From: Candidatus Omnitrophota bacterium
GTDB lineage: Bacteria > Omnitrophota > Gorgyraeia > Zapsychrales > Fredricksoniimonadaceae
Length of the DNA: 64,000 nucleotides
Assembly: GCA_903860135.1 (NCBI GenBank)
Contig: CAIOPG010000017.1
Coordinates: 11,364 to 75,363, forward strand
Reading direction: 5' to 3'
Shown here: one piece after another, positions 1-64,000 of the stretch
Numbering within the stretch: position 1 is the stretch's first letter
Layout of the letters: each line of letters opens with the position of its first letter
Notes under the pieces: generated by a model
Told to the model about the DNA's origin: nothing
The model's input: only the letters and a program-made list of their open reading frames with translations
The model's database searches: none
Translations under genes and position numbers: made by a program

Positions 1-738
1 ATCATGCTCCGCTACTGTACCGGAAAACCTGTGCTTAAGATCAGCGGCAACACCCTCACCACGGATGCTTCGACCCAACTCGACGACCTCGCTCTTGCGG
101 CGATCAACAGCCGCCTCGACGGGCTAACCGCCATGAGCGGCATCCCGGGAACAGTGGGCGGTGCCATCGCCGGCAATGCCGGTGCTTACGGCCAGCAGGT
201 TGCCGACCACCTGATGGCGGTCACCGCCCTGATGCCGGACAACGCCGTGATCACGATCCCCAGGAACGCTATCCGTTTTGACTACCGTGACTCGGATTTC
301 AAATATAACAACGCTATCATCCTCGAAGCATCCTTCGCCTTGACCCCGGCTGAAGACATAACGGTGCTCCACGCCCGACGCCACGAGATCCTGGAAACAC
401 GCCGCAGCAAGCACGGCACTTGGGAAAAGAATCCCTGCGCCGGATCATTCTTTCGCAATATCGAACCCGCCGCCCCCGGTGGTCTGCGCCAGGCCGCCGG
501 ATCATTCCTCGAAAGATCAGGCGCCAAAGGCCTTGATGTCAACGGCGCCCATGCCTACCAGAACCATGCCAACATCATCACCCGCGACGACGGAGCCACG
601 GCCCAGGATGTTTACAACCTCACCCTGGCTATGGCGAAACTTGTCAAAACAACATTCAACATTGAGCTGGTACGGGAAGTAAGGCTGTTGGGAGAATTTA
701 AGAACGCATCGACCTGCAATCCCGCAGGTTTCTGGTAA
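1..738 (+). CDS. murB: UDP-N-acetylenolpyruvoylglucosamine reductase MurB, C-terminal ~245 aa (5' end outside window)
   Basis: Translation carries MurB C-domain motifs (IPGTVGGAIAGNAGAYG, CAGSFFRN, AAGSFLE). The frame is open to the window edge. Confidence 0.8.
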   Translation: MMLRYCTGKPVLKISGNTLTTDASTQLDDLALAAINSRLDGLTAMSGIPGTVGGAIAGNAGAYGQQVADHLMAVTALMPDNAVITIPRNAIRFDYRDSDFKYNNAIILEASFALTPAEDITVLHARRHEILETRRSKHGTWEKNPCAGSFFRNIEPAAPGGLRQAAGSFLERSGAKGLDVNGAHAYQNHANIITRDDGATAQDVYNLTLAMAKLVKTTFNIELVREVRLLGEFKNASTCNPAGFW

Positions 739-762
739 CGCGACCTGCAAAGGATACGGCCA

Positions 763-1125
763 TCAAGTCTTGAGATGAGACTTGGCGCATCGTGCCGACG
801 GCTTTGGCAAGATATACTTCACACCGATATCAAACGATACCGCCGATATTTCGGTGACGCGAACGACCTTGGCGCGTCCGTTGTAAATATCGATCACCCC
901 GGACATGACAACCTGCAGTTCAACAATATCACCGACCAAATAAGCCCTCGAACTCAGGAACAGCAGACCGCTATGGCTCATATCTTTTGTGGAAGAAAGA
1001 CTCCAGTCAGCAACGCCATCTGAGGCGCGCGACCGGACAAGGCGGTGCCTCAAGGCAAGGATGCGATGAACGCGCTCGCCCCTGCGGCGTTCTCCCATAA
1101 CACTATCTTTAGCCATCCTCGACAT
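763..1125 (-). CDS. Small PilZ-domain (c-di-GMP-binding) protein, 120 aa
   Basis: It has an RxxxR motif (ERRRGER) followed about 25 aa later by D-x-S-x-x-G (DMSHSG), the two-part PilZ signature. It starts 9 bp downstream of the fumC stop on the same strand. Confidence 0.45.
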   Translation of the reverse strand: MSRMAKDSVMGERRRGERVHRILALRHRLVRSRASDGVADWSLSSTKDMSHSGLLFLSSRAYLVGDIVELQVVMSGVIDIYNGRAKVVRVTEISAVSFDIGVKYILPKPSARCAKSHLKT

Positions 1126-1133
1126 GCTGATCC

Positions 1134-2522
1134 TTAGGCAGGGCCGGTCATCCGGACTGGTTGAACAAAACGGCCATATTCTTCAGCTGTTACAAAACCT
1201 AAGACGAGTGCCGCCGCCTTAAGTGTCATATTCTCGTTGTGGGCTTTTTTGACCACCAATGCCGCCCGATCATACCCTATATGTGGCACAAGAGCTGTTA
1301 CGGTCATCAGAGAATTTTCGACATTCGCTTCGAGACGCCGCAGGTCAGGCTCAATCCCCGCCACACAATTATCCGTAAAACTCATGCAGGCATCCGTCAA
1401 CAGATGGATCGATTGCAGGACATTATAGATGATCACAGGCTTGTACACATTCAGTTCAAAATTACCCGATGCGCCGGCCACCGCCACCGTCGTGTCATTG
1501 CCCATGACCTGCGCACAAACCATGGTCATGGCCTCACACTGGGTCGGATTAACTTTGCCCGGCATGATCGAGCTCCCGGGCTCATTCTCAGGGATCGTGA
1601 TCTCTCCCAGGCCGCAGCGCGGACCGGAAGCCATCCAACGGATATCATTGGCGATCTTCATCAGCGAACAAGCCGCCGTCTTCAAAACACCCGAAAGCTC
1701 AACCATGGTATCATGGGCGGCCAAACCTTCGAACTTGTTGCGCGCCGGACGAAAAGGCAGGCGTGTGATCTCGGCGATGATCTCCGATGCTACTTTGCCA
1801 AGATCCCGATGCGCATTTAACCCGGTGCCCACAGCCGTCCCTCCCAAAGGGATCTCCATCAGGCGGGGCCAGACAGCATTCAGCCGTTCGACGGTATTCC
1901 CCAGCTGGCAGGCGTACCCCGAAAACTCCTGGCCTAACGTCAGCGGGGTCGCATCCATCAAATGCGTCCGCCCGATCTTGACAATGGCTTTGAACTTCTC
2001 CGCTTTCTCATCGAGGACAGCCTGCAACCCCTTGAGGGCCGGTAAAAGTTCATGATAAACAGCCTCGGCCGCCGACACATGCATCGCCGCCGGAAAGACA
2101 TCATTGGAAGACTGCCCCTTGTTAACATCATCATTGGGATGAACAGGATGCCTCGTCCCCATCACGCCGCCCATAAGGACACAGGCACGGTTGCCGATCA
2201 CTTCATTCAGGTTCATATTGGTTTGTGTCCCACTGCCTGTCTGCCAGACAACCAGAGGAAAATGGGCATCCAGGTGCCCGCTCATCACCTCTTCGGCCGC
2301 AGAAACAATGGCCTCCGCTTTCTTGCGGTCAAGCACACCCAGCCGGACATTGGCCATGGCACATGACTTCTTGATGATCGCCATAGCCCGGATGAAGCCC
2401 CGGGGAAAGGTCTGGTCCCCGATCCTGAAATTCTCCAGGGACCGCTGGGTCTGGGCTCCGTAATACATACCTGCCGGAACCTTGACATCCCCCATGCTGT
2501 CGGATTCAATACGGTATTCCAT
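1134..2522 (-). CDS. fumC: Class II fumarate hydratase
   Basis: [15 protein letters not shown] fumarase/aspartase signature. The N-terminus [17 protein letters not shown]...[12 protein letters not shown] aligns closely with E. coli FumC. Length 462 aa. Confidence 0.9.
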
Positions 2523-2523
2523 A

Positions 2524-3981
2524 TCAGTTCTTCTCGATGAAATCTGTCAATAAACGGACCCCGTAACCGGTGGCCCCATGGCCAAAGTACATCCTGGAAT
2601 CACCGTCGACAAAAGCCGTCCCCGCGATATCAAGGTGCGCCCAGGGGACCTCTCCCACAAACTGATGCAGGAACTCGGCCCCGGTCATCGTGCCGGCAGA
2701 ACCTTTCTGATTGCTGATGTTCTTCATGTCCGCGATCTTCGATTTGATCATATCCTTCAGCTCGGGATACAGGGGCAATCGCCAGGCCCTGTCGTCGGTC
2801 GCCGCCGCACTGGCCAGGATGGCATCGGCCAGCGCATCATTGTTGGACATAAGCCCGGCATAATCATACCCAAGCCCGACGACACACGCCCCTGTCAGGG
2901 TGGCGATATCCACAAGCCGCGCCGGTTTATATTTATCGATAACATAAGCGATCACATCCGCCAGGACCAGCCGACCCTCGGCATCCGTATTACCAACCTC
3001 GACGGACTTGCCGGCATAACCGGTGATCACGTCACCCGGCTTATAAGCATTGGCATCGATGGCATTCTCGGCCGCGCCAAAAGCAAAAATGATATTTTTC
3101 TTGATACCCAGTTCAAGGACAGTTTTTAATGTCCCGATAATGGCCGCCGCCCCGCTCATATCACTGCGCATGGTTTCCATACTGCCCGACGGTTTCAAAT
3201 TAAGCCCGCCCGAATCAAACGTAAGGCCTTTACCAACAAGCGCGGTGTAAGGCTCATCGTTGCGTCCGCCATTATAACAGGCAACAACAATCCGCGGCGC
3301 CTGCGCACTGCCTCTGTTCACCGCCAGGATAAGGCCAAATTTCCCGGCCGCAAGCTCCTTGCGCCCCAAAACATCAAGCGTTACCTCCTTGTTGCCCTTC
3401 ACAAGGCCACGCACCGTCTTTGCGAGGTATTCCGCCGTTGTTATGTCGGCGTTCTCATTAATAATATCACGCGTAAAATTCACCGCTGCCGCGATCACGT
3501 TCAGCTTGGTATACAGTGCTTTTTTTTCGGCGACAATGTGCAGATGTTTATGCTCTACTGTCGTATCCTCTTTCTTGCGGGTGATGTATTTCTTCCAGGC
3601 ATAGGCACCGATCACATGCGCATCGATCAAAGCCCTGACCACATCTTCCCCGTCACGGTGGACGACAACTTCGATATCCGCAGTCTTTTTAAAGAAAGAA
3701 GCTCCCAATGCCCGCCGCAAAAGAACACGCAGGGAAGGCAATGTCAGCTCTTCCTCCTTGCCAAGGCCTAAAAGAAGCACCAGGCATCGGCCACAAACGA
3801 CCGGGAACATTTCCCCTTTGGTGCCCTCAAATTTCCCTGAACCAAGAACCGCGTTCAAGGCCGCCGCAACGCCTTTGTCAACAACAGGAACAACCCCGGC
3901 ACTGACCTGAGCGGCTGTCAAACAGACAAGCGCGGCCGGTTTGTTAAATAAAGCTTTGGGAATAAAACTGATCACACACAA
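2524..3981 (-). CDS. pepA: Leucyl (cytosol) aminopeptidase
   Basis: [14 protein letters not shown]17 peptidase signature. 485 aa. Its stop sits next to the fumC start. Confidence 0.9.
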
Positions 3982-3993
3982 CTCCTTGTTAAA

Positions 3994-5298
3994 TTAAACT
4001 CTTCGGGTAACGGGAACATAATCGCGCCGCTGAGGCCCGACATAGATCTGACGCGGACGCCCGATCTTCGAGCCGCCAGGAACCTCGATCATCTCTTTCC
4101 AATGGGCGATCCATCCGGGCATGCGGCCTATGGCAAACATAACCGTGAACATATCCTTGGGAATGCCGATGGCCTTGTAGATCAAACCACTGTAAAAATC
4201 CACATTCGGATAAAGATTCCGCTCAACGAAATAAGGGTCTCTCAAGACAGCTTCTTCAAGTTGGATCGCGATCTCAAGCAAGGGATCATCAATACCCAGC
4301 TTGCCCAGGAGTTGATGGGCGCACTGCTTGATGATCTTCGCGCGCGGGTCATAGCTCTTGTAAACACGATGCCCGACACCCATCAGGCGAAAGGTGTTGT
4401 TCTTGTCCTTGGCCATATCAATGTATTTCTCGATCCCGCCGCCATGGGCATGGATCATCTCGAGCATATCAATGACGGCCTCATTGGCCCCGCCATGCAG
4501 GGGACCCCAGAGAGCACAGATCCCCGCCGAGACTGACGCAAAAAGGTTGGTGCGCGCGCTACCCACAAGCCGTACCGTTGAGGTCGAACAATTCTGCTCG
4601 TGATCAGCATGAAGGATGAACAGCACCTTCATGGCCTGAACGACCTCGTCATAGATCTTGTACGGCTTGGTCGGCGATGAGAACATCATATTGAGAAGAT
4701 TAGGGACATACTCCATATCTTCATGGGGATAAATAAAAGGCTCACCGATGGATTTTTTGTACGCGAAGGCCACGATCGTCCTGACCTTGGACATTAACTG
4801 GATGGCGATCCGGTCGAAATCTTCCTTTGTCGGATTCATCATGTCTATGCCGGGATAATACGCCGACAACGAACATACCATCGATGCCAGAACGGCCATC
4901 GGATGCGCGCTCGAGGGATAACCGTCGAAAAAACGTTTCATGTCCTCATGGATCATCGAGTGATCCGTGAAATTCTCGGAAAGGCGGCGCAACTGCTCGG
5001 CTGACGGCAATTCACCATAAATAAGCAAATGCGCCACTTCCAGGAAACTCGAGTGCTCGGCAAGCTGTTCAATAGGATAACCGCGGTAACGCAGGACACC
5101 GGCATCCCCGTCGAGATAGGTAATAGCGCTCTCGCAATTGGATGTATTCCCGAAGCCATGATCGAGCGTGACGTAATTCGTCAACGTACGCAGCTTGGAA
5201 ATATCAATGCCTTTTTCACCTTCGGTTCCAACAACAATAGGCAGTTCAAACGTATTCCCGTCGAGAATAACTTTAGCCGGCTGAGGATGCTGTTCCAT
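3994..5298 (-). CDS. gltA: Citrate synthase
   Basis: GVGHRVYK signature and GYPIEQLAE motif. 434 aa, typical of type II citrate synthase. Confidence 0.9.
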   Translation of the reverse strand: MEQHPQPAKVILDGNTFELPIVVGTEGEKGIDISKLRTLTNYVTLDHGFGNTSNCESAITYLDGDAGVLRYRGYPIEQLAEHSSFLEVAHLLIYGELPSAEQLRRLSENFTDHSMIHEDMKRFFDGYPSSAHPMAVLASMVCSLSAYYPGIDMMNPTKEDFDRIAIQLMSKVRTIVAFAYKKSIGEPFIYPHEDMEYVPNLLNMMFSSPTKPYKIYDEVVQAMKVLFILHADHEQNCSTSTVRLVGSARTNLFASVSAGICALWGPLHGGANEAVIDMLEMIHAHGGGIEKYIDMAKDKNNTFRLMGVGHRVYKSYDPRAKIIKQCAHQLLGKLGIDDPLLEIAIQLEEAVLRDPYFVERNLYPNVDFYSGLIYKAIGIPKDMFTVMFAIGRMPGWIAHWKEMIEVPGGSKIGRPRQIYVGPQRRDYVPVTRRV

Positions 5299-5324
5299 TC
5301 AACGACCTCCAATGCAAAGATTTT

Positions 5325-6416
5325 TCATTGCCCAGATACCGTATGTCCCCGAAGGACCTGGGTCTCAACATCCCGTTTAATAATACAAACATCCGGCAAG
5401 ATAGTAAGGAACACATCCACTACTTCCGGATCGAAATGGGCTCCGGACATCTTTCTTATTTCAACTGCCGCCGCCTCAACCGACCAGGCATTCTTGTACG
5501 GCCTGTCAGATGTCAAGGCATCAAAAACATCACATACCGAACAAATACGGCCAACTAAAGGGATCTCTTTACCCTTTAAACCTACAGGATAACCTGCCCC
5601 ATCCCAGCGTTCATGATGCGTGCGTGCGATCGTTTCGGACATCTTAAGGAACGATGAATCTCCGCCGGAAAGGATCTCTCCGCCTATCCAGGCATGTGTC
5701 TTCATAACCCCCCACTCCTCGGGGGTCAGCGAACCGGGTTTCAAAAGGATACTGTCCGGGATCGCGATCTTGCCGATATCATGGAGCGGAGCCGACGCCA
5801 AGATCAGTTCACACTCTTCCCCGGTCATCCCCATGGCACGGGCTAGGCAAGCACAAAAACGACTCATGCGCACAATATGCTGACCCGTATCACTATCACG
5901 GCATTCCGCGGCATATCCCAACCGGCGGATGACATCAAGCCTGCTATCACTCAGCTCCTTGGTCCGCGCCGCGATCTTAACTTCAAGGTCATCGTTCTTC
6001 TCCTGCAATTCCTGATAAAGAAGACGGACTTCAATGATGTTCCGGCAACGCAACACAACCTTGGCCCCATCGTATGGCTTGTTCAGGAAGTCTTTCGCAC
6101 CGCCAGAAAGGGCGCGTGCGTAAACCTCCGGGTCGGTCTCCGCAGAAATAACCAAGATGGGCAGGTAATCATCCGGATACGTCTCACGCAACTGTTGCAT
6201 GACCGTAAACCCGTCAATACCAGGCAGATTTAAATCAAGGAGCACCAAATGGGGCTTGTACTGCTTATAAATAGTATGGACGTGCCCAGCATCGGGGATC
6301 GCATGCACATCAATAAATCCTGCCGACAACAGAATATTCACCAGAAGTTTGCGGCTAATGGTATCATCCTCAACAACAAGAATACGTGCGTTAAGGATCG
6401 CTTCCGGGGAGATCAT
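5325..6416 (-). CDS. Response regulator with receiver plus HD-GYP phosphodiesterase domain (RpfG-like)
   Basis: N-terminal REC (ILVVEDD...LLDLNLPGIDG). C-terminal HD-GYP with HD...HHERWDGAGYP. Confidence 0.85.
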   Translation of the reverse strand: MISPEAILNARILVVEDDTISRKLLVNILLSAGFIDVHAIPDAGHVHTIYKQYKPHLVLLDLNLPGIDGFTVMQQLRETYPDDYLPILVISAETDPEVYARALSGGAKDFLNKPYDGAKVVLRCRNIIEVRLLYQELQEKNDDLEVKIAARTKELSDSRLDVIRRLGYAAECRDSDTGQHIVRMSRFCACLARAMGMTGEECELILASAPLHDIGKIAIPDSILLKPGSLTPEEWGVMKTHAWIGGEILSGGDSSFLKMSETIARTHHERWDGAGYPVGLKGKEIPLVGRICSVCDVFDALTSDRPYKNAWSVEAAAVEIRKMSGAHFDPEVVDVFLTILPDVCIIKRDVETQVLRGHTVSGQ

Positions 6417-6534
6417 AAAGAAACCTTTCCATACTCTCGGATGACATCATTGAAGAAAGACACCCTGAACCGCATCTGTTTCGACGAGAAATAATAGCAG
6501 AAGAAAAACTTCCGGTAAACGAAATTCGTCAAAA

Positions 6535-7917
6535 TCAAGTCCGCGCGCCGTGAATGATATCCAGTACAACCTTCATCCCTGAAGCCGCCTGCTCCCACGC
6601 TTCCAGAGGATCTGTCCCCTTGGTGAATACCGCCGAAGCGTACGCGTGCAAACTCTTTTCTTCAAGAAGACAGGCTCTTGCCGCCACCGCCAGTTCCGTA
6701 TAATCTTTACTCAAAAAACCAACCGGGCCGCAAAACCATCCCCGGTCAAAAACCTCATGCTGTTGCAAGAACAACCGCGCTTTTTCCGCAGGCATCCCCG
6801 AAACAACCGGCGACGGATGCAGCGCCTGTAAGAACTCCCTGTCTGTAATATCCTCACTGAGAGTTCCTGAAAGGCGCACAGCAAGCTGATGATGGTGCGC
6901 ACGGCTAAAGACTTCCGACTCGCGGTCAACCTGATACGACCGGCAAAACTGTCGAAAGACCTCGATCATGGCGCCAGCAAAAAGATTATGGCCGCGTAAT
7001 AGCTTGTCCGATTTTAAGAGTGAATGGGAAAGCCTGTCATCATGTGCCGCATCAACACCACGCGGGCAAACACCCAGAATGGCCAGGCTCTTGACACGAT
7101 TGCCATTGCGCACATACAGGAGCTCTGGCGAAACCCCAAAGAATACATCTTCCCCTGCCGAAAAAAGGAACGCGAAATCATCCTGTTGCTCGGTCAGGAA
7201 AGTTTCAAGCATCTTTTCGGGGAAAACCATATTTTCAAGTTCAATGGTTACCCGGCGTGCCATAACAATGTTTTGAAGCACCCCATTCTCCAATGCTCTC
7301 TCGGCCTGTTCCGCAGCCATGACCCAATCTTCATAATCAGGGACATCTTCACGCGAACTCAAAATAATGTCCCCGCTACTGACATTATTAATAAAACGGA
7401 GTTTTTCCAATTCCATCCTGATGCGACCGTCAAGCGGAGCCTCCGGGGCGCCGCGCACAACATTAACCGCAAGGAAAACACCCTCCGCATGGCAAACGAG
7501 CTCCACAGCCGGAAGGATAAAGCGGATGGCCGGAAAGTTCTTCCATTCAAGGGCACTGACAGAACGATTAAAACTCATGCCAACAAAAAAACGTGCCTCA
7601 GGACAGGCCTGCATCATCGCGTTGATACGGGCATAAAGCTCTTCGAGGGCATACCAGCCGTCAGCGGTGATCTCAAAAGCAGAACCGATCCCGGCAACCG
7701 TCAAAGCTCCGCCGGCAGAACGCCAGAATACCTTGCGGCTGCTGGTCTGTCCGGCAAGCCAGGCAACAGGATCAACATTCACAAGAGGAACCTTGAACCG
7801 CAGGATAACCGATCCCCTTTTAGGATCATTGTCAACGCGCATCGCTTCATCCAATTGCGCAAGCAAGATTTTCTTGGCTTCCTCAAAACCATAATGCATG
7901 ACTTTACCTCGTCGCAA
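6535..7917 (-). CDS. Isochorismate synthase family (MenF/EntC-like chorismate-binding enzyme)
   Basis: Chorismate-binding motifs SPELLY, SLAILGVCPRG, LHPSPVVSGMP and FDRGWFCGPVGF. Overlaps the downstream ubiE/menG gene by 14 bp. Confidence 0.75.
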   Translation of the reverse strand: MRRGKVMHYGFEEAKKILLAQLDEAMRVDNDPKRGSVILRFKVPLVNVDPVAWLAGQTSSRKVFWRSAGGALTVAGIGSAFEITADGWYALEELYARINAMMQACPEARFFVGMSFNRSVSALEWKNFPAIRFILPAVELVCHAEGVFLAVNVVRGAPEAPLDGRIRMELEKLRFINNVSSGDIILSSREDVPDYEDWVMAAEQAERALENGVLQNIVMARRVTIELENMVFPEKMLETFLTEQQDDFAFLFSAGEDVFFGVSPELLYVRNGNRVKSLAILGVCPRGVDAAHDDRLSHSLLKSDKLLRGHNLFAGAMIEVFRQFCRSYQVDRESEVFSRAHHHQLAVRLSGTLSEDITDREFLQALHPSPVVSGMPAEKARLFLQQHEVFDRGWFCGPVGFLSKDYTELAVAARACLLEEKSLHAYASAVFTKGTDPLEAWEQAASGMKVVLDIIHGART

Positions 7918-8584
7918 CGCAGATCGTTACGGCCCCCATGGCCAGCGCATAACGCTCAATAACCCCAAAACCTGCCTGACGGATAATGCGCCCCATCCGT
8001 TCACCGGAAGGAAACGCGCGTATGGATCTGCCCAGATAACAGTACGCTTCCTTCTTCCCTGTAAATAGCCCGCCGATCAAAGGCACCGCCATACCCAAAT
8101 ACAAAGAATGCCCGATCTTTTGCCACCAGCCAGAAGGCATCGAAAACTCAAGGATAATACAACGCCCGCCGGGCTTCAGCACACGAAAAGCCTCGGCCAG
8201 CCCTTGCATCAGATCCGGGAAATTCCGGACACCAAAAGCCGCTGTGACAACATCAAATTCGTGATCTTTGAACGCCAACGCCAGCGCATCGCCGGCGATC
8301 AACTCCACCTTGCCGGTAAGCCCTTGCTGTTGGACCTTCAGCCGCCCGAGGCGGAGCATCTCTTCAGCGCAGTCTATCCCTGTAACCCTGCCGACACGTG
8401 CCTCACGGCCAAGGACGATCGCCATTTCGGCTGTGCCCGCCGCCAGATCAAGCACGCGCAAGGCCGATCCCTCGGGGAGAAAATGAACGGCCTTCTGACG
8501 CCACCGCCGATCCATTCCCAGCGACAAGACCCGGTTCACCTTGTCATAATCCGGGGCAATGGCATCAAATATCTGGATGGTCAT
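7904..8584 (-). CDS. ubiE: Demethylmenaquinone/ubiquinone C-methyltransferase UbiE/MenG
   Basis: The N-terminal region ([24 protein letters not shown]) and the SAM-binding motif LDLAAGTAE are typical of UbiE. 226 aa. Confidence 0.85.
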
Positions 8585-9512
8585 TCAAAAACCTTTCCGC
8601 ATCAAGGGCGGCCATGCCACCTGAACCAGCGGCCACGATGGCCTGACGATATTTCTTATCCTGCACGTCACCACAGGCAAACACACCCGTGGCACTGGTA
8701 TGCGTTGTCCCGGGGATAACCTTAATATATCCGGCTTCATCAAGTTCGATCTGCCCGCCAAGGAAAGCCGTGTTGGGCGTATGCCCGATCGCGTAAAAAA
8801 GACCACCGCAGGGGAGCTCGGACACCGCATCTGTCCTGACATCCTTCACTTTCAGGCCTGTTAAAAACTTTTCACCATACGCCTCCACAGGAACCGTATG
8901 CCACATGATCGTGATCACAGGGTTTGCCTTGACACGATCCTGCATGGCTTGCGACGCACGCAGGCTATCCCGTCGATGCATGAGGATGACCCTCGACGCG
9001 TATTTGGCCAGATGACAGGCCTCCTCGATCGCCGAATCCCCTCCGCCGACCACCACGAGCACCTTGCCGCGGAAAAGAGGCAGTGCCCCGTCACAAACAG
9101 CACAGGCGGAAATGCCACGCTGCCAATACTTATCTTCCCCAGGGATAGCCATACGCCGAGCCGTTGCCCCGCTGGCAACGATCAAAGCCCGGGCCTCAAT
9201 CTCGCTCCCCGACTCCGTGATAACCCGAAAAGGCCGACGCGAAAGATCAACGCGCACGACCGTTTCAGTCTCGATCCGCGCCCCATGCTTCACGGATTGC
9301 TCCCGCATCCGCTCCATCAACACAGGCCCAGAAACACCTTCTGGAAAACCGGGAAAGTTTTCGATCTCGGTGGTGGTGGTCAACTGCCCTCCCGGGGCTA
9401 TGCCGCCGGCCATCATTCCCTCGAACATCAAGGGCTTGAGGTTGGCGCGTGCCGTATAGATTGCCGCGGTGTGCCCTGCGGGACCTGAACCAATGATAAT
9501 GACATTGTCCAT
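8565..9512 (-). CDS. trxB: Thioredoxin-disulfide reductase
   Basis: [17 protein letters not shown] motif and CAVCDG redox-active disulfide. 315 aa. Confidence 0.9.
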
Positions 9513-10595
9513 TTATACATTCTCCTGAAATGGCCGTAATTCCTTCAACCCTTTTAACTGATCCACCGTGCAACCGTCATCTTCGTTTCCGCGCGATAAC
9601 AATGCCTCCAACGGAATATCCGAGGTGAGCGTAAAACCCATATCACTGATCATGCGCAAGGTCCGGTTATCGGCAGCCCCCTTCGCATTCAAATACCCCT
9701 GCAAGAACAGCGAATTTGCCGCGTAGAGCCCCAGCGGCTCCAGCGAACGCAGATGCAGTTCCCGCCCGGCGGCCATCCTGATCTCTGCCGACGGGTTCAT
9801 CAGGCGGAACAGGCAGAGCACACGCAGACAATATTCAGGTGTCAACCCAACCGCCGCCTTGATGGCAATGCCGGCAACAGGAATCAGAAAGTTAACCGGA
9901 ATAGACGCTGCCCCGGCATCGCGCAGGGTCCGGGCCATGCCATAAACATCATCCGGCCCTTCGCCCATGCCAATGATCACGCCCGAACAAACCGGCAAGC
10001 CTGCCGTTTGGGCCGCCCGGAGCGTCCCCAGGCGATCCGCATAGGTATGACTCGTGCAAATGTACCGGTAGTACTTCTCGGATGTATTGATATTGTGATT
10101 CAGACGATCCAGTCCCGCTTCTTTTAATTGGCGCGCCTGATCCGTATTCACAACACCCGGTGACACGCAAACCTCCATATGGTGCCGGCGCTTGATCTCG
10201 CGGATCAACCGCACCAGATGAGCGATCCGGCTGTCCGAAGGCCCTGTCCCCGAAAACACCAGGCAGTAACGCCCGGCTCCGGCCGCATGGGCCGCGGCGG
10301 CCTCGGCATAAATTTCTTCATCAGACTTCATCGCGTACCCTTCGATCGGCGCCGATGATGACGCCGACTGCGCGCAATAACGGCAATCCTCCGGGCACAT
10401 CCCGTTCTGGACATTGTTGAGGATGTGCACCGTCACGGTCCTGCCAAAATACTGACGGCGGAACCGGTAAGCCAGCGCCAGCAATTCCATGGTGTCCAGC
10501 TGGTTGATATCCAGCATCCGAACGGCATCCTCGCGCGCGAGGACTTCTGATCGCGCGATCGCATCACCCATAACCTGATAATATTTGTCTTTCAT
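9513..10595 (-). CDS. bioB: Biotin synthase-family radical SAM enzyme
   Basis: CPEDCRYCAQS (BioB-type CxxxCxxC). LDRLNHNINTSEKYY...YADRLGTLRAAQTAGLPVCSGVIIGMGE aligns with E. coli BioB. Its TAA stop directly abuts the trxB ATG. Confidence 0.8.
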   Translation of the reverse strand: MKDKYYQVMGDAIARSEVLAREDAVRMLDINQLDTMELLALAYRFRRQYFGRTVTVHILNNVQNGMCPEDCRYCAQSASSSAPIEGYAMKSDEEIYAEAAAAHAAGAGRYCLVFSGTGPSDSRIAHLVRLIREIKRRHHMEVCVSPGVVNTDQARQLKEAGLDRLNHNINTSEKYYRYICTSHTYADRLGTLRAAQTAGLPVCSGVIIGMGEGPDDVYGMARTLRDAGAASIPVNFLIPVAGIAIKAAVGLTPEYCLRVLCLFRLMNPSAEIRMAAGRELHLRSLEPLGLYAANSLFLQGYLNAKGAADNRTLRMISDMGFTLTSDIPLEALLSRGNEDDGCTVDQLKGLKELRPFQENV

Positions 10596-10675
10596 GCCGG
10601 CTATCTTAGCAGAAAGTCAGCAAAAATGCCTTGCTTTTCATCTTCTTTCCTTTATAGTGAGGCATAAAGAAAAAC

Positions 10676-12457
10676 ATGACAACAGCACACACATTCCACA
10701 TACCCGTCATGGGGACCTCATTCACCATAGATTCACCTATCCGGGTGGCTCGCTATGGCATTTCATCGGTCATTTCACTGGTCGATGACAACCTGATCGA
10801 AGATGTCCGTAAGTTTTACGCCGCGCGTTATAAAGAACCGTTCACTCCCATCAAGAAATTTGACGAAGACTGGCGTGCGCGCCGGATCACCGAATATCTG
10901 AACCTTGTCAACCGCATTGTCGGTCAACAAACAGCAGATGTCCGCGCCGCAGCTTTCGAGCCCGGTTCCGAGATCACCCGTTATTTCGACCTCATCCCCG
11001 ATGAATCAGCGTCCAAAAAACTTTACAAACGCATGCTCGATACGCAAGATGCCTCAGCACGTCAGGCACTTCAGGATGAGTTGCGCACTCATGTCATCGC
11101 GGGGCGTATCGATGTCAACATCATGACCAAGCTTGATAAGCCCAATGTGGACCGTAACGGAAATCTTTTGTCTGAAGAATTCTCCGACGCCTTGTCTGCC
11201 CTGCGCGGATTTGCCCAAAGCACGATCAACGGTGCCATCGAACTCTCGGCCGGATTTAACCGCCGCCTTTACACCTATATTGAAGAATTTGCTGATTTCT
11301 ATGCTGATGCGGTCGGAGACTTCAAGAAAGAGATCATCCTTAAAGTGAGCGATTACCGTTCCGCCATCACCCAGGGAAAATTTCTTGCCCGCAAAGGCCT
11401 TTGGGTATCCGAGTTCCGCATCGAATCCGGACTGAATTGTGGCGGTCATGCTTTTGCCGGATCGGGCAATCTGATGGGACCTGTCCTTGAGGAATTCAAA
11501 CAAAAGCGCCAAGAGCTCATCAGCCAACTTGACGGCTTCTGCCGTGAAGCCCTCAAATTAAAAGACAGGATCGTGCCTTCCGCCCCGCTTTCTTTCCGTG
11601 TTACCGCGCAAGGCGGTATCGGTACTGCCCAGGAAGACACGTTCCTCAAGCGTTATTACGGCTTGACAACAACCGGCTGGGGATCTCCCTTCTTACTCGT
11701 TCCCGAAGCGGTGCAGATTGACAAAGATACACACCAGAAACTCGCCGCTGCCGGTGAAGATGACCTTTTCCTGAGCAACGTTTCCCCGCTCAATGTGGCC
11801 TTCAACAATCTGCGCAATTCCCTCAGTGAATTAAGGCGCTGTGAAATGATCACCGCGGGGACCCCCGGCAGCCTGTGCGTCTTAGGCCACCTGGCAACCA
11901 ATACAGAATTTACAAAGAATCCCGTATGTACCGCTTCGCGCACCTATCAAAAATTAAAACTTGAAGCTCTTAGAGCACTGGGACTGCCCCGGGAAGAATA
12001 CGAACGACAGGCCGCCAAGATCACGGACAAAGCCTGTGTATGCGCCCAACTCGGTGATAGTTTCTACAAGAATACGCTTCAGGACAAGCTCACTGGTTCT
12101 TTCCCTGCTGTATGCCCGGGGCCCAATATCGCCTATTTCAACCGTGCCGCCACGCTCAAGGAAATGATCGATCATATTTACGGCCGGATCAATATTATGC
12201 CCTTCCCCAACCGTCCCCATATGTTCATCAAGGAACTGAAACTGAACCTCAACCAGTTCGCCGAACTTTACGCCAACAAGAAACAAGAGGACGCCGAACG
12301 CAAAGACCCGGTCCGCGATGAGTTCCGGCAGAACCTCGAAGAAGGCATCACCTATTACCGCCAACTGATACCACAGATCATCGAAGAAACAGAAGCCTTC
12401 CGCGCCAGGATGCTCCAGGAACTCGACCTCTGCACCCAACGCCTCGCCACGCTGTAA
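10676..12457 (+). CDS. Conserved hypothetical protein, 593 aa (possible TIM-barrel flavin oxidoreductase-like region)
   Basis: Long uninterrupted ORF divergent from bioB. The internal segment GGIGTAQEDTFLKRYYGLTTTGWGSPFLLVPEA resembles the GGI...GT.F..PE FMN-binding motif of nitronate-monooxygenase/FabK-type enzymes. Function unknown. Confidence 0.7.
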   Translation: MTTAHTFHIPVMGTSFTIDSPIRVARYGISSVISLVDDNLIEDVRKFYAARYKEPFTPIKKFDEDWRARRITEYLNLVNRIVGQQTADVRAAAFEPGSEITRYFDLIPDESASKKLYKRMLDTQDASARQALQDELRTHVIAGRIDVNIMTKLDKPNVDRNGNLLSEEFSDALSALRGFAQSTINGAIELSAGFNRRLYTYIEEFADFYADAVGDFKKEIILKVSDYRSAITQGKFLARKGLWVSEFRIESGLNCGGHAFAGSGNLMGPVLEEFKQKRQELISQLDGFCREALKLKDRIVPSAPLSFRVTAQGGIGTAQEDTFLKRYYGLTTTGWGSPFLLVPEAVQIDKDTHQKLAAAGEDDLFLSNVSPLNVAFNNLRNSLSELRRCEMITAGTPGSLCVLGHLATNTEFTKNPVCTASRTYQKLKLEALRALGLPREEYERQAAKITDKACVCAQLGDSFYKNTLQDKLTGSFPAVCPGPNIAYFNRAATLKEMIDHIYGRINIMPFPNRPHMFIKELKLNLNQFAELYANKKQEDAERKDPVRDEFRQNLEEGITYYRQLIPQIIEETEAFRARMLQELDLCTQRLATL

Positions 12458-12503
12458 ACCAATTCAAATACCACCAAAATTCTTTTTCTATCCACGCAAC
12501 GTG

Positions 12504-13733
12504 TTACTTGGAAATATTCCTTGCAACTGCCCGTGCGGCGGCGATGGCGCTTGACCATGCCCACTGTAGGTTGAAACCACCGATACGACCATCCACATCC
12601 AGGACTTCCCCGGCGAAATACAGACCTTCCTGTAAGCGGGACTCAAGCGTTGCGCCTTTGAGCTCTTCAAGGTCAACGCCGCCAGCTGTGACTTCGGCCT
12701 TAGCGTAGCCTGCGGTATCACCAACAGGTAACGGGCATGCGCGCAGGGACCGCTGCAAGGCGCGGCGCTCGTCCACACGCAGTTCACCTGACGGACGGAG
12801 CGGATCAACCTTGGCCAATTGAGCCAGGACAATAACAAGCCGTTCGGGCAAGTACGCGGTCAGGATATTCTTGATACTGCGCCGATTCCCGGGAATAATA
12901 ACAGTACTGATATCCTCCCCTTTAACCGTTGGCAAGAAATCAGCACGGATCTCAACCGGCCCCTGCGCCATGGCCTTAAGCCACGGTCCGGCCACCTCCA
13001 TGGCCGCCGGGCCGCTGAACCCCTGATGCGTAAAAAGGAACGGTCCTTCAACCGACAAGAGTTTTTTCCCGCCGCCCCACAACGACAAACGCACCGGCGA
13101 TGTGATCCCGCCCAGCGTGGCAAAGCTGTCATCTCCGGCGAATAAGGCGACCAAGGCGGGATGTGCGGGAACAAGGCGATGCCCGAAATTCCCGGCAAAA
13201 ACATAACCGCTGCCATCAGAACCAGTCGCGGGATAAGAAAGACCGCCCGTGGTTACAAGAACCTTCCGGGCTGACCTTAAGAAATCATGGCCGACCACAT
13301 TGAAACCAGTGCCTTCAGCCGCCAGTGAAATAACCCGGCGGCCGCATTCAATCACAGCCCCATAATGCCGTGCGGCGCGCACAAGGGCATCGCGCACCGT
13401 CGATGCCTTGTCGTCTGCCGCGAAGAATTCTCCGGAAGGCTGGACGGCCAAAGGAGCTCCCAACGCCTCAAAGAAAGCCACCGCGTCGTGCGGCGAGAAG
13501 GTTTGAAGGACATGCCGCAAGGTATGTGCGTTGCCGGCATGGAAATCTTTTGCTGTCACGCGCGCATGGGTCGCGTTACAGCGACCGCCCCCCGTGATAA
13601 GCAGTTTTAAGCCCGGCTCACGCTGGCCTTCAAGGACCAGCACATTCAGCCCAAGCCTGCCCGCCTCCGCCGCGGCCATAAGCCCTGCCGCTCCGGCGCC
13701 AATAATGATCAGGTCATATGCTGTGGCCGTCAT
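12504..13733 (-). CDS. HI0933/YhiN-family FAD-dependent oxidoreductase
   Basis: YDLIIIGAGAAGLMAA Rossmann FAD motif followed by TGGGRCN, as in the BaiN/HI0933 family. Overlaps the upstream dehydrogenase stop by 4 bp. Confidence 0.8.
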   Translation of the reverse strand: MTATAYDLIIIGAGAAGLMAAAEAGRLGLNVLVLEGQREPGLKLLITGGGRCNATHARVTAKDFHAGNAHTLRHVLQTFSPHDAVAFFEALGAPLAVQPSGEFFAADDKASTVRDALVRAARHYGAVIECGRRVISLAAEGTGFNVVGHDFLRSARKVLVTTGGLSYPATGSDGSGYVFAGNFGHRLVPAHPALVALFAGDDSFATLGGITSPVRLSLWGGGKKLLSVEGPFLFTHQGFSGPAAMEVAGPWLKAMAQGPVEIRADFLPTVKGEDISTVIIPGNRRSIKNILTAYLPERLVIVLAQLAKVDPLRPSGELRVDERRALQRSLRACPLPVGDTAGYAKAEVTAGGVDLEELKGATLESRLQEGLYFAGEVLDVDGRIGGFNLQWAWSSAIAAARAVARNISK

Positions 13734-15061
13734 AACCGCCAGTACCGGAGGCGGGATCCTTTAAAACATTCAGGATCAAAAAGCCCTTTCACATCCACGA
13801 CAACCCCCTTGCCTTTCGCCGAAGCCAGGTGGGCTTTGAGTACGGCCGGGGTCAGGATATCCTTAAACACCGCGTGATTAACCGCAATGACAATGCCGTC
13901 CAGTTTCATGTTCCTGTTGTACGTCACCAGCTCCACCGCGTATTCTGCCCTGACCTCTTCCTTGTCCGCCAAGGGATCAGCCGCAAGGACCTTAACCCCG
14001 TATTCTTTCAGTTCATTAATAATATCAATGACCCGGCTGTTGCGGATATCCGATACATTTTCCTTGAACGTGATGCCCAGGATCAGCACCTTGGCGTCCT
14101 TGACGGCTTTGCCTGCCTCGATCAACAGTTTCACCGTCTGCTGGGCGATATACTGGCCCATGCTGTCATTGATGCGGCGGCCGGCGAGGATAACCTGCGG
14201 ATGATAGCCGATCTCTTCGGCCTTGAATGTCAAATAATACGGATCAACACCAATGCAATGGCCGCCCACAAGGCCGGGATTCATCTTGATAAAATTCCAC
14301 TTGGTACCGGCCGCCTCCAGAACAGAGCGGGTATCAATGCCCATTTTGTGAAAGATCAGGGCGAGTTCATTCATGAGCGCGATATTCAGGTCGCGCTGGG
14401 TATTCTCGATAACCTTGGCCGCTTCGGCAACCTTGATCGATTGCGCCCGAAAGACGCCGGCCTTGACCACCAGGCTGTACACAGCGGCAACATCGTCGAG
14501 CGTCGCCGCATCACAGCCGGACACCACTTTGACAATACGGGTCAGGGTATGTTCCTTGTCGCCGGGGTTAATGCGTTCGGGGGAATACCCCACCTTGAAA
14601 TCCCTGCCGCACACCAACCCTGAATATTCCTCGAGGATCGGGACACAAACATCTTCGGTAACGCCGGGATAAACCGTTGACTCATACACAACCGTACTGC
14701 CCTTGGCCAGATGCCGCCCCACCAGTTCCGACGCACGCTTCAGGCAGGCCAGATCCGGGATCTTGTTGATCGTGATTGGTGTCGGGACCGCCACAATGAT
14801 GAATTTTGCCTTCCGGAGCAGTGCGGCATCATCGGTAATTGTCAGGAAAGCAGACCCGTTGAGTGCCTCCGCCGACATCTCGCCGGTATGATCATGGGCT
14901 TTCCTGAGCGCCGCGACCCGCCTGGCGTTGACATCAAAGCCAATGGTCTGGAAATTCTTCCCAAACTCAACAGCCAAAGGAAGCCCCACATATCCCAGCC
15001 CGACCACCGCGATTTTTTCTTTCCCGGTACTGATCTGTTCCGCTAATGTCATGATGATCAC
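13730..15061 (-). CDS. Nucleotide-sugar dehydrogenase (UDP-glucose/UDP-GlcNAc 6-dehydrogenase family)
   Basis: N-terminal NAD motif IAVVGLGYVGLPLA and the catalytic-Cys region GGHCIGVDP. 443 aa. Confidence 0.85.
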   Translation of the reverse strand: MIIMTLAEQISTGKEKIAVVGLGYVGLPLAVEFGKNFQTIGFDVNARRVAALRKAHDHTGEMSAEALNGSAFLTITDDAALLRKAKFIIVAVPTPITINKIPDLACLKRASELVGRHLAKGSTVVYESTVYPGVTEDVCVPILEEYSGLVCGRDFKVGYSPERINPGDKEHTLTRIVKVVSGCDAATLDDVAAVYSLVVKAGVFRAQSIKVAEAAKVIENTQRDLNIALMNELALIFHKMGIDTRSVLEAAGTKWNFIKMNPGLVGGHCIGVDPYYLTFKAEEIGYHPQVILAGRRINDSMGQYIAQQTVKLLIEAGKAVKDAKVLILGITFKENVSDIRNSRVIDIINELKEYGVKVLAADPLADKEEVRAEYAVELVTYNRNMKLDGIVIAVNHAVFKDILTPAVLKAHLASAKGKGVVVDVKGLFDPECFKGSRLRYWRL

Positions 15062-15092
15062 CTTTTTATACAGGTCTTGTTAAGGCCACGAT

Positions 15093-15150
15093 CAGCCCGC
15101 TTATACTTTCACCCGCGACAGCCAGGATTTGTTCTCCAGGTACCATCGGA
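15093..15150 (-). pseudogene. Remnant/duplicate of an epimerase gene 3' end (encodes ...KIRWYLENKSWLSRVKV*), one copy of a ~58-bp direct repeat
   Basis: About 50/58 nt identical to 18715-18772, which is the true 3' end of the epimerase gene (VQWYLDNKAWVSRVKV*). It sits immediately downstream of the stop of the giant gene. Confidence 0.55.
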
Positions 15151-15155
15151 TTTTA

Positions 15156-18100
15156 TCATTGCTTCAAAAATTGTAGCAAATTATCCATGGGTACAATATC
15201 GTGAATAATAGGCGTAAAACCTGGCGCGTCGATGTATTGCTTCAGCATCATCGGATCCGGAGCGAATTGAAGAAAGGCTTCCTGCGGACCTGATGCTACG
15301 GCCTGTGCGGCACGGTTTAAATCAATACCGCCGTCACGCGCAACAGCGGCTTGATCAAGATTAGCTATCGTGGCTCTCACCAAAGGCTCAAGATAACCGA
15401 AATCAATCGATGCGATCTCTTGACTGAAATACTTGTTCAACAGCAAAATATGCGGCACATAAAAAGAGATAGGATTCGGAAACTGCCCTTCAAACAACTT
15501 TTTTACTAAAGATGCAACAGATTCAACCGCGTATTGACGCCAATTGGCTCCAAAATCTCTTCCCTCGATCGGCTCAGCCACCCATAAACGATGAAACTGC
15601 TCACTATCACCGCTGATTACTGCTAATAAGACCTGCATGAAGATCAATTCTGCCTGGCTACTAAGAGAACGCGAACTTCCAACCTCGTGACGTATTTTAA
15701 ACAAAACACGCTCAATAAGTATCTGACTTAAAGACATCGTATTAATATTACCCGCGATTATGTAGTCGGTCCAATAGAGAGACTTCTCCTTCTCTGTAAA
15801 ATAAAAGCCATAGTTATCCCCATAAACCTCTCCTAATAAATTAATATAAAATCGATTATGTCTTGAAAAAAAGAAGCCTGGCACTCTTTCGGAAGCACCG
15901 GCAAGTTCCTGCGCGGCACCCTCCTTAAAAACATGGAACACGCGCACCCGATGATCATCAGCCGCTTGTTCAAGCCCGTATTTCTTTATGCTCGCTTTAG
16001 TATCGCTCCCACGCATAAATGCAGAATAATACTTAGCCTGAATAACCTGCTCCTGATGCAATTGTTCCGTCACAGTAACAAGATCCTTGATCTCCCGCCC
16101 TTGAACGCGTAACATTTCTTTGGCATGATCGTCATCCACCGAAAAGACCCATACAATATTTTTCGGCAGATCCTTGAACATGGCGCGTGCCGCATCTATG
16201 TTCTGCGGGACAAGGATCCCGTTGGTGATCACATATACTTCTGTCGCGGCTGTTGACGCGGCTTTAAGGACTTCAATAAAATCTTCTGACAAACCGCCTT
16301 CGTTCATTTTCTTTTTGCCAAAAACCATAGTCTCACCGGGGCCGAGCAGGCGGATGCGATCAGCGCCATGCACCATGTCTATCCTTCTCAGTATCTCCTC
16401 TTTCGAAAGTTCTCCGTTAGACCCAGCCTCCTTGCGCAGATTGGCTGCAATGCACATAGGGCAGTTGAACGGACACCGGGCTGTCAGCATCAGGCTGAAA
16501 TCATTCCTTAGCGAAGCTTCGTAAGGATAAAGAAAATTGATCAACTCAAAGGCTCTTGTAACAGGAGATTTCTTTTCCTCCTGTTTAAGAACCTCTGCTT
16601 TCATATGGGGGATATCAATAAGATCCAACACGCTTGTGACCATCGACTTCCCGGATGTTGTTACTCCTTTGGGAATCTCCACGGTCCTAACAAGTTCCTG
16701 AAATCCCTGAAAACGGCGCTCGATCAATACCTTCCAAAATAATCTTTTCTGCTCGGAGGGTTTATACCTTTTACTGCTCGACAGGCATTTCGACAGAGCC
16801 TCAGAAGTTAAGAAAGACTCCTGCCTTGAAAGGTAAGCGATAAATGCTTTGCTATCATTTATTTCTTTCAAAAGAGATCCGAACTCGTAACTTGTATTGA
16901 AATCAACCGCTGGAATAGGTAAACGGGGGCGCTGGTTATCATCATCATTTGAAAAACCCTCTTGCATTAAAAGCATGGCCAACACCGGGAACATTGAGGT
17001 TCGATATTGCTCGTATATCTTCATGTAATCATCACGAGAAAGATGGTTACGTTCCCTGTCATTAGGAAAAACAAATGTAAGTCGCGTATTCCAAGGCATA
17101 TCTGATAGTGATCGTCCTTGTTGATTGAAATAAGACTGCAAAGCTCTCTTGATATCCTTCTCATTAAGATATGGTGTCATGATCGAACGAACAACTATTT
17201 CCTGATACACCGCCCAAACAGATTTCCAACTATCGTCGGCATCGCCTGCAAGTTCCCAAAGGCCACTACTTACAAGGTAATCATGGAACATTTCAGGAGT
17301 TAAATGCAACAAATGCCGCTTGGCATCCCTCAGTTTTATCGGATCAAGCGTATCCATTGCATTGAGCCAGCCAACCACATCATTGGGGGCAATGACCGCT
17401 GCCTCGGCACGGTTTGCTCCCGCATGAACAAGTTGAAGCCCGGGGATGGTATTGACCGCCTCAGGGGGAATCACGTTAATTGGGGTGTTATCCGCCCCCA
17501 GGACAATCCCTCCTGAAAAATATTTCCTCGGCACCATCTCCCCGTCCAGAGGATCGCGTTCTTCACGGACAAGATTGACTTCTCCCCGGTGGAATGCCTC
17601 AACATAACGCGCCCATATCTTCTCCGGCATTTTCAGGTCATCAATATCCACACCCGCCACTTTATTGCGGCTCACATACGTTCTTTCCAAAATACTGCCC
17701 CTGACCTTGCGTTTATACCACCCGGCAAGGATCACGGCATAACAAATCTGGCGAAGCCGCGCAAAAGCCCTGTCCTGATTGACCGCACGTTCAAGCTCTG
17801 GTAAAACAGCTTCCCTTAAGACTTGAGCTGCCAGATCCATTGCTTTTCCGGAAACGACCTTACTGGCTTTCGTGAGAACAGAATGTTCAAGGGCGGCATA
17901 ATCACTTTCCAGCATGACCTTCAGATGACAACCAGCCACATACACGCGATCCTTGTTTTCGGACACACGCGCCTCATCGGGGATGATCCAGACTTTGTTA
18001 AACACATCCAAGGGGATATCCGTTGTGCCAAACTTCTCAAAAGCCCTGGCGTATATCTTTGCCCAGAAAGCCTTGCCCGACGTCACGTCAGGGTGCAGTA

Positions 18101-18524
18101 GCCGTGATGCCACTTGTTTCAAGGTAAGATCCTGGTCCAAAAGATCGCGGCCCATTTCTGTCCTGCCAAAAGCCGGGGGCATAATGCGCCCTTTTTCATA
18201 GGGGCTGAGGTTAACCCATAGATCACCATCGGGCACCGTGAGCGCTGTCAGGAAATATTTGATCGCACGATTAGCTTCGGCGTTTAATCCAGGCACAGCC
18301 ACCGACGAACCAGGATCGAGGATAAAATCAAACTCCAAGGGATCATCCAAATGAACTTTCAACCCCCGTAATAATGGAAGATTATCCGCCAAGGCCGTAA
18401 CCGGACGGATCGAAGGAAGCATAGCGGGGATCCCTTGGGCCAAAGCTGGTGGCACAAGGCTGGTTGAGATAAAAGCCAGAAGTACCCCCACGCATAAAAT
18501 TCTTTTGATCAACAAACTAACCAT
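15156..18524 (-). CDS. Giant (~1,122 aa) low-GC protein with N-terminal Sec-type signal peptide and an embedded radical SAM core; function unknown
   Basis: The track ORF begins at a GTG codon (18531-18533, reverse strand); the ATG at 18522-18524, codon 4 of that ORF, is the likely start, preceded by the SD AGGTGAGGGGG. N-terminus MVSLLIKRILCVGVLLAFISTSLVPPALA|QG has an AXA cleavage site. Mid-protein CPFNCPMC (CxxxCxxC), then LLGPGETMV (GGE-like) and VYVITNGILV (TNG motif). GC is about 38-40%, versus 52-62% in neighbouring genes. Confidence 0.85.
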   Translation of the reverse strand: MVSLLIKRILCVGVLLAFISTSLVPPALAQGIPAMLPSIRPVTALADNLPLLRGLKVHLDDPLEFDFILDPGSSVAVPGLNAEANRAIKYFLTALTVPDGDLWVNLSPYEKGRIMPPAFGRTEMGRDLLDQDLTLKQVASRLLHPDVTSGKAFWAKIYARAFEKFGTTDIPLDVFNKVWIIPDEARVSENKDRVYVAGCHLKVMLESDYAALEHSVLTKASKVVSGKAMDLAAQVLREAVLPELERAVNQDRAFARLRQICYAVILAGWYKRKVRGSILERTYVSRNKVAGVDIDDLKMPEKIWARYVEAFHRGEVNLVREERDPLDGEMVPRKYFSGGIVLGADNTPINVIPPEAVNTIPGLQLVHAGANRAEAAVIAPNDVVGWLNAMDTLDPIKLRDAKRHLLHLTPEMFHDYLVSSGLWELAGDADDSWKSVWAVYQEIVVRSIMTPYLNEKDIKRALQSYFNQQGRSLSDMPWNTRLTFVFPNDRERNHLSRDDYMKIYEQYRTSMFPVLAMLLMQEGFSNDDDNQRPRLPIPAVDFNTSYEFGSLLKEINDSKAFIAYLSRQESFLTSEALSKCLSSSKRYKPSEQKRLFWKVLIERRFQGFQELVRTVEIPKGVTTSGKSMVTSVLDLIDIPHMKAEVLKQEEKKSPVTRAFELINFLYPYEASLRNDFSLMLTARCPFNCPMCIAANLRKEAGSNGELSKEEILRRIDMVHGADRIRLLGPGETMVFGKKKMNEGGLSEDFIEVLKAASTAATEVYVITNGILVPQNIDAARAMFKDLPKNIVWVFSVDDDHAKEMLRVQGREIKDLVTVTEQLHQEQVIQAKYYSAFMRGSDTKASIKKYGLEQAADDHRVRVFHVFKEGAAQELAGASERVPGFFFSRHNRFYINLLGEVYGDNYGFYFTEKEKSLYWTDYIIAGNINTMSLSQILIERVLFKIRHEVGSSRSLSSQAELIFMQVLLAVISGDSEQFHRLWVAEPIEGRDFGANWRQYAVESVASLVKKLFEGQFPNPISFYVPHILLLNKYFSQEIASIDFGYLEPLVRATIANLDQAAVARDGGIDLNRAAQAVASGPQEAFLQFAPDPMMLKQYIDAPGFTPIIHDIVPMDNLLQFLKQ

Positions 18525-18721
18525 CCCCCTCACCTTTCATCAATGAAGAAGTGTTATATTTATTACGGCAATAGGACAAATCATGGGTAATAAACGAATT
18601 GTGCGCTGATTATTAAGACTATTAAAAAAATCCGAGATTAAATGCTATCCACCTGAACTTCAGATATAACCATAACATTTAACCCGCATTCTTTCAATAC
18701 GGGTTCTGCGCAACAGCCCGC
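18525..18721 (-). promoter_or_regulatory. AT-rich (~190 bp) upstream region of the giant gene containing its RBS and probable promoter
   Basis: The only long AT-rich intergenic tract in this gene string. Strong SD (AGGTGAGG) 6-7 nt before the ATG. On the minus strand there is a possible -35/-10 pair, TTGAAA-N17-TATGGT (about 18669-18697). No experimental support. Confidence 0.4.
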
Positions 18722-18772
18722 TTATACTTTCACCCGCGATACCCAGGCTTTGTTGTCTAGGTACCATTGAAC
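18715..18772 (-). repeat. Second copy of the ~58-bp direct repeat (the intact 3' end of the epimerase gene)
   Basis: cagcccgcttatactttcacccgcga.a.ccagg.tttgtt.tc.aggtaccat..ga is shared with 15093-15150. Confidence 0.6.
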
Positions 18773-19690
18773 TGTCCGGCGAACGCCTTCGTCGAGCCCG
18801 ATCTTCGGCTTCCAGGCCAGCAGGCGTCCGGCTTTCTCGATATTTGCCCACGTGGCTTTGATGTCCGTCTTGTGGAAAGCTTTCTCCTGGCGCGTCGAAG
18901 GCTTGCCGAGGTATCGCTCGATAAGGGCGATGGCTTCATTCAAGTCATAGGGACGATTCCCACCCAGGTTGATCGTCTCAAAACCGACCTTCTTCAGCGC
19001 CTTGATGGTGCCGTCGGCAATGTCATCGACATAAGTGAAATCACGGCGCTGGGTCCCGTCACCAAACACCTCCATGGCCTTGCCTTCATCGATCCACTTG
19101 ATAAAGCGGAAAATGCACATGTCCGGGCGTCCCGCTGGACCGTAGACCGTAAAATAACGCACCACCGACACATCGATTCCGTAAAGATAGTGGTACGTAT
19201 ACGCCATCACTTCTGCCGCCTTCTTGCTCGCGGCATAGGGTGAAATCGGCGTATTGACCGGAAGATCCTCGTTGAAGGGCATCTTCTGACCGGCGTAAAG
19301 CGATGATGTTGACGCCAGGACAAATTTCTTCACCTTGTATTCCCGGCAAAGCTCCAGGACATTGAGCGTCCCGTTGGCATTGGTCGTCATATAAATAAAA
19401 GGATTTTCCATGCTGTAACGCACGCCGGCACGCGCCGCCAGGTTCATCACGGCATCAAAAGCATGGGTTTTGAAAATACGTCGCAGAAAAGAAATATCTT
19501 CAATATCCCCCTTGTAGAATGTAAAGCCGGGATACTTCTTCAACGCTTTCAGCCGGAACTGTTTCAGGCGCACATCGTAATAATCATTCATGTTATCCAC
19601 TCCGACAACATGAACCCCTTGCTTGAGCAGTTTCTCGGCGGTACACGCCCCAATGAACCCTGCCGCGCCAGTCAATAAGATCGTTTTCAT
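18722..19690 (-). CDS. NAD-dependent nucleotide-sugar epimerase/dehydratase (UDP-glucuronate/UDP-GlcNAcA 4-epimerase-like SDR)
   Basis: ILLTGAAGFIGACTAEKLL Rossmann motif and the YAASK catalytic motif of extended SDRs. 322 aa. Confidence 0.85.
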   Translation of the reverse strand: MKTILLTGAAGFIGACTAEKLLKQGVHVVGVDNMNDYYDVRLKQFRLKALKKYPGFTFYKGDIEDISFLRRIFKTHAFDAVMNLAARAGVRYSMENPFIYMTTNANGTLNVLELCREYKVKKFVLASTSSLYAGQKMPFNEDLPVNTPISPYAASKKAAEVMAYTYHYLYGIDVSVVRYFTVYGPAGRPDMCIFRFIKWIDEGKAMEVFGDGTQRRDFTYVDDIADGTIKALKKVGFETINLGGNRPYDLNEAIALIERYLGKPSTRQEKAFHKTDIKATWANIEKAGRLLAWKPKIGLDEGVRRTVQWYLDNKAWVSRVKV

Positions 19691-19698
19691 AGCTATCG

Positions 19699-21348
19699 TT
19701 ACTCCTTGCGGTTCCGGTATTTTTCGGTCACCTTAAACTCCATATATCTCCCGAGCATCAGCCGCGTCTGCGCGTCGATCGCCGGTATAGAGCTGAGGGC
19801 CAGGATAACCACCGGAATGGCCAGCCAGTCAAATAAATGCAACAGCTTCTGCCGGAACCGGAGGCGTATCGTACTTGTTGATAAGAGTTCAATGCTGATC
19901 ACCATGCACACAACCAGTCCTGCCAGCGAAAGGCTGAAAATGATGTCCTTGATCCTTGGCGCCATGTAGTACATGGTCGTTGTGCCGAATTCCCGTCCGG
20001 CGAAGAAAGCCGGGAACAAATTAATAATGACCAGCAGGAACGATAGTGTTGCCCAGGATATGAACATGTCAAACAAGCGGAAGCTGAACATGACCTTCTT
20101 GTACAGCGATATGCCCGGCGACTGAAGGAAAGCGCGCATGACAATGGGCAGATTCTCAACACCCCAGGCCCAGCGGCGTTTTTGTTTGTAAATATTGATG
20201 AAAGTACCCAGCGATGTCTGCCCGCCGGCGATATCCATGGAGACCGTGGTGTAGATCGGAACAACCTGATAATTCCCGTCGTAATGAATGAATGATTTCC
20301 AGAAAATAGCCGAATCATCGGAGATCATGTCCACGGGCCAGTACCCCACTTCAACGAGAGCCTTGAAACTCATGCTGTGGCTTGAAAATGTCACCAGCTT
20401 TTCAGGGTTGGTGCACTCGACCAGCTGAAAGAATGAAGCCCCGATATCAATGACACGGGCAAAGCCCGGCACATCCCACAGATTGTTGTAATAGACCGGA
20501 ATGGGTTGATAACTGGCACGGGTACGCGAAGGCGTGATCATAAAATAATACGTCAGGCAGGCCAAATAGTCCCGGTGCGCCACCGTGTCGGCATCAAAGC
20601 AAGACACGATCACGTGCTCGAACGGGATGCCCTTGTCTGTCAACCATTGCCCGGCATGCCTGGCCGCCCAGGTCGCATTAGCACCCTTGACCCGTGACTC
20701 ACCCTCGATATCGGCCGGGTGTTCGACAACAAGAAAAGCCATGAACCTGGCGGCATACAACGCCTTCAGCGCATACACATCACGTTTAACCTCTGCCGAG
20801 GCTCTGGCCTCGAGTGCCACAACAAAGACCACACGATCCGTCGGATAAACACCAGCCGCAAGCCCGCGGATGCCGGGTTCGATCACATGACGTGATTCGC
20901 GGGCGACCGGAAGGATGATCACATGATGAATACGCGCTACGTCGGGTGGACACGCACCGGTCTTTCTTAACGCAGCTATTTGATTGCGGCGGATCCGCCG
21001 GGCTATATGTTGGCGCGGCGTGAGCGGAACTTTAGAACGTACCGCCAGCGTCTGCAGCAGGCTGTCGAGATCATGCATGCCGTTGATCAAACGCATCCAT
21101 TCTGTTTCTTTCTCAATGGCCAGCCGGGAATACGACACCCCCAGGAAGAAATTCATGTAAATAAGGCGCAAGACCCAGTAAAGCACAAACGCCACCATGA
21201 CCGCAGCCGCCCAAAGTGGCTGCGCCACCGACACGATGGCCATGCCCAGAATGATGCCCCAAGATAAAGCACCTGGCGCGATCTCGAAAAACCGCTCGAT
21301 ACGTTTTTCCTGACTATTCAGGTTATGACGGGAATAATTAAAAAGCAT
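19699..21348 (-). CDS. Processive family-2 glycosyltransferase (cellulose/chitin/hyaluronan-synthase-like), integral membrane
   Basis: N- and C-terminal TM segments. DAD (DxD) motif in SCFDADTV and the Q(x)xRW motif in KQKRRWAWG, characteristic of processive GT2 synthases. Confidence 0.85.
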   Translation of the reverse strand: MLFNYSRHNLNSQEKRIERFFEIAPGALSWGIILGMAIVSVAQPLWAAAVMVAFVLYWVLRLIYMNFFLGVSYSRLAIEKETEWMRLINGMHDLDSLLQTLAVRSKVPLTPRQHIARRIRRNQIAALRKTGACPPDVARIHHVIILPVARESRHVIEPGIRGLAAGVYPTDRVVFVVALEARASAEVKRDVYALKALYAARFMAFLVVEHPADIEGESRVKGANATWAARHAGQWLTDKGIPFEHVIVSCFDADTVAHRDYLACLTYYFMITPSRTRASYQPIPVYYNNLWDVPGFARVIDIGASFFQLVECTNPEKLVTFSSHSMSFKALVEVGYWPVDMISDDSAIFWKSFIHYDGNYQVVPIYTTVSMDIAGGQTSLGTFINIYKQKRRWAWGVENLPIVMRAFLQSPGISLYKKVMFSFRLFDMFISWATLSFLLVIINLFPAFFAGREFGTTTMYYMAPRIKDIIFSLSLAGLVVCMVISIELLSTSTIRLRFRQKLLHLFDWLAIPVVILALSSIPAIDAQTRLMLGRYMEFKVTEKYRNRKE

Positions 21349-21352
21349 ACGT

Positions 21353-22774
21353 TCATGTCCTCTTGTTCAGGAACTGATCAACAACGCTCTCGTCAGGGAC
21401 CAGCTGAACCTTCTCGAACAAACCCTGTTCGTTGATATAATACAGCCACCCTGTGTCAGGGTTGTACGCGATCGAAGAGCCTTTGCGAATAGCCGTAATA
21501 AATTCGTTGTGATCCCCGCCTTCGGGTTCAACCTCAATGAAATAAACCCTGTCATTATCGTTGCAAATGATGTGCGTTGCGGCATCGCCCCAGAAACACT
21601 GTTTAATGTCCTGGCCGCCGCTGAATACGACCTTCGTCGCCGGAGACTTGACAGCAGAAGCATCTGCAGGCCCGGGATCAACAAGCATAACGGCCGAAGA
21701 ATTCCAGTACATGAACATTTTGGCCCGCGCATGAAAAGCCATGCCCTTGACGCCTTTGTCAACGATCTGATAAGGAAAATCATTGAACAGGAGACTGCCG
21801 TCCTCACCGAGAAGGAAGATCAGCTTCTCTTCAGCGGGAGCCGATATATGATAAAAAGTATTCTTGTCCAGGAGAGCCTTGTCAAAATGATGCCCCTCCA
21901 GGAATGATTCTGTTTTGGTTTTATCACGCCCATATTTGATAAAACGGTTATCCGCCGTCATGAGATAAACCCGGTTATTATGAAACCCGACCCCCTTGAC
22001 CCCGTTGATATCACGCGGATAAATAACACCAGCCTCAATATCCACACGATCAATGTAATTGGTATACACCGCAAAGAGTTCATTGGTGTTCGACGGATCC
22101 CATTCGATCAGCAGGGGGTCTTTGAGGAAAAACCTGGTAATGTCGGCGAAGACCGGTCTTCCTCCCTTGAGCATCACCCACAAATATTTTCTCTCGAGCA
22201 AGCCACCGCCGTAAATGATGAATGAACGGCTGTTCTCTTGATGGGACAACGAGAGCACCGGAAAATCAAACCAAGGGGATCCCGGTTCAAGCAGTGGCAT
22301 TGATTTATCATTTTTTAAATTATACACCTCAATGCCGCCAAGATCATTGCCCCTGGACAATAAAAGAAAATCAGTGCCTGGCATCGGGAATAATTGACGG
22401 AACGCTCCCTTCAAGGGTGCTTGGGGCAAAAGATCATTGGGCAAAAGAAGGGCTTTTTCAAAGACCGAGGCCTTGCCTGCCCTGACAGCTACAGACTGCG
22501 TCCACGGCCGATGCCCGGGCATGGAAAGCGTCACACGGTAATCCCCAGGGCGCAGCTGGTCGATCGTCGCAGGTGTTTTACGGACAAACCGGCGATGCTC
22601 CAGATAAATAACCGCCCCCGGCGGTATCGAAGACAAATGGATAAGCCCTGTGCGCTCAACTTCGCGCGTGAAAGGGTCAAAGATATACCCCGAAGCATAC
22701 AGCAGAAGCCCCGGGCATAAGATCAGGTAGATCAAAAGAAAAAGATAGAATAGGATGCGGCGCACGATCAACAC
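21353..22774 (-). CDS. Membrane-anchored PEGA-domain protein with C-terminal beta-rich domain
   Basis: N-terminal TM helix, then a PEGA-like segment (IPPGAVIYLEHRRF...PGDYRVTLSMPGHRPW). It is 4 bp upstream of the GT2 start, so probably co-transcribed. Confidence 0.7.
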   Translation of the reverse strand: MLIVRRILFYLFLLIYLILCPGLLLYASGYIFDPFTREVERTGLIHLSSIPPGAVIYLEHRRFVRKTPATIDQLRPGDYRVTLSMPGHRPWTQSVAVRAGKASVFEKALLLPNDLLPQAPLKGAFRQLFPMPGTDFLLLSRGNDLGGIEVYNLKNDKSMPLLEPGSPWFDFPVLSLSHQENSRSFIIYGGGLLERKYLWVMLKGGRPVFADITRFFLKDPLLIEWDPSNTNELFAVYTNYIDRVDIEAGVIYPRDINGVKGVGFHNNRVYLMTADNRFIKYGRDKTKTESFLEGHHFDKALLDKNTFYHISAPAEEKLIFLLGEDGSLLFNDFPYQIVDKGVKGMAFHARAKMFMYWNSSAVMLVDPGPADASAVKSPATKVVFSGGQDIKQCFWGDAATHIICNDNDRVYFIEVEPEGGDHNEFITAIRKGSSIAYNPDTGWLYYINEQGLFEKVQLVPDESVVDQFLNKRT

Positions 22775-22777
22775 GTA

Positions 22778-24430
22778 TCAAGCACCCTTTCGTTGTACAA
22801 CCTGAGGCGGCACCGTGATCCTGACCACAAAAGCATCGCCCACCTTGGCCAGCAATTCCGCAGGGAATCCGTTCCGGCGGCAAGCTGCTTCAAGGCTCTC
22901 CCATGTATGATCATTGACGATCCCATAACTGACCGGCTGGCCCTGCAAGAAAGCAAACAGCTTCTCATCCGTATTCAGGTCAGGCACAGGGTGCGGGCTG
23001 AAGAAATTGGCATTACTGAAATTCAACAGGACCACATCCCTGCCGGAATAATACTTCACCGCCCGTATAAAGAACTTCGACGCCATGATCTTCCCGTCCA
23101 TCGCGGGCTGCTGCATCAAATAGGCCACGGCGGCCTGCGATGAAACATAAGGATCGATCTGCCGGCTTGCCGTTAATGCCAGGAACAGGAGCAAGGGCAC
23201 CTGCAACCCGAAAAGATAAACAGCGCGGCGGATATTATTTTGCAGAAACAGACTGCCGATGATCACAAGAAAAAGTATCTCAACCATCATGATAGCGCCA
23301 AGATGCAACGGTTCCGGAAGGTACGCAGGATATTTTTCACCCGCCACAAAGATCAATACCGGGACGAACAAAAAGAACACAAATGTCGTTACCTCCATCC
23401 AGCCAGGGCGCTTGAGTTGATCCAGCCGCTCCGTCAAATACGGACCGGCCAGCAATGCCAGCGCAGGGAACAAAGGAAAAATATAACTCACCAGCTTGGA
23501 ATGCGCCGGCTGAAAAACAACCAGCACCACGACGATCCATACCAAAAGGAACTGCTCGAATGGCTCTGCTTTTTTATCCAGTGAAGCTTTGATCGCCATC
23601 CATAGTGAAACGGCAACAGCGAGGATCCAGGGAAACATACAGCCGAGCATGGCTCCCGGATAAAAATACCAGCGGTCATTGGACCTGTGCTCCGCCGATA
23701 GCAAGCGCCGCCAGTGATCATTATAAAAAAATTCATGCGTGAACCCGTGGCCATAAAGTTTGCACATGAGCGCGTACCATGGCAAGGCGATCACAACCCC
23801 CATGAACAAGCCGATCCAGAAAGCTTTTGTTAACAGGAATTTCTGCTCCCCCCGCCATAAGAGGAAGATCAGGACCGTTATCAGCGGGATGGCAAAACCC
23901 AAAGGCCCTTTGGTCAGTACCGCCAGCGCCGCAAAAACATGGAACAAGATAAGCCCGATCGTCTTACGTCCCGGCGACCGATAAGCGGCATAGAACGCCG
24001 TGAGTGCCAGCAAAATAAAGACAGAAAAGATCATGTCGGTGAACACGGTCTTGGCCAGTCCGATATAAAGGGCCGAAGTCATGAGGATAAAAGCCCCCAT
24101 GAACGCTTTGCGCTGGTCGGCATGAAACAAGCGGCCCAGAAAATACACGGTCAACACGCCCAACAGCGCGAACAAGGCCGGAAAAAATCGGGCGGCAAAC
24201 GGCGTCTGCCCAAACATTAGAAAACCGGCACGGATCAGATCATACGTCAGGACAGGCTTTTCAAACTGCGGTTGACCAAATATATACGGCGTTACCCATG
24301 TCCCGGCTGTCGCCATTTCCTTGGCCGTTCCGGCATAGAAAACCTCGTCAGGATTTGTTAATGGAAGAACATTATTCCCACCGAAGAAAATAACAGCCGC
24401 CAATAAAGACAGGATGATGATATGCCGCAT
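22778..24430 (-). CDS. GT39-family (ArnT/PMT-like) polyprenyl-phosphate-sugar-dependent glycosyltransferase, GT-C fold
   Basis: N-terminal NPDEVFYAGTAKEMATAGTWVTPYIFGQPQFEKPVL matches the ArnT/PMT first periplasmic loop (DE..Y..A.EM...G.W..P..G.PYF.KPPL). Multi-TM, 550 aa. Confidence 0.8.
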   Translation of the reverse strand: MRHIIILSLLAAVIFFGGNNVLPLTNPDEVFYAGTAKEMATAGTWVTPYIFGQPQFEKPVLTYDLIRAGFLMFGQTPFAARFFPALFALLGVLTVYFLGRLFHADQRKAFMGAFILMTSALYIGLAKTVFTDMIFSVFILLALTAFYAAYRSPGRKTIGLILFHVFAALAVLTKGPLGFAIPLITVLIFLLWRGEQKFLLTKAFWIGLFMGVVIALPWYALMCKLYGHGFTHEFFYNDHWRRLLSAEHRSNDRWYFYPGAMLGCMFPWILAVAVSLWMAIKASLDKKAEPFEQFLLVWIVVVLVVFQPAHSKLVSYIFPLFPALALLAGPYLTERLDQLKRPGWMEVTTFVFFLFVPVLIFVAGEKYPAYLPEPLHLGAIMMVEILFLVIIGSLFLQNNIRRAVYLFGLQVPLLLFLALTASRQIDPYVSSQAAVAYLMQQPAMDGKIMASKFFIRAVKYYSGRDVVLLNFSNANFFSPHPVPDLNTDEKLFAFLQGQPVSYGIVNDHTWESLEAACRRNGFPAELLAKVGDAFVVRITVPPQVVQRKGA

Positions 24431-24453
24431 ATAACCCTTTCCATTTATTCCAG

Positions 24454-25098
24454 CTACCGTAGTTTTCGCCCAAGAAGATACAGCGGCACCGCCTTGCCCG
24501 CAAAATTTTCCATATAGCTTCTTTGCCCCTGAAACAAAAGCACGAAGCCGTTCTTTTGAAAAAAGTCAGCGCCAGCCGATGACATGGTGCCCAGATGAAC
24601 CCCCTTCACCCCTGCTTGCGTGAAAGCTTCCACCAGTGTCCGGATCAAAGCCCCTCCTGCCCCATGCCCCCGACGATCCGCCTTGAGGTTAATATGAAGG
24701 ACCGCCGGATAATCTTCGCTGAAAGACGGCATAAAAAACTCACCCTTTAGAAAACTGGCGGCAAGACCGCCGAGCAACTTCATATTTCTGGGACGCAACA
24801 GGAGCCCCTGGCCCAGGGCATCAACACAAAGGCCGGGAATGATCTTGGTCCAAACAACCCTGTCCATTTTCTTCTCGTCCCTGGCCCCCAGAATATATCC
24901 GGCAACAACCCCGTCCACTTCAAACACCCAGATGCTTTCGGGTTCATGATCCGTAAAATACAGTGTTAATGCATCTTTCAAGAATTCCTGGCCTTCAAAG
25001 AAAACAGCGGCACTGGCGCCCATAAACGCGGTTTCAAAGGCAATCTGCCGGACAGCACTGCGGTCAGTCAACCGGTAAGGACGGATCACCGGATTCAT
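24454..25098 (-). CDS. GNAT-family N-acetyltransferase
   Basis: Acetyl-CoA binding region ...HINLKADRRGHGAGGALI... (R/Q-x-x-G-x-G/A). 214 aa. Overlaps the upstream PIG-L gene by 4 bp. Confidence 0.75.
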   Translation of the reverse strand: MNPVIRPYRLTDRSAVRQIAFETAFMGASAAVFFEGQEFLKDALTLYFTDHEPESIWVFEVDGVVAGYILGARDEKKMDRVVWTKIIPGLCVDALGQGLLLRPRNMKLLGGLAASFLKGEFFMPSFSEDYPAVLHINLKADRRGHGAGGALIRTLVEAFTQAGVKGVHLGTMSSAGADFFQKNGFVLLFQGQRSYMENFAGKAVPLYLLGRKLR

Positions 25099-26483
25099 GG
25101 CAGTTCCAAGACGCGCCAGGCGGTTTCATCAAGGGTCAGATCATAAACAGCCGTCTTGGCACAACTGAACACGTATTGCGGATCACCGAGCAAAGATAAC
25201 GGCACCTTGAAGATCATTTCCTTGCCTTTATCCAGAAAAATAACTTCAGCTGAAGCAATCGTGCGTTTCTTATCTTTAACATGAAACCCGTTCAGGCCGA
25301 CAATGAGGCTGATCTTGGGCATTTGGCCGTAAGGCGTTTGACGGCTGTACCCCATCAGGGAAACCGACATCCCCAGGTCTTTATCCATCACCCGTTTGAG
25401 AACGACGCGGATGACCAGGTAATTTCCCTGCCGCGCATAAGCAAGCTGGGTAAAATGTTCGGTTTCAGCACTCTTGACACGATTTTTGACAGAGGCATGA
25501 ATAGCAAGATCCGTCCAGGACAACTCGGTATCTGACGCCAGCTGACGCGGCAGAACGATCGCAGGGAAATTACCAAAGATCTCGTTCCGTCGGGCAAAAG
25601 TGACCAGGTAACGCGGCGCATATTTGATCTGGGAAGGATACTCCAGTATGGCATCAAATTTCTTTCCGATCTCCGATGTGTCCAGCGGCTGCTCGATCCA
25701 CCTGATCCCTTTCTTGTCAAAGCCCGGAGGGATTGACAACTGAAGTTCAGGATGATACCCCCGCAGTAACGGCCACCCGGCCACATGAATGATATAGGGA
25801 AATACCTCGGGAGGCGCGATGCCCATCTGCGTGGCGAGGTCCCATAGTGCCACCTGCATAAAAAGATAAAGCGCGCGATGATCCCTGTTCACATCAGCCG
25901 GATGCGACACAAATATCTTGGTCGGCTTAAACGCGGCAATGACCTGTTCCAGATCTTTGAGGATATTTTCTCCAACATACGCCGCGCCCGGTGAAACCGC
26001 TTCCTGATACGGGACTTTATTGACCCTAGAAAGCATACTGCGAAAAGGCTTTGTTTCCCCCCAGTATTTCAGGAAGATCTCCATCGTGCCGTAATCTGGA
26101 TAGCCCAGAGAAATAATATCTTCAGGGCGTACACCCAGCACGCGCATGGCATCGACGCTTTCCTGACGGCGCACCTCGCCCAGGCGAAGAAATTCTTTGG
26201 GTTTAAGCACAAGCCGCCGCTCGTACACAATAAAAGCGAACTCATTATTCTCGCCATTGGTGAAAAGGCATACCCGCGTAGCGGCACCGGCTTTCAGGGC
26301 CTGTTGCAATACCCCACCGGTAGCGATGGTCTCATCATCCGGGTGCGGCGCAAGGACAAGCACCCGGTCGGCCGCAGAAAAGCTGATAGCCGACGGCAAT
26401 GCCTCGGCATCCTGGGCATAGCCCGGGACACCCATGAAATAGACCGAACATAAAATAAATAAAGCAATTTTGCAAAAGGACAT
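25095..26483 (-). CDS. Exported PIG-L/LmbE-family de-N-acetylase with C-terminal extra domain
   Basis: Signal peptide MSFCKIALFILCSVYFMGVPGYAQDA. LVLAPHPDDETIATGG is the PIG-L (A/S)HPDDE zinc-deacetylase signature. 462 aa. Confidence 0.8.
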   Translation of the reverse strand: MSFCKIALFILCSVYFMGVPGYAQDAEALPSAISFSAADRVLVLAPHPDDETIATGGVLQQALKAGAATRVCLFTNGENNEFAFIVYERRLVLKPKEFLRLGEVRRQESVDAMRVLGVRPEDIISLGYPDYGTMEIFLKYWGETKPFRSMLSRVNKVPYQEAVSPGAAYVGENILKDLEQVIAAFKPTKIFVSHPADVNRDHRALYLFMQVALWDLATQMGIAPPEVFPYIIHVAGWPLLRGYHPELQLSIPPGFDKKGIRWIEQPLDTSEIGKKFDAILEYPSQIKYAPRYLVTFARRNEIFGNFPAIVLPRQLASDTELSWTDLAIHASVKNRVKSAETEHFTQLAYARQGNYLVIRVVLKRVMDKDLGMSVSLMGYSRQTPYGQMPKISLIVGLNGFHVKDKKRTIASAEVIFLDKGKEMIFKVPLSLLGDPQYVFSCAKTAVYDLTLDETAWRVLELP

Positions 26484-26552
26484 AGTAATATCGAATATTG
26501 TTTTTTGAATCCGTTATTTTAACGATTCCCCCTCATTTTTACCACTACTATC

Positions 26553-27674
26553 TCAATCTCTGCTCCGGGGACGTTCTGCTGACTGGTGCGGAAGTGTCAG
26601 GCTTTCTGCCAGGGCTGGATTATCTTTCAAATTACCATAATAAAAAACAAGGCAGGCCCGGGCGCCTGATTGCTCACAAACGCTGAACTGCTCGCCAAAA
26701 ATAGCCGGTGTTTTAATGAATTTATAAGCCCCGACACACATATTAACCTTCGTGAAATCAACCACATGCTCCCGCACCTCGGCCATTTGCTCGATAAAGT
26801 CCGGCACATTATCCGGATAACTCATCACCGAAACAAATTCGACAAGGCCATCATTGACCCAGGAAGGCCAGTCCTGAAAAGCCTCATGATACGCCCTGAA
26901 GTATGACATGCACCCCGTCGTGGAAATATGAATATCCGGATGAATGGCCCGGGCTCGGGCAACGAGCTGACGAAGAAGTCCCGTCACCTGGGCGCGTTTC
27001 CAGTTTTGCCACGCCGGGGTTGCCTCACGGAAAGACATGACCCGCACAACTTTCCTGAAACGTTCCAGATTGGCGCACGTATACCCGTAAGCCGGTTTTG
27101 CGTCTGGATAACGGATATAATCAAATTGGATACCATCGAGCTGAGGATACCGCAGCAACAATTCACCGGTCATCGCCTCCAGTTCCTTGCGCACACGCGG
27201 ATCCCCCGGTTCAAGGAAATATTGGCCGTCGATCTTGTAATCCTCCAGCTTTTTCTTGGCGACCACATTTCTGGTCAGGATCCGACAGCCATACTTCTTT
27301 AACAAAGGTGCCTGCGTATTGGTACTGAGGCTCAGCAAGTTGACCCACGCATGCACCTCGATGCCCGCCGCATGCGCTTTACGGATGAACAAGGCAACAG
27401 GATCTTCTCCCACAGCCTCTAAGGCACGCGCATAAGGTGCCGCATCGCCAACGCGCGAAGGAAACCATGCCTGATTTGCCCGGTAGACTTGCAGAAAAAC
27501 GACCGTTATCCGCGCTTGCCTGGCCAATGCCACCACATCGTCCATCGCCTGTCGACTTGAAAGTACGGGCTTCTTTTCAATAAGGCTGACAAAAATACCT
27601 CGCCCTGTGGCTGTACCCGCCTGCGCTGTCCCGGCGATAAGTATGAGGGTGCTCACCATGATGGCTCCCACCAT
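26553..27674 (-). CDS. GHL10/UPF0748 (YddW-like) putative glycoside hydrolase, exported
   Basis: TIM-barrel-like motifs (VVFLQVYRANQAWFPS, GIEVHAWVN). The start was moved to the internal Met (MVGAIMVSTLILIAGTAQAG) that gives a signal peptide. Confidence 0.6.
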   Translation of the reverse strand: MVGAIMVSTLILIAGTAQAGTATGRGIFVSLIEKKPVLSSRQAMDDVVALARQARITVVFLQVYRANQAWFPSRVGDAAPYARALEAVGEDPVALFIRKAHAAGIEVHAWVNLLSLSTNTQAPLLKKYGCRILTRNVVAKKKLEDYKIDGQYFLEPGDPRVRKELEAMTGELLLRYPQLDGIQFDYIRYPDAKPAYGYTCANLERFRKVVRVMSFREATPAWQNWKRAQVTGLLRQLVARARAIHPDIHISTTGCMSYFRAYHEAFQDWPSWVNDGLVEFVSVMSYPDNVPDFIEQMAEVREHVVDFTKVNMCVGAYKFIKTPAIFGEQFSVCEQSGARACLVFYYGNLKDNPALAESLTLPHQSAERPRSRD

Positions 27675-27723
27675 GCCTTGGGCCCCGTAGCCGTTGGCGG
27701 GATACTTGGCATGAACAGGACGA

Positions 27724-29520
27724 TTATTTAACAGGAACATCACGCCCCAGCTTACGCTGAATGTCCCGGATCATCCCACTAAAACGTGCGTCCGCAGGCG
27801 CCAGTGCCAGGCCCTTTTCAAGCCAGGCAAGGCTTTCGGCGTAACGCGCTTCATTGGCCAGCATAACGCCCAGCAGTAAATAGGGCTCAAGGTACTGCGG
27901 ATCCATCGCCTGACACCGTTCAAGCATGGTCCTGGTCTTTCCGGAAATTCCATTGTCAAAAAAGATATAACATAGTTGAAAAAGATCCTGCTGACTTGTT
28001 CCTTCGCGGACAAGCGTGCGCATGATCTCATCTGCCAGGGCAACATCCCCATTCTTTTCATACGCCACTGCCAGCTTGCAAAGAAGAATACGTTTTTCAG
28101 GCGCGCGTTTTTCAGAACGCACCAGCAGTTTGATCACACGGATAGCTCTGGCATTGGCATTGATCTTCAAATGCCAGTCCGCCAGGAATGACATTTGTGA
28201 AATAAGCGGTTCCTGGATCTCCATATCTTTTTCAAAAGAAAAAAGCCCCTCGAGGGTTTCCAGAGCGATCGTATTGTTCGGGGACTTATTCAACCAGTTA
28301 AGGCAATAACTGATATCATTGCGCCCGACGGGAATATGCCGGAATGTCATGGCAAGCAAAAAGATCGTAATAGCCGTAATAAAAGTAACAAAAAGATACT
28401 TGTTACAAAACCCCTGCATCCGCTGGATCGCTGACGCCACGATCAGGAAAAACCCGATAGACGAAAAGTAAAACCAGTAGGGTTCAACCACAAACCCCAT
28501 CTGCGGACGGCATATCGATCCGGGGATAACAAATAAAAGTCCACTCATAAAGACGGCCAGTCCTAGGCCTTCCGTATTCGGCTTGGGGTTACGCCATATC
28601 AGCCAGCAAAAACTAGCCGTAAAAGAAACGCATGCCATATTCCATAGCCAGATAAAGCTCTTGACCGGTAGCATATTGAACATAAAAACAATATCAGTCG
28701 GGAGGAAAAGATTGCTGATATACCACTTGATCAAAATAAAGAAATTCGCCACAAAAACCCAAAAGGTCAAATGAAAAGAATGCGCCCTTTCGAGCATGCT
28801 CGTCTTTGAACCAGCCAACCACAACCACGTAATGACACATACCCCTGTCAACAAGATGAACGGCAGGCAAAGGCGCAGGGTTTTCTTGACATCAGCAGTC
28901 CTGTAATAAAGAAAAGCAGCGGCATAAAAGATAAAAAACCACGAAACCTCCTGAAACAAAAGCGCGACAAAGAATGACGCAAGGCTCAGCCCATAAAAAA
29001 CATGGTTCTTGCTTTGTTCAATATGTTTGTACAGAGCGATGAGGCTTAATTCCATGAAAATGACACTGAACAGGATATTATTGAATGCAATATGCATCAT
29101 CACTTCAGCACTCATGGGATGCATACAAAAAAGCAGGCTTGTGCCCAGCGCGACAAAATATTGCCGGGTGAAAAGGAAGATAACAACGAACAATAAATAA
29201 CAATTAATGAAGAAAAGAAAGATATTGATACCATACAGCGGCCCCGCCTCTTTAAAAAGAGAAAAAAGAATGCCGTTGGTCAAATTATACAGGGGTTCGA
29301 AATGATGCGTGCGGGCAAAAATAAGCCCCGGCTCCCTGAATATCCGGGATACTTCATGAAAACGCAGAAAAAAGAAATCATCCCCCAGGAATTGATGCTG
29401 CAAGACCGGGGTGTACACTAAAAGGCACAGGACAAATAACAATGCCGCGGGCAAAAATATTTTTATTCTTTCACTAATAAACATGGGTGTCAGTATATTA
29501 CATTGCACCCGCTTGTCCAA
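27724..29520 (-). CDS. Polytopic membrane protein with C-terminal TPR repeats (TMTC/PMT-like GT-C candidate)
   Basis: Roughly 11 predicted TM segments in the N-terminal 430 aa. C-terminal TPR-like repeats (…KLAVAYEKNGDVALADEIM…YLLLGVMLANEARYAESLAWLEKGLALAP). GC is about 38-42%. Confidence 0.75.
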   Translation of the reverse strand: MDKRVQCNILTPMFISERIKIFLPAALLFVLCLLVYTPVLQHQFLGDDFFFLRFHEVSRIFREPGLIFARTHHFEPLYNLTNGILFSLFKEAGPLYGINIFLFFINCYLLFVVIFLFTRQYFVALGTSLLFCMHPMSAEVMMHIAFNNILFSVIFMELSLIALYKHIEQSKNHVFYGLSLASFFVALLFQEVSWFFIFYAAAFLYYRTADVKKTLRLCLPFILLTGVCVITWLWLAGSKTSMLERAHSFHLTFWVFVANFFILIKWYISNLFLPTDIVFMFNMLPVKSFIWLWNMACVSFTASFCWLIWRNPKPNTEGLGLAVFMSGLLFVIPGSICRPQMGFVVEPYWFYFSSIGFFLIVASAIQRMQGFCNKYLFVTFITAITIFLLAMTFRHIPVGRNDISYCLNWLNKSPNNTIALETLEGLFSFEKDMEIQEPLISQMSFLADWHLKINANARAIRVIKLLVRSEKRAPEKRILLCKLAVAYEKNGDVALADEIMRTLVREGTSQQDLFQLCYIFFDNGISGKTRTMLERCQAMDPQYLEPYLLLGVMLANEARYAESLAWLEKGLALAPADARFSGMIRDIQRKLGRDVPVK

Positions 29521-29578
29521 TAAAAAGGACGATCTTGTTCATCTGGTTAGCCGGCCTTAAGAAAACTCCCCTTATATC

Positions 29579-32110
29579 TTGCGAAGGATAACAAAAACCT
29601 ATAAAGTAAAGCCTATGAAAAAACAAAATCCTGCTAAAGTGATCGCTTGGTTCATCTGCGCCCTCATCGCCCTGTGCATCGGCCTTTACTTCCGGCTTTA
29701 TCCTTTGTACCACAATGTGGCTTCTGACGCCTACGAGCAAGCGACCATGCTGGTTCTTGCCAAAATGCGCGCTGATATTGCGGGGCAAATCTCCAGTGCC
29801 TATCCGACTCTACCACCTGCCCAACAGCAACGGATCATCCAGGAACAGTTAAACCAGGCCCTCCGGACACAAAAAACAAAACTGCACGAGACGTTTGACA
29901 AAGTAAGCCGGGAAATACTCAAAAAGACCGGTGAGACCCGTCATTACCTTCAGGAATCCGATTCTTACTATTTTCTCGACCTGACACAAAACATCCTTGA
30001 AAAAGGCGATGTGAGTACCCAGGTGAACGGCAGTCAATATTTTAATAACCGCATGCTTGCCCCCATCGGCTACTGGGAACCGCAGACATGGCACCCGTAT
30101 ATCGGTGCATGGGTCTACAAAGCCGCAAAAGCATTGAACCCGGATATCGACGTCATGCGGGGCGTTGCGTTCACACCGCTGTTCCTTTTTCCTTTCATCC
30201 TGGGTGCTTTTTTCCTGGCCTGCCGTGCCTTTGGCTGTCAATGGCCTGCGGCTTTCACCGCATCGATCTTTTTCGCCCTTGCCCCCATTTACCTCCAGCG
30301 CAGTACCTATGCCTGGTATGATAACGACTCCTACAGCGTTTTATTCCCCCTGCTCAACATGGGGCTTACAGTCCTGGCATTAAAGTCGCTGGATAACACA
30401 CGCAAAGCCCTGATCTGGAGCGTTCTCGCCGGACTTTCGTTTGCCCTCTTCGCCCGCTTCTGGACCGGATGGAGCTTTTCCTGGGGCATCGCCATGGCCG
30501 CGCTCAGCCTCATGACCGTACGCGCCTATTTCTTTAAAGAACCGCGTCGCCACAATCTTGCCCTGGTGCTTCTCATGACCGGTGCCATCACCCTGACCTG
30601 TCTCACGGCCATGATCGGCTTAAACCAGTTCCTCGCCCTTTTCCCTCTGGCCGCCCAGGAACTCGGCAAATTCATTGCTCCCCGGCTCAAGGACTGGCCG
30701 GACCTTTTCATTGTTGTCGGTGAACTTCGCCGCGGTACAATGGCTGAATCTGTCATGCTGACCGGTGGTCCTGTTGTTTTTTATGGTGCCCTTGCCGCTT
30801 TCTTCATTTACGCCCGCGAGGCGGTCATCAAACATAAAAGCCCGTCGAATGCCATACTCCTGCTGGCTTTCTTTACAGGTGCCACCTTCCTGCTGGCCTT
30901 GAGTGCCGAACGCTTCGCGCTTCTTCTGTTAGCTCCGCTTTCCATTGCTTTTGCGGTTGCCCTCGAACAACTCTGGCAACGGCGCCGGCTCTGGGCAGAA
31001 AGACTCAAACTCCCCAATCAAACCATGGCCAAATCTTTGCTGTTACTATTTTTTATGGGAACCATCATCCCGTTGACAGCAACAAACCAGAATATCGCTT
31101 CATTCCTGCATCCCATCTTCAACTCCGCCTGGGACCGCGCCCTGACAGCCCTGCGCGAGAAGACACCCGAAAACAGCGTCATCAACACCTGGTGGTCTCC
31201 CGGGCACTTTGTCAAAGCTATCGCGCGGCGCAGCGTCACCTTCGACGGCGCATCCATTAAAGGCGAACAAGCCTACTGGCTGACAAAAGTTTATCTGAGC
31301 CCCAATGAAGAAGATGCCCTGGGGATCCTGCGTATGCTTAACACCAGCTCTAACCAGGCGTGTGAATGGTTGCAGGCCCTTGGCTGGCCGGTATCACGCG
31401 CCACAGCCTTGCTTGAAACGATCACACGCATGCCGCGCACCGACGCCAGCCATTACCTGAACGGTATCCTGAGCCCGGTGCAAGCCGCGGCCTTGCTTAA
31501 ACTGACGCATGGCACGCCGCCGCCTTCTTATCTGCTTATCTATAACGAAATCGTGGAAGGTAATGTCCTGCTCGGTTATGTCGGTAAATGGGATTTTACC
31601 CGCATCGAACAATTAAATGCCACCCCCGCCGCACTGAAAAAGATCCCCTCCCGGAGTTCCAAGAATTACATCGACTTCCTCTGGAGCTTAGTCGGCGGGC
31701 CGCTTCGCCAGAGCGAAACACTTTCCCCTGCCGGACGCAATGGCTCCAAGATCCTTTTTGACCAGGGCATGATCCTCGACACCGCTGATATGACGGTCGA
31801 GATCAATTCCCCCAAATTCGGCCGTGGCATCCCTGCGTCGGTGGTTTACCTGGACCCCGCCACCAACCGTGTGCAACAAAAAACGCTCCCCAACGCCACA
31901 ATGAGTTATAGTGCGGTGATCTTCAAGGACAACAACAACATCCCCCACGGCGTGCTCATGGATTCGTTGCTGGCCAATTCACTCATCATGAAATTGTATT
32001 ATTTTAACGGCCAAGGCCTCACGTATTTCAAACCTTTCGCCAAGGAACAAGACCTGAGTGGCCGCACAAAAATCTTGATCTACGCCGTCCAATGGCCGGC
32101 GGGATTTTGA
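29579..32110 (+). CDS. STT3/PglB/AglB-like oligosaccharyltransferase-family membrane protein (degenerate WWDYG motif)
   Basis: 843 aa with a multi-TM N-terminal half. At about residue 540, INTWWSPGHFVKAIARRSVTFDGASIKG is collinear with PglB [23 protein letters not shown] (WW-xx-G…V…T..DG). Divergent from the rest of the island. Confidence 0.7.
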   Translation: MRRITKTYKVKPMKKQNPAKVIAWFICALIALCIGLYFRLYPLYHNVASDAYEQATMLVLAKMRADIAGQISSAYPTLPPAQQQRIIQEQLNQALRTQKTKLHETFDKVSREILKKTGETRHYLQESDSYYFLDLTQNILEKGDVSTQVNGSQYFNNRMLAPIGYWEPQTWHPYIGAWVYKAAKALNPDIDVMRGVAFTPLFLFPFILGAFFLACRAFGCQWPAAFTASIFFALAPIYLQRSTYAWYDNDSYSVLFPLLNMGLTVLALKSLDNTRKALIWSVLAGLSFALFARFWTGWSFSWGIAMAALSLMTVRAYFFKEPRRHNLALVLLMTGAITLTCLTAMIGLNQFLALFPLAAQELGKFIAPRLKDWPDLFIVVGELRRGTMAESVMLTGGPVVFYGALAAFFIYAREAVIKHKSPSNAILLLAFFTGATFLLALSAERFALLLLAPLSIAFAVALEQLWQRRRLWAERLKLPNQTMAKSLLLLFFMGTIIPLTATNQNIASFLHPIFNSAWDRALTALREKTPENSVINTWWSPGHFVKAIARRSVTFDGASIKGEQAYWLTKVYLSPNEEDALGILRMLNTSSNQACEWLQALGWPVSRATALLETITRMPRTDASHYLNGILSPVQAAALLKLTHGTPPPSYLLIYNEIVEGNVLLGYVGKWDFTRIEQLNATPAALKKIPSRSSKNYIDFLWSLVGGPLRQSETLSPAGRNGSKILFDQGMILDTADMTVEINSPKFGRGIPASVVYLDPATNRVQQKTLPNATMSYSAVIFKDNNNIPHGVLMDSLLANSLIMKLYYFNGQGLTYFKPFAKEQDLSGRTKILIYAVQWPAGF

Positions 32111-32171
32111 TTAATCTTGTTTTTTAATTTTTTTTTGTTAATATAGTTTCTGTTCTTAAAATAGCTTATTT

Positions 32172-32247
32172 GGGTCGGTAGCTCAGTTGGGAGAGCGCCT
32201 CGTTCGCAATGAGGAGGCCGTGGGTTCAACTCCCATCCGATCCACCA
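32172..32247 (+). tRNA. tRNA-Ala (anticodon CGC)
   Basis: Cloverleaf folds as GGGTCGG acceptor / GCTC…GAGC D-arm / CCTCG-TTCGCAA-TGAGG anticodon arm / GTGGG-TTCAACT-CCCAT T-arm. It has the G3:U70 Ala identity pair and an encoded CCA. Confidence 0.9.
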
Positions 32248-32262
32248 TTTGATACAACAAAA

Positions 32263-32296
32263 AACCTTGTTCCAGACGGAGCAAGGTTTTTTGTTG
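32263..32296 (+). terminator. Rho-independent terminator after tRNA-Ala
   Basis: aaaaccttg…(12-nt loop)…caaggtttttt: a 7-9 bp stem followed by a T-run. Confidence 0.55.
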
Positions 32297-32423
32297 GTTT
32301 CAATACCAAAGAGAGGGGACGCCCTTCCGCTTTATCCCACGAGGCCACGCACCCCAAAGTCTTCCTGGCCCCCGCCAGCAAAGAGCGTATCCCGGTGATC
32401 GGGCGCCCCCCCTTATTTATAGC

Positions 32424-32690
32424 TCAACTGTTTGTATGGTAGTGTTCTACCACTTTTTGCGACAAATTTTCATACACCGCGGCTGAGCGGCACACAACCT
32501 GATCATACCAGCGATTATCCTTGCCCTGCTCCTGGGGCATGGAAATAAATAACCCCTTCTTGCCGTCGAGAAGGCGGATCCCGCGGATGACCAGTGTGTC
32601 GTTGACACAAACATCCGCAAAGGCTTTCAGGTTGCCGGCATCGGGCAAGCGATACATCTTTTCCACATTGAACGTAATACTCGACGACAT
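32424..32690 (-). CDS. spoVG: SpoVG-family protein
   Basis: Translation aligns with the SpoVG family (…NDTLVIRGIRLLDGKKGLFISMPQEQ…VVEHYH). 88 aa. Confidence 0.8.
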   Translation of the reverse strand: MSSSITFNVEKMYRLPDAGNLKAFADVCVNDTLVIRGIRLLDGKKGLFISMPQEQGKDNRWYDQVVCRSAAVYENLSQKVVEHYHTNS

Positions 32691-32943
32691 AACTCCTCCT
32701 TCAATTATGATTGATTGGGCTGGGGTCGCCCTTCACACAACAACTATATCACATGATTTGATGATTTGTCAATACTGCATTTGTCTTATGGACAACTTTT
32801 ATTCCAACCCCTGCCCTCTGCCATCAGTTAACTCTCAAGGCAGGATGTCGTTGCGCTAATCACTTAACATATTATTTTAATTAATAAATAGATTGTTGTA
32901 TCCTCAAAGCGTGCTAGGATAATCTTTCTAACAGGAGAAATAT

Positions 32944-33498
32944 ATGTTGAAGGAAATAGGCGCCCATATCCGGCAGATCCGCAAAATAAGAAAAATATCA
33001 CTGACCGAACTTTCCACGGCGAGCCAGGTTCAGATCGCTACCCTTTCACGCATCGAAAACGGAAAAATGACAGGAACGCTGGGGTCACACCTTAATATTG
33101 CCAAAGCCCTGGGCGTCAACCTGGCCGAACTTTATGAAGGCCTTGAAAAACCGGCTCTCACCGCCCTTAAGGCGGGAAACCCCACCGATATGTTGGTTTC
33201 CACCAACGACAAAATATCCTGCGCAATCCTCTCACGCCAGGCGGCATCCAAAAAGATGCTCCCACTGCTCATCAGGATGAATGGTCACACATCCACCGAT
33301 CCTGAACAGGGAAAACCGGGTGCTGAACGTTTCATCTTTGTGCTCGAAGGTACCGTGGCCATCAAGATCAAAGACCAGTCGGTCAAACTGGAAAAGAATG
33401 CGTCACTCTATTTCAGCGCGGCAACCACGCATATCATTGAGAATCCCGGCGCAACAGCCGCAAAATTAATCTCGATCATGACACCGGCATCCCTATGA
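32944..33498 (+). CDS. XRE-family HTH transcriptional regulator with C-terminal cupin domain
   Basis: N-terminal HTH (IRKIRKISLTELSTASQVQIATLSRIENGK). C-terminal cupin-like β region (FIFVLEGTVAIKIKDQ). Confidence 0.8.
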   Translation: MLKEIGAHIRQIRKIRKISLTELSTASQVQIATLSRIENGKMTGTLGSHLNIAKALGVNLAELYEGLEKPALTALKAGNPTDMLVSTNDKISCAILSRQAASKKMLPLLIRMNGHTSTDPEQGKPGAERFIFVLEGTVAIKIKDQSVKLEKNASLYFSAATTHIIENPGATAAKLISIMTPASL

Positions 33499-33842
33499 AT
33501 ATCATCCTGATCTATTCACCCGAAGAACGGATGCGTGAGGAAATGAAATCAGCCCTCGCGAACCACCTCCCCCTCATTGTCACCGAGGACCGCGCGCAAT
33601 GCCTTGATGCCCTGAAACAAAAATCAATCATTCACAAAGCCTTCCTGGCCGTCGTTGACGCTGATGATACCGCTGACCTCGAGCTCTTTGAAGAAGCCGC
33701 CGCCTTGCGGCCGGGCCTCAAGATGATCGCCACAGGCCGGCATGAAACAGAAGCGCTGGCCGTTGAAGCCGTTAACCATGGTGCTGACGGCTACATCCTG
33801 CTCCCGCTCACCCCTGACGCCATTATGACGGCGGCGCGCTAG
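33495..33842 (+). CDS. Stand-alone receiver (REC) domain protein
   Basis: CheY-like fold signature (ILIY…VVDADD…KMIATG). 4-bp overlap with the upstream regulator gene. Confidence 0.6.
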   Translation: MNIILIYSPEERMREEMKSALANHLPLIVTEDRAQCLDALKQKSIIHKAFLAVVDADDTADLELFEEAAALRPGLKMIATGRHETEALAVEAVNHGADGYILLPLTPDAIMTAAR

Positions 33843-33882
33843 GCGCATTTTCAGGGAACAATCGCATCAAGGGAAGAATATG

Positions 33883-34479
33883 CTATCGGGCAGACTGAAA
33901 GGCGGAATCCTGCCAAAGGCCGGCTCCGTCCTTACGGGCATCGCGAAAAGCCTGACGGAATTTCTCGGCATAACGGATGTTGGGAGGGATGGTCATGGGA
34001 TAGGCGTACCCGTTGCGGATAATATCCTCATTCACAAAAAGGCCGTCGTCGACACGGTAAACATACGCCAACAGGCGCCCGTATTTATCCCGCCTTTCGA
34101 TATCGAATTCCAGACGCACCTTGCGACCTTCCAGCAGTGAAGTTGTATACACACCCGCCCTGTGCCCCATGCGCAGAATATCGTCCACAGCGGTCCCTGA
34201 ACGACGGGCATCGCGCAGGAGTTTTTTGTTCTTACTGGATTCAGGCGTATCGATGCCGACAAAACGCACCTTTTCCCCGTTGGACAACTTGATCGTATCG
34301 CCGTCATAAACATAAACCACATCAATGGCTGTGTAGTCAGCAGGATCGATAGCGATCGGGGGTCGTGCTTTGCCCGGGAATGAGGGGCTATAGTGGAACA
34401 CCGCGAAGAAAAAGGCCATGAAGGCAAGAAGGTATAAGACCGGACGCACGTTGGCGAAAAAACTTGAAGGCTGACGCAT
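33883..34479 (-). CDS. Thermonuclease (SNase-like) family protein, membrane-anchored/exported
   Basis: YDGDTIKL…VRFVGIDTPE… match micrococcal-nuclease motifs. N-terminal hydrophobic segment. Confidence 0.75.
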   Translation of the reverse strand: MRQPSSFFANVRPVLYLLAFMAFFFAVFHYSPSFPGKARPPIAIDPADYTAIDVVYVYDGDTIKLSNGEKVRFVGIDTPESSKNKKLLRDARRSGTAVDDILRMGHRAGVYTTSLLEGRKVRLEFDIERRDKYGRLLAYVYRVDDGLFVNEDIIRNGYAYPMTIPPNIRYAEKFRQAFRDARKDGAGLWQDSAFQSAR

Positions 34480-34481
34480 GA

Positions 34482-35636
34482 TCAGTCAACGTCCTTCAGA
34501 CGGGTAAGGTGCGACGATGGATAGTAGAAATCCAGTATCTGGCGATAATTATAATGCGCCAAAGACATACGATAAGCTCCCCACTGGCATAAACCGACGC
34601 CATGCCCCCAGCCGAACCCGACAAAATCCACGAACCAGCCCTTCATTTCAATGTCATATTTATTGCTTCTGAGAATATTGGGCCCGATGATATCACGGAA
34701 CAACTTTCCTTCAACGATCTCCTCTTTGCCGTCGCGCGCGATGATCTTTAACTTTCTGACCCGGCCGCTTTTGTTGCGCTCTTCCACCTTGATCTCACGG
34801 ATAAGGCCAAGCGTGTACCCCCGGGCATCAAGGGCATCCTGAATATTCTTGAGACGGAAATTCTGGCGCCAGCGATAGTGCGGCGAGTCTATCGAAAAAG
34901 GCGACTGAACCCCGCCCTTCAGGGGCAGGATATCAATATCCCAAAGCTCGGCGGCATCTTCGGTAACCCCGCCGCTATTGGCATGAAAGAAAGCGGGAAA
35001 TATCTTGTCCTTGTACGTCAAGACCTCGCCGTGTGTCCGAGCCACCGCGATATTGGTGCGATAGCGTTCAGCCCCCCTGCCGCCGTACACCTGCGAATAA
35101 ACATCATTGGTCACGTCATAATCATGGGCCGCGAATTTTTCCATGGAATAAACAGCAAACGTGCGCGTCGCCACCGCCTGCGCCTTGATGGCATCGAGCG
35201 GCCACTGATCAGATATTTCACGGTAAAGCACGCCGCCGATATACTGTTCAAGCTCGATGATATTAACTACGGTAATATGCTCGCCGCGGTTATTGATCAC
35301 AAGGATATTGCCCCTGTAACGCTTGTCATTCACACTGACCAAAGCCCCGCGCCGCGGCATGATAAGCAGGCGCACCGCTTCATAAACATGCGGACCAAAA
35401 CGCGTCTTTCCTTTTTCCAGGGACACAAACGTCGGCGGCATCCGGGTGCCTGAATCCAGGCGGATACCGGTGGCAAAATCCATCACATCATAACGGCCTT
35501 CAACCGCCATGGTGAAATGATCTTGATCGCGCAAAAGGGCCACACGGATAAACCGCGCATCGGCCGTAACCAGTCCGTCCATCATAAAAAGGATGATCGG
35601 CAACAAAAAAAACGCACGTAGGAACATGGCCAGCAT
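34482..35636 (-). CDS. SpoIID/LytB-domain protein
   Basis: SpoIID/LytB family similarity across the C-terminal 250 aa (…QVYGGRG…FHANSGGVTEDA…GHGVGLCQWGA). N-terminal signal/TM. Confidence 0.75.
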   Translation of the reverse strand: MLAMFLRAFFLLPIILFMMDGLVTADARFIRVALLRDQDHFTMAVEGRYDVMDFATGIRLDSGTRMPPTFVSLEKGKTRFGPHVYEAVRLLIMPRRGALVSVNDKRYRGNILVINNRGEHITVVNIIELEQYIGGVLYREISDQWPLDAIKAQAVATRTFAVYSMEKFAAHDYDVTNDVYSQVYGGRGAERYRTNIAVARTHGEVLTYKDKIFPAFFHANSGGVTEDAAELWDIDILPLKGGVQSPFSIDSPHYRWRQNFRLKNIQDALDARGYTLGLIREIKVEERNKSGRVRKLKIIARDGKEEIVEGKLFRDIIGPNILRSNKYDIEMKGWFVDFVGFGWGHGVGLCQWGAYRMSLAHYNYRQILDFYYPSSHLTRLKDVD

Positions 35637-36628
35637 TATAGATGCCCCTTGGCCAGATCCGTCAGCTCGCGCCCGCGCGATGTCCGCCGGAGAAAACCCA
35701 TCTTGAGCAAATAGGGTTCAACCACATCAACGATCGTGTCTGTTTCCTCGTTCAGTGTGGCCGCCAGTGCCTCGATCCCGACGGGACCTCCGTTGTATTG
35801 GTCGCGCATGACCGTCAATATCTTGCGGTCAAACCGGTCCAACCCCTGGGCATCAATGTGCAGCCGGCCCATGGCCTCAACCACCACGGGCAGCCGCAAA
35901 ACAAGCCCGCCGGTCTTCACCTGGGCATAATCGCGCATGCGCTTTAAGAGACGATTGGCGATACGCGGGGTGCCGCGCGAACGGCGTGCCACTTCGAGGG
36001 CAGATTCCCCGTCGATATCCACATTCAGTTTCCTGGCCGAGCGCGCAATGATCTCGGCGAGGTCTTCAGGTTCATAAAAATCAAGGTGATGGAATATCCC
36101 AAAACGATCCCTCAAGGGCGAAGCCAAAAGGCCACTGCGGGTCGTAGCCCCGATGAGCGTAAAAGGTTTTAAATTAAAGTTGATCGTGCGCGCGTAAGGA
36201 CCTTTGTCGACGATAAAGTCGATCTGGAAATTCTCCATGGCCGGGTAAAGGAATTCCTCGACGGTCTTTGCCAAACGATGGATCTCGTCAATAAAAAGGA
36301 TATCGCCCTTCTCGAGATTGGTCAGGATGCCGATAAAATCACCCGCGCGCTCGATGGCCGGCCCCGACGTAACGGTGATCTTCCCGCCCATCTCATGAGC
36401 AATAATATGCGCCAGCGACGTTTTTCCAAGCCCCGGAGGTCCTGAAAAAAGCATATGCTCCAGTGGCTCCCCCCGCTGGCGAGCCGCCTCGACAGCCACC
36501 CTTATATTGGCCACAAGCTCTTTCTGGCCAACAAAATCCTCAAGCTTCGCCGGGCGCAGGGACAAGCTTGTAACCCGGTCCTCTTCGGTCTCATGAGTAT
36601 TGAGCGCAACGCGTTTTAGTTCTTCCAT
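35636..36628 (-). CDS. ruvB: Holliday junction branch-migration helicase RuvB
   Basis: LRP..L.DFVGQ…[14 protein letters not shown] Walker A, as in the AAA+ RuvB N-terminus. 330 aa. Confidence 0.9.
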
Positions 36629-37377
36629 CAGGTATCCGGTTGTTGCTGAACAACAATGTTTTCGGTGTTGCGCAAAAGTTCAATGTCCGCGAACATACGC
36701 TTCTGAGCGATCACCACTTCTTTCATCTTACATAATTCAAGGACAGCCATGAACGTGACGATCAGCTCCAAGCGGTCACGGGCTCCCTCAAACAGATCAC
36801 GCAGCATCATCCGCGGCCGGTCAACGAGCAGCTGAAGGATGCTGTGCACTTTTTCTTCTACCGTATATTCTTCCCGCTCAACTTCATAAATGGACTTGAC
36901 AGGCTTGTTCGCCATCGCCTGCGTTAAGGCGGTGATCAGGTCGAACAGATTGGCCTCAAAATAAACTTCCCGTGAATCCTCCCGCAAGCTGGCCAGTGCT
37001 TCTGCATCAGCACGACGGGCAAAAAGATCCTGGCGCTGTTCGGCTTTCAGTCGTAATTGCTCGGCTGCCTCCTTGATGAGCTGATACTCTTCAAGACGGC
37101 GCACGAGTTCGGTCCTCGGATCCTCCACCTCGGCAACTTCCGTCGGATCCGGTGGGAGGAGCATTTTTGACTTGATCTGCAACAAGGTGGCCGCCATGAC
37201 AAGAAAATCGCCGACCCCGTCGAGATCGAGTATTTTCATCATGTCGATATACCTGATATATTGATCTGTGACCTGGGCGATGGGGATATTGTAAATGTCA
37301 ACCTCATCCTTGCGGATAAGGTACAACAGAAGGTCCAAGGGGCCTTCAAAACTTTCAAGCTGGATCTTGCATGTCAT
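36628..37377 (-). CDS. scpA: Segregation and condensation protein A
   Basis: N-terminus [34 protein letters not shown] matches the ScpA signature. 249 aa. Confidence 0.85.
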
Positions 37378-38357
37378 GCCTGAAAAACCGCTTGCCGCAC
37401 TTCTTTCATGGTCGCGGCGGCCATCGCCCCTGCCCGATCAGCGCCGTCACGGAGGATAGCTGAAATGTAGCCGCGGTCAGCCAGTAGCTTCTCCCGTTGC
37501 TCACGGATCGGACGCAAATATTCGATAAGGCCTTCGGCCAGTGTTTTCTTGCAATCTGTACACCCTTTAAGCGCCCCTTCACACCAGGCACAAACCTCGA
37601 TTTCTTTGGCTGGCAAGAATGCCCCGTAATAGGGGAACATGTTGCACGCTTTGGGGTGACCGGGATCCTTGAGCCGCTGACGCCCGGGGTCGGTCATCAT
37701 GCCGCTGACCTTGCGCCGTATCTCATCGGGCGTGTCGGAAAGATTGATGGTATTGCCGTAACTCTTCGACATCTTGCGCCCGTCAAGCCCCATGAGGCGC
37801 GGCACGGGTGTCAGGATCGCCGCACAATCCTCGAAAACATCTTTTTTATAAATGAAATTGAACCGACGTGCAATCTCGCGGGTCAATTCAAGGTGCGGCA
37901 ACTGATCTTCACCGATAGGGACCGCTGCGGCTTTATAAAGCAGAATATCCGCTGCCTGTAGCACAGGATAACCCAGGAAAGCATAAGTCTGCAGATCACG
38001 GGTCGTCACTTCACGCAGTTGTTCTTTATAGGTTGGGTTGCGTTCAAGCCAGCCCAACGGCGTAAGGCAGGCGAGGATCATCTGCAATTCAAGGTGCTGG
38101 GGCACATCTGACTGAACAAAAATAATCGAACGACGGGGATCAATCCCGCAGGCCAGCCAGTCGGCCGCCATTTCCACGCTATGGGACACCATGCCGCCAC
38201 TGTGTTCATACTCACCCATCAGCGCATGCCAGTCAGCAATGGAATACACGCAACAATGCGTGTCCTGCAATTTGACCCAGTTGTTCAGCGCCCCGACGAG
38301 GTGTCCCAGATGCAACTTGCCTGTCGGGCGCATGCCGCTGAATACCGTCTTCATCAC
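37374..38357 (-). CDS. trpS: Tryptophan--tRNA ligase
   Basis: Class I HIGH variant (TGKLHLGH) and KMSKS both present. 327 aa. Confidence 0.9.
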   Translation of the reverse strand: MMKTVFSGMRPTGKLHLGHLVGALNNWVKLQDTHCCVYSIADWHALMGEYEHSGGMVSHSVEMAADWLACGIDPRRSIIFVQSDVPQHLELQMILACLTPLGWLERNPTYKEQLREVTTRDLQTYAFLGYPVLQAADILLYKAAAVPIGEDQLPHLELTREIARRFNFIYKKDVFEDCAAILTPVPRLMGLDGRKMSKSYGNTINLSDTPDEIRRKVSGMMTDPGRQRLKDPGHPKACNMFPYYGAFLPAKEIEVCAWCEGALKGCTDCKKTLAEGLIEYLRPIREQREKLLADRGYISAILRDGADRAGAMAAATMKEVRQAVFQA

Positions 38358-40822
38358 AACTTCCTGGCGATCTGCTCGATCTGGAACGCCTCAATGACAT
38401 CACCGACCTGATAGCCGGTAAACTTGTCGACGGAAATACCGCACTCAAAACCCTCGCCGACTTCCTTGACATCATCCTTGAAACGCTTGAGGGCAGACAC
38501 GCGGCTCGTGTGGATCGTTTCCCCGTTACGGATGACATCCACATCCATCCTCTGGCGGATGCGCCCTTTAAGCACAAAACAACCGGCCACAAGCCCGGAC
38601 TTGGTCAGGTTAAAAACCTGACGCACTTCGGCCCGCGCAACAAAATGCCGCTTGGTATCAGGCTTCAGCAGGCCTTCAAGCGCCGTCTTCATATCATTGA
38701 CCGCATCGTAAATGATATTGTAACGGCGGACATCCACCGGTGACTTCTCAAGCTCAACATGGGCATCATTATTCATCCCGACACTAAAGGCGATGATGAT
38801 CGCCTTTGACGCATAGGCGAGGATGATATCGGAAGCATTGATATCACCGACGGCATTATGAATGAACTTAATCTTGACTTCCTTGTTCGTATCCGGAACC
38901 TTTTCGAGCGAATCCCTGAGAGCCTCCAGGGACCCCTGCACGTCAGCCTTCAGGACGATATTAAGTTCCTGTATCTCGCCCGCTTTTTTCTGCGCCAGAA
39001 GATCTTCGAGGGTGATCTTGTTGGTATTCTTAAGGCGGTCTACTTTATATTTATCCATACGCACACCGGAAATCTCGCGCGCACTCTTTTCATTTTCCAC
39101 CACGAAGAACTTCTCTCCGGCTTCAGGCACCGCCGAAAGCCCGAGGATCTCAACCGGCATTGACGGGCCTGCGGCACTGATATGGCGCTGATGATCATCG
39201 AACAGCGCCTTGATCTTGCCGTAATAGGGTCCAACCACAAGGATATCGCTTTCACGCAGGGTACCTCCCTGAACAATGAGTGTGGCCACCGAACCGCGAC
39301 CGGGGCTCAGGTGTGCTTCCACAACAATACCTGAAGCATTTTTGTCCGGATTGGCCTTGAGCTCAAGGATCTCCGCTTCGAGCAGGATCATCTCGAGCAG
39401 ATTATCGATCCCCTGTCCGGTCAACGCCGACACCGGTGCCACCACCGTCTTGCCACCCCACTCTTCAGGCATCAGGTCATGTTCCATCAACTGCTTCTTG
39501 ACGCGCTCAGGATCAGCATCCTTACGGTCGATCTTGTTGAGCGCAACAATAATAGGAACCCCAGCCGCCTTCGCGTGATCGATCGCCTCAATGGTCTGGG
39601 GCATGATCCCTTCATTGGCCGCGACCACAAGGACAACAAGGTCCGTGATATGCGCGCCTCTGGCCCTCATGGCCGTAAAGGCAGCGTGACCGGGCGTATC
39701 GAGGAATGTGATGGTGCCTTTATTGATGGCCACAGAATACGCGCGGATATGCTGGGTAATACCACCATGTTCGCTATCAACGACTTTCGTTTTACGGATA
39801 AAATCCATCAGGGACGTCTTACCATGATCAACATGCCCCATGAACGTAACGATCGGCGCACGCCCCTTAAGTGTCTCGGGGGCATCATGGGCACTGTCGT
39901 GCTGGTCAAGAAGTTCTTCTTCCTGGGATTTCATCGGGATCAAATTATAACCCAAAGCGGTGCATATCTTGCGGGCAATGTCTTCACCCAGATTCTGATT
40001 AATATTGGCGAACATCCCCATCCCCATCATGATCTTCAAAACGGCATTGGGTTTTTCCTGGACACGGAAAGCCAGATCACCAACAGTAATGGGCGTCTTG
40101 ACCTCGAGGTCGCGCAAAGGCCCTTCATATTTCGCAGGGCCGCTCGATGCTGGCGGATGAGCCGCCAACGCCGGTGATGATACCGTCGCTTCAGGCTGTT
40201 GCTGAGCAGCCGCATGGGCAGTCCTGGCTGCCTGGATGGCTGCCTGTTCTTCTTCTCGGCGCTTGGACAAAGGCTTCACAGAAATAAACTCGGGCTGTTC
40301 CTTTACAACCTTTTTTACAACAGTCGTAACCGTCTTGCCATCGACTTCGGTTGTAGTGACCTGTTCGACAATGACATTCTTGGGAGTAACGACTTCGGCA
40401 GTGATCACGACAACCGGTTCAGCCGGGCCTTCAACCGAGCGGGCATCAGGTGCCCTCACAACAGGCTTGGGCACTTCCACGGGCTTTGGCTCAGGTTTGG
40501 AGACAATGCGCACGGTTACATGATCCGGCGCAGGCTCTTTAACCTTAGCTTTATCCTCCGTCTTGGCATGATCTTTCGATTTAAGCAAAGGATCCACCGG
40601 CTTGCGCGCAGGTGCCTTCTTTTTAAGAACGGCCTTGGGTGCAACAACTTCTTTCTCAACAGGGATAAGCCCCCTCTCCTCAAGATCACTTTTGAGCAGG
40701 GCCAACACACCGGGACTCAGTTCGTGGTCATCCCCCTTGGCGCGTAATTTAAGCGCTTTCAGCGTCGAAAGGAGTAAATCCTCGCTGATGTTGTATTGTT
40801 TAACAAGATCCCTGAGTAACAT
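38354..40822 (-). CDS. infB: Translation initiation factor IF-2
   Basis: G-domain GHVDHGKTSL, DTPGH and NKID motifs. 822 aa with a low-complexity N-terminus. Confidence 0.9.
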   Translation of the reverse strand: MLLRDLVKQYNISEDLLLSTLKALKLRAKGDDHELSPGVLALLKSDLEERGLIPVEKEVVAPKAVLKKKAPARKPVDPLLKSKDHAKTEDKAKVKEPAPDHVTVRIVSKPEPKPVEVPKPVVRAPDARSVEGPAEPVVVITAEVVTPKNVIVEQVTTTEVDGKTVTTVVKKVVKEQPEFISVKPLSKRREEEQAAIQAARTAHAAAQQQPEATVSSPALAAHPPASSGPAKYEGPLRDLEVKTPITVGDLAFRVQEKPNAVLKIMMGMGMFANINQNLGEDIARKICTALGYNLIPMKSQEEELLDQHDSAHDAPETLKGRAPIVTFMGHVDHGKTSLMDFIRKTKVVDSEHGGITQHIRAYSVAINKGTITFLDTPGHAAFTAMRARGAHITDLVVLVVAANEGIMPQTIEAIDHAKAAGVPIIVALNKIDRKDADPERVKKQLMEHDLMPEEWGGKTVVAPVSALTGQGIDNLLEMILLEAEILELKANPDKNASGIVVEAHLSPGRGSVATLIVQGGTLRESDILVVGPYYGKIKALFDDHQRHISAAGPSMPVEILGLSAVPEAGEKFFVVENEKSAREISGVRMDKYKVDRLKNTNKITLEDLLAQKKAGEIQELNIVLKADVQGSLEALRDSLEKVPDTNKEVKIKFIHNAVGDINASDIILAYASKAIIIAFSVGMNNDAHVELEKSPVDVRRYNIIYDAVNDMKTALEGLLKPDTKRHFVARAEVRQVFNLTKSGLVAGCFVLKGRIRQRMDVDVIRNGETIHTSRVSALKRFKDDVKEVGEGFECGISVDKFTGYQVGDVIEAFQIEQIARKL

Positions 40823-40905
40823 ATGTTGTTATCTTTCCGTGTTTGAAGCCCCTGATGTCCTTTCCCCCGCGGCCTGCCTGGCAACGGACGGGATCGCACT
40901 GCGCA

Positions 40906-41994
40906 TCATTCTTCAGAGGCATTGTCCTGTCCCGCTGGAGATTCTGGCAGCTCCGTATCACCGACCGGTCCCCTGGCATTATCAGCATTCTCTTCAACCG
41001 TCACCTGAGCTGGCGTTCCCACCGGCTCACCCTGTTCCTGCTTCAGATGCTCGCCCCACTGATTCGCGGAGAAAATATCAAGTTCCCATCCAAGCAAACG
41101 CCCGGCCAATCTCACGTTCTGCCCGTAACGGCCAATGGCAATGGAAAGCTGGTCATCGGCCACAATGATATTGGCTTTCTTTTCAATGCCAAGGATCTGC
41201 ATCTGCGAAATTTCAGCCGGTGACAGCGACGCCTGGATATATTCCTTAATGTCGGGGGAATAACGGACAATATCAATTTTCTCACCATGGAGTTCATTGA
41301 CGATATTCTTAACACGCGACCCGCGCATACCGACACAGGCTCCGACACAATCCACCTTGTCATCCTTGGAATAAACAGATATCTTGGTGCGCTCACCGGG
41401 ATCACGGGCAATGGCTTTAACCTCGATGATGCCCTCATAAATTTCCGGGACTTCAAGTTCAAACAGGCGCTTGACAAAATTCGGATGGGCGCGCGAAAGC
41501 ACGATCTGCGGACCGCGGGACTCGCGTTGAACCTCGAGGATGAAGGCGCGCACACGGTCACCCTGCTTGAATTCTTCCTTGCCGCACAATTCACTGCGCG
41601 GGATCACAGCCTCGGTCTTGCCCAGATCAACGATCACACTGCCGCGATCAAACCGGTAGACACTGCCCGAAATGATCTGCCCGACCCTGATGCTGTATTC
41701 ATTGTAGATAACATCTTTTTCCGCTTCACGGATCTTTTGAAAGACGACCTGCTTGGCCGTCTGGGCGGCAATGCGCCCGAATTCGCTCGAACGGATCTCC
41801 TGGCCATTGGCAAACGCCTGGATCTTGCCGGTCTTGAGATCAAGCTTGGCCACAACATCCTCTTCCTTGCCGACCGTCCATACCTTGCGCGCCGCCGAAG
41901 CGACAGCCGCTTCTACAGCCTCGATCAGCACCTCTTTGGCAATACCCTTATCGCGCTCGATCTGTTCAAGGATCGTTATCAATTCACTTTCCAT
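40906..41994 (-). CDS. nusA: Transcription termination/antitermination factor NusA
   Basis: S1 and KH regions align to E. coli NusA (…FELEVPEIYEGIIEVKAIARDPGERTKI…IGRYGQNVRLA). Confidence 0.9.
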   Translation of the reverse strand: MESELITILEQIERDKGIAKEVLIEAVEAAVASAARKVWTVGKEEDVVAKLDLKTGKIQAFANGQEIRSSEFGRIAAQTAKQVVFQKIREAEKDVIYNEYSIRVGQIISGSVYRFDRGSVIVDLGKTEAVIPRSELCGKEEFKQGDRVRAFILEVQRESRGPQIVLSRAHPNFVKRLFELEVPEIYEGIIEVKAIARDPGERTKISVYSKDDKVDCVGACVGMRGSRVKNIVNELHGEKIDIVRYSPDIKEYIQASLSPAEISQMQILGIEKKANIIVADDQLSIAIGRYGQNVRLAGRLLGWELDIFSANQWGEHLKQEQGEPVGTPAQVTVEENADNARGPVGDTELPESPAGQDNASEE

Positions 41995-42006
41995 AAAATC
42001 CCTCTT

Positions 42007-42471
42007 TTAGTTAATGATCTGCCTGGCTTTTTCTATCTTTGCCATCAGGACAACCAATTCACCCTGACGGGTCTTAAGGATAACATCCGCTTCAGATACT
42101 GCCATGAGAACGCCGCCGATCTCACGTTTACCGCCAACCGGCTCTTTAAAGAAAAGCCGTACAGGGCGGCCAATCACACGCCGCAGATCACGGGTACCGC
42201 ACAAAACTCGATCCAAGCCCGGGGATGAAACCTCAAGGGTATAATTATCCCCTAAATCCAGCCCATTGTCCAGCGCCAGCGCAAGTCGTCGGTTCAGCTC
42301 CGCGCACACGTCCATCCCAATACCGCCAGCGGGCTTGTCCGCAAAAACCTGAATATGCACATCACCCGCATGGGCGCGTGCGTTCACCTCAACAAGTTCC
42401 AGCCCAAGCTCATCGCAAACAGGCTTTGCCAGATCTTCAACAGACTTGATCAATGTATCTAACTTTTCCAT
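42007..42471 (-). CDS. rimP: Ribosome maturation factor RimP
   Basis: RimP family similarity. Conserved rimP-nusA-infB gene order. Confidence 0.85.
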   Translation of the reverse strand: MEKLDTLIKSVEDLAKPVCDELGLELVEVNARAHAGDVHIQVFADKPAGGIGMDVCAELNRRLALALDNGLDLGDNYTLEVSSPGLDRVLCGTRDLRRVIGRPVRLFFKEPVGGKREIGGVLMAVSEADVILKTRQGELVVLMAKIEKARQIIN

Positions 42472-42495
42472 AACTTACATTTTCCTGCCGGCATT

Positions 42496-43686
42496 TCAAT
42501 GTACGGAAGAAACCATGCGCGCCACATAACCCACAGCCATATCCAACGGCACACTTTCAACCACGCCGGTGGCACGGTCTTTGATCTCCACTTTACCTTC
42601 TAAAAGGCCGCGCTTGCCGATGGTCACGCGATAAGGTATCCCAACAAGGTCAGCATCGTTAAATTTGCGACCTGCACTTTCGTCACGGTCGTCCATTAAA
42701 ACATCAATTCCCTGTTTTGTCAACCCGTCGTAAATAGACTGTGCCACCGTCATGGCCGCAGGGTCATTCACCTGGACAGGAAGAACCTCAACCGTGAACG
42801 GGGCAACTCCTGCAGGCCAACAGATCCCTTTAGGGTCATGGTGCGCCTCAATGATGGTGGCGAGCAAGCGGCTGACGCCGATCCCGTAACAGCCCATAAC
42901 AATCGGATGCTGTTTCCCCGCCTCATCGAGGAACCGGGCTGCCATGGCTTCCGTATACTTTGTGCCCAGTTGAAAAATATGGCCGACCTCGATGGCCACA
43001 TGCTCCACGCCCGCCTCATCGTTAACTTTATCCTCGCCGATCGGTGCCGGGACAAGGAACTCATGGGAAATCTTCCCTCCCATGGCCCCGCTATCCGCTT
43101 CGGCAATGATGGGTTTTAATCCGCAACGGGCAAAGATTCTCTGATAAGCTTCAAACATGGACGCATAACTTTTTTTCAACCCGACCTCATCCGTATCAAA
43201 ACTGTAAGCATCCTTCATGATGAATTCACACGCACGCACCACCCCGAAACGCGGACGGGTCTCATCACGGAACTTGGTCTGAATCTGATAGAGCGTGACC
43301 GGCAACTGGCGATACGACTGGACAAAACTCTTGACGAGATCCGTGATGATCTCCTCATGCGTCGGCCCCAGGCACATGGCCGACCCTTTCTTGTTCTTGA
43401 AACGGATCATGACATCCTCGAGCGTCTTGTCACGTCCGGTTTGCTGCCAGATTTCAAGAGGCTGAAGCGCCGGCATCAGCAGTTCATGGGCACCGGACGC
43501 ATTCATTTCATCACGGATAATGCCCTCGATCTTGGCCAGGACACGAAGCCCCAGCGGTAAATAGGAATATATCCCCGACGTGAGCATATGCACCAGCCCT
43601 GAACGTAACAGCAACTGATGGCTTATGGCTTCCGCGCCGGCCGGTGATTCTTTGAGTGTCGGGATAAAATATGTTGACCACTTCAT
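42496..43686 (-). CDS. proS: Proline--tRNA ligase, short form without editing (INS) domain
   Basis: N-terminus aligns with bacterial ProRS (STYFIPTLKESPAGAEAISHQLLLRSG…). Class II motifs are present. Only 396 aa, so the INS editing domain is absent. Confidence 0.8.
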   Translation of the reverse strand: MKWSTYFIPTLKESPAGAEAISHQLLLRSGLVHMLTSGIYSYLPLGLRVLAKIEGIIRDEMNASGAHELLMPALQPLEIWQQTGRDKTLEDVMIRFKNKKGSAMCLGPTHEEIITDLVKSFVQSYRQLPVTLYQIQTKFRDETRPRFGVVRACEFIMKDAYSFDTDEVGLKKSYASMFEAYQRIFARCGLKPIIAEADSGAMGGKISHEFLVPAPIGEDKVNDEAGVEHVAIEVGHIFQLGTKYTEAMAARFLDEAGKQHPIVMGCYGIGVSRLLATIIEAHHDPKGICWPAGVAPFTVEVLPVQVNDPAAMTVAQSIYDGLTKQGIDVLMDDRDESAGRKFNDADLVGIPYRVTIGKRGLLEGKVEIKDRATGVVESVPLDMAVGYVARMVSSVH

Positions 43687-43709
43687 CGTGTGTACAACCC
43701 CTTCCTGGT

Positions 43710-44987
43710 TTATTCAAATTCTTTCGGCAAACGGATATTCCGCTTGACAAACTTGTCGGCGAACGATGGCCGCTTGTGCGCAACAACCCAATCGCCGGTG
43801 ATCCTCCCTGTCGACGAATCAATACGATCCTGCCTGAAGGTGAACAGATCATCCAGTGATATCTTTTCTGTGGCCCTGTTGTAAGAAAGGTCCGTAATAT
43901 GCTTGACACGACGGACACCGTCCATGAACAATTCCGAATAAACAATGAGGTCAATGGACCTGGCGATCTGCTGATGGATCTGATCACCGGAAAGGCGTAT
44001 GCCGGACATGAGCATCATCGTGATCATGCGGTTGAAACATTCCTCAGGAGAATCCGCGTGCACAATGGCCAGCGTTCCCGAGTGGCCGGAAGCGATGGAC
44101 TGGATCATATCAAGGATCTCATCCCCTCTGACCTCGCCGACAATGATCCTGTCGGGACGCATGCGTAGCGTATTAATGAAAAGATCCCTGGTCGAAACCT
44201 GCCCCTTGCCCTCGATATTAGCCACTTTCGATTGCAGATTGACCACATGCTCCTGCATCAGGCGCAACTCGGAAGTATCTTCGATGGTGATGATGCGCTC
44301 CTCCTCGGGGATATGCCCCGAAAGGACGTTAAGGATCGTTGTTTTTCCCGAACCAGTGGCACCACAAAAGACAATATTCAGCTTGGCCTTGATGGCTGTA
44401 ATAAGAAAATCCGCCATCGCCTTGTTGATGGTTCCAAGATTGATAAGATTCTCGACCGTCCCGATATCACGGGAAAACTTGCGGATCGTCATGACTGGCC
44501 CTACCATGGCACACGGCGGGATAATGATATTGACGCGCGAACCGTCGACCATCGAAAAGTCGACATACGGCGAAGATTCATCGATGCGCCGGGAAGAGCC
44601 CGACGATGTCAGGATCTTCTGGATCGTGTGCATCAACTGGGCATTGTCATCGAACTTGACAGCAGTCTTGGATATCTTCCCCCGTTTCTGGACATACACG
44701 CTCTTATAGCCATTGATCATGATCTCCGTGACATCAGGATCATCTAAAAGCTGACGCAAAGGTCCAAGCCCGCCGGCAGCAGTCAATTCACGGATCAGGC
44801 GCATACGATACTCAAAAGGAACATCAAGATCAGATTCACGGACAAAGTCATTGATCGCTTTATCAACGAACAACCGCATCTGATCTTCGTTCATGGAATC
44901 TTTGGTCTTCAGAAAATCGGTTTTCGCGATCATGAACCTGTGCAGGCGCGCTTTTATTTCTTCATAGTCTATCTCAACAGGGGGCAT
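43710..44987 (-). CDS. cpaF: CpaF/TadA (VirB11-family) secretion ATPase
   Basis: Walker A GATGSGKTT. The RPDRIIVGEVRG motif is typical of CpaF/VirB11. Confidence 0.8.
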   Translation of the reverse strand: MPPVEIDYEEIKARLHRFMIAKTDFLKTKDSMNEDQMRLFVDKAINDFVRESDLDVPFEYRMRLIRELTAAGGLGPLRQLLDDPDVTEIMINGYKSVYVQKRGKISKTAVKFDDNAQLMHTIQKILTSSGSSRRIDESSPYVDFSMVDGSRVNIIIPPCAMVGPVMTIRKFSRDIGTVENLINLGTINKAMADFLITAIKAKLNIVFCGATGSGKTTILNVLSGHIPEEERIITIEDTSELRLMQEHVVNLQSKVANIEGKGQVSTRDLFINTLRMRPDRIIVGEVRGDEILDMIQSIASGHSGTLAIVHADSPEECFNRMITMMLMSGIRLSGDQIHQQIARSIDLIVYSELFMDGVRRVKHITDLSYNRATEKISLDDLFTFRQDRIDSSTGRITGDWVVAHKRPSFADKFVKRNIRLPKEFE

Positions 44988-44999
44988 AAATACTCCACA

Positions 45000-46112
45000 T
45001 TATTTTATTAAAGACCTGAGCCGGTCGATCAACCCGATGCGCTCAAAATCCAGATAAAAAACAAACACCGCCAACATGATGATCAAGGCAAAACCCGCCT
45101 TCATCACAAGGTCTTCGGTACGGGGAGAAAGCACCCGTCCGCGCAGTTTTTCAAGCCCCAGCAGTGCCAGATGCCCTCCATCGAGCGGAATGACCGGCAG
45201 GATATTGAACAAGGCCAGGCTCGCACTGATAACGCCGACAATATATAAAAGAAAAGAGAAACCAATACTGGCCGCAAACTTGACAATAAAAAACATACCT
45301 ACAAGTCCGGTCATCCCCTCTTTAGCAGAACGTTGGCCAGATACGATCTGCCATAGCGCCGCATACGTTTTGACCGTAACATCCCGCAGTTCCCCGGCGC
45401 CTTTAACAAAGCCCTCAAGAAAACCATACCGCCGAACAACCAGATGACTCGCCTGATCAGGCGCTTTCGGCTGAATGCCGATACGGGCCACCGCGTGTTC
45501 ACGTCCGAAAAGATCGCGTGTTTTTTCCATCCGGGGTGCAACCTTTAAAGGCACCGGTTGGCCAGCGCGCGTCACAACAACATCAAGCACCCGACCGCCC
45601 GATGACATGACCGTGTCCTGCATCTCTGCCCAATTGGCGATCTTATGGCCGTCGATCGAAAGGATAATATCCTCGGCGGCAAAACCGGCCTCGAGTGCCG
45701 CCGATGCGGGCATGATCTTGCCCACACACGCCGGTACCGCCCTCGACGTGGCATCAAGGTCAACAGCCCCTATCCAGAAAACAATAACAAAACACAGGTA
45801 CGCCAGCAAGAAATTTACCGCTGGTCCCATCAAAATGATCAGCGCGCGATGGCCGGGGGGCTTTGAAAAATACTCATCCGCAGAACCCTTGCAGGTACCA
45901 CGTTCATCTCCCGCCATCTTGACATAGCCACCGAGCGGGATCGCGCAAATACGATACTCCGTAGCTCCTTTTTTAAACCCCCAGAGCTTCGGCCCAAAGC
46001 CAAAGGCAAACTCTTCAACGCGGACGCCCTTGCGGCGAGCCATCCAGAAATGCCCTGCTTCATGAACAACGATCAAAAACCCAAGAATAAAAGCAAATAT
46101 TAAAAACGTCAT
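45000..46112 (-). CDS. rseP: RIP metalloprotease RseP (site-2 protease)
   Basis: HEAGH zinc motif in TM1. PDZ region and the LDG motif (NILPVIPLDGGH). Confidence 0.85.
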   Translation of the reverse strand: MTFLIFAFILGFLIVVHEAGHFWMARRKGVRVEEFAFGFGPKLWGFKKGATEYRICAIPLGGYVKMAGDERGTCKGSADEYFSKPPGHRALIILMGPAVNFLLAYLCFVIVFWIGAVDLDATSRAVPACVGKIMPASAALEAGFAAEDIILSIDGHKIANWAEMQDTVMSSGGRVLDVVVTRAGQPVPLKVAPRMEKTRDLFGREHAVARIGIQPKAPDQASHLVVRRYGFLEGFVKGAGELRDVTVKTYAALWQIVSGQRSAKEGMTGLVGMFFIVKFAASIGFSFLLYIVGVISASLALFNILPVIPLDGGHLALLGLEKLRGRVLSPRTEDLVMKAGFALIIMLAVFVFYLDFERIGLIDRLRSLIK

Positions 46113-47263
46113 GCCAGCCTTTCTATGTATTCGGCCGCGCGGACACGTGCCCGCGCGTCAGCCTGTTCAATATCCGAAAGTAACGGCTTGCGGATATTAC
46201 GATGTTGCAAAAGCACCTGCTCAACGACCGCATGGATCGCCGTAAAACGCATACGTCCCTGAAGAAAAGCTTCAACGGCTACCTCGTCTGCCGCATTCAG
46301 GACGGCCGGAGCTGTCCCGGCGATCCGGGCCGCTTCATAAGCCAGTGCGAGCGATGGGAACCGTTCTAGGTCAGGCCGCGCGAAATTCAATGAGCCCCCG
46401 GCCGCAAGGTCAAGCCGTGGAGTGCCCGAGGCAATTCGCTCGGGATATGTCAACGCATACTGGATCGGCAAACGCATATCCGTCACTCCCAGCTGGGCCA
46501 GGACCGTGCCGTCAGTAAATTCAACCATCGAATGCACAACCGCCTCCGGATGAACAAGAACATTGATCTGCCCTATGCTCAAGCCAAAAAGACGCTGGGC
46601 CTCGATCACCTCAAAACCTTTGTTCATCATCGTAGCGGAATCAACGGTGATCTTGGCCCCCATTTGCCAGCGTGGATGAGCCAAAATATCTTTGACCGTA
46701 AAACGATCATGCTCGGCGCGCGGCACATCTCTCAACGGACCGCCCGAGGCCGTCAAATGAACCTGACGCACGTCCTGCCTGTTCCGCCCCTCAAGGCACT
46801 GAAAGATCGCACTCTGCTCGCTGTCTACCGGAATAACAACCGCAGCATTGCGCCGAACCTCAGCCATAAGGATATCCCCGGCCATCACCAAAGCCTCTTT
46901 ATTGGCCGGAGCAATAATTTTTCCTGCCCGCGCCGCGGCAAGGAACGGTGCCAGGGCCGCTGCTCCAGTCACCGCGATCACAACAATATCTATACCCTTT
47001 AAAGCCGCGATCTCGGCCATATCACGCGCGGCATCATAAAATTTCACACGACCGAATTCCTTGCTGAAACGTGCGATATCCCCCGCCGCCATGGCCACAT
47101 GTTTCGGCAAAAACCGGCGGATCTGTTCTTCGAGCAACGCCGTATTTTTGTACGCCGTCAGCGCGGCAACTTCAAAACGATCCCCATGATCCGCGATCAC
47201 CCTAAGGGTGTTGACGCCAATAGACCCTGTGGAACCAAGAACGGCGATCCGTTTTCTTTTCAT
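46109..47263 (-). CDS. dxr: 1-deoxy-D-xylulose 5-phosphate reductoisomerase
   Basis: IAVLGSTGSIG NADPH motif. Dxr family similarity over the full length. Confidence 0.9.
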   Translation of the reverse strand: MKRKRIAVLGSTGSIGVNTLRVIADHGDRFEVAALTAYKNTALLEEQIRRFLPKHVAMAAGDIARFSKEFGRVKFYDAARDMAEIAALKGIDIVVIAVTGAAALAPFLAAARAGKIIAPANKEALVMAGDILMAEVRRNAAVVIPVDSEQSAIFQCLEGRNRQDVRQVHLTASGGPLRDVPRAEHDRFTVKDILAHPRWQMGAKITVDSATMMNKGFEVIEAQRLFGLSIGQINVLVHPEAVVHSMVEFTDGTVLAQLGVTDMRLPIQYALTYPERIASGTPRLDLAAGGSLNFARPDLERFPSLALAYEAARIAGTAPAVLNAADEVAVEAFLQGRMRFTAIHAVVEQVLLQHRNIRKPLLSDIEQADARARVRAAEYIERLA

Positions 47264-47266
47264 ATC

Positions 47267-48091
47267 TTATAAACGATTCAAGGTCGCGCTCATATAAAGA
47301 TAAAACGCCGGTGCCGAGAAAAGCAGGCTGTCAATAAGATCCAGTATCCCGCCGATACCCGGCAATATTTTCCCTGAATCCTTCACATTACAATCCCGCT
47401 TGATCATGGATTCGGACAGGTCACCGAGCTGGCCTAAACCGCCGAAGAAAAACCCCAGAAGGGCGACAAACCAGACGGGAAAATAAGTCTGCATCGGAAG
47501 CCATGACTGGCAAAGGACCGCTGTCAAGGCACTGCAGGCCAAGCCGCCCAACGCCCCTTCAACCGACTTATTGGGACTAACAAGGGGTAAAAGCGGGTGC
47601 TTCCCCAGCCAAGACCCGATGAACAAAGCACCTATATCACCGGCCTTGGTGACCGCCACAATGAAAAGCACCAGCTTCGCCCCTTCAAAACCCGGCAGGA
47701 GCAGGTGTATCTTGACAATGAAGCTAAAAAACCAGGCCACATACAAAACACCAAAAAGGGTTGTCGAAAGACCAAGGATGGCATTGCGATTATCCTGACG
47801 CTTGAATTGAAGCAGCAGCATGATGAGAAAGCCGCTCACGATGAGCAAAAGCTCCCAGTTCCTTGTCAGCTCAAAACGCGTAAAGATAGACAAGGGGATC
47901 ATGATCCCGATGAATATCCCCGTATAACTGTATATTGGTATATCCTTCTTCTTGATCAGATAAAAAAACTCGTACAACCCTCCCACTGTCAGAAAACAGA
48001 TCAGGGCGATAAAAAACCATTCATTCCATGCCGCCAGCGCCACACACCCTACGGCAGCCGCTCCGCTGATAAAACGCATCGGATTCATACC
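47267..48091 (-). CDS. cdsA: Phosphatidate cytidylyltransferase
   Basis: C-terminal CdsA signature (SPNKSVEGALGG). Start set at the internal Met (MNPMRF); the longer upstream extension overlaps uppS. Confidence 0.8.
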   Translation of the reverse strand, partial: GMNPMRFISGAAAVGCVALAAWNEWFFIALICFLTVGGLYEFFYLIKKKDIPIYSYTGIFIGIMIPLSIFTRFELTRNWELLLIVSGFLIMLLLQFKRQDNRNAILGLSTTLFGVLYVAWFFSFIVKIHLLLPGFEGAKLVLFIVAVTKAGDIGALFIGSWLGKHPLLPLVSPNKSVEGALGGLACSALTAVLCQSWLPMQTYFPVWFVALLGFFFGGLGQLGDLSESMIKRDCNVKDSGKILPGIGGILDLIDSLLFSAPAFYLYMSATLNRL

Positions 48092-48810
48092 TTTACTCCC
48101 TGTAGCCCGGTCGAGCCGTAACGGCGGTCCCGACGAGCAAAATCCTCCAGTGCCAGATTGAATTCCCCTGCCGTAAACTCCGGCCAGCATTTTTCCGTAA
48201 AATATAATTCAGCGTAAGATAACTGCCACAACAAGAAATTGCTGATACGCTTCTCACCCGACGTGCGGATAAGCAGATCCGGATCAGGTAAACCGGCTGT
48301 ATAAAGTCTGGAAGTAAAAAGCGCTTCATCAACAGCATCGGGAACAATTTTTCCTCCCACACAATCCGCCGCAATCGCACGAACGGCATCTAATATCTCC
48401 TGGCGCCCTCCGTAATTAAAAGCAATGTTAAGCACCATGCCTGAATTCCCACTGGTCGCCATAACCGTTTCATCAAAAGCCTGCAAAACCTGTAAAGGAA
48501 CCCCGTCCCGGCGCCCGCAAACACGCAGACGGATATTATTCGCGCACAAGTTCTGAAGTTTCTGCTTTAAAGCGGCAATAATGGTGCGCATCAGCATGGA
48601 CACTTCAGAAGGGTCACGCTGCCAATTCTCAGTCGAAAAAGTAAAAAGCGTCAACACTTTAACACCAGCCGTAGAGGCGGCCTGCACAATATCATCTACC
48701 CGATTGACACCTTCCAGATGGCCCTGTGTCCTGGCACGGCCGTGCTTTTGAGCCCAACGACCGTTCCCGTCCATAATGACCGCTACATGCGCAGGTATCT
48801 TGTTCACCAT
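48085..48810 (-). CDS. uppS: Undecaprenyl-diphosphate synthase
   Basis: HVAVIMDGNGRWA signature of cis-prenyltransferases. Confidence 0.9.
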   Translation of the reverse strand: MVNKIPAHVAVIMDGNGRWAQKHGRARTQGHLEGVNRVDDIVQAASTAGVKVLTLFTFSTENWQRDPSEVSMLMRTIIAALKQKLQNLCANNIRLRVCGRRDGVPLQVLQAFDETVMATSGNSGMVLNIAFNYGGRQEILDAVRAIAADCVGGKIVPDAVDEALFTSRLYTAGLPDPDLLIRTSGEKRISNFLLWQLSYAELYFTEKCWPEFTAGEFNLALEDFARRDRRYGSTGLQGVKV

Positions 48811-48835
48811 TCCCCCGTTTGAAAATTTCTACGTG

Positions 48836-49279
48836 TCACTGCCGGACTGGATCAACCGGCAAATTTGCGCGCTGGGCTTCAAGGCCGGCACGTCGGAGTT
48901 CATTGGTCATTTGACCCAACTTGATCTGCAATGCCGCTTTCTCAAGCCCCGAGGCCTGTATCTCCTTGCGCAAAGTGTTCTCCTGCCAACGGCCCTGTCG
49001 CTCCACCTTCTGGATATCCGCCTTGAGCACCTTGTTTTCTTCCTTTGTTTTATCCATCGACTCCTGAAGCCTTGCCAGCCTGATCTGTGTAGCCTGAAGA
49101 TCTGCCTCCAGCTTCTTGACACGGTATTCACCGCGCTGGAGTTCTTCTTCTGCGCTCATACGGCCGTACCTTTCCTGTTCCAATATCCGTGTGATGTCCG
49201 TATTCTCACGGCCAAAACGGATCAACAGAAAAATACTCACACCCGCCACAAGAAAGAAAAAAAATAATGCCTTCTTCAA
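48836..49279 (-). CDS. Membrane-anchored coiled-coil protein (hypothetical)
   Basis: N-terminal TM (ALFFFFLVAGVSIFLLI) followed by heptad-rich coiled coil. 147 aa. Confidence 0.5.
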   Translation of the reverse strand: MKKALFFFFLVAGVSIFLLIRFGRENTDITRILEQERYGRMSAEEELQRGEYRVKKLEADLQATQIRLARLQESMDKTKEENKVLKADIQKVERQGRWQENTLRKEIQASGLEKAALQIKLGQMTNELRRAGLEAQRANLPVDPVRQ

Positions 49280-49317
49280 AGGATATTCCTCAAAAACACC
49301 CCGGCAGGGGCAACAGT

Positions 49318-50589
49318 TTAGCGCACAATGATCTCGTTACGATCAGAGCCGATAGAAATATACTTGATCGGCACACCCACAAGTTCCTCGATCCGCTCGA
49401 GGTAAGCGCGTGCCTTGGCAGGAAGTTTCCGGTATTCACGGATACTGCCGACCGGAGACTGCCAGCCAGGCATCTCCACATAAACAGGCTTGGCCTTGCA
49501 CAGCACTTCATAATCATGAGAAAAATCCTTAAAGATCTTGCCCTTGTACTTATACGCCGTGCAAAGGCTGATGGTCTTTAACTCGTCAAGCACGTCGAGC
49601 TTCATGATCGCCAGCTCGTCAAATCCACCCGTCACCGCCGCGTAACGCACCAGGACACTGTCAAACCATCCGCAGCGCCTTGCCCGGCCGGTGGTGGCAC
49701 CAAATTCCTTGCCCTTGGTGCGGATCTCCTCTTCCATCTTGCGGTCAAATTCCGTCGGAAAAGGCCCCTCGCCCACACGGGTGGTATACGCTTTCACCGC
49801 GGCAATGATCTTGTCCAGCTTTGTGGGAGCCACACCACTGCCGGAAGCAACGCCACCGACGGTTGTATTCGAGGACGTCACGTACGGATATGTCCCGAAA
49901 TCTATGTCGAGAAAAGCCCCCTGCGCCCCTTCAAAGAGAACTGATTTCTTTCGCGCAATAGCATCATTCACATACAACGCCGTATCGCAAACATACGGCT
50001 TCAGGCGACGGGCATAGCGCGTGTATTCATTATAGATATCGTCGATTGTAAAACCATCCTGGGCAAAAACCTTCTTGAAATACTCATTCTTCTCGCGCAG
50101 GTTATCTTCCAGCTTGGCACGGAACACGCGCGGATTAAGCAGATCCACCATACGGATGCCGCAACGCGTCACCTTGTCGGCATAGCAAGGGCCGATCCCC
50201 CGGCCGGTGGTGCCGATGCGGTGCTCGCGCATTTTTTCGCGCAGACCGTCGAGCACCCGGTGATACGGCATAACAATATGGCTGTTGACGGCAATCTTCA
50301 ACTGTTCGGGCGCGACCACAATGCCGCGCTTCTTGAGGCCATCGATCTCCTCGAGCAACGCTTTAGGGTCAACCACCACGCCGTTGCCGATCACACACAC
50401 CTTGCCACTGCGCAAGATCGCCGATGGCAAAAGATGAAAGACATAGTGCTCTTTGCCTACAATAACGGTATGACCGGCATTGCTACCGCCCTGATAGCGC
50501 ACCGTAACATCCACATCTTTGGAAAGGATGTCAATGAGTTTGCCCTTTCCTTCATCACCCCACTGAGCACCAACCACAACAATATTCAT
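49318..50589 (-). CDS. purA: Adenylosuccinate synthetase
   Basis: Start set at MNIVVVGAQWGDEGKGK, the conserved PurA N-terminus. The upstream in-frame extension in the ORF track is an artifact. Confidence 0.9.
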   Translation of the reverse strand: MNIVVVGAQWGDEGKGKLIDILSKDVDVTVRYQGGSNAGHTVIVGKEHYVFHLLPSAILRSGKVCVIGNGVVVDPKALLEEIDGLKKRGIVVAPEQLKIAVNSHIVMPYHRVLDGLREKMREHRIGTTGRGIGPCYADKVTRCGIRMVDLLNPRVFRAKLEDNLREKNEYFKKVFAQDGFTIDDIYNEYTRYARRLKPYVCDTALYVNDAIARKKSVLFEGAQGAFLDIDFGTYPYVTSSNTTVGGVASGSGVAPTKLDKIIAAVKAYTTRVGEGPFPTEFDRKMEEEIRTKGKEFGATTGRARRCGWFDSVLVRYAAVTGGFDELAIMKLDVLDELKTISLCTAYKYKGKIFKDFSHDYEVLCKAKPVYVEMPGWQSPVGSIREYRKLPAKARAYLERIEELVGVPIKYISIGSDRNEIIVR

Positions 50590-50603
50590 CAGGCATTCCT
50601 TTG

Positions 50604-51293
50604 CTAAAACCTGTTGTAAAAAAAGTACACAAGTGCGCATCCCGACGCCAGATAAAAAGCCGACAGGATGATCAAAACCAATGACCGCTGGCGCGCGGGG
50701 AAGTTCTTCGCGCAAACCCGGATCACAAAAAAAGACACAAGCACCGCTACCGATGCCGCATTACGGCAGATCTCATAAAACACAAGACCTGTCAGCGAAT
50801 CCCAAAGCCTGCCCGGCAAGAAGACCATCGAAGACTGCCACTGCGCCTGAAAACCCGTAGGCCACACATAAGCGATCGCCACAAGCCACAACGCCGAAAA
50901 GGTGCCGATAAGGCCAGCAACTCCCCGGCTGACAGAAATACATCCCACGCATAAGGCAAAAGACGCCGTGCCATCACGTCTCAACAAATGCCACTGGTGC
51001 CAGAACAAACCGCCCGCCAGCACGAAACCAACCCCACAAACCAGATAACTGATGGTTGTTAAAAGCTTGAACAGTGGCGCGCCTGTCATATAAGCACCAA
51101 GGCCAGCCTGTAAAACAATCCCCCAGAAGATAAGCACAACCGCAAAATTCAGGACATACGCCTGAAGCACATCAAGCCGCGTTTTCCTTAAAAGAAGCAA
51201 TCCTAATGCCAGCACCCCGGCTGTTGCCAAATGGGTCGGCGCGAACGACTCCTGCATACCGACAGCAAAAAATACCGAAAGATCAAACCCCAT
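50604..51293 (-). CDS. Polytopic membrane protein, hypothetical
   Basis: About 7 hydrophobic segments. No recognisable motifs. Confidence 0.5.
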   Translation of the reverse strand: MGFDLSVFFAVGMQESFAPTHLATAGVLALGLLLLRKTRLDVLQAYVLNFAVVLIFWGIVLQAGLGAYMTGAPLFKLLTTISYLVCGVGFVLAGGLFWHQWHLLRRDGTASFALCVGCISVSRGVAGLIGTFSALWLVAIAYVWPTGFQAQWQSSMVFLPGRLWDSLTGLVFYEICRNAASVAVLVSFFVIRVCAKNFPARQRSLVLIILSAFYLASGCALVYFFYNRF

Positions 51294-51298
51294 GGCCT

Positions 51299-52891
51299 TC
51301 AGACTTTCAGCATTTTAACAAACTGAATACCAGTAACGGCCCTGAGCGCTTCAATGACCGCGGCAGGCATTTCACCATCGACATTCACAACGCTGACCGC
51401 TGTCGCACCTTCTTTTTCACGTCCGAACGTTATATAGGCAATGTTGATGCCCGCATTGCCGAGCGCCGTCCCAACGGCACCGACGATGCCGGGAATATCC
51501 TTGTTACGGATGAAAAGGATATTCCCTGAAGGAACAGCCTCGACATAAACATTATTGACTTTAACAATACGCGCCTGCTGGTTCGAAGAAAGCGTCCCCC
51601 AAACCTCAAGGCGCTCCTTGTCGGTCACAAGCTCGAGCGTCACCGCATTGACAAACTCACCCTCGGCATTCGAATGGACCTCTTCAAGGTTGATCCCGCG
51701 CTCCTTGGCAATGTCAATGGCGTTGATCGCATTGACATTATCCGCCAGGATCGGCTTCAGTACCCCATTAGCCAGCGCCATCGTTACCGGCAATGCATTG
51801 TATTTCGACAGGATACCGCTGTAAGTGATCGTGATGGCCTTAAGCCCGCCATTCACCAACTGCCCTGCGAATTTGCCCAGCTTATCGCCGAGATCAATGT
51901 AAGGCTCGAGCACCTTGAAAGATTCCGCATCGAGCGACGGGAAATTGGCCGCATTGCGGATACCTTTGCCCAGAAGCGCATCCTTGACCGTATAAGCGAT
52001 CTCGATAGCCACATTCACCTGGGCTTCTGCGGTCGATGCCCCCAAATGCGGGGTCAATACACAGGCGTCAAACTTGAGCAGTGGCTGATCAGCAGCCGGA
52101 GGTTCCTCATCATAAACGTCAAGCGCCGCACCGGCAATCCGCTTGGACTCCAGAGCCTGCACCAGGGCCGCCTCATCAATGATCCCGCCGCGCGCACAAT
52201 TGACAAGACGCACCGACTTCTTCATAAGATTAATTTCTTTTTCACCGATCATGCCCTTGGTTGTGTCGGTCTTGGGGACATGCACCGTGATAAAATCTGA
52301 ATTCTTGAAAAGATCCTCGAGCGGTGACATCACGATGCCCCGCCGGGCAGCCATTTCCGCCGAAAGGAACGGGTCATACGCCTTGATCGTCATCCCGAAA
52401 CCCTGCGCGAACTTGGCGACCGTTGAGCCGATACGGCCAAGCCCGATCACGCCCAGTGTCTTGCCGTAAAGCTCGACACCCTGAAACTTCCCGCGTTCCC
52501 ATTTGCCGGCCTTCATCGACCCGTGCGCCTGCGGAATGTTACGCGCCAGCGCCATGATCAGGCTGAACGTATGCTCGGCCGTGGATGTGGTGTTCCCGCC
52601 AGGCGTATTCATCGCAATAATGCCCCGCTTGGTCGCGGCCTTCAGATCCACATTGTCAAGCCCCACCCCGGCCCGGCCAATGACCTTAAGCCGGGTCGCC
52701 GCATCAATGATCTCGGCTGTGACTTGCGTACCCGAACGCACAATAAGGGCATCATAACCGGCAATGATCTCCTTGAGCTGTTCAGGCTTGAGGTCATAGC
52801 GGCAATCCACCTCGAAAGCCTCCGCTTCTCTAAGAATGCTGAGGCCTTCCTCGGCGAGTTTATCGCTGACTAATATTTTCATCTTGGTCAT
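51299..52891 (-). CDS. serA: D-3-phosphoglycerate dehydrogenase
   Basis: 2-hydroxyacid dehydrogenase NAD motif (GVIGLGRIG) plus a C-terminal ACT domain. 530 aa. Confidence 0.9.
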   Translation of the reverse strand: MTKMKILVSDKLAEEGLSILREAEAFEVDCRYDLKPEQLKEIIAGYDALIVRSGTQVTAEIIDAATRLKVIGRAGVGLDNVDLKAATKRGIIAMNTPGGNTTSTAEHTFSLIMALARNIPQAHGSMKAGKWERGKFQGVELYGKTLGVIGLGRIGSTVAKFAQGFGMTIKAYDPFLSAEMAARRGIVMSPLEDLFKNSDFITVHVPKTDTTKGMIGEKEINLMKKSVRLVNCARGGIIDEAALVQALESKRIAGAALDVYDEEPPAADQPLLKFDACVLTPHLGASTAEAQVNVAIEIAYTVKDALLGKGIRNAANFPSLDAESFKVLEPYIDLGDKLGKFAGQLVNGGLKAITITYSGILSKYNALPVTMALANGVLKPILADNVNAINAIDIAKERGINLEEVHSNAEGEFVNAVTLELVTDKERLEVWGTLSSNQQARIVKVNNVYVEAVPSGNILFIRNKDIPGIVGAVGTALGNAGINIAYITFGREKEGATAVSVVNVDGEMPAAVIEALRAVTGIQFVKMLKV

Positions 52892-52921
52892 ACAATGCTC
52901 CTGGGATGGCCTTCGTTGAAA

Positions 52922-54061
52922 TTAAGCATTTAATACTTTTTGAGCTGCCGCAAGGCTGGCGCCCAATTCAAATTTGTGTCCGGCTTCTTTAAGAACTTTC
53001 TCAAGGCACGCCAATCCGGTCAAGATATCATACTCATCGACCGCACCCATATGGGCGATACGGATAGCCTTCCCGTCAAGATCGCCCTGGCCTCCGGCAA
53101 ACGTGATCCCGTGCGTATCGCGCATGATCTTGACGATCTTCTTGGGATTGAGCGCCTCAGGGATAACGATCGCTGTCAACCCGCGCGAACGGTAATCCGG
53201 CTGGGCATAAACTTTAAGGCCAATGGCCTCGACCGCCGCCCACACAGCCTGCGCCATCTTGAGGTAGTACGCCTGTTTCTTTTCAATACCCGCCGCCAGG
53301 AGCATCTTGACAGCCTCATTGAGGGCGATCACAATCCCGATCGCCGGTGTGAAAGGCGTGTCCGTATCCGCCAGCGCCTTACGGCACTTGCGCAGGTCAA
53401 AATAAAAACGCACATTCGACGACGTTTCAAAAAGCGCGATGGCTTTGGCACTCGCCGCCACAATACCAACGCCCGGCGGCAGCATCAGCCCCTTGTGCGA
53501 TCCGGAACAAACCACGTCCACGCCCCATTCATCCATGCTGATCGGTTCAGTCCCCAGCGCGCTCACCGCATCGACCACCAGCGCCGTTGCCGTCGCACGC
53601 GTGACCGCCGCGATCCCCTTAAGATCCGGTGTAGCCGATGTCGAGGTTTCGCACTGCGTGATAAAGATGGCTTTCGCATCCGGATGCTCGGTCAGCGCGG
53701 CCTTTACCTCATCGGGGGTGATCGTCCGGCCCCATTCGATCTTGAGCGTCACGGCGTTAAGCTTGTACGCCTTGGCCAACGCGGCCCAGCGTTCGCCGAA
53801 CTTCCCGTATTCCACGGTGATCACCTTGTCGCCGGGAGAAGCGATATTAGCAACCGCCGCTTCCATCGCTCCGGTACCTGATGATGCCAAAAGATAAACG
53901 TCACTCGTGGTGCCGATCAATTTTTTCAAGCCTTCAAAAAGTTCCTTCAACACCTGCTGGAACTGGGGGGTGCGGTGATGGATGATCGGACGTCCCAATA
54001 CCTCGCATAATTCAACAGGGACTTTTGACGGCCCCGGGGTTAACAGCAGATTTCTTTTCAT
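52922..54061 (-). CDS. Class V aminotransferase (phosphoserine/serine-glyoxylate aminotransferase-like)
   Basis: Family similarity throughout (LLTPGPSKVP…). Adjacent to serA, which suggests a role in serine biosynthesis. Confidence 0.75.
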   Translation of the reverse strand: MKRNLLLTPGPSKVPVELCEVLGRPIIHHRTPQFQQVLKELFEGLKKLIGTTSDVYLLASSGTGAMEAAVANIASPGDKVITVEYGKFGERWAALAKAYKLNAVTLKIEWGRTITPDEVKAALTEHPDAKAIFITQCETSTSATPDLKGIAAVTRATATALVVDAVSALGTEPISMDEWGVDVVCSGSHKGLMLPPGVGIVAASAKAIALFETSSNVRFYFDLRKCRKALADTDTPFTPAIGIVIALNEAVKMLLAAGIEKKQAYYLKMAQAVWAAVEAIGLKVYAQPDYRSRGLTAIVIPEALNPKKIVKIMRDTHGITFAGGQGDLDGKAIRIAHMGAVDEYDILTGLACLEKVLKEAGHKFELGASLAAAQKVLNA

Positions 54062-54101
54062 GTGATTTCCTTTCTATCACTTTCTTTATAAAACTTCCGC
54101 A

Positions 54102-54698
54102 TCAACGGACAATAGCGGGAACAACCGCATCAACAAGCCCATAATCCTTGGCTTCCTGGGCTGACATGAAAAAATCGCGGTCAGAATCCTTGAGGATCTT
54201 TTCCAGCGGCTGCTTTGAATGCCGCGCGATGATCTCGGACAGGTTCTGTTTCATCCTCAATATCTCCTGGGCCTGGATCGATATATCACTCGCCGTACCT
54301 TCCGCCCCGCCCCACGGCTGGTGGATCATGATACGGGCATTGGGTAGTGCGAAACGCTTTCCCGTGGCTCCCGCCGTCAATAACACGGCGCCCATGCTGG
54401 CCGCCTGACCGATGCAATAGGTGCAAACCTTGGGTTTCAAGAACTGGATCGTGTCATAGATCGCCAGCCCCGCCGTAACAGAACCACCAGGAGAATTGAC
54501 ATAAAGGCTGATATCCTTGTCCGGATCATCCGACTGAAGGAACAACAGCTGGGCCACGACCAAATTGGCCACCACATCATCAATGGCCGTACCCAGAAAA
54601 ATAATACGGTCCTTGAGCAGGCGAGAAAAAATATCATAAGAACGCTCGGCATGACCGGTGCTCTCGACGACCATAGGAACCAGTGTGGCGCGTGTCAT
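54102..54698 (-). CDS. clpP: ATP-dependent Clp protease proteolytic subunit
   Basis: Ser-His-Asp triad context ([11 protein letters not shown]; HQP). Start set at [12 protein letters not shown]. Confidence 0.9.
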
Positions 54699-55591
54699 GA
54701 TTTGGCATCCTCCCATTTGGCTTCCTTTAACAAAAAGTCCATCACCTTGGCCGAAAGATTTTCACTGGCAGACGCGTCGATCTTTTCTATCTCGGCAATG
54801 GCACGCAAGATCAGGAAGGCCCGCACATCTTTCTCTGCTGAGACCCTGAGGTCCTTGGAAGCAGACTCCGCCTTCTTGGTGATATCCTCGTCCTTCATGC
54901 CGTAGGTCTTCAGGCGGCGAAAGAATTCTTCCATACGCCCTTCAAGCTGACGGTCGACCAGCGACTGAGGAACATCAAACTTGCTCTTGCCAATAAGGGC
55001 ATCAACCAACTGCGTTTCTGTATCATAATGATTCTGGCGTTCTTTTTCAGTTTCAAGATTCTGACGTACCGCTTTCTTCAAATCTTCAAGGGCAGGAAAG
55101 CCGACATTCTTCGCAAAAGCATCGTCTATGGGCGCATTTTCATCGGTCCCGCGGCCTTTCTTGAAAAACTCAAGGCTTTTGGTCACATCATCGTCGGAAA
55201 CATCCGCTTTCTTGCGGGTGAGCGTAATCCCCTTGTAATCTTTCACCTCGACAACAGGCCGCAGATCAAAAGTGGCCCGGAACACCAACGCACCATCTTT
55301 AATTTCGACCTGGTCGATCGCGGGAAAATCGATCGGCTCCAGTTTTTCAGCGGCAATGCATTCCTGATAAACTTCAGGGATCAATTTCTTCATCATTTCT
55401 TCACGCGCCAGATGGCCATGCGTGGAGGCTACCAGGTTGCGCGGCGCCTTGCCCGGACGGAAGCCCTTGATATTGGCATGACGGACAAGCTCCTTCATGA
55501 CCTGCTCCAATTTTAACTGCACACGTTCCGCGGGCACCTCGACCTGCATTTCACGACGAAGCGCATCCAGTTTCTTGACAGAAATATTCAT
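54695..55591 (-). CDS. tig: Trigger factor, short form (N-terminal ribosome-binding plus C-terminal domain, PPIase domain apparently absent)
   Basis: N-terminus aligns with TF (…[12 protein letters not shown] vs GFRKGKVPMNIV). Only 298 aa, against about 430 for canonical TF. Confidence 0.7.
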
Positions 55592-55710
55592 AAATACAAC
55601 ATGCTCCTTTCAACATAGAATTTTCGGGAAAAAACCATCATAAATGAAATATATTTAAAAGCAACCACTTATTAGACGATAACAGCCCCCGGTCCATGCC
55701 GCCCGGGTTA

Positions 55711-56433
55711 TCACATGGAAAACTTTTCCCCAAGATACACCTTGCGGGCCTTGGGGTCATTGATAAGATCCGCGGCACTGCCCGCGATCAAGATACGCCC
55801 TTCAGCCACAAGATAAGCGCGGTCAACGATCGCAAGGGTCTCACGCACATTGTGATCGGTCAACAGGATCCCGAGTCCCCGTTTCTTGAGGTCCCGGATG
55901 ATCTCCTGCGCTTCGGCCACAACGATCGGATCTATGCCCGAAAAAGGTTCGTCGAGCAAAATGAACGACGGCTGGGTCACCAGCGCCCGCGTGATCTCAA
56001 GGCGGCGGCGTTCTCCGCCTGAAAGCGTATAAGCCTTACTGCGTGCCAGATGAGAAATATTCAATTCCTCGAGCAACGACTCCAGGCGGCGCTTTCTTTC
56101 CAGCGGCCCGATGTTGAGCGTTTCAAGCACGGCCATGATATTCTCCGCCACCGTGAGCTTGCGGAAAATAGATGGTTCCTGGGCCAGATACCCCATCCCT
56201 AAGCGACAACGCGCATGGATGGGCTTCGCCGTAATATCCTCCTGATCAAAGAATATCTTCCCCTCATCCGGCGCCACTATCCCGGCTGCCATATAAAACG
56301 ACGTGGTCTTGCCAGCCCCGTTGGGCCCCAGTAACCCGACGATCTCCGAACGGCCGACCGAAAGGCTCAAGCCGTTAACCACCCGGCGGCCATTATATAT
56401 CTTTACCAGATCCTTCAATTCCAGAAGATCCAT
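55711..56433 (-). CDS. lptB: LPS export ABC transporter ATP-binding protein
   Basis: Walker A GPNGAGKTT, the ABC signature (LSGGERRR) and Walker B (ILLDEP). 240 aa. Context includes Kdo genes. Confidence 0.85.
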   Translation of the reverse strand: MDLLELKDLVKIYNGRRVVNGLSLSVGRSEIVGLLGPNGAGKTTSFYMAAGIVAPDEGKIFFDQEDITAKPIHARCRLGMGYLAQEPSIFRKLTVAENIMAVLETLNIGPLERKRRLESLLEELNISHLARSKAYTLSGGERRRLEITRALVTQPSFILLDEPFSGIDPIVVAEAQEIIRDLKKRGLGILLTDHNVRETLAIVDRAYLVAEGRILIAGSAADLINDPKARKVYLGEKFSM

Positions 56434-56442
56434 GCCATCCCC

Positions 56443-57297
56443 TCAATATTTCAAGATATCACGCGACGAGCGGTCGCCGGGATCAATGAGAAGCTTTGGT
56501 TTTCCTGTCAAGATCATGCGCTGTTCATCCGCCTTGTAGACAAGATTATCCGAATACGTGATATTCTGCCCCTGGTGCACTTCTACATTACCAGTACAAA
56601 CGATCTCCTTGATCTTCTTTGAATCTTCATCAAACACCACCTGCATACGATCGGCTTTAAGCCGGCGCCCTGATGAAAGCTCCAGCGCCTGAACATTCTC
56701 GCTGAAGACTGCCGACTGAGAGGCCTGATCAACTTCCATGGGACCATCAGATGTGATCTGGATACGGTTGTCTTTGGTCTTATCCTTGGTATCGGAAAGA
56801 ATATTGGCGGTCACATCCCGTTTGAGTTTGGCTTCTTTGAGATTTGGATGCGCTTCAAGCCCCTGCCCCTGGACCGTCATGTTTGTATCCTCAATGCTGA
56901 CCTTGTCATTGGTCTGGACCAGGTCCTTGCCGCGCTGCCATTCTAGGGTATCCGTTTTAAGTGTCGCGCCACTCTCGGCGGTAATCACCACATTATCCTC
57001 AAGATTAACATTGCCTGTCGTCTTGTCAATATTCCCTTTCTTGGCCTGCATATTCAAATCCTGATCACCGTAAGAATTCGCGTTGACATTCGTGACCGCG
57101 ACCTGGTCTCCGTTAACATTCGCCTTGTCGCCTTTGATGTCCCAAGACTTTCTGCCACCTTCGGTATAGCCCGAAAGATTAAAGCCTTCGAGTTCCTGCG
57201 TGGGAATATTCTGCGCAGTGCCGGTGACAACATCTGCCGCTGAGGCAGCAAATGAAAAGAAAAACAACGCCATCAAACAAAAGAAGCTACGCCTCAT
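56443..57297 (-). CDS. OstA-like periplasmic LPS transport protein (LptA/LptC family)
   Basis: Signal peptide, then a repetitive β-jellyroll-like sequence. Sits between kdsC and lptB, as lptC/lptA do in other bacteria. Confidence 0.6.
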   Translation of the reverse strand: MRRSFFCLMALFFFSFAASAADVVTGTAQNIPTQELEGFNLSGYTEGGRKSWDIKGDKANVNGDQVAVTNVNANSYGDQDLNMQAKKGNIDKTTGNVNLEDNVVITAESGATLKTDTLEWQRGKDLVQTNDKVSIEDTNMTVQGQGLEAHPNLKEAKLKRDVTANILSDTKDKTKDNRIQITSDGPMEVDQASQSAVFSENVQALELSSGRRLKADRMQVVFDEDSKKIKEIVCTGNVEVHQGQNITYSDNLVYKADEQRMILTGKPKLLIDPGDRSSRDILKY

Positions 57298-57797
57298 TCA
57301 ACACCCCAGCGCCCTTGAGCCTTAAGGATTTTTTCAACCGCCTCGCGCACCGCGCCGCGGCCGCCCCTGCGGCGTGTAACATAGTCAGCGACCTTCTTTA
57401 TTTCCGGAGCCGCATTGGCCACCGCCACAGCAAACCCGGCACGCGACAAGACCGCATGGTCAGGAAAATCATCGCCAATAAAACAAACCTCTTCATCAGC
57501 AACATTGAACGTCTTCAACAGATCCTCATAAGCATTGATCTTGGGTGACGCATCCAGATAAACTTTATCGATCTTAAGATCCGCCATCCGCGCCTTGACC
57601 GCCTCGGCACTGCGGGCGGAAATGACAGCCGTCTTCAAGCCTTCCCGGCGGGCACGGGCAATGGCATAACCATCCTGGACATCAAAGAACTTCAGCTCCT
57701 TGCCGGTGCCGTCATAAATGATACGGCCATCTGTCATGACCCCGTCCACATCCATGGCGATTACCTTGATCTTTTTAAGGCCGTCCTTCTTCATCAT
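57294..57797 (-). CDS. kdsC: 3-deoxy-D-manno-octulosonate 8-phosphate phosphatase (HAD-IIIA)
   Basis: VIAMDVDGVMTDG…FIGDD KdsC/HAD motifs. Confidence 0.8.
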   Translation of the reverse strand: MMKKDGLKKIKVIAMDVDGVMTDGRIIYDGTGKELKFFDVQDGYAIARARREGLKTAVISARSAEAVKARMADLKIDKVYLDASPKINAYEDLLKTFNVADEEVCFIGDDFPDHAVLSRAGFAVAVANAAPEIKKVADYVTRRRGGRGAVREAVEKILKAQGRWGVE

Positions 57798-58756
57798 CGC
57801 GCCAACCCCGCTTTCAAAAGATCCTGCACATCCAGGAGTCCGGTCAACTGCCCCTTGCCGTTAACAACAGGCAGTTCGTCCACTTTCTTCTGCATCAGGA
57901 TATCAAAGGCTTCGGCCGCCAGACGGTCACCTGAAATCGTCTGCGGATTCTTTGTCATGACCTTCCCCACAGGTCTGGTGAGGATCGCCGCATCTTCCTC
58001 GATGTGGCGGCGCAAGTCCCCGTCGGTAAATATCCCGACAAATTTCTGCCGTGCGTCGACCACACAGGCCGAGCCACAGCGCGCCTGCGTGATCGATAAA
58101 AGCACATCTTTGACCAGATCCGTATCGCGCACTTTGGCAAAATGACTGCCCTTGCGCATGATATCCTCGACCGTCAACAAAAGCCGCCGGCCAAGACTTC
58201 CCCCGGGATGGAAAAAAGCGAAATCTTCGCGCTTGAAATTCTTGCGGTCCACCAGGCAGGCGGCCAAGGCATCGCCCATGGCCAGGGTTGCCGTCGTCGA
58301 CGCCATTGGTGCCAGCCCCAGCGGACAACCTTCACGCGCGACACTCACATTGATAACAAGATCGCAATGCCGGGCCAGCGGCGACTTCAATCCGCCGGTC
58401 ATGGCGATCGTCTTACAGCCGATCTTTTTTAAAAGCGGCAGAAGTTTCACGGTCTCTTCCGTCTCTCCGCTGGAAGATATCAGAATAACCACGTCATCGC
58501 GCGTAACCTGCCCGAGATCGCCATGCGACGCTTCAGCGCTGTGCATATAAATGCTGGGAGTCCCGGTCGATGAAAGTGTTGCGGAAATCTTGCGGGCAAT
58601 AATACCGGTCTTGCCCATGCCGGACACGATCACACGCCCCGCGCACGCGGCCATGATGTTGACCGCCTCGGCAAAATCCTGATCGAGATGCTTGATGAGG
58701 GCCTTAACAGCAGTGGCCTCGATCTCTAAAAGTTCCTGCGCACGTTTTAATGGCAT
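57794..58756 (-). CDS. kdsD: Arabinose-5-phosphate isomerase (SIS plus tandem CBS)
   Basis: KpsF/GutQ family similarity. SIS domain (VSGMGKTG) and C-terminal CBS pair. Confidence 0.85.
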   Translation of the reverse strand: MPLKRAQELLEIEATAVKALIKHLDQDFAEAVNIMAACAGRVIVSGMGKTGIIARKISATLSSTGTPSIYMHSAEASHGDLGQVTRDDVVILISSSGETEETVKLLPLLKKIGCKTIAMTGGLKSPLARHCDLVINVSVAREGCPLGLAPMASTTATLAMGDALAACLVDRKNFKREDFAFFHPGGSLGRRLLLTVEDIMRKGSHFAKVRDTDLVKDVLLSITQARCGSACVVDARQKFVGIFTDGDLRRHIEEDAAILTRPVGKVMTKNPQTISGDRLAAEAFDILMQKKVDELPVVNGKGQLTGLLDVQDLLKAGLAR

Positions 58757-58757
58757 A

Positions 58758-59588
58758 TCACTTGAGCCCTTTCACAACACGGTCAATGGTGATCATGGTG
58801 GCCAGCAAGGGTTCGAGCTTGGCAATAGGCAGCATATTCGCCCCGTCAGACAACGACTTGCGCGGATCCGTATGCGTCTCCATGAACACGGCATCAACAC
58901 CTGCCGCGACCCCGCACCGGGAAAGAAGCGGAATAAATTCACTGCGGCCTCCTGTGGCATTCCCCAGACCGCCCGGCTGCTGAACGCTGTGGGTCACGTC
59001 ATAGACCACCGGATAACCGGTATCGGCCATGATCGACAGACCTGTAAAATCCGTAACCAGATTGTTATAACCGAACGTGACCCCGCGCTCTGTCAACAAT
59101 ATCTTCGTAGAGCCGGCGGCTTCGGCTTTTTTAACAACAGATTTCATGTCCCACGGCGCCAGGAACTGCCCCTTTTTAATATTAACAACCCGACCACTGC
59201 GCGCCGCGCGCACCACCAGCGACGTCTGGCGGCACAAGAACGCCGGGATCTGGATGATATCCAGAACCTTCTCAGCCAGATCGATCTCGGCGATATCATG
59301 CACATCGCTGACAACAGGCACATGGAAACGTTCCTTGATCTCGGCCAGGATATCCAGCCCCTCTTCAAGCCCCGGACCGCGGAACGCATCGATCGACGTC
59401 CGGTTGGCCTTGTCGTAACTGGCCTTAAAAACATAAGGGATACCCATGCGGCGCGTGAGCTTGACGAGATCACCGGCCATCTTGATCGTGGAACGGCGGT
59501 CTTCAATGACACACGGCCCCGCGATAAGAACAAAAGGCGCCCCGCCGCCAAAAGTAACACCTCCGACTTTGACAATGCGTTTTTTCAT
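58758..59588 (-). CDS. kdsA: 2-dehydro-3-deoxyphosphooctonate aldolase (Kdo8P synthase)
   Basis: FVLIAGPCVIE N-terminal signature. Confidence 0.9.
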   Translation of the reverse strand: MKKRIVKVGGVTFGGGAPFVLIAGPCVIEDRRSTIKMAGDLVKLTRRMGIPYVFKASYDKANRTSIDAFRGPGLEEGLDILAEIKERFHVPVVSDVHDIAEIDLAEKVLDIIQIPAFLCRQTSLVVRAARSGRVVNIKKGQFLAPWDMKSVVKKAEAAGSTKILLTERGVTFGYNNLVTDFTGLSIMADTGYPVVYDVTHSVQQPGGLGNATGGRSEFIPLLSRCGVAAGVDAVFMETHTDPRKSLSDGANMLPIAKLEPLLATMITIDRVVKGLK

Positions 59589-60325
59589 TGAATACCGTTC
59601 ACTTTCATATAGGTTTCAACTTTCAGGACATCTTCGGGCGTATCAACACCGATCGCGTCCATTGAGGTTTCAACAGTCTTGATCTTAAACCCAGCCTCAA
59701 GTACCCTCAACTGCTCGAGAGCCTCCTCCTGCTCGAGGAATGATTTCGGCCAGCGGCAAAAATCAAATAAGAATTCTCGGCGGTAGGCATAAATGCCCAG
59801 ATGTTTGAAATAACGCGCGGTATCCATCACCCCGTCACGCTTAAAAGGGATGGGGGAACGCGAAAAATAAAGCGCGCATTTATTCCTGTCAACCACAACC
59901 TTGACAACATTGGGATTGTGGAATTCTTCGAGCCCGCTGATCCGTTTAATCGGCGTGGCCAGCACACAACCCGCATCTGCTTTAAGATCGAGGATCAACG
60001 CATCGATCAATCCCGGCTGGATCAGAGGCTCATCGCACTGGATATTAACAATGATCCCGGCATCCGTTGCCGCCGCCGCTTCGGCCACACGGTCAGAGCC
60101 TGATGGATGGTCAACCCGCGTCATCACCGCACGGGCACCGAACGCCTGCGCCGCTTCAAGCACCCGCGGTTCATCACAGGCAATGATAACCTCAGACAGT
60201 TCCCGGGCACACACCGCCCGTTCCCAAACCCGTTGCAACATGGCTTTGCCGGCGATAGGAACCAGCACCTTGCCAGGCAGTCGCGTCGAGGCCCAGCGGG
60301 CCGGAATAATACCGATCGCCTTCAC
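59585..60325 (-). CDS. kdsB: 3-deoxy-manno-octulosonate cytidylyltransferase
   Basis: IIPARWASTRLPGK signature. Confidence 0.85.
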   Translation of the reverse strand: MKAIGIIPARWASTRLPGKVLVPIAGKAMLQRVWERAVCARELSEVIIACDEPRVLEAAQAFGARAVMTRVDHPSGSDRVAEAAAATDAGIIVNIQCDEPLIQPGLIDALILDLKADAGCVLATPIKRISGLEEFHNPNVVKVVVDRNKCALYFSRSPIPFKRDGVMDTARYFKHLGIYAYRREFLFDFCRWPKSFLEQEEALEQLRVLEAGFKIKTVETSMDAIGVDTPEDVLKVETYMKVNGIQ

Positions 60326-61350
60326 GCCTTATCCTCCTTGAGCGACCGCACCAGTTCTTCGGGCGACACAGCAGCCGCCCCTACCTTGGCCACCACAATG
60401 CCAGCGGCATGATTGGCAATATCCGCCGCCTGGCGGCGCGTCGCCCCGGCCGCAATGGCCAGCGTAAAGACAGAAATAACAGTATCACCGGCACCGGAAA
60501 CATCAAAAACTTCGCGCGCGCGGGTCGGGATATGATGCGGCTCTTTCCCTTCCTCAAAAAGGCACATACCATCCTCACCGAGGGTGATCAGCAAGGAATC
60601 AATGCCCAGATATTTCAACAACCCTTTTCCCGACTCAAAAACAACCTTCATATTATTCAGGCGGGTAGAACCGATCCCCAGGGCGCGACGGGTATCGGGT
60701 TCAAGGCTTTTTAAAGCATTCTCTGTTTCCTTGCGGTTGGGGGTGATCGAGGTGACAGGCCCGTAAAACTTCAGGTGCTCGACCTTGGGGTCAACCACAA
60801 CAGGGATCTTTTTCTTCCGGCACAGGGCCGTCACATCCGCTACCAGCGCGGACTGAACAATGCCCTTGCCGTAATCCGATATGATAACAGCATCAAAATG
60901 GCTGAAATTCTTTTTAATAAAAGGCGCAACACTCCGCATGTAAAAGGCATTGTCCGGGTCATCGTCCACTGTTTCACGGTCCACACGCACGACCTGCTGA
61001 TGATGCGCGATGATTCGGGTCTTGAGGATAGTCTCGACGCGCTTGTCTGTCAGCACACCATCGGTGCGGATATGCCGGGCCGCAAGGACAGCCTTCAGGA
61101 GAACACCTTCGGCATCATCCCCAACCCGACCGACCAAGGCAACTCTGGCACCCAGGCTGCTCAAATTGTTGGCCACATTAGCCGCCCCGCCCGGCGTGTG
61201 AAAAAGCTGTTCCTGCAGAACCACAGGCACCGGCGCTTCCGGCGAAATGCGGCTCACGCTCCCCTTGATATACTGGTCAAGGATAAGGTCGCCGATCACA
61301 AGGACATGCTTTTGGGCGAAAGAATTAAGGATCCCCGCGTATTTATGCAT
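60322..61350 (-). CDS. hldE: D-glycero-beta-D-manno-heptose-7-phosphate kinase (HldE domain I only)
   Basis: Aligns with the E. coli HldE kinase domain (VIGDLILDQY…SRISPEAPVPVV…PGGAANVA…DVSGAGDT). The adenylyltransferase domain is absent. Confidence 0.75.
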   Translation of the reverse strand: MHKYAGILNSFAQKHVLVIGDLILDQYIKGSVSRISPEAPVPVVLQEQLFHTPGGAANVANNLSSLGARVALVGRVGDDAEGVLLKAVLAARHIRTDGVLTDKRVETILKTRIIAHHQQVVRVDRETVDDDPDNAFYMRSVAPFIKKNFSHFDAVIISDYGKGIVQSALVADVTALCRKKKIPVVVDPKVEHLKFYGPVTSITPNRKETENALKSLEPDTRRALGIGSTRLNNMKVVFESGKGLLKYLGIDSLLITLGEDGMCLFEEGKEPHHIPTRAREVFDVSGAGDTVISVFTLAIAAGATRRQAADIANHAAGIVVAKVGAAAVSPEELVRSLKEDKA

Positions 61351-61418
61351 AAACCTCTTGAATTATAGATTTAACACATGAAAAGGAAGATATTATCACG
61401 CTTCGCGGCCAGTGTCTA

Positions 61419-62957
61419 CTATAGACCAACAAATGGCAGCGCGACCGTGAACGTGGATCCCTGGCCTTCAGCCGACCGGACGCGGATCGTCCCGCCATGC
61501 TTCTTCACAAGTTCATAGCTGATGCTTAATCCGAGGCCGGTTCCTTTGCCGATCGGTTTGGTGGTGAAGAAAGGATCGAATATCTTTTTAAGATTATCGT
61601 CGCTGATACCACAGCCCGTATCCGTAATGTCAATGCACACATAACCAGGTTCCTGGTATGTTCTGATCGTGATAATACCTTCAGCGGGAATGGCCTGGGC
61701 CGCGTTCACGATCAAATTGAGAAAAACTTGTCCCATTTTCTGGACATTGCACCGGATCTGAGGCGTATCGCCGTAATCCTTGCGCAGATCGATCCGGTAC
61801 CGCATTTCGTTATGTGCGATGCCCAGTGTCATCTCGATGACATTCTCGATCTTGACGCTCTCCTCGAACCACTGTGCCCCTTCATAAGCAAAAACCTTGA
61901 GGTCGGCAACGATCTTCTCGATACGGCTGACCCCTTCGCGTGACTGCCGCACCAAATGCTCACTGTCGGCAATAATATAACCCATCCTGAGGGCATCGGT
62001 CGCCAGATGCATTTGCAAGGCAACAGCCACCGCCTCATCCCATACCCGTCGTTCGACAGCCACTTTCAACTGCGCCGACAACCCCAGCATCTTTAAATAA
62101 GCCGCCACATACGTTTCAAGGATTTCCAGATTGCTGGCTACAAAGCCCGCCGGGTTGTTGATCTCGTGCGCCACCCCCGCCGCCAGCTGACCTATGGCTG
62201 CTAGTTTCTCGGATTGCACTAAACGCGCCTGCGCGGATCTCAACTCATCGCGCGAAACCGTAGTCTCACGCAGGTTCTCGCTCATCGCATTGAAAGACCT
62301 CGCCAGCTCCCCGACCTCATCGTTGGATACCACATCGACCCGCCCAATGAAACCATCCTTGGAAACCCTGTCAATGGCCGCCTTGAGCCGGCCCAGCGGC
62401 GCAAGAAATTTCCGGAGGAAAAGAACAACGAGGAGCATGGCCAACAACACCACCGGGAATGATGCCGCTAGGACGATCCAACTCGTACGCTGAATATTGG
62501 CTCTCAAATAGCCTGATGTAGCTACTGCCTCGATCTGTCCGACCTTGACATTGACCGCGTTGAAGATCGGTGCTGTCACCGAAAAGTCATACACGCGAGA
62601 AATCTTGTTCTTGCGCGGAAAGTCCTTGGCCAGCAGGACATTGCCATCCATTTTCACCACACGCACATGCATGAACTCCCTGACATTCCTCAACAAAAGA
62701 ACGCCTTCTTCGATCGTCTGCACATCGTTGAATTCCACCCCGGCGCTCATCGCGTACGACACGATCTCCAGTTCCTTCGACAACGTATCCACAAGCCGCC
62801 GGTTTTCGTAATGCGCATACGTCCAGGCCAGCAGTATCCCCAGAAGAACACCCGACACCAATATGCCTAAGCCCAAGAAAGAGATCAATTTGACCATCAG
62901 GCTTTGACGCGGCAACCACCTGATCCGGGGCATAATGTTCACGGCAACACCTCGCAC
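61419..62957 (-). CDS. Sensor histidine kinase (2 TM, periplasmic domain, HAMP, HisKA, HATPase)
   Basis: H-box [12 protein letters not shown]-boxes DTGCGI and GTGLGL. Confidence 0.8.
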
Positions 62958-63529
62958 AGGGCAAGAAACTTCCCGCTGTAATCACTACCTTCATGCTTGG
63001 CAGAACGGGCATTGATCAGCATGCGCGGCTTGTTATCTTTCAGGATGATCCCCAGCCCCGCCCCCTGCTTTATGCAGGCGGCACTATAGCAGACAGAATT
63101 GATCCCCATCGCCGCTGACACATTAAATATGTCAGGCGAGAACGCAGGATCTTTAACGGCAACAACAAGGACTGAAATATTATTGCGGGTAAGCCATCGT
63201 TCAAACCCTTGACGGCCAAAGATCCTCCCAAGGCCGAGCACCTTCCCCGCCACAGGCTTTTCCTTGATTTTAAACGTTGTTTTAACGAGGGAAATATTCG
63301 CGCTGATCTCCTCAGCTAACGCGTGCCCCGTCGGATCATCATCGACGTACACAATGCCGATCACCACTTTCTCGTGCGCCTGCCTGTCAATATTGCGGTC
63401 ATAATTGAGGGCTTTGAGCATGATGGCCGTAAATATATCGCTCGGCAGGACATCATCGTGCGCGCCTGCCACGGTCGGTGAGAAAAGAAACCCTGCGACA
63501 AGCATGAACGCAAGCCAGCATGATCTCAT
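62939..63529 (-). CDS. YfiR/DUF4154-like periplasmic protein
   Basis: Signal peptide. Weak family-level resemblance. Translationally coupled (19-bp overlap) to the histidine kinase. Confidence 0.45.
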   Translation of the reverse strand: MRSCWLAFMLVAGFLFSPTVAGAHDDVLPSDIFTAIMLKALNYDRNIDRQAHEKVVIGIVYVDDDPTGHALAEEISANISLVKTTFKIKEKPVAGKVLGLGRIFGRQGFERWLTRNNISVLVVAVKDPAFSPDIFNVSAAMGINSVCYSAACIKQGAGLGIILKDNKPRMLINARSAKHEGSDYSGKFLALCEVLP

Positions 63530-63530
63530 T

Positions 63531-64000
63531 TTAAAACTCTACCTTTAACGTTAGATAATAGCGGCGGTCAACGTTGACCTGATTGCCAAACTCCAGATGA
63601 TGGGGCGCGAGAAGATTCTCAGCCGACACGGAAACTTCGCCGCTCCCGCCATAGATCTTGCGCGCCACCTTGAGGTCTACTTTATGATAACGGGGATCCT
63701 TGATCTTGGGGGCTGACGGCCCCTGCTCGCTCAGGGTGTCGATCGCCCCGACATAAGAATAACGGGCATCAATATAATCGATCGGCGCATATTTGCGGGT
63801 AAAAAGCGTGGCCCCGGCGTTAACCCTGTTACGGGGATCCTGGGTATTGTATTGATCGAGGGTGTCGTTGACAAAGAGGCAGGTGTAATTGGTGTACCCC
63901 TTAAGCCACGCCCAGGGGATCCATTCAAGTCCCGTTTCAAGCCCGTACACATCGGCACTATTCTCATTCAGGAAACTGTGCGCCGCTGTCGCATTCCTTA
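63531..64000 (-). CDS. TonB-dependent outer-membrane receptor, C-terminal portion (gene continues beyond the window)
   Basis: C-terminal β-barrel strands ending …YYLTLKVEF with a terminal Phe. The frame stays open to the window edge. Confidence 0.55.
   Translation of the reverse strand, partial: RNATAAHSFLNENSADVYGLETGLEWIPWAWLKGYTNYTCLFVNDTLDQYNTQDPRNRVNAGATLFTRKYAPIDYIDARYSYVGAIDTLSEQGPSAPKIKDPRYHKVDLKVARKIYGGSGEVSVSAENLLAPHHLEFGNQVNVDRRYYLTLKVEF

Follow-up and report, generated by a model that had tools for sequence, protein, structure and literature searches.

Several kinds of described systems come close to the locus analysed here. Amino sugars are attached to lipid A by ArnT/ArnD (L-Ara4N), by LgmB/LgmC in Bordetella (GlcN) and by FlmK/NaxD in Francisella (GalN). 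Synthase-dependent exopolysaccharide systems include PgaCD/PgaB, Bcs, Pel and hyaluronan synthase with hasB, and a deacetylase and a hydrolase are the usual accessories in Pga, Pel and Bcs. Among glycosyltransferases of the GT-C type, the oligosaccharyltransferases of the STT3/AglB/PglB family use the aspartate in WWD of the WWDYG motif to read the +2 Ser/Thr of the sequon. The Omnitrophota are uncultured, very small bacteria, and some of them may live on other cells or prey on them. The eukaryotic O-mannosyltransferases TMTC1-4 are characterised by the motifs M1 (DD), M2 (SHKSYRP), M4 (KE(T/Q)) and M7 (ERxxY), with the K of the KE motif and the R of the ERxxY motif assigned to phosphate binding (PMC7801869).

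The window, which is the whole 64-kb stretch of DNA analysed, contains the locus described here (Table 1). Open reading frames, Pfam and ARAGORN bear out the gene content of the original prediction in coordinates and families, including two genes for sugar-acid supply and the exported enzymes for tailoring, and the three membrane proteins it had proposed as GT-C enzymes all belong to this class. Eleven co-directional genes on the minus strand (12504-29520) are joined by a divergent STT3-like gene, which is followed by tRNA-Ala(CGC) and a strong terminator. As neighbouring genes of the array are separated by no more than 188 nt and overlap by up to 20 nt, its description as uninterrupted holds. 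From the TMTC-like gene through the epimerase gene, neighbours overlap or are no more than 69 nt apart, and this tight packing argues for co-expression and is compatible with functional coupling in the source lineage. The genes that flank the locus have housekeeping functions; among them are a Kdo/Lpt operon (KdsA-D-like, LptC/A, LptB) and UppS, and therefore lipid A and undecaprenyl phosphate are available. An ArnC/GtrB-type polyprenyl-phosphate sugar synthase, a flippase or an initiating phosphoglycosyltransferase was not found in the locus.

Table 1. Features of the locus, with positions in the 64-kb window.
Feature	Position	Strand	Basis
HI0933-like / aminoacetone-oxidase-family flavoprotein	12504-13733	minus	Pfam HI0933_like 3.7e-72; TIGR00275 368 bits
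Nucleotide-sugar 6-dehydrogenase	13730-15061	minus	three UDPG_MGDP_dh Pfam domains
Relic copy of epimerase 3' end, 54 nt	15093-15146	minus	right-hand scar of insertion
Exported modular protein, 1125 aa	15156-18533	minus	signal peptide; weak Radical_SAM match 1.3e-4 (Pfam)
Second 54-nt repeat copy	18714-18767	minus	within true 3' end of epimerase gene
SDR-type nucleotide-sugar 4-epimerase/dehydratase-family enzyme	18722-19690	minus	Pfam Epimerase 3.5e-61
Membrane GT2, processive-synthase type	19699-21348	minus	Pfam Glyco_trans_2_3, 31 bits (cut-off 27)
Single-pass PEGA-domain membrane protein	21353-22774	minus	Pfam PEGA 4.3e-11; one N-terminal TM helix
ArnT-like GT-C transferase	22778-24430	minus	Pfam PMT 2.5e-17 and PMT_2
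GNAT acyltransferase	24454-25098	minus	Pfam Acetyltransf_1 1.4e-7; no signal peptide
Exported PIG-L/LmbE-family de-N-acetylase	25095-26483	minus	Pfam PIG-L 4.1e-23
Exported GHL10-family glycoside-hydrolase-like protein	26553-27743	minus	Pfam GHL10 4.9e-31; signal-like N-terminus
TMTC-like GT-C, ~11 TM helices and C-terminal TPR domain	27724-29520	minus	GT-C fold
STT3-family GT-C	29579-32110	plus	Pfam STT3 5.2e-18, 66.2 bits (cut-off 24.5)
tRNA-Ala(CGC)	32172-32247	plus	ARAGORN
Intrinsic-terminator-like hairpin and U-run after tRNA	32255-32297	plus	dG -29.1 kcal/mol, z -8.9

The transferase predicted as GT39 ArnT/PMT-like is indeed a GT-C enzyme with ArnT/PMT likeness, but its closest relative is ArnT, which we take to be CAZy GT83, so that the GT39 label does not stand. 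It matches the ArnT structure 5ezm over residues 5-471 (E 1.2e-28) and keeps the ArnT motif blocks PDE..YA..EM, FEKP, LTKG, HW.R..S..H.RS..YF and SKL..YI.P..PAL, with a score of 177.9 bits that lies below the cut-off of 567 for the NCBIfam ArnT equivalog. Homologues with 40-68% identity were found in 80 species genomes, nearly all of them Omnitrophota. A deacetylase abuts the ArnT-like gene in 40 of these 80 loci (CE4 in 29, PIG-L in 13, both in 2), and in the other 40 no deacetylase lies alongside; at one locus (L067) a PIG-L-like match next to the ArnT-like gene was missed by the clustering of open reading frames and detected by tblastn. Both kinds of deacetylase carry N-terminal export or anchor segments, which in the PIG-L protein of the window is a hydrophobic stretch with an AQ cleavage-like site, and this protein has an additional C-terminal domain of ~200 aa. 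That two unrelated deacetylase families alternate beside the ArnT-like gene points to a functional pair. The GNAT gene adjoins the ArnT-like gene in 13-14 of the 80 loci, and in 9 of the 80 a homologue of the flavoprotein is encoded ~0.6 kb downstream of the ArnT-like gene; in the window the flavoprotein and dehydrogenase genes share 4 nt.

As in the lipid A amino-sugar systems, an ArnT-family GT-C with conserved motif blocks is paired with a de-N-acylase in an organism that makes Kdo-lipid A, as its Kdo and Lpt genes within the window show. Unlike in these systems, the locus has no homologues of ArnA/B/C/E/F (Pfam, NCBIfam) or LgmA-like genes, a presumably cytoplasmic GNAT is included, and the deacetylase, predicted to be extracytoplasmic, is not ArnD or YdjC but PIG-L, or a CE4 enzyme in other Omnitrophota. 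Since this CE4 enzyme is more like PdaB/PgdA/NodB than like ArnD, the acceptor could be other than lipid A. In the mechanism that we propose for this module, the ArnT-like enzyme would take a HexNAc-type sugar from a polyprenyl-phosphate carrier at the periplasmic face and move it to an acceptor in the envelope that carries phosphate, with lipid A or the LPS core as the likeliest candidates, and the exported PIG-L protein would de-N-acetylate the sugar before or after the transfer, giving a cationic amino sugar.

A second module is formed by the GT2 and the PEGA protein. The GT2 has TM helices at both ends and a match to PgaC/IcaA (NCBIfam, 1.7e-6), and its motifs FDADT, SDDS and QKRRW are invariant among 20 homologues. 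It is conserved across the phylum Omnitrophota, with 2813 homologues and at least 52% identity among the 120 matches listed. As no relative of it could be detected by sequence in the PDB, the name processive synthase is based on motifs and weak family matches. The PEGA protein, with a large C-terminal extracytoplasmic region, is probably the partner of the GT2: its gene directly precedes the GT2 gene in six relatives (L001, L004, L005, L008, L084 and L085), and the pair has the same arrangement in two distant genomes, where its neighbourhoods are unrelated. In L085 the GT2 gene is followed by a TIM-barrel glycoside-hydrolase-like gene (weak Pfam Cellulase/GH10, plus Glyco_hydro_42), and in L001, the closest relative, by an Acyl_transf_3 gene and the genes for epimerase and dehydrogenase, which are 87% and 83% identical to those of the window. 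The dehydrogenase is closest to the UDP-GlcNAc 6-dehydrogenase TviB (NCBIfam, 487 bits, with 592 required for the equivalog), and none of the matches of the epimerase to NCBIfam GalE, RmlB and TviC reaches its cut-off. With synthase-dependent exopolysaccharide systems the locus shares a GT2 with DxD, a base of the (S/T)DD type and QxxRW, a gene for a periplasmic partner, a neighbouring sugar dehydrogenase, and an exported deacetylase and hydrolase. It differs from them in that the partner is a PEGA-domain protein, PIG-L and GHL10 are used and not CE4 and GH153/GH166/GH8, the GT2 is too divergent for a PDB match, and none of the 12 proteins contains an outer-membrane export porin or c-di-GMP receptor domain (Pfam, NCBIfam). 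We suggest that the QxxRW GT2 and its PEGA membrane partner may work together as a processive synthase, polymerising a polysaccharide and exporting it, that the TviB-like dehydrogenase and the epimerase may supply HexNAc-uronic acid in the source lineage, and that the exported GHL10 protein, which is an accessory there, may be an add-on hydrolase.

The remaining two GT-C enzymes might glycosylate periplasmic or surface acceptors. Like TMTC1-4 (PMC7801869), the TMTC-like protein combines a multi-TM GT-C domain with a C-terminal TPR domain: consensus TPR proteins match its residues 483-591 (1e-5; Pfam TPR matches are below cut-off), and a structure model contains a helical repeat from ~405 to 579. 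The DD, (H/Y)xxPL and W.Y motifs and the Glu of KE are also conserved, with the DD pair kept in at least 90% of the family and the Glu invariant. Unlike TMTC1-4 the protein is bacterial, belongs to a small family (16 matches, with variable contexts among relatives) and has no Pfam DUF1736 match, and in the subfamily of the window the K of KE is replaced by Q and the R of ERxxY by P. The protein of the window reads HHFEPL, QE and EPYWFY, with Arg/Lys positions substituted; distant members keep YRPL, KE and EHWLY.

The STT3-like protein is of the same family and length class as STT3/AglB/PglB, and its family profile matches human STT3A (8e-14) and AglB (5e-6). Its 40 homologues are mostly from Omnitrophota. 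In an alignment of 20 of them D128, E382 and R445 never vary, and D248 is kept in 18 and D250 in 19. The EL1 Asp, the DxD, the EL5 Glu and the Arg that binds pyrophosphate can all be aligned to the motifs of human STT3A. WWDYG, however, is replaced, by WWSPG in the window, and position 540 is S in 11, P in 8 and A in 1 of the 20 and never D; with the WWD aspartate missing, it is therefore probable that the clade does without the N-X-S/T sequon. The C-terminal block YIDFLW (697-702) is conserved and resembles what is presumably the DINKFLW region of STT3A, although it lacks the Lys, and a DK/MI motif is not recognisable. In relatives the gene lies between PIF1 and a TPR-PilMNO-T2SSK-pseudopilin operon, this type II secretion/type IV pilus-like operon abutting it in 4 of the 5 relatives examined, and small GT2 genes and a UDP-GlcNAc 2-epimerase gene adjoin it. 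That this clade has kept the catalytic machinery, lost the Ser/Thr-reading WWD pocket and now glycosylates a different acceptor signature is a tentative idea to which we give a low probability; the acceptors may be the pseudopilins of the abutting operon or a non-protein acceptor. Omnitrophota and STT3 or oligosaccharyltransferases were never named together in the literature searched.

Regarding base composition, the original prediction of a mosaic was right for two genes with lower GC, but with about 40% it overstated the deviation: GC is 46.8% in the gene for the 1125-aa protein and 44.9% in the TMTC-like gene, compared to 49.5-58.9% in the remaining genes of the locus. The TMTC-like gene is close to normal in GC3 (52.8%) and normal in its choice of synonymous codons, and amino-acid composition therefore accounts for most of its low GC. 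At synonymous sites the 1125-aa gene alone stands out (GC3 47.7%, 3 SD below the background of 60.6 +/- 4.1). The protein, which the original prediction had left without interpretation, consists of a conserved N-domain (~345 aa), a variable middle with a weak radical-SAM-like CX3CX2C region, and a conserved C-terminal motif (~60 aa); only the two termini are common to its 7713 representative homologues. The gene is bracketed by a 54-nt direct repeat (91% identical, spacing 3621 nt), it is absent between the epimerase and dehydrogenase genes of L001, and its GC3 is low; together these findings show that a member of a modular, multicopy gene family was inserted here at a later time. It is the only clear insertion of the locus.

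A tRNA at one edge, low GC in two genes and a gene content that differs between relatives would fit a horizontally acquired island integrated at tRNA-Ala, but this is now largely refuted and we regard it as extremely improbable. Domain searches revealed neither an integrase nor a transposase among the proteins of the locus and its flanks, and an att-like repeat of the tRNA 3' end was not found within the window, where the 24-mer of this end, searched with up to 3 mismatches, matches only the tRNA itself. The flanks are housekeeping genes, the homologues found are almost all from Omnitrophota and 11 of the 12 genes show native synonymous codon use. The same tRNA-Ala(CGC) is located downstream of the STT3 gene in four of the five relatives examined (L081, L082, L083 and L091) and is therefore an ancestral neighbour of STT3. 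The region is a native core chromosomal locus of an Omnitrophota genome.

As to its function, we consider it a little better than an even chance that several independently conserved envelope-glycan modules are packed around the ArnT-like gene and probably do not form one pathway. In the single system originally proposed, all genes would serve one polymer: an acidic HexNAc-uronate chain made by GT2 and PEGA would be branched in the periplasm by the GT-Cs with polyprenyl-phosphate sugars, partly de-N-acetylated by PIG-L and trimmed by GHL10, with the TPR domain organising the complex. The packing of the 11 genes, the distance of 3 nt between the ArnT-like and PEGA genes, the position of the ArnT-like gene directly upstream of PEGA-GT2 in five relatives (L001, L002, L004, L005 and L008) and the presence of the usual exopolysaccharide accessories are consistent with this, but it is in the closest clade alone that PIG-L, GNAT, ArnT-like, PEGA and GT2 make up a conserved core, and outside it the ArnT-like gene and PEGA-GT2 are unlinked. 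At a distance of up to 10 kb from the ArnT-like gene, none of the 80 loci has an STT3 or GHL10 homologue and one (L002) has a TMTC-like homologue; in relatives the three GT-C genes are located at different sites. PIG-L follows the ArnT-like gene and not GT2 in the distant genomes L059, L065, L070 and L073, and an outer-membrane export component is absent from the locus; a single pathway thus seems unlikely to us. A conserved core locus of known function, named at the outset as an outcome that would speak against a new system, was found in part: the core is conserved in the closest clade, but no known function goes with it. N-linked protein glycosylation of the PglB type, in which the neighbouring genes would build a lipid-linked oligosaccharide for the STT3-like enzyme, could draw on the Pfam match with its conserved catalytic residues, on the sugar-nucleotide enzymes close by and on the small GT2 and UDP-GlcNAc 2-epimerase genes beside STT3 in relatives. 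We nevertheless regard it as quite improbable, because WWDYG is WW(S/P/A)PG in all 20 aligned homologues with no recognisable DK/MI region, pgl-like oligosaccharide assembly genes are missing near the STT3-like gene (the locus has no initiating phosphoglycosyltransferase, flippase or GT-A/GT-B series), and the genes of the locus are unlinked to STT3 in relatives.

The reading as separate modules on a native locus corrects a tempting misreading, as a tRNA and a patchy GC profile are not enough to make an island. The locus offers concrete, testable candidates for the surface chemistry of Omnitrophota. Among them is the PEGA-GT2 synthase pair, with a GT2 conserved across the phylum and the pair kept in distant genomes, and the ArnT-like/deacetylase pair, with its two alternating partner families, may place a cationic amino sugar on the envelope. 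The STT3 clade, if our idea is true, would bring a new acceptor specificity to the family of oligosaccharyltransferases, and with its altered acceptor-binding motif it could be of use to glyco-engineers seeking new oligosaccharyltransferase specificities.

The original prediction had described the locus as a mosaic glycosylation island bounded by a tRNA-Ala gene, and its gene list and coordinates were borne out by ORF listing, ARAGORN and Pfam. Read from 12504 towards 29520, the minus-strand array encodes an HI0933 flavoprotein, a sugar 6-dehydrogenase, an exported modular protein of 1125 aa, an SDR epimerase, a GT2, a TM-PEGA protein, a PMT/ArnT-like protein, a GNAT, a PIG-L, a GHL10 and a TM+TPR (TMTC-like) protein. 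A hairpin with a U-run (dG -29.1 kcal/mol, z -8.9) lies 3' of the tRNA-Ala(CGC). A promoter/terminator scan gave 25 promoter-like and 38 terminator-like matches against 19.0 ± 4.6 and 24.0 ± 6.0 expected from shuffling, an excess of at most about 2.3 SD with most matches being intragenic, and it was left out of the operon definition. The apparent gap after the tRNA contains a SpoVG-family gene of 88 aa and a listed 112-aa plus-strand ORF without family match, and neither Pfam nor NCBIfam gives a match for the 593-aa ORF immediately to the left of the locus.

Positions in the window of the features discussed
Feature	Position	Strand	Basis
593-aa ORF	10676-12457	+	
Array of 11 genes	12504-29520	-	ORF listing, Pfam
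HI0933 flavoprotein gene	12504-13733	-	
Direct repeat, relic copy	15093-15146		
1125-aa gene	15156-18533	-	
Direct repeat, epimerase copy	18714-18767		
SDR epimerase gene	18722-19690	-	
ArnT-like gene	22778-24430	-	
TM+TPR (TMTC-like) gene	27724-29520	-	
STT3-like gene	29579-32110	divergent from array	
tRNA-Ala(CGC)	32172-32247		ARAGORN
SpoVG-family gene	32424-32690	-	Pfam 9.2e-16
SNase-like gene	33883-34479	-	
UppS gene	48085-48810		
Kdo/LPS-transport operon	55711-61350	-	

As the window flanks consist of housekeeping genes (fumarase, citrate synthase, BioB, RuvB, ScpA, TrpRS, IF2, NusA, Dxr, CdsA and UppS), the locus lies in the core chromosome, and the Kdo/LPS-transport operon (PfkB-family kinase, KdsB-, KdsA-, KdsD-, KdsC-like, LptC/LptA-like and LptB-like) together with UppS indicates that the organism makes LPS and undecaprenyl phosphate. 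The proposed island at the tRNA did not hold up: no integrase or transposase is present, and a search of the 64 kb for att-like repeats, using the 24-mer of the tRNA 3' end and allowing up to three mismatches, found no second copy. Moreover, tRNA-Ala(CGC) also lies downstream of the STT3 orthologue in four relatives, closely so in L081, L082 and L083 (orthologue identity 76, 49 and 59%) and at a distance of 0.9 kb in L091 (46%), which makes it an ancestral neighbour of STT3 rather than an integration site. The GC mosaic stood with regard to its two low-GC genes but not to the figure of about 40%, since we measured 46.8% for the 1125-aa gene and 44.9% for the TM+TPR gene (other locus genes 49.5–58.9%, window background 53.4 ± 2.4%). 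With 52.8% GC3 and ordinary synonymous codon usage, the TM+TPR gene owes its low GC to its hydrophobic amino-acid content.

The sole synonymous-site outlier in the locus is the 1125-aa gene, with a GC3 of 47.7% against 60.6 ± 4.1 and a synonymous-codon likelihood about 2 SD low. It is exactly bracketed by a 54-nt direct repeat of 91% identity, one copy being the genuine epimerase 3' end and the other a relic of the same end, which encodes WYLENKSWLSRVKV* and shows three amino-acid differences. In a close relative (L001) an Acyl_transf_3 gene comes after the GT2, and the epimerase and dehydrogenase genes that come next have no 1125-aa gene between them. Repeat, absence and deviant GC3 together identify a 3.6-kb insertion, and the form of the repeat suggests that the gene entered by recombination with a diverged allele. 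Its product bears a signal peptide (ALA-Q site). The family to which it belongs is very large, counting 7713 cluster representatives at E<1e-3 and, of these, 5929 at E<1e-30, and the matches listed are 441–4875 aa long; only the first ~345 residues and a ~60-residue C-terminal motif (GGIDL...PVI..I.P...L..FLG) are common to its members, and the middle region is variable. The searched passages of two preprints on Omnitrophota giant proteins contain no description of its N-domain family.

All three membrane proteins are GT-C enzymes, as had been predicted. Nearly the whole ArnT-like protein aligns with ArnT (5ezm; 1.2e-28), and every ArnT block that can be recognised is conserved, although the protein reaches only 178 bits in the NCBIfam ArnT equivalog against a cut-off of 567. 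Scanning one genome per species with this protein gave 80 loci (40–68% identity), nearly all from Candidatus Omnitrophota MAGs and one from Ca. Velamenicoccus archaeovorus, which has a complete genome. We compared the neighbourhoods of these loci both by tblastn of all window proteins and by independent clustering of every ORF there. A five-gene conserved core, PIG-L-GNAT-ArnT-like-PEGA-GT2, is limited to the closest clade; it is complete in four loci (L001, L004, L005, L008), in L005 with housekeeping genes directly on either side, and in L002 it is present as far as the contig reaches, into the beginning of PEGA. Across all loci the gene most often found next to the ArnT-like gene encodes a 250-aa CE4 polysaccharide deacetylase and lies directly upstream (29/80; Pfam 5.7e-37; seen among L009–L074, e.g. 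L028 9238-9990). This enzyme resembles PdaB, PgdA and NodB rather than ArnD and, like PIG-L, begins with a segment for membrane anchoring or export. PIG-L adjoins the ArnT-like gene in 13 loci and both enzymes occur in two, so that a deacetylase is paired with the transferase in 40 of the 80; the use of two unrelated families in one position is good evidence that transferase and deacetylase function together. The commonest downstream neighbours in other Omnitrophota are homologues of the SNase-like (16–17/80) and HI0933 (9/80) genes, which here occupy the two edges of the locus, and this fits growth by accretion around the ArnT-like gene.

The GT2 is very well conserved (2813 matches, at least 52% identity among the 120 listed), and in distant genomes a PEGA gene stands directly ahead of it in unrelated contexts. 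Neither the single sequence nor a 20-sequence profile gave a significant PDB match, thus its assignment as a synthase rests on motifs. The sugar dehydrogenase matches TviB with 487 bits, below the cut-off.

The STT3-like protein scores 66 bits with Pfam STT3. Aligning a 20-homologue profile with human STT3A matched the first-loop Asp (ESDSYY), the D-x-D/E motif (WYDND), the loop-5 Glu (VGE) and the pyrophosphate-binding Arg (R445); D128, E382 and R445 are invariant among the homologues. WWDYG is replaced by WWSPG, with Ser, Pro or Ala but never Asp as the third residue in 20/20 homologues, which makes it unlikely that this clade would read N-X-S/T. In four relatives (L081, L082, L083, L090; ~12.5–22.5 kb each) the STT3 orthologue comes after a PIF1 helicase, and a TPR-PilMNO-T2SSK-pseudopilin-T2SSF operon runs convergently to it; between orthologue and operon, L081–L083 have a small GT2 plus a further large membrane protein, and L081 and L083 also a UDP-GlcNAc 2-epimerase. 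The window's GT-Cs have no close homologues among the 532–565-aa membrane proteins next to STT3 in relatives. Homologues of the TMTC-like protein occur in variable contexts, two of three (L088, L089) adjoining N_methyl pseudopilin genes and L089 having an array of several GT-C-like genes. This proximity of both proteins to pseudopilin genes hints at pilin glycosylation. In the literature searched we found no paper linking Omnitrophota with STT3 or oligosaccharyltransferase.

A single glycosylation system using all three GT-Cs, as originally proposed, is not supported, since their genes lie apart in relatives: among the 80 loci GHL10 and STT3 homologues are never near the ArnT-like gene, and the TMTC-like gene is so only in L002. 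The tight spacing within the array (20-nt overlap at the closest, 188-nt gap at the widest) is compatible with the main rival, that the modules cooperate in this lineage. The locus contains neither a donor-forming GT2 nor a flippase or an initiating transferase. Among known systems we could rule out an O-antigen or ECA locus (no Wzx, Wzy, WecA or Wzz), a true arn operon (ArnA/B/C/E/F absent) and membership in Pga or Pel (accessory families differ, porin absent).

The locus is best read as native, grown by accretion and composed of separable modules, with all substrates inferred. In Module A the ArnT-like transferase and an extracytoplasmic de-N-acetylase would attach an amino sugar to lipid A or to some other phosphorylated acceptor in the envelope, for which the ArnT/ArnD, LgmB/LgmC and FlmK/NaxD systems are analogues. 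Module B would be a polysaccharide synthase formed by the QxxRW GT2 and its PEGA partner, here probably fed by the TviB-like dehydrogenase and the epimerase, and the TMTC-like and STT3-like GT-Cs of Module C may modify acceptors in the periplasm or at the surface. The locus thus varies on GT-C and synthase-type envelope systems that are already known, in a phylum about which little is known, and the STT3 clade with WW(S/P)PG is what stands out most in it.

Follow-up and report, generated by a model that had tools for sequence, protein, structure and literature searches.

A 54-nt direct repeat brackets one large gene in an uncultured lake Omnitrophota bacterium and marks the junctions of a single-gene insertion that only some strains of the species carry. 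In the ancestral order of this species, the locus consisted of a nucleotide-sugar epimerase, a 39-nt spacer and a nucleotide-sugar dehydrogenase. The most likely mechanism, with a probability of roughly 0.6, would be a recombination anchored in the 3′ end of the epimerase gene. The locus is a clean but ordinary case of strain-level gene gain and not a new kind of element.

The direct repeat and the empty sites

The epimerase, the large gene and the dehydrogenase are all located on the minus strand of the window, i.e., the whole stretch of 64 kb that was analysed. The features of the locus are the following:

18722..19690, minus strand: NAD-dependent nucleotide-sugar epimerase, 322 aa (domain and profile matches)
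18714..18767, minus strand: upstream repeat copy, the present 3′ end of the epimerase (14 codons translating to WYLDNKAWVSRVKV, and stop) plus 8 nt, GCGGGCTG (alignment)
15147..18713, minus strand: inserted segment, 3,567 nt (3,621 nt counting one repeat copy), absent from the conspecific empty-site contigs
18534..18713, minus strand: AT-rich leader of the insert, 34% GC (composition and sequence)
15156..18524, minus strand: inserted gene, 1,122 aa, ATG start (18533 if an upstream GTG is used)
15093..15146, minus strand: downstream repeat copy, a non-coding relic of the original 3′ end of the epimerase (WYLENKSWLSRVKV*) (alignment and comparison with contig L174)
15062..15092, minus strand: native epimerase–dehydrogenase spacer (comparison with empty sites)
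13730..15052 or 15061, minus strand: TviB-like UDP-N-acetylglucosamine 6-dehydrogenase, 440 or 443 aa (NF011729, E = 5e-146), the ancestral downstream neighbor of the epimerase

Local alignment returned one ungapped match of 54 nt between 15093-15146 and 18714-18767, with 49 of the 54 positions identical (90.7%). The initial annotation had rightly recognized a repeat here, but its length of 58 nt, its identity of about 86% and its coordinates are corrected, as the register was off by one base and the additional 4 nt show no significant similarity. The repeats do bracket the large gene as it had described, although its “first copy” and “second copy” both refer to 15093-15146, the other copy being the 3′ end of the epimerase itself.

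In gene orientation, the repeat comprises 1 nt, the last 14 codons of the epimerase, the TAA stop and 8 nt. It begins at a GGTACC palindrome and finishes in a block of 26 nt identical between the copies, with all five differences confined to the 5′ 28 nt. These differences keep the reading frame and are all conservative (L/L, D/E, A/S and V/L), the pattern to be expected if both copies stem from functional alleles and neither is a duplicate in decay. No significant similarity was detected outside the 54 nt on either side, and the edges are sharp at both ends. The 26-mer occurs exactly twice in the window, even with three mismatches allowed, and was absent from 100 shuffles, none being expected by chance. 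Flank-to-flank alignment scored 39 versus a null mean of 9.5 and a null maximum of 14. The repeat is not a widespread intergenic element, an alternative named in the initial annotation, judging from the window, the JGI metagenome contigs and IMG/VR.

The upstream copy keeps the epimerase ORF complete, and close homologues of this protein are labelled UDP-glucuronate 4-epimerase in the source databases. The downstream copy starts 9 nt past the stop codon of the large gene, has stop codons upstream in its frame and is followed by the native spacer. This spacer and the 8 nt inside the repeat add up to 39 nt between the stop codon and the GTG start of the dehydrogenase, a length equal to that of the empty sites.

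An empty site, i.e., an epimerase followed directly by the dehydrogenase, was found in three contigs of the same species, two of them (L089 and L174) as DNA and the third, of 24.4 kb, as a gene table only. L089, which shares 95.7% identity with the window across 3.46 kb, shows, in this order, the epimerase body, a single repeat copy, GCGGGCTG and ATCGTGGCCTTAACAAG...ATG of the dehydrogenase; L174 has the same arrangement. Both match the two flanks of the insertion base for base. In the gene table of the 24.4-kb contig, the epimerase and a 443-aa dehydrogenase are separated by a 39-nt gap and the other neighbors are as in the window, including a GT2 protein of 549 residues identical to the window's. 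The epimerase of this closest empty-site strain differs from the window's in two of the 322 residues (A315S and V317L), both within the repeat, residues 1-314 being identical.

Epimerase and dehydrogenase are also adjacent in more distant relatives with 87% and 80% epimerase identity, and all outgroups are without the large gene. No relative carries the large gene at this site without the repeat. The direct succession of the two genes, proposed as ancestral in the initial annotation, is supported by the conspecific empty sites and by the adjacency in these relatives. Its proposal that the large gene was inserted between them holds as well, since the segment is absent from the empty-site contigs. 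The filled arrangement is not an assembly artefact, because the 1,122-aa protein is found on five contigs of 0.2–0.43 Mb from several assemblies.

The inserted segment and the family of its gene

The insert contains the AT-rich leader and one real ORF. Its GC content is 0.467 and its GC3 0.476, versus a GC3 of 0.57–0.66 in the neighboring genes, and its codon usage and GC3 look foreign. The search for mobile-element remnants and inverted repeats at the junctions, suggested in the initial annotation, revealed neither terminal inverted repeats at the insert ends nor a transposase or integrase domain within the insert, small overlapping ORFs included; among the 29 larger ORFs of the window that were scanned, no recombinase or transposase was found. 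In the leader, a consensus scan gave a candidate sigma-70-like site at 18697-18669 (TTGAAA-17-TATGGT with an upstream TG), and a Shine–Dalgarno sequence (AGGTGA) precedes the ATG at 18524. The leader matched no Rfam family and was not similar to the sequences that precede 40 other family genes. For a site-specific element, the expected circular junction of the 3.6-kb unit would read ...AATCCGA-TGGTACC...GCGGGCTG-TTGCGCAG.

The inserted gene encodes a Sec-type signal or anchor, a conserved N-domain of ~340 aa, a radical-SAM-like module and a conserved C-terminal module of ~60–70 aa. The Pfam stretch at aa 683-784 (numbered from the upstream GTG) includes a CX3CX2C motif, CPFNCPMC, which is also conserved in the nearest homologue (P0002). 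The score of the protein against PF04055 was 22.6 bits, with a curated cut-off of 29.5, and its matches to viperin, MoaA and W-maturase profiles were weak and far under the cut-offs. Residues ~1-345 are 43–57% identical to the listed homologues, and 71 columns of the N-domain are invariant in the alignment (A1). The columns of the C-terminal module (GGIDL...DPAML...PVI) are nearly invariant in the same alignment, and residues ~1045-1120 were matched by BLASTP in 58 of 119 homologues. With 6,809 clusters at E <= 1e-30 for the N-domain, the family is very large, without a Pfam domain and mostly from Omnitrophota.

A search of 5.8 billion proteins produced no close relative of the inserted gene. 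P0002 shows 34–45% identity and adjoins BamD/LptE-like genes, an unrelated context. A donor locus with the gene placed after a homologue of the epimerase was not found. Flanking repeats are not a general trait of the family, as only one of 40 other loci has them, and in that case they are a hairpin-type intergenic repeat and not a gene end.

Origin of the two repeat copies and route of the insertion

The downstream copy is identical to the native gene end of L174 at 53 of 54 positions and for this reason is the displaced original end of the epimerase; the present tail of the gene is the deviant copy. The upstream copy differs from the L174 allele at four positions within 19 nt (18740, 18742, 18748 and 18758). 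The initial annotation had spoken of “duplicating or retaining” an epimerase 3′ fragment; retention of the original end agrees with these data, and given a deviant upstream copy, other models are to be preferred to a plain target-site duplication.

The tail of the epimerase varies naturally, with A/S and V/L recurring among orthologues. Within the species it is polymorphic, with four haplotypes which are 3–5 sites apart pairwise, and L089 has the V allele. Compared with L089 and L174 together, the present tail has only two private differences, an enrichment of only marginal significance. Recombination mosaics are common in this population; L174, for instance, accumulates 27 differences in ~100 nt.

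According to the preferred reading, incoming DNA would have been joined by recombination with the epimerase 3′ end as the homologous anchor, either through homology-facilitated illegitimate recombination or through a Campbell-type single crossover, and either route would lead to “3′-end displacement.” The left junction would lie inside the homologous sequence and would have given the epimerase a slightly different yet functional tail, while the right junction (AATCCGA/TGGTACC) would be a non-homologous joint, stranding the old tail. No element-encoded recombinase would have taken part. Later on, ordinary homologous recombination within the flanking genes would carry filled and empty alleles from one strain to another, and the insert could in principle be lost again if the two 54-nt copies recombined with each other. 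As no donor locus was found, the anchoring is a proposal, and with both repeat edges sharp, either of them may have been the crossover. For T6SS and Rhs loci, homology-facilitated illegitimate recombination that displaces an older 3′ end has likewise been put forward (PMC5361080).

The missing donor and the variable tail count against anchored recombination, and so do two further points. In the experiments on Acinetobacter and pneumococcus published in 2002, homology-facilitated illegitimate recombination reportedly deletes recipient DNA as a rule and does not duplicate it. Moreover, the GGTACC start and the identical 26-nt end of the repeat also resemble the att site of a site-specific recombinase.

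The strongest competitor, although clearly less probable, is a simple duplication of the target, in which a linear piece of foreign DNA was joined to breaks staggered by 54 nt, or a replicative template switch inserted it. The two copies of the native tail would have been identical at first, and mutations and allelic recombination between strains would have altered them since. The hypervariable tail with its four haplotypes, the frequent mosaics, the 26-nt block still identical between the copies and the lack of an epimerase-plus-insert donor all speak for it, and a perfect duplication followed by mutation or allelic conversion is compatible with only two private differences. However, it is the non-coding relic that has been conserved and the coding copy under selection that has changed, at four sites in 19 nt; the closest empty-site strain shares the remaining 314 epimerase residues and the complete GT2 protein of 549 residues without a single difference. 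The differences being all in frame and conservative is a further argument against it, and 54 nt lie far beyond the 2–14 bp of known transposases.

Site-specific integration of a small integrase-less element of the cis-mobilizable type is unlikely. A recombinase acting in trans would cross at the GGTACC palindrome, the 5′ edge of the repeat, and a 46-nt mimic of the epimerase end would restore the gene. The layout indeed recalls attL and attR with a gene-restoring arm, since the functional gene reaches into the element, at whose far side the original end lies displaced and with conservative substitutions; the sharp edges and the precise empty sites of L089 and L174 are in agreement. On the contrary, the insert contains no recombinase gene and none was found among the 29 larger ORFs scanned, the single repeat-flanked case among the 40 family loci is of the hairpin type, and the leader is unlike those of other family members. 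The 22-nt core had no match in the JGI metagenome contigs or in IMG/VR, a weak negative since the species is apparently absent there. A far-reaching version of this idea is very improbable, namely that the 3.6-kb unit is a self-contained integrase-less mobile cassette, which carries its own epimerase-end mimic and is crossed at GGTACC by a recombinase encoded elsewhere. Its gene would then come from a family of >6,800 clusters, mostly of Omnitrophota, in which a signal peptide and the common N-domain and C-module flank swapped “cytoplasmic-type” enzymes, a layout suited to effectors exported into the host or prey cells of putatively parasitic nanobacteria. If this were true, strain-level gain and loss of cassettes would be an arms-race mechanism.

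A reversed polarity, with the insertion older than the diversification of the strains and the conspecific empty sites as secondary losses through recombination between the 54-nt repeats, is about as doubtful as site-specific integration. In its favor, the protein tail D-S-L of the closest empty-site strain corresponds to the upstream copy in its 5′ portion and to the downstream copy in its 3′ portion, as a single crossover located between the D/E and A/S sites would produce, and the copies differ by 9%, about twice the genome-wide strain divergence of 4.3%. Judging from the site patterns, however, a single crossover between the window's copies yields neither the L089 nor the L174 haplotype, and these two empty sites are therefore not simple excision products. 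The large gene is also missing from all outgroups, and its GC3 has not shifted toward that of its neighbors. As for chance similarity or a misassembly joined at the repeat, which a metagenomic source might suggest, the probability is practically nil; both are refuted by the shuffles, the alignment null, the independent assembly of the filled arrangement on five long contigs and the base-for-base match of the empty sites to both flanks.

Significance and comparison with known systems

Gene gain that is readable base by base is rare in an uncultured phylum, and here the filled and empty alleles and the old and new ends of the neighboring gene are available together for one species. Omnitrophota gain members of a hugely expanded large-protein family singly, within core surface-glycan operons and without obvious mobile-element machinery, and presence/absence alleles circulate among co-occurring lake strains. 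The locus is chiefly of value as an example that is dated and has clear boundaries, and because it points to the family of the inserted gene, which is uncharacterised.

The inserted gene and its relatives carry enzyme modules listed in a preprint on long, membrane-associated multidomain proteins of Omnitrophota (bioRxiv 10.64898/2026.06.07.730766), i.e., methyltransferase, GNAT, HATPase, GT1/starch synthase and radical SAM, and share the N-terminal signal or transmembrane segments of those proteins. With 1,122 aa, the protein is not a true “giant,” and a term search of the preprint found neither the ~340-aa N-domain nor the ~65-aa C-terminal module that define the family.

As in the target-site duplications of IS elements and transposons, direct repeats of the target sequence bracket the insert. 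Such duplications are usually exact and of 2–14 bp, whereas the present repeat is imperfect (91%), 54 nt long and accompanied by neither terminal inverted repeats nor a transposase.

In the C-terminal displacement of Rhs, CDI and T6SS effector–immunity arrays, conserved sequence at the end of the preceding gene anchors the incoming module, and the second joint forms without homology; the former 3′ end is moved downstream, where it persists as an orphan (PMC5361080), like the retained original end in the present locus. What is displaced in those arrays is a toxin tip together with its immunity gene, and successive events accumulate; in the present locus, it is 14 codons of a housekeeping-type sugar epimerase, displaced once and with no sign of serial events.

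The insertion of e14 and phage 21 into icd of Escherichia coli offers another parallel. Loss of e14 rejoins icd with its displaced end, icd and the icdC pseudogene flanking the element (PMC13626634, citing Hill et al. 1989). e14 is a prophage of ~15 kb with its own integrase and SOS-inducible excision, whereas the present insert measures 3.6 kb, carries a single cargo gene and has no recombinase, and no second instance of the site was found in the JGI metagenome contigs or IMG/VR. Genomic islands restore tRNA genes as e14 and phage 21 restore icd. With gene-restoring att elements of both kinds the locus shares the repeats derived from the target 3′ end, the intact target and the precise empty site. 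In particular, it resembles icd and icdC in having two versions of the target gene's 3′ end, which differ by a few conservative substitutions, and in a functional gene that continues into the inserted DNA.

Gene layout and the direct repeat

The insert sits at the end of a surface-glycan cluster (STT3-like, GHL10, PIG-L, GNAT, PMT-like, PEGA, GT2, epimerase and dehydrogenase genes), and the window is core chromosome, with genes for fumarase, citrate synthase, IF-2, NusA, RuvB, tRNA synthetases and Dxr. Three genes define the site:

18722-19690, minus strand: NAD-dependent sugar epimerase
15156-18524, minus strand: large ORF (the payload), 1,122 aa from the ATG used in the public gene call
13730-15052/15061, minus strand: TviB-like UDP-GlcNAc 6-dehydrogenase

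Exact look-up of the 1,125-aa payload product starting at GTG gave no match, as the public call begins at the ATG (P0001, 1,122 aa). The payload protein is 100% identical to P0001, which is present on five contigs of 0.2-0.43 Mb; one of them, the lake metagenome scaffold L001 (ENA ERZ18667937), holds the window sequence exactly. Other filled contigs are ERZ1426842 (219 kb) and one of 426 kb, and samples SAMEA6872998 and SAMEA6872860 belong to the series of source lake metagenomes. The arrangement with the insert (filled) has therefore been assembled independently and is not an artefact. Homologues are labelled Candidatus Omnitrophota.

The glycan cluster at 19699-32110 places an STT3-like oligosaccharyltransferase (29579-32110, plus strand) beside a PMT/ArnT-like transferase, a PEGA-domain protein, GT2, a PIG-L deacetylase, GNAT and GHL10, a combination of protein-glycosylation type within an Omnitrophota genome. 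A 593-aa ORF (10676-12457, plus strand) is the sole plus-strand gene within a long minus-strand array. It is kept in filled and empty contigs, where it is called at 582-593 aa, and has no Pfam, NCBIfam or PADLOC match.

The initial annotation described a repeat of about 58 bp from the epimerase end as an insertion scar around the large gene. The repeat is real, but its coordinates were one base off register and 4 nt too long: local alignment of 15093-15146 with 18714-18767 gives a single ungapped direct repeat of 54 nt with 49/54 identical bases. In gene orientation it consists of 1 nt, 14 codons, TAA and GCGGGCTG. The upstream copy (18714-18767) specifies the actual epimerase terminus, WYLDNKAWVSRVKV and stop. 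The downstream copy, or relic (15093-15146), reads WYLENKSWLSRVKV and stop, with stop codons ahead of this reading and no start codon. Both copies agree fully over their 3' 26 nt; all five differences fall within the 5' 28 nt, where they are in frame and conservative (CTA/CTG, GAC/GAG, GCC/TCC, GTA/CTG). The 26-mer occurs twice in the 64-kb window, even at three mismatches, and in none of 100 shuffles; the flank-to-flank alignment scores 39 against a null mean of 9.5 and maximum of 14. Homology past the 54 nt, tested on either side, is not significant.

Empty sites and the ancestral order

Three conspecific variants, obtained by an epimerase search and cluster look-up, carry the epimerase directly followed by the dehydrogenase. 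For the 24,431-bp contig, ENA ERZ1426828 and known from its gene table only, the neighbors are those of the window, and the epimerase (P0121) is followed after 39 nt by a 443-aa dehydrogenase (P0244). Exactly the same distance, 39 nt, separates the stop codon of the relic from the GTG of the dehydrogenase in the window. The other two provide the DNA of the empty site: L089 (3.6 kb, 95.7% nucleotide identity to the window) and L174 (744 bp). Both show a single repeat copy that runs straight into ATCG(T/C)GGCCTTAACAAGACCTGTATAAAAAGGTGATCATCATG, the native spacer and the beginning of the dehydrogenase gene. Filled and empty alleles thus coexist in one species.

In lineages with 87% and 80% identical epimerases both genes are also adjacent, with gaps of about 88 nt. 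A scan with the dehydrogenase over contigs of species representatives found the same adjacency in other phyla; its best match was 70%, so no close relative was present there. The conspecific empty sites, together with the adjacency in distant lineages, indicate that epimerase then dehydrogenase is the ancestral order, and hence that the 3,567-nt segment 15147-18713 is an insertion. The proposal in the initial annotation that a large gene was inserted between two ancestrally neighboring genes is thus borne out by relatives. The boundaries of the insertion are exact and the original gene end is retained.

The lineage whose epimerase is 89% identical has a spacer of 466 nt between the two genes (L090 1663-2128; also L091 and L092), as against 39-89 nt elsewhere; the intergenic site seems to have been altered there independently. 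A 104-codon ORF-like fragment in the L090 spacer (MPGLFANRYRIPSTRL...) matches nothing in Pfam or NCBIfam, and for want of support in these databases its reading as an IS200/RAYT-type relic was dropped.

Differences between the filled allele and its closest empty relative, the 24,431-bp contig, cluster near the junction, in the epimerase tail on the left and the first 109 dehydrogenase codons on the right. P0121 differs from the epimerase of the window only by A315S and V317L, both within the repeat, and P0244 differs from the dehydrogenase only by T12A, Q38K and R109S, all in the first quarter. Beyond these the proteins are identical, that is, the 549-aa GT2 protein and epimerase residues 1-314. 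This clustering indicates that filled and empty alleles form separate haplotype blocks, which are exchanged through ordinary homologous recombination within the genes on either side.

The inserted segment and the payload family

The insert comprises one gene and, ahead of it, a 180-nt leader. The leader and the parts of the payload protein are as follows:

18534-18713: leader, 34% GC, with a promoter-like site (18697-18669, predicted -10 at about 18669) and, ahead of the ATG, a Shine-Dalgarno sequence
N-terminus: predicted Sec-type segment MVSLLIKRILCVGVLLAFISTSLVPPALA/QG, read from the sequence
N-domain, about 340 aa: 43-57% identity to thousands of proteins
Central module, radical-SAM-like, about residues 640-900: CPFNCPMC and weak radical-SAM, viperin and MoaA-type matches, all under curated cut-offs
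C-terminal module, about 65 aa: GGIDL...DPAML...PVI, common to about half of the relatives

Machinery encoded by the element is absent. The search for inverted repeats and mobile-element remnants suggested at the outset was run, and neither terminal inverted repeats at the insert nor a transposase, integrase or other Pfam match in the alternative frames of the payload was found. Rfam gave no match in 13000-20000, and the only tRNA detected, tRNA-Ala at 32172, is far from the insertion site. GC3 of the payload is 0.476 versus 0.57-0.66 in six neighboring genes. Within the gene GC3 is uneven: the N-domain has 0.53, the central module 0.44-0.47 and the C-terminal module 0.63. The conserved ends and the central module may have different histories, e.g., through module swapping by recombination between paralogues.

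A profile search places the payload in a family of 6,809 clusters (50% identity) at E <= 1e-30, mostly from Omnitrophota; the relatives considered here are P0002-P0120 and P0364-P0454, with loci L094-L173. Between common ends, the relatives carry varied enzyme modules (methyltransferase, GNAT, HATPase, PEP-utilising, GT1, B12-radical SAM), and the same assortment is given in a 2026 preprint on long Omnitrophota proteins (bioRxiv 10.64898/2026.06.07.730766). An export signal, as predicted here, would be odd on SAM-, ATP- or acetyl-CoA-dependent enzymes of cytoplasmic type. The shared domains have no Pfam model. For the N-domain, a PDB sequence search gave no match, and Foldseek with an AlphaFold2 model (pLDDT 66, pTM 0.54) retrieved nothing from the PDB at E < 0.1.

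P0002 (34-45% identity) is the nearest homologue to have the same radical-SAM-like module; its gene context is unrelated, so no donor is known, and no leader or promoter conserved among family members was found. Eighty family loci were taken from metagenomes, 40 of them with both flanks, and flanking direct repeats exceed the null in L130 alone. There, a perfect 30-nt repeat with a hairpin-like core (GAGAAGGGGACAGCCTCCTTCAACTTTTAA; 9710-9739 and 13684-13713) flanks a 1,223-aa family gene. This intergenic motif, which is not a gene end and has a related motif further upstream, probably represents a dispersed terminator or REP-like element. The idea of a cassette mechanism across the family was thus rejected; with one in 40 loci, such mobilisation is no general property of the family, and the insertion described here is an isolated event. 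This uncharacterised family is a more intriguing by-product than the scar.

Origin of the repeat copies and mode of insertion

Six sites vary among the repeat copies, including one at which only L089 varies.

Variable sites of the repeat, in gene orientation
Upstream copy (present epimerase end): A C C G G A
Downstream copy (relic): G G C T C G
L174 (empty site): G C C T C G
L089 (empty site): G C T T G A

The relic is identical to the functional gene end of L174 at 53/54 positions; between L174 and the present epimerase tail there are four differences in a stretch of 19 nt. Compared with the closest empty-site strain, the epimerase protein differs in this tail alone. Thus it is the non-coding copy that is conserved and the coding copy that deviates. 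This pattern fits an old tail displaced by a slightly different functional tail that arrived with the insert. The incoming DNA would have joined by recombination anchored in the 3' end of the epimerase, either homology-facilitated illegitimate recombination or a Campbell-type crossover, and this reading is given a probability of about 0.4-0.5.

A plain duplication of the 54 nt, with later divergence, predicts a decaying relic, the opposite of what is observed. In its favor, the tail is variable among orthologues, the V allele is also found in L089, and only two differences of the upstream copy are private when L089 and L174 are both considered, a weak enrichment; these points also temper the argument from the deviant copy. 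Such a duplication is regarded as unlikely. Still more improbable is an integrase-less site-specific element crossing over at the GGTACC palindrome on the 5' edge of the repeat. The exact 22-nt repeat core has no match, and thus no second target or free attP-like copy, in JGI metagenome contigs or IMG/VR, a weak negative given that the species itself appears to be missing from both collections. A mobile unit of site-specific or Campbell type, if real, would form the circular junction ...TTTTTGAAGCAATGATAAAATCCGA-TGGTACC...GCGGGCTG-TTGCGCAGAACCCG.

A single crossover between the two copies of the window yields neither L174 nor L089, so neither of them is a simple excision product; the D-S-L tail of the P0121 protein, judged from its residues, could be one. 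Mapping of a donor tract from window-private differences failed, as these are spread along the whole epimerase. In L174, positions 79-175 (window 19163-19259) hold 27 differences in about 100 nt of an epimerase otherwise ~97% identical, a short mosaic tract from a much more divergent lineage.

Among known systems, integrase elements are set apart from this insert by their recombinase, and no transposon feature looked for is present in it. The signature is the same as that of e14 and phage 21 at icd (icd and icdC; PMC13626634), and the scar matches the 3'-end displacement via homology-facilitated illegitimate recombination proposed for Rhs/T6SS loci (PMC5361080). The locus is a well-documented insertion scar of an already known kind.

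Follow-up and report, generated by a model that had tools for sequence, protein, structure and literature searches.

A divergent radical-SAM domain between conserved terminal modules of an Omnitrophota-specific protein family with Sec-type N-termini

Sequence comparison places the gene analysed here in a large, Omnitrophota-specific modular family of thousands of proteins, in which conserved N- and C-terminal modules (bookends) flank swappable enzyme cargo. The cargo of the present gene product is a divergent, single-cluster radical-SAM domain that retains all catalytic motifs. The initial annotation had presented the gene as a one-off giant, a description now replaced by that of a family with conserved terminal modules. 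Our tentative reading, plausible rather than probable, is that of a Sec-exported chassis which would display enzyme cargo or deliver it, perhaps into host or prey cells, by a mechanism that we infer. The features in the window, which denotes the whole 64,000-nt stretch of DNA analysed, were assigned as follows.

15156..18533, minus strand: whole open reading frame, 1,125 codons counted from GTG 18533, with the stop codon at 15156-15158
18530..18535, minus strand: Shine-Dalgarno-like AGGTGA, 5 nt 5' of ATG 18524-18522, by direct sequence reading
18438..18533, minus strand: predicted Sec signal peptide, aa 1-32, rule-based, with predicted cleavage between A32 and Q33
17499..18437, minus strand: conserved N-terminal family module (N-module), aa 33-345, ending in invariant ...PRKYFSGG
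16584..17498, minus strand: orphan region, aa 346-650, predicted helical with low confidence
15684..16583, minus strand: divergent radical-SAM domain, aa about 651-950 (~300 aa), on profile, homologue and model evidence
16452..16475, minus strand: CxxxCxxC motif CPFNCPMC (C687/C691/C694), predicted to bind [4Fe-4S], invariant in all aligned homologues
16332..16343, minus strand: GPGE, aa 731-734, equivalent of the SAM-binding 'GGE', at the end of beta2 in the model; G733 and E734 invariant
16218..16226, minus strand: TNG, aa 770-772, closing beta3 as it does in viperin and enzymes of MoaA type; T770 invariant
16125..16142, minus strand: SVDDDH, aa 798-803, candidate ribose-binding motif on beta4; D800 and H803 invariant, S798 in at least 90%
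15354..15683, minus strand: helical linker, aa 951-1060, common only to the closest orthologues
15159..15353, minus strand: conserved C-terminal family tail (C-tail), aa 1061-1125, ~60 aa, kGGIDLTp..m.Lqtqn.G.gIkFniDPAMLqQLQNAPGFtPVIInIQP...L..FLG.

A single reading frame encoding 1,122 aa from its ATG had been proposed, and it was borne out: the likely start is ATG 18524, and the identical 1,122-aa protein (P0001, 100%) was found on five contigs from independent assemblies. The absence of a recognisable family over most of the length also held, as no curated Pfam or NCBIfam family covers most of the protein and no match to either was obtained outside the radical-SAM core. The 670 aa formerly listed as unknown N-terminal sequence could be divided into the signal peptide (1-32), the family module (33-345) and the orphan helical stretch (346-650), which is common only to the orthologues P0002 and P0003, from about aa 545. 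Likewise, the 300 aa listed as C-terminal comprise the rest of the radical-SAM domain (to about 950), the helical linker and the 60-aa family tail.

With the query, 2,398 matches share only aa 4-345 and aa 1065-1123. Over query aa 4-345, the N-module shows 45-57% identity with at least 119 relatives carrying unrelated cargo; it sits directly after the signal peptide and contains about 45 invariant columns, with WVNLSPYE and FGxTEMGRD as further motifs besides its terminal one. Query aa 1068-1123 of the C-tail align to the tails of 108 of the 120 listed relatives, 0-25 aa from the C-terminus, and in these 108 both modules lie at the extreme termini. Of the complete ORFs at related loci, 54 carried both modules, nine the N-module only and four the C-tail only, and more than one copy of either per ORF was never observed. 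At least 587 family loci are present in GTDB species genomes, almost all of them Omnitrophota MAGs; among the top 80 loci, up to at least five copies occurred per MAG, and a tandem second copy was found at 13.

Family proteins measure about 630-1,950 aa among the matches listed, with one cargo block each of 215 to more than 1,500 aa, unrelated among members; no cargo-less member was seen. With few exceptions, the cargo consists of enzymes or binding domains of cytoplasmic type (methyltransferases, GNAT, protein kinase, PPDK_N, PGK, HATPase_c, HAD, B12-rSAM, HTH, DnaJ, poly(A) polymerase), and no typical extracellular hydrolases appeared in the census. Some of it (PGK, EPSP-synthase-like, 6-phosphogluconolactonase) is closer to housekeeping metabolism than to effectors, a resemblance that counts against delivery.

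The N-module showed no match in Pfam, NCBIfam, PADLOC or PHROGs, no sequence match in the PDB (profile matches covered low-complexity cargo columns only) and none in BFVD; its fold is unmatched in PDB and BFVD. No internal repeat was detected in it (hhalign probability 4%). The full-length AF2 model was poor (pLDDT 57) and is silent on the packing of the N- and C-modules. No description of a family with this N-module and C-tail was found in the literature searched.

The radical-SAM signature reported earlier (CPFNCPMC, GPGE, TNG) is present and invariant or near-invariant in homologues. The CxxxCxxC motif was invariant across three orthologues and about 30 clade representatives, and together with GPGE, TNG and SVDxxH it was kept in about 30 homologous domains, while overall identity within the clade was only 24-41%. 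The query TNG aligns to 'ITNG' of the viperin-like 9dfn. In the model, six beta-alpha units (aa 678-881, pLDDT 75-92) form a (beta/alpha)6 core, as in the partial TIM barrel of the radical-SAM fold. The top Foldseek matches in the PDB were EpeE, DesII, AbmM, viperins, MiaB and PFL-AE, with E values of only 2e-3 to 5e-2, the full-length query model being poor; the sugar-modifying radical-SAM enzymes AprD4 and DesII were among the fold matches.

In the profile search, the query did match Radical_SAM (PF04055) but remained below the gathering threshold of 29.5 bits, with 22.6 bits at full length and 25.8 for the domain alone. Homologous clade members scored 34.9-55.8 bits, 18 of 21 matching at E<=0.01 and most of the homologous domains exceeding the threshold; the membership of the query therefore follows by transitive homology. 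The clade profile matched only radical-SAM enzymes in the PDB. On homologue and model evidence, the core is judged genuine, though divergent, because the Cys and GxGE residues are conserved, profile and fold matches in the PDB are radical-SAM enzymes and sister domains pass Pfam; the family assignment withstood the check, with all three Cys conserved.

Closer assignments were rejected. The query fell far below every NCBIfam equivalog cutoff, including viperin/pVip (NF038283, 21.4 bits versus a cutoff of 180 bits; the PADLOC pVip match, E 5e-6, covers the core only, whereas viperins also have a nucleotide-binding extension at the C-terminus) and MoaA/SPASM-twitch (MoaA model 17.5 bits versus 284), the latter also because no Cys follows C694. 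The likeness to the single-cluster cores of viperin/MoaA type (PF04055) consists of CxxxCxxC after beta1, G-x-G-E after beta2 and TNG after beta3. Unlike those free cytoplasmic enzymes, the query domain is embedded in a multidomain protein bearing a signal peptide, is sub-threshold in Pfam, lacks auxiliary-cluster cysteines and has a clade-specific N-terminal helix. Its substrate may be a nucleotide or nucleotide-sugar, to judge from weak similarity to viperin, MoaA and DesII. The clade otherwise occurs inside Omnitrophota proteins of 2,000-7,500 aa.

These conservation data also bear on a very unlikely reading, namely that the enzyme folds are non-catalytic and that the bookends polymerise to build a surface layer or a matrix, with the cargo domains serving as ligand-binding modules. 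Terminal domains drive polymerisation elsewhere, for instance the N- and C-terminal domains of spidroins, and the great diversity of the cargo and the missing conserved operon would suit such a scaffold. However, the three Cys, GxGE, TNG and SVDxxH are invariant across a clade only 24-41% identical, which argues for selection for catalysis.

A Sec-type N-terminus had been recognised in the initial annotation, and the query does show one hydrophobic segment, with K/R before it and ALA-Q after it; the rule-based signal pattern extends to about 110 relatives. In the query, basic residues R2, K10 and R11 of the n-region precede the h-region ILCVGVLLAFISTSLV and the c-region PPALA; this N-terminal segment (KD window up to 2.3) is the only hydrophobic one in the whole protein, and small residues occupy the cleavage site (A30-L-A32 before Q33). 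The query thus follows the Sec/SPase-I sequence rules (positive n-region, h-region of 10-20 aa, small residues at -3 and -1). Across the family, position -3 was A/S/V in 108 of 120 members and -1 was A in 105; the n-region was net-positive in 104 of 111, and the pre-sequence had a median length of 29 aa. Since the N-terminus obeys these rules, with the pattern kept throughout the family, the paradox of an apparently exported radical-SAM enzyme stands.

A Tat signal is what is expected for exported cofactor-containing enzymes. Tat export was rejected, as the query has no RR and so no S/T-R-R-x-F-L-K motif; a fortuitous RR occurred in only 8 of 120 relatives and the full Tat consensus in none, and members with B12-rSAM cargo had Sec-type N-termini like the others. 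Lipoprotein processing by SPase II was likewise rejected, with no Cys near the cleavage site and Gln at +1 in 93 of 120 members. This predicted +1 Gln parallels the Q-rule of Bacteroidetes, where Gln stands at +1 of SPase-I substrates (PMC5837995).

Alternatively, the N-terminus could be an uncleaved anchor that leaves the body of the enzyme in the producer's own cytoplasm, with a normal supply of SAM, ATP and Fe-S at the membrane and with the N-module and C-tail organising cargo enzymes on the inner membrane. We consider this rather unlikely. It agrees with the wholly cytoplasm-type cargo census, HTH, DnaJ and B12-rSAM included, and with the established requirement of radical-SAM enzymes for Fe-S assembly and reductant; since the canonical BioB-like radical-SAM protein encoded in the same window lacks a hydrophobic N-terminus, the anchor would be a deliberate addition. 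A 2026 preprint also argues for cytoplasm-facing anchoring of 46% of Omnitrophota long proteins, which have TM segments without a signal peptide (10.64898/2026.06.07.730766). The positive-inside rule, however, predicts an N-in/C-out orientation in 104 of 111 members, no second hydrophobic segment would bring the chain back into the cytoplasm, and small -3/-1 residues with Gln at +1, 4-6 residues past a Pro/Gly-rich c-region, point to a cleaved signal rather than an anchor.

With respect to composition, a gene GC of 38-40% against 52-62% for the neighbours had been put forward as a sign of foreign origin. The measured values were 46.8% for the gene (44-48% across 1-kb windows), 52-59% for neighbouring genes and 52.4% for the window mean. 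The earlier GC figure was wrong; the gene does have the lowest GC3 (47.7%) among window ORFs of at least 300 aa (median 61.7%). GC was low only in the cargo (43-45%), whereas the N-module, at 51%, was near-genomic. The GC3 and cargo values speak for a gene acquired horizontally not long ago, or for a chimeric assembly, but such an origin is largely refuted and hardly credible: the same protein occurs on five contigs from different assemblies, the N-module is near-genomic, and P0002 and P0003 retain the whole architecture. The family and the radical-SAM clade are both Omnitrophota-specific, and the IF-2 encoded in the window is that of Omnitrophota; because the window is Omnitrophota and the gene family native to the phylum, a foreign origin is not needed.

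The gene lies amid genes for polysaccharides and for protein glycosylation (UDP-Glc dehydrogenase, epimerase, GT2, PMT, PEGA, PIG-L, STT3). Together with the signal peptide features and the sugar-modifying DesII and AprD4 among the fold matches, this setting would fit an enzyme that the anaerobic producer keeps in its periplasm or on its surface, where it would modify envelope glycans or proteins and be anchored to the envelope by the chassis; an anoxic habitat would abolish the oxygen problem. Such a role nevertheless appears distinctly unlikely, as the periplasm is not known to offer SAM, low-potential reductant or Fe-S assembly, the P0002 and P0003 loci are not glycan-related and domains typical of envelope activity are missing from the family cargo. 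No conserved operon or partner gene was found, P0001 and the orthologues P0002 and P0003 residing in unrelated neighbourhoods, and no secretion or processing gene recurred beside family members among 80 loci, where the commonest neighbour was a REC-EAL protein (9/80). Both observations count against delivery.

On the preferred reading of an exported chassis, the pre-protein would be exported by Sec and then cut at ALA-Q, and the N-module and C-tail would form a shared chassis by which the protein is retained, assembled or secreted further; for the N-module, which has no recognisable fold, we infer this role purely. The chassis may also have paired double-glycine junctions, which would allow the cargo to be set free. 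The radical-SAM cargo would then work outside the producer's cytoplasm, most plausibly inside a host or prey cell attached to the producer, whose cytoplasm would be the source of SAM, reductant and Fe-S assembly. As Sec exports chains unfolded, insertion of the [4Fe-4S] cluster could follow only after export, a requirement that counts against delivery; neither a precedent for such insertion after Sec export nor a Sec-exported radical-SAM enzyme was found in the literature searched. Omnitrophota are described as ultra-small, with host-dependent or predatory traits (PMC10066038). That a phylum-wide, Sec-exported bookend chassis places cytoplasmic enzymes in host or prey cytoplasm, with the radical-SAM enzyme gaining its Fe-S cluster after export, seems on the whole unlikely.

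The logic of delivery would be that of modular effectors, comparable to MARTX or polymorphic toxins, in which conserved termini surround variable enzymes meaningful only in the target cytoplasm and many paralogues differ only in cargo. The likeness is one of architecture only, with no sequence or fold relationship, and delivery is conjectural. The bookend family differs in its N-terminal Sec signal and in cargo that is often metabolic rather than overtly toxic, and Pfam and NCBIfam searches of the query found no RTX repeats, cysteine protease domain, T1SS signal or T1SS/T5SS/T6SS/T7SS trafficking domains.

T9SS cargo carries a conserved C-terminal sorting domain. In Bacteroidota it also has an SPase-I signal with Gln at +1 (Q-rule: PMC5837995, PMC10653852), so that it resembles the bookend family in signal, variable region and conserved C-terminal domain of ~60-80 aa. 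The bookend family, however, belongs to another phylum and has an extra conserved 310-aa N-module, its C-tail matched no Pfam/NCBIfam model, T9SS sorting domains included, and T9SS cargo consists of extracellular hydrolases and adhesins, not of ATP- or SAM-dependent enzymes.

Within the same phylum, the giant 'multi-enzyme'/Dockerin-type proteins of at least 10,000 aa concatenate many domains (West-Roberts et al. 2023, 10.1101/2023.11.21.568195; 10.64898/2026.06.07.730766); most have signal peptides or TM segments, and they adjoin T2SS/Tad loci (same sources). They share with the bookend family a repertoire of HATPase_c, Radical_SAM, PPDK_N, HAD_2, GT1, GNAT, methyltransferases and HEAT, whereas the bookend proteins are smaller, with a single cargo block, and are not described in those two papers. 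Neither the N-module nor the C-tail was found in the sampled radical-SAM-bearing long Omnitrophota proteins. An origin of the giants as tandem bookend concatenations was unsupported, the modules being single per ORF and absent from those long proteins.

The cytoplasm is where one expects radical-SAM enzymes, kinases, SAM-dependent methyltransferases and DNA-binding domains to act. In at least 2,398 proteins of one phylum, such domains follow a conserved Sec signal that looks cleavable and are flanked by two orphan modules, likewise conserved. The paradox, first posed by a single radical-SAM enzyme, widens to many domains that depend on ATP, SAM or DNA. Either signal-peptide and topology rules fail systematically in Omnitrophota, or cytoplasmic enzymes are exported on a large scale. 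The family offers a compact domain of ~310 aa with a fold unmatched in the structure libraries searched. At about 1 kaa, its members are also small enough to be a workable model for the proteins of 10,000 to more than 100,000 aa, which are otherwise intractable; export may help to explain why those giants have the same enzyme repertoire. Delivery, if true, would establish a new kind of effector system acting between cells, and this radical-SAM enzyme would be the first to be exported; export, if true, would provide a molecular handle on how the uncultured, ultra-small and apparently host-dependent Omnitrophota manipulate other cells.

The query gene was located at 15156–18533 on the minus strand (1,125 codons counted from a GTG). 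The ATG at 18524, three codons past the GTG, is preceded 5 nt upstream by an AGGTGA Shine-Dalgarno sequence, and the product read from it is 1,122 aa, as given in the initial annotation. Independent assemblies contain an identical 1,122-aa protein, P0001, on five contigs (longest 426 kb); an assembly artefact can therefore be dismissed.

The GC content of the gene was 46.8% (44–48% by 1-kb windows), not the 38–40% originally estimated, compared to a window mean of 52.4% and to 52–59% in flanking genes. Its GC3 of 47.7% was the lowest among window ORFs of at least 300 aa (median 61.7%). The deficit sits in the cargo part (43–45%), while the conserved N-module reaches 51%. The foreign origin proposed along with the low GC was not borne out. 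The IF-2 encoded in the window is nearest to Omnitrophota IF-2 and the protein family described below is nearly all Omnitrophota, so both gene and family are native to the phylum, and a foreign or artefactual gene is all but ruled out.

GC skew was negative in all 1-kb windows of 1–64000, and nearly all long ORFs lie on the minus strand, a pattern that fits a single replichore in which genes strongly favour one strand. Two further long ORFs received no family assignment:

27724–29520, minus strand: 598-aa ORF, GC 44.9% (second-lowest in the window), TPR matches sub-threshold only
10676–12457, plus strand: 593-aa ORF, no Pfam match, one of few long genes on this strand

At least 2,398 of 5.8 billion proteins searched matched the query; nearly all come from Candidatus Omnitrophota MAGs, and they share just about 30% of it. 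By local BLAST, the common parts were aa 4–345 (45–57% identity) and aa 1065–1123 (30–48% identity). Both modules occupied the extreme N- and C-termini in 108 of 120 matches, separated by 215–1,536 aa unrelated among members. Proteins with this conserved N-module and C-tail around variable cargo are termed here the bookend family. The query is a member of this very large, Omnitrophota-specific family with swappable cytoplasm-type cargo; among the matches listed, its radical-SAM cargo was otherwise present only in the orthologues P0002 and P0003, with all motifs kept. The gene as called for P0002 (2675–5833 of its locus, L083) is missing the signal peptide and shares 47 nt with a 906-aa ORF upstream of it (1–2721); a frameshift or a wrongly placed start may be the cause.

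When GTDB species genomes were scanned by pattern, at least 587 family loci were confirmed, nearly all in Omnitrophota. The best 80 of these were spread over 45 MAGs (as many as five in one), and 13 of the 80 contained an adjacent second copy on the same strand, that is, tandem paralogues with different cargo:

L002, 6148–7038 and 11064–11954, same strand: tandem family copies with different cargo
L018, L022, L030, L015, L043, L029, L039, L074, L058, L070, L067, L061: further loci with tandem family members

When HMMs of the N- and C-module were run over all ORFs of family loci, complete ORFs carried both modules in 54 cases, the N-module only in nine and the C-module only in four; no ORF carried two copies of either module. 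The one C-only ORF inspected has an N-module match upstream of it at the same locus and gives the appearance of a gene that has been split.

The radical-SAM domain of the query was recognised by Pfam only weakly (Radical_SAM alone, 22.6 bits, under the 29.5-bit gathering score), and NCBIfam gave matches to radical-SAM equivalogs (W-cofactor maturase, viperin, MoaA) far under their cutoffs. An exhaustive HMMER search with aa 381–1060 against 1.84 billion representatives found 41 relatives only, with homology limited to aa ~650–1000. Relatives carrying names belong to Omnitrophota, and many of the 41 are internal domains of 2,000–7,500-aa proteins. Across the aligned domains, overall identity was just 23–41%, and C687, C691 and C694, G733–E734 of GPGE ("GGE"), T770 of TNG and D800/H803 of SVDxxH were invariant. 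PF04055 was matched at E ≤ 0.01 by 18 of 21 clade members, and nine of 12 scanned as whole proteins passed the gathering score (34.9–55.8 bits).

All 21 PDB sequences matched by the clade profile are radical-SAM enzymes, namely viperin-like proteins, AbmM, Tes, YydG/EpeE, MoaA and SkfB. The AlphaFold model of the query contained six beta-alpha units at aa 678–881 (pLDDT 75–92); its top Foldseek matches in the PDB were EpeE, DesII, AbmM, viperins, MiaB and PFL-AE, with weak E-values because the remainder of the model is poor. The radical-SAM core noted initially from its three cysteines, GPGE and TNG is supported by conservation across the clade, by the clade profile and by the modelled fold of the query. 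The domain is bona fide but divergent, and is placed in the superfamily as a new clade restricted to Omnitrophota.

No cysteine follows C694 in the query, which rules out an auxiliary cluster of the SPASM, twitch or MoaA type. Identity as viperin was rejected on the NCBIfam scores, and identity as MoaA on these scores and the lack of auxiliary-cluster cysteines. The same clade also occurs inside P0122 (5,052 aa), P0127 (5,475 aa), P0134 (6,938 aa) and P0135 (7,503 aa), very long proteins in which N-module and C-tail are absent; several of the very long radical-SAM-bearing Omnitrophota proteins have hydrophobic N-termini. The window also encodes a canonical radical-SAM protein which, in contrast to the query, has no hydrophobic N-terminus:

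9513–10595, minus strand: BioB/ThiH-like gene, Radical_SAM and BATS, 56.9% GC

About 45 columns of the N-module are invariant, among them WVNLSPYE, FGxTEMGRDLL and PRKYFSGG. The module had no match in Pfam, NCBIfam, PADLOC, PHROGs or BFVD, its sequence profile found no relative in the PDB, and no internal repeat was detected. Modelled alone with 75 sequences (pLDDT 73, pTM 0.65), it formed two long beta-hairpins and several 20–25-residue helices. The C-tail, modelled at low confidence in the full-length model, has the consensus kGGIDLTp..m.Lqtqn.G.gIkFniDPAMLqQLQNAPGFtPVIInIQP...L..FLG. In the query and P0002–P0120, both cargo junctions are marked by an invariant Gly-Gly with phi-[DN]-[LF] after it, often near a "D.AM" element:

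17496–17510, minus strand, aa 342–346: N-side junction, ...YFSGG-phi-[DN]-[LF], degenerate
15315–15332, minus strand, aa 1068–1073: C-side junction, GG-I-D-[LF], strict GGIDL

The paired Gly-Gly could be coincidental or could have been left behind when cargo was inserted into a formerly contiguous protein. Alternatively, the pair could represent double-glycine processing sites, given how often C39 peptidase domains occur in the giant proteins of Omnitrophota.

The query has a single hydrophobic segment at aa 1–33, with K/R ahead and PPALA↓QG behind. In a rule-based analysis of 120 aligned family N-termini, position −3 was A/S/V in 108, −1 was A in 105 and +1 was Q in 93 (Q33 in the query, 18435–18437, minus strand). 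The pre-sequence had a median of 29 aa, and of the 111 members whose N-terminus is complete, 104 had an n-region with net positive charge. Neither a twin-arginine consensus nor a lipobox was found in the query or family N-termini, and members with B12-binding radical-SAM cargo had the same Sec-type N-terminus. The Sec signal peptide initially described (K/R, hydrophobic segment, ALA↓Q) is therefore a family-wide pattern, and by these rules the bookend family has a conserved Sec/SPase-I-like leader. Its +1 Gln resembles the "Q-rule" for signal peptidase I substrates (pyroglutamate N-termini), reported as Bacteroidetes-specific (PMC5837995).

The query is surrounded by glycan and protein-glycosylation genes (UDP-glucose dehydrogenase, epimerase, GT2, PEGA, PMT, PIG-L, GHL10, STT3 homologue), including:

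29579–32110, plus strand: STT3 oligosaccharyltransferase domain, 843-aa ORF (PF02516, 5e-18)
22778–24430, minus strand: PMT/PMT_2 family protein

The neighbourhoods of P0002 and P0003 are unrelated to that of the query, and no recurring neighbour gene was found around family members, so there is no operon logic to exploit. An N-x-S sequon inside WVNLSPYE (aa 108–110; 18204–18212, minus strand) was invariant in 119 aligned relatives; an exported N-module could conceivably be N-glycosylated, an STT3 homologue lying 11 kb away.

According to Pfam, family cargo includes SAM methyltransferases, GNAT acetyltransferases, protein kinase, PPDK_N/PEP-utilisers, phosphoglycerate kinase, 6-phosphogluconolactonase, GT1/starch synthase, HATPase_c, HAD, metallophosphoesterase, PLD, PRTase, poly(A) polymerase, CheR, HTH, DnaJ, HEAT/TPR and B12-binding radical SAM. 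Such functions are of the cytoplasm type and require SAM, ATP, DNA or Fe-S assembly; typical extracellular hydrolases were not seen among them. The main rival reading, a protein tethered to the membrane on the cytoplasmic side of the producer, would account for such cargo effortlessly; it is at odds with the conserved topology and cleavage signals, and was judged rather improbable. Ranked below it were a periplasmic or surface enzyme, considered unlikely, and a non-catalytic scaffold, considered more unlikely still.

Preference was given to a modular effector-delivery system, analogous to MARTX or polymorphic toxins but without homology to them. The pre-protein would be exported and its signal peptide cleaved, N-module and C-tail would serve as a chassis, and the cargo would act beyond the producer's own cytoplasm. 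This reading is favoured because of the cargo requirements, the ultra-small, host-dependent or predatory traits of Omnitrophota (PMC10066038), and the giant proteins of the phylum, which combine this enzyme repertoire with signal peptides and lie beside T2SS/Tad loci (10.1101/2023.11.21.568195; 10.64898/2026.06.07.730766). As a whole chain, it is tentative and falls somewhat short of even probability.

No description of the bookend family was found in the Omnitrophota giant-protein literature examined or in curated domain libraries, and a limited search turned up no published Sec-exported radical-SAM enzyme. The query represents a new radical-SAM clade within a family, likewise new, of modular Omnitrophota proteins that bear signal peptides; with a probability on the low side, this might prove to be a new effector-delivery system.

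Follow-up and report, generated by a model that had tools for sequence, protein, structure and literature searches.

An intact gene in the window (the whole 64-kb stretch of DNA analyzed here) encodes a single-subunit, GT-C type member of the STT3/PglB/AglB family (GT66) in which the WWDYG motif of oligosaccharyltransferases (OSTs) is replaced by WWSPG, and this substitution marks a large Omnitrophota-wide family, not one gene. We lean, with slightly better than even confidence, toward an active OST-like enzyme that would follow a non-classical acceptor rule and would probably modify the components or the cargo of a T2SS/type-IV-filament-like apparatus. The features that bear on this reading are collected in Table 1.

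Table 1. Coordinates of the STT3-like gene, its sequence features and its neighbors in the window
Feature	Position	Strand	Remark
STT3/PglB/AglB-family GT-C glycosyltransferase gene	29579..32110	+	843-aa ORF from TTG, intact; stop TGA 32108-32110
TM1, residues 18-44	29630..29710	+	invariant R39 and P42
Family-specific helical insertion in EL1, three helices (residues 50-117)	29711..29938	+	about 75 residues, ahead of the catalytic Asp
EL1 motif YLQESDSYY	29945..29971	+	invariant D128, candidate catalytic and metal-binding Asp
RSTYAWYDNDSY	30299..30334	+	R241 and D248-x-D250, putative D-x-D/E metal site
EL5 motif WPDLFIVVGEL	30695..30727	+	invariant W373, P374, V380, G381, E382; low-confidence loop TM9-TM10
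AERFA	30905..30919	+	invariant R445, aligned on the conserved Arg of STT3A (..VMVRLML..)
C-terminal periplasmic domain, residues 510-843	31106..32107	+	
WWSPGHF, residues 538-544	31190..31210	+	in place of WWDYG[Y/H]; family signature WW[P/S/A/C/T]PG[H/Y]F
GNAT acetyltransferase	24454-25098	-	context only
PIG-L-family deacetylase	25095-26483	-	context only
GHL10 glycosyl-hydrolase-like gene	26553-27743	-	context only
Polytopic membrane protein with C-terminal TPR	27724-29520	-	context only

Translation probably begins at the ATG at 29615 (M13), giving a protein of 831 residues, because relatives begin at MKK...; the closest relative, at 831 residues, has exactly the length of the window protein counted from this codon. 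Residue numbers are those of the 843-residue ORF, in which TWWSPGHFVKAIARRSVTFDGASIKG covers residues 537-562. A pseudogene or degenerate copy was considered and ruled out, since the ORF is intact and full-length and carries every family-invariant residue.

The initial annotation had proposed an STT3/PglB-like protein built from a large polytopic N-terminus and a soluble C-terminal domain, and both the identity and the architecture were borne out. The Pfam STT3 family (PF02516) matches residues 121-462 at a level well beyond chance, with 66.2 bits (cut-off 24.5; E = 5.2e-18), and among PDB profile matches STT3A ranks best (1e-13), with AglB 3waj at 8e-8. The more specific models score lower: STT3-PglB_core (PF21436) reaches 12.5 bits, below its cut-off of 23, and NCBIfam archaeo_STT3 (TIGR04154, archaeosortase-A-associated STT3) reaches 48.6 bits, far under its cut-off of 450. 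In divergent relatives the PF21436 match is listed unmarked at locus L086, weak at L089 and faint at L088. The AlphaFold2 model (pLDDT 85, pTM 0.80) contains 13 long N-terminal transmembrane helices followed by a mixed alpha/beta C-terminal domain, with a low-confidence flexible loop at residues 367-397 between TM9 and TM10 (EL5). Its top Foldseek match is full-length PglB (5ogl, E = 1.4e-20, target-normalized TM 0.69, identity 13-14%), followed by STT3 and AglB, both at about 1e-13, and the isolated PglB C-terminal domain (3aag) is matched by itself (E = 2.8e-8). Other GT-C proteins match far more weakly, namely ArnT (5ezm, E = 1.6e-4, TM 0.30), PMT (at least 5e-4, the value for Pmt4), DPY19 and AftA, and a Pfam search of the window protein returned no ArnT, PMT or YfhO family match. 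ArnT, PMT and YfhO resemble the window protein in their overall GT-C membrane fold and in having an acidic residue in EL1, but they have no STT3-type C-terminal domain. Because the fold matches were weak, the Pfam matches absent and the PglB C-terminal domain matched separately, assignment to these families was rejected, and with it the alternative, raised by the annotation itself, of an ArnT- or YfhO-type protein lacking the STT3 C-terminal domain.

The residues that support OST chemistry appear to be in place; the roles of the EL1 Asp, the R/D-x-D site and the pyrophosphate-binding Arg in OSTs have been described previously (PMC7226087). D128 aligns on D49 of human STT3A within the E-x-D-x-Y-F block and is equivalent to D56 of PglB and D47 of AglB and yeast. 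R241, D248 and D250 align on SRSVAGSYDNE of STT3A and correspond to R147, D154 and D156 of PglB; D250 is at least 90% conserved, with WYDND, WYDTD and WYDDD as the commonest variants and K, R or N at the first position in a few members. R445 is equivalent to the pyrophosphate contacts R375 of PglB and R404 of yeast. E382 is the counterpart of the TIXE/SVSE Glu (PglB E319, STT3A E351) by position and not by alignment, as V380-G381-E382 stands about 38 residues before the segment aligned to STT3A residue 382. Nothing in STT3A aligns with the EL1 insertion, since the STT3A alignments start only at residue 121-125.

Across 24 sequences at 29-76% identity, D128, D250, VGE382 and R445 are fully or almost fully invariant, as are R241, D248/D250 and V380-G381-E382 down to 29% identity, and 82 loci, as well as six copies of about 30% identity, keep the set of catalytic residues. 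A pseudoenzyme is therefore unlikely, given that the D-x-D site, the pyrophosphate Arg, the catalytic Asp and an EL5 Glu have all been conserved, and the enzyme is predicted from these residues to be catalytically competent. A non-catalytic paralogue, one of three readings offered by the initial annotation, is accordingly disfavored by the same conservation.

In profile alignments, WWSPGHF falls on WWDYGYQ of human STT3A, WWDYGYW of Pyrococcus furiosus AglB and WWDYGHW of Archaeoglobus fulgidus AglB, and the Campylobacter jejuni and C. lari PglB proteins give profile matches to the same segment, so the proposed collinearity with the PglB WWDYG stands. The description of the motif as a degenerate catalytic-site motif does not: WWDYG binds the acceptor and does not perform catalysis, and what replaces it is a conserved alternative, WW[P/S/A/C/T]PG[H/Y]F, found in 186 relatives. 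The Asp of WWD is absent from all 186 family members, its place being taken by P, S, A, C or T, and is likewise replaced in 82 of 82 loci; WWPPG is the commonest form (109/186), WWSPG being less common, while W538 and W539 are invariant. The residue that follows the motif Gly is H543 in the window protein, H or Y across the family and His in A. fulgidus AglB; in PglB (Y468) and yeast Stt3 (Y521) this position binds the C2 N-acetyl group of the first sugar (PMC7226087).

In PglB the +2 Ser/Thr of the acceptor is contacted by both Trp and the Asp of WWD and by I572 of MXXI (PMC7226087; PMC8479172), and D465 of the C. lari enzyme contributes -20.7 of -34.4 kcal/mol with the +2 Thr (PMC8479172). 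The annotation had counted both the Asp and the Tyr of WWDYG among these contacts; the Asp is indeed one, whereas the Tyr is absent from the contacts listed in those reports (PMC7226087; PMC8479172). Because the missing Asp is the main +2 Ser/Thr contact, classical sequon reading has probably been lost, and since both Trp are retained, some recognition of the +2 hydroxyl could survive. The loss of this dominant contact from every one of the 186 members makes altered acceptor specificity the best supported of the three readings first proposed, and judged by these residues the acceptor is probably not chosen by the classical N-x-S/T rule.

The C-terminal domain is less readily aligned. Its conserved R551..D556-G557 falls on the R..DN/DG segment of STT3, AglB and PglB, and a helical insertion occupies about residues 562-643. 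When a profile of this domain was compared with solved OSTs (2zag, 5e-8), the alignment extended over no more than about 80 residues surrounding the WW motif, and no DK or MXXI counterpart was recognizable in it. The segment NYIDFLWSLVGG (residues 696-707) may resemble DDINKFLWMVRIGG of STT3, in which case the K would become D699 and the D would become N696.

Campylobacter PglB (3RCE, 5OGL, 6GXC; GT66) is the best full-length structural match, C-terminal domain included, and both it and the window protein are single polypeptides. The two have in common the EL1 Asp, the pyrophosphate Arg, the WW pair, the R..DGG segment and an R/D-x-D site, written W[Y/F]D[N/T]D in the family and D154-x-D156 in PglB, as well as a flexible EL5 with a Glu that is matched by position. 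They differ in that identity is only 13-14%, the family lacks the Asp of WWD and has Pro for Tyr, MXXI is not recognizable, and the family carries the extra helical EL1 insert of about 75 residues together with the helical insert in the C-terminal domain. The genomic setting is also different, being a T2SS-like operon with a protease and not a pgl-type locus.

Archaeal AglB (A. fulgidus AglB-L 3WAJ/7E9S, P. furiosus 2ZAG) shows profile similarity at 8e-8 for 3waj and 5e-8 for 2zag, and A. fulgidus WWDYGHW has a His after the Gly as does WWSPGHF. Genes for a Dol-P-sugar-synthase-like GT2 and an Agl23-like PMT_2 protein near the family gene in some loci add to this likeness. AglB is reported to glycosylate archaellins and pilins (PMC5131992), which parallels the filament-operon setting of the Omnitrophota family. 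The hosts of the family are however bacteria of the PVC group, WWD is lost and DK is not recognizable, and the TIGR04154 score of 48.6 is to be set against 450. Eukaryotic STT3A and STT3B are the best sequence-profile matches (1e-13), aligned through the blocks E-x-D-x-Y-F, A/Y-P-L-G, R-S..Y-D-N-[D/E], the conserved Arg and WW..G..I/V..A..R..DN/DG. STT3 works in a multisubunit complex and reads N-x-S/T via WWD and DK (PMC7226087), whereas the window protein stands alone and lacks the Asp of WWD.

Bacterial pilus loci encode pilin glycosyltransferases of other kinds, namely PilO/TfpO, the PglL O-oligosaccharyltransferases and TfpW, which are polytopic, face the periplasm, use lipid-linked sugar donors and are encoded beside the filament subunits that they modify. 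These enzymes belong to Wzy_C/O-antigen-ligase or other GT-C families and form O-linkages; the window enzyme differs from them in belonging to the STT3 family, and it is gene context alone that points to action on pseudopilins.

This context was examined across relatives, counting as informative those loci with at least 3 kb downstream and as adjacent those with at least two T2SS-set genes within 8 kb. A T2SS/pilus-like operon adjoins the STT3-like gene in 54 of 66 informative loci, and the remaining 12, the window among them, lack this adjacency. The upstream flank varies while the adjacency persists. In the main subfamily, gene and T2SS operon are convergently oriented and not co-transcribed, whereas in a subfamily at 26-31% identity the gene lies on the same strand inside the operon in four of five informative loci (L005, L087, L088 and L090). 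At L090 the minor pseudopilin genes flank it on one side and GspK on the other, and the ORFs overlap. L089 was too short to count as informative, and a look-up of the context of P0093 returned nothing. The divergent member at L086 is found instead in a polysaccharide-type cluster, among flippase, DegT and PMT_2 genes. In 54 of 73 loci the gene immediately upstream, also on the same strand, encodes a periplasmic protease, HtrA-like (S1), and an S41 protease is found at L005, L087 and L088 in the other subfamily. Several lineages also have a small polyprenyl-phosphate-sugar-synthase-like GT2 nearby, with a DUF2304 or PMT_2/Agl23-like protein; the best PDB matches of the GT2 (ArnC, Dol-P-Man synthase and GtrB) are weak, with E of about 1e-5, as is the PMT_2/Agl23-like assignment (35 bits against a cut-off of 126).

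Counts of N-x-S/T against shuffles in proteins of the linked clusters were uninformative, because GspE and PilMN, which are cytoplasmic, came out just as "enriched" as exported proteins and because homologues are not independent. No conserved Asn-centered motif common to the pseudopilin families was found; KINxNT blocks are conserved in GspK-like proteins and are presumably features of that fold itself.

In the window, no T2SS cluster was found anywhere in the 64 kb. The GNAT and PIG-L pair is seen again in other Omnitrophota loci, upstream of their STT3-like gene, while the GHL10 and membrane/TPR genes, divergent from it, form an arrangement specific to the window. The bordering cluster has, besides the PIG-L deacetylase and GHL10 genes, genes for a PEGA protein, an ArnT-like GT-C and a protein resembling a GT2 synthase; the window gene has been separated from the T2SS cluster and now lies at the edge of a different glycan-biosynthesis cluster.

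By homology with OSTs, we propose that at the periplasmic face the enzyme would remove a sugar or glycan from its polyprenyl-(pyro)phosphate carrier and pass it to a periplasmic acceptor gripped by the membrane and C-terminal domains. The EL1 Asp, the R/D-x-D metal site and the phosphate-binding Arg, together with the EL5 Glu, may serve this chemistry. Acceptor selection would probably dispense with the classical N-x-S/T rule, because the +2-binding Asp is absent from every member. The gene neighborhood suggests that the acceptors may be components or cargo of the T2SS/type-IV-filament-like apparatus, and pseudopilins would be the leading candidates by analogy with the AglB-dependent glycosylation of archaeal pilins and archaellins. 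The periplasmic serine protease (HtrA-like S1 or S41) and, in several lineages, the GT2 are part of the same gene neighborhood. A bolder version, which we offer tentatively and which probably claims too much, is that of a phylum-wide STT3-type lineage that has abandoned N-x-S/T and become a dedicated modifier of T2SS/type IV filaments, working with the periplasmic protease. Such a dedicated modifier might recognize pseudopilins through a new sequon or structural epitope and might possibly transfer single sugars from polyprenyl-monophosphate donors.

The invariance of W538 and W539, together with the full set of catalytic residues and the STT3-type C-terminal domain, would also suit an ordinary general N-oligosaccharyltransferase that reads N-x-S/T through the Trp pair, with the Ser of WWSPG contributing, and for which the T2SS adjacency is incidental. 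We consider this quite unlikely, as the commonest form, WWPPG, offers a Pro side chain that cannot donate or accept hydrogen bonds, no DK or MXXI counterpart is detectable, the STT3-PglB_core score falls short of its cut-off, and several deep lineages have the gene inside the T2SS operon. Somewhat easier to entertain, yet still rather improbable, is an active enzyme with a non-classical rule that serves general glycosylation of periplasmic or surface proteins, its placement beside the T2SS reflecting co-regulation or inherited gene order. The convergent orientation in the main subfamily, the 12 loci without adjacency and the presence of the window gene and of L086 in other glycan clusters would fit this explanation; against it, the adjacency outlasts many independent rearrangements of the opposite flank, and the same-strand arrangement, including the insertion inside the pseudopilin block, is seen at 26-31% identity.

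Loss of the sequon-reading Asp could instead mean, as in the remaining one of the annotation's three readings, that the acceptor is not a protein but a lipid, peptidoglycan or polysaccharide, the enzyme acting in an ArnT-like or polymer-ligase-like manner on an STT3 scaffold, and the ArnT-like, GT2, PEGA, PIG-L and GHL10 cluster beside the window gene and the flippase, DegT and PMT_2 genes around L086 point the same way. We regard this as unlikely, since the Asp and Glu that clamp the Asn carboxamide in OSTs (PMC7226087) are conserved (the Glu by position), the peptide-groove elements (WW, the R..DG segment and the C-terminal domain) are likewise kept, and the dominant setting is a protein-filament/secretion operon and not a polysaccharide operon. 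A pseudoenzyme kept as a scaffold or structural part of the secretion apparatus would account for a hallmark motif that is changed in all members and for a genomic tie to a machine rather than a pathway. This we hold to be very improbable, because near-invariance of the metal-binding and catalytic residues and of the phosphate-binding Arg down to 26-29% identity, even among three tandem paralogues, is not expected in the absence of catalysis, and lipid-sugar synthase-like GT2 genes co-localize with the family. An active OST-like enzyme directed at T2SS/type-IV-filament-like components or cargo remains our preferred reading.

The family is large, with 1,170 representatives at E<=1e-30, almost all from Omnitrophota, and at 50% identity it forms over 1,000 clusters within this PVC-group phylum. 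In some genomes there are three tandem copies of ancient divergence that all keep the catalytic residues; on the bolder reading given above, this would suggest several donor or acceptor specificities. To our knowledge, STT3-type N-glycosylation in bacteria has been documented essentially in Campylobacterota and in a few Desulfobacterota and deep-sea relatives, and these all have WWDYG. Evolutionary surveys mention "a few bacterial homologues" (PMC4973528), and in the literature that we searched there was no description of an Omnitrophota or Omnitrophica STT3 or oligosaccharyltransferase, of WWPPG or WWSPG, or of D465A; the branch with WW[P/S]PG[H/Y]F is thus a large one with no description in that literature.

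Our findings indicate that an Omnitrophota family retains the residues of OST chemistry yet lacks the residue that reads the sequon. If active, these enzymes would show that acceptor recognition can be rebuilt on an OST scaffold, which bears on the engineering of sequon-independent glycosylation catalysts, and they would be the first hint of a bacterial T2SS/type-IV-filament system coupled to an OST, as in archaeal pili and archaella. Omnitrophota have been proposed to be predators or parasites that depend on secretion and pilus systems (bioRxiv 10.1101/2023.11.21.568195), and an active family would add a testable surface-modification system to this phylum.

The WWSPG motif that the initial annotation had called degenerate is a family signature rather than a lesion. 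The Asp of the oligosaccharyltransferase (OST) motif WWD is absent family-wide, being found in 0 of 186 proteins, a set to which an exhaustive HMM search contributed 150 representatives and in which WWPPG (109) and WWSPG (53) are followed by WWAPG (7), WWCPG (7) and rarer variants; 82 non-redundant genomic loci carry WWPPG (59), WWSPG (21), WWAPG (1) or WWTPG (1). The proposed collinearity with the PglB WWDYG segment (residues 537-562 of the window ORF) was borne out, as a profile restricted to the C-terminal domain shows WWppG in exact register with WWDYG of STT3A and Pyrococcus furiosus AglB in the printed alignments and matches STT3B, Campylobacter jejuni PglB (7e-6) and C. lari PglB (2e-4) with the same segment. 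By the alignment offset, the first Trp falls at position 463 of the C. lari protein, in agreement with the W463/W464/D465 numbering (PMC8479172). In OSTs, WWD binds the +2 Ser/Thr of the acceptor, and MXXI or DK is also among the functional elements (PMC7226087); in C. lari PglB the +2 Thr interaction amounts to -34.4 kcal/mol, of which D465 contributes -20.7 (PMC8479172). The earlier statement that both Asp and Tyr of WWDYG contact the +2 residue holds for the Asp and not for the Tyr, as the listed contacts comprise both Trp residues, the Asp and I572 (PMC7226087, PMC8479172). The profile gave no sequence alignment beyond about 50 residues past the motif, where a DK/MXXI counterpart was not located.

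The window protein has an STT3-family fold and belongs to the STT3 family in the broad sense. Residues 121-462 hit the Pfam STT3 membrane-domain model at 66 bits (cut-off 24.5, E 5e-18), STT3-PglB_core, the model for the C-terminal part, scores below threshold (12.5 versus 23), and an NCBIfam search returned a sub-threshold archaeo_STT3 match and nothing else. A profile of 24 family members matched, among solved structures, STT3A (about 1e-13), fungal STT3 and Archaeoglobus fulgidus AglB (8e-8). The AlphaFold2 model made from this 24-member alignment is of good confidence (pLDDT 85, pTM 0.80). In it, TM1 is followed by a helical external loop 1 (EL1) and twelve more membrane helices, residues 367-397 form a disordered loop between the ninth and tenth helices, and the C-terminal domain is mixed alpha/beta. 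Foldseek against the PDB ranked full-length C. lari PglB first (5ogl, E 1.4e-20, target-normalized TM 0.69), followed by yeast STT3, human STT3 and A. fulgidus AglB (about 1e-13), and the C-terminal domain of C. jejuni PglB, as a separate structure, gave a match of its own (3aag, 2.8e-8). Matches to DPY19, AftA, ArnT and PMT were weaker than PglB by orders of magnitude. The structure comparison therefore sides with the STT3/PglB-like assignment and its C-terminal domain, and not with an ArnT- or YfhO-type family lacking that domain, which the initial annotation had named as the alternative.

OSTs use an EL1 Asp (PglB D56, STT3A D49), a metal site of Arg plus D-x-D/E (PglB R147, D154, D156), an EL5 Glu (PglB E319), a pyrophosphate-binding Arg (PglB R375, yeast R404) and a Tyr past the WWD motif (Y468, Y521) that binds the C2 N-acetyl group (PMC7226087). 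Across an alignment of members with 29-76% identity to the window protein, D128, V380-G381-E382 and R445 never vary, and R241 and D250 reach at least 90% conservation; every family-invariant residue is present in the window protein. HMMER aligned YLQESDSYY on IHEFDPYFNY, with D128 on STT3A D49, RSTYAWYDND on SRSVAGSYDNE, AxRF on VMVRL, and NTWWSPGHFVKAIARRSVTFDG on a 22-residue segment. The candidate EL5 Glu could not be aligned residue by residue and is placed by its position in a flexible loop and the expected spacing to the next aligned block. The residue following the motif Gly is His or Tyr family-wide, and A. fulgidus AglB likewise has His. The catalytic and donor-binding residues are thus intact, and the changed part is the acceptor-reading element.

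The exhaustive search gave 1,170 representatives (50% clusters) at E<=1e-30, and a scan of species-representative genomes yielded 161 relatives, nearly all of them labeled as Omnitrophota or as "uncultured Planctomycetales" metagenome-assembled genomes (MAGs) of the same family. Non-Omnitrophota NCBI labels occur in many loci (L012, L013, L019, L025, L058 and others), comprising "uncultured Planctomycetales" binchicken MAGs, one Candidatus Elulimicrobium (Patescibacteria group) and one Lysobacterales; these loci are probably mislabeled or misbinned, because they combine 36-58% identity with shared synteny.

The family is recurrently and strongly linked to a T2SS/type-IV-filament-like operon and a periplasmic protease. 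ORFs were called and clustered in 86 loci, and most have an HtrA-like S1 protease gene upstream, on the same strand and abutting or overlapping the STT3-like gene (directly upstream in 54 of the 73 loci with sufficient upstream sequence), followed by the convergent genes TPR, PilO-like, PilM-PilN, GspK-like, two N-methyl pseudopilins, GspG-like, Peptidase_MA, GspF, and GspE with an MshEN domain. Where 3 kb or more of downstream sequence was available (66 loci), 54 have at least two genes of the T2SS set within 8 kb. The S1 protease (cluster c2, L007-L085) has no PDZ domain; it and the CtpB-like S41 protease of a divergent subfamily are two unrelated periplasmic serine proteases that recur with the STT3-like gene. 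Linkage to lipid-sugar-synthase-like GT2 genes is seen in several lineages. The window falls in the WWSPG subclade, where insertion of a small GT2 (best solved relatives ArnC, Dol-P-Man synthase and GtrB), a PMT_2 protein weakly resembling Agl23 and often a UDP-GlcNAc 2-epimerase separates the STT3-like gene from the TPR/T2SS set.

The other flank shows at least six different arrangements between lineages, so the T2SS adjacency has outlasted many rearrangements. In the divergent subfamily (42 of 150 representatives, 26-31% identical to the window protein) the STT3-like gene lies inside the operon on the same strand; it is operonic with T2SS genes in four of five informative loci, which inherited gene order explains poorly and which points to a functional link. 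The S41 gene of L005, L087 and L088 adjoins GspK. The three tandem copies in the T2SS operon of L088 share only 29-33% identity with one another, and each of them retains WWPPG, the EL1 Asp and W[Y/F]DTD, suggesting that one organism may have several donor or acceptor specificities. An ATP-synt_ab-type gene (A/V- or FliI-like ATPase subunit, about 470-480 aa) recurs in three distant loci.

Features of the window and of related loci
Feature	Location	Strand	Remarks
593-aa ORF	10676-12457	+	no Pfam match; amid - strand housekeeping genes
Glycan gene run	13730-24430	-	UDP-sugar dehydrogenase, NAD epimerase/dehydratase, GT2, PEGA-domain protein, ArnT-like GT-C
Radical-SAM-domain protein (c19)	15156-18533	-	1,125 aa; only recognizable domain a weak radical-SAM match, residues 683-784
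GNAT acetyltransferase and PIG-L-family deacetylase pair (c22, c20)	24454-26483	-	
Polytopic membrane protein, C-terminal TPR repeats	27724-29520	-	598 aa; overlaps GHL10 ORF by 20 nt
STT3-like ORF	29579-32110	+	843 aa, uninterrupted, stop TGA
Plus-strand island	29579-33842	+	STT3-like gene, two small ORFs, HTH-cupin regulator, unannotated 115-aa ORF
SpoVG homologue	32424-32690	-	
Secreted SNase-like nuclease	33883-34479		between SpoVG and SpoIID homologues
SpoIID homologue	34482-35636	-	
ATP-synt_ab-type gene	L003 22404-22547; L005 1-873; L088 1-1313		next to GspE-like ATPase of T2SS-like operon
Three tandem STT3-like copies	L088 10001-17568		
Divergent order, L005 and L088			...PilMN > TPR > [DUF2304 < GT2 <] STT3-like > ... 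GspK > S41 protease
Divergent order, L087			gene set as L005/L088, STT3-like gene after S41 protease
Divergent order, L090			GspF > GspG > pseudopilin > pseudopilin > STT3-like > GspK > PilMN; ORFs overlap
Divergent exception, L086			STT3-like gene among GT2, DegT, flippase, PMT_2 and sulfatase genes

Neither the T2SS cluster nor the c2 protease was found within the 64-kb window; in the closest relative (L007, 75% identity) a GT2 gene lies directly upstream and the T2SS set is still present about 5 kb downstream. GC skew is below 0 in every 2-kb bin (1-64000). The minus strand carries nearly all window genes and almost every long ORF, the STT3-like gene being among the few on plus, and the opposite orientation of its island is consistent with a local rearrangement that parted it from its usual T2SS neighbors. 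The MKK... N terminus of relatives corresponds to M13, and for this reason the true start is probably the ATG at 29615, giving 831 aa, which is also the length of the closest relative.

The STT3-like gene is divergent from that of the 598-aa TPR protein, whose Pfam and PDB-chain matches are limited to the TPR part and whose FLGDDFFF segment following the first helix may echo the acidic motif in EL1 of GT-C/TMTC-like enzymes. Beyond it lie GHL10, the PIG-L/GNAT pair and the glycan genes with the radical-SAM-domain protein. The GNAT/PIG-L pair directly precedes the protease and STT3-like genes in L042, L064, L072, L078, L083 and L084. Radical-SAM-protein homologues occur less than 10 kb from the STT3-like gene in 10 loci, some of them directly adjacent, reading c19< protease> STT3> in L022 and L023 and STT3> c19< TPR< in L061 and L083. 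With a 549-aa GT2 (Glyco_trans_2_3, weakly PgaC-like) and a GT-C whose score against the ArnT model (178 bits) falls short of the cut-off, the glycan run has the appearance of an exopolysaccharide or lipid-modification cluster. The SpoVG and SpoIID homologues occur in a phylum without known sporulation.

In the literature searched, no paper joined Omnitrophota to STT3 or oligosaccharyltransferase, WWPPG or WWSPG appeared in no paper, and two Omnitrophota papers on conserved T2SS-like loci did not mention an STT3 homologue. An evolutionary survey speaks of only "a few bacterial homologues" (PMC4973528), and database labels read "STT3 domain-containing" or "hypothetical". The protein family is a true branch of the STT3 superfamily that lacks one defining mark of canonical OSTs, the WWD motif, and its gene context is not described for canonical OSTs. 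We infer that the enzyme would be active and would not follow the classical N-x-S/T rule, and that its putative acceptors may be components or cargo of the T2SS/filament-like apparatus, pseudopilins being the foremost candidates in parallel to AglB, which glycosylates archaeal pilins and archaellins (PMC5131992).
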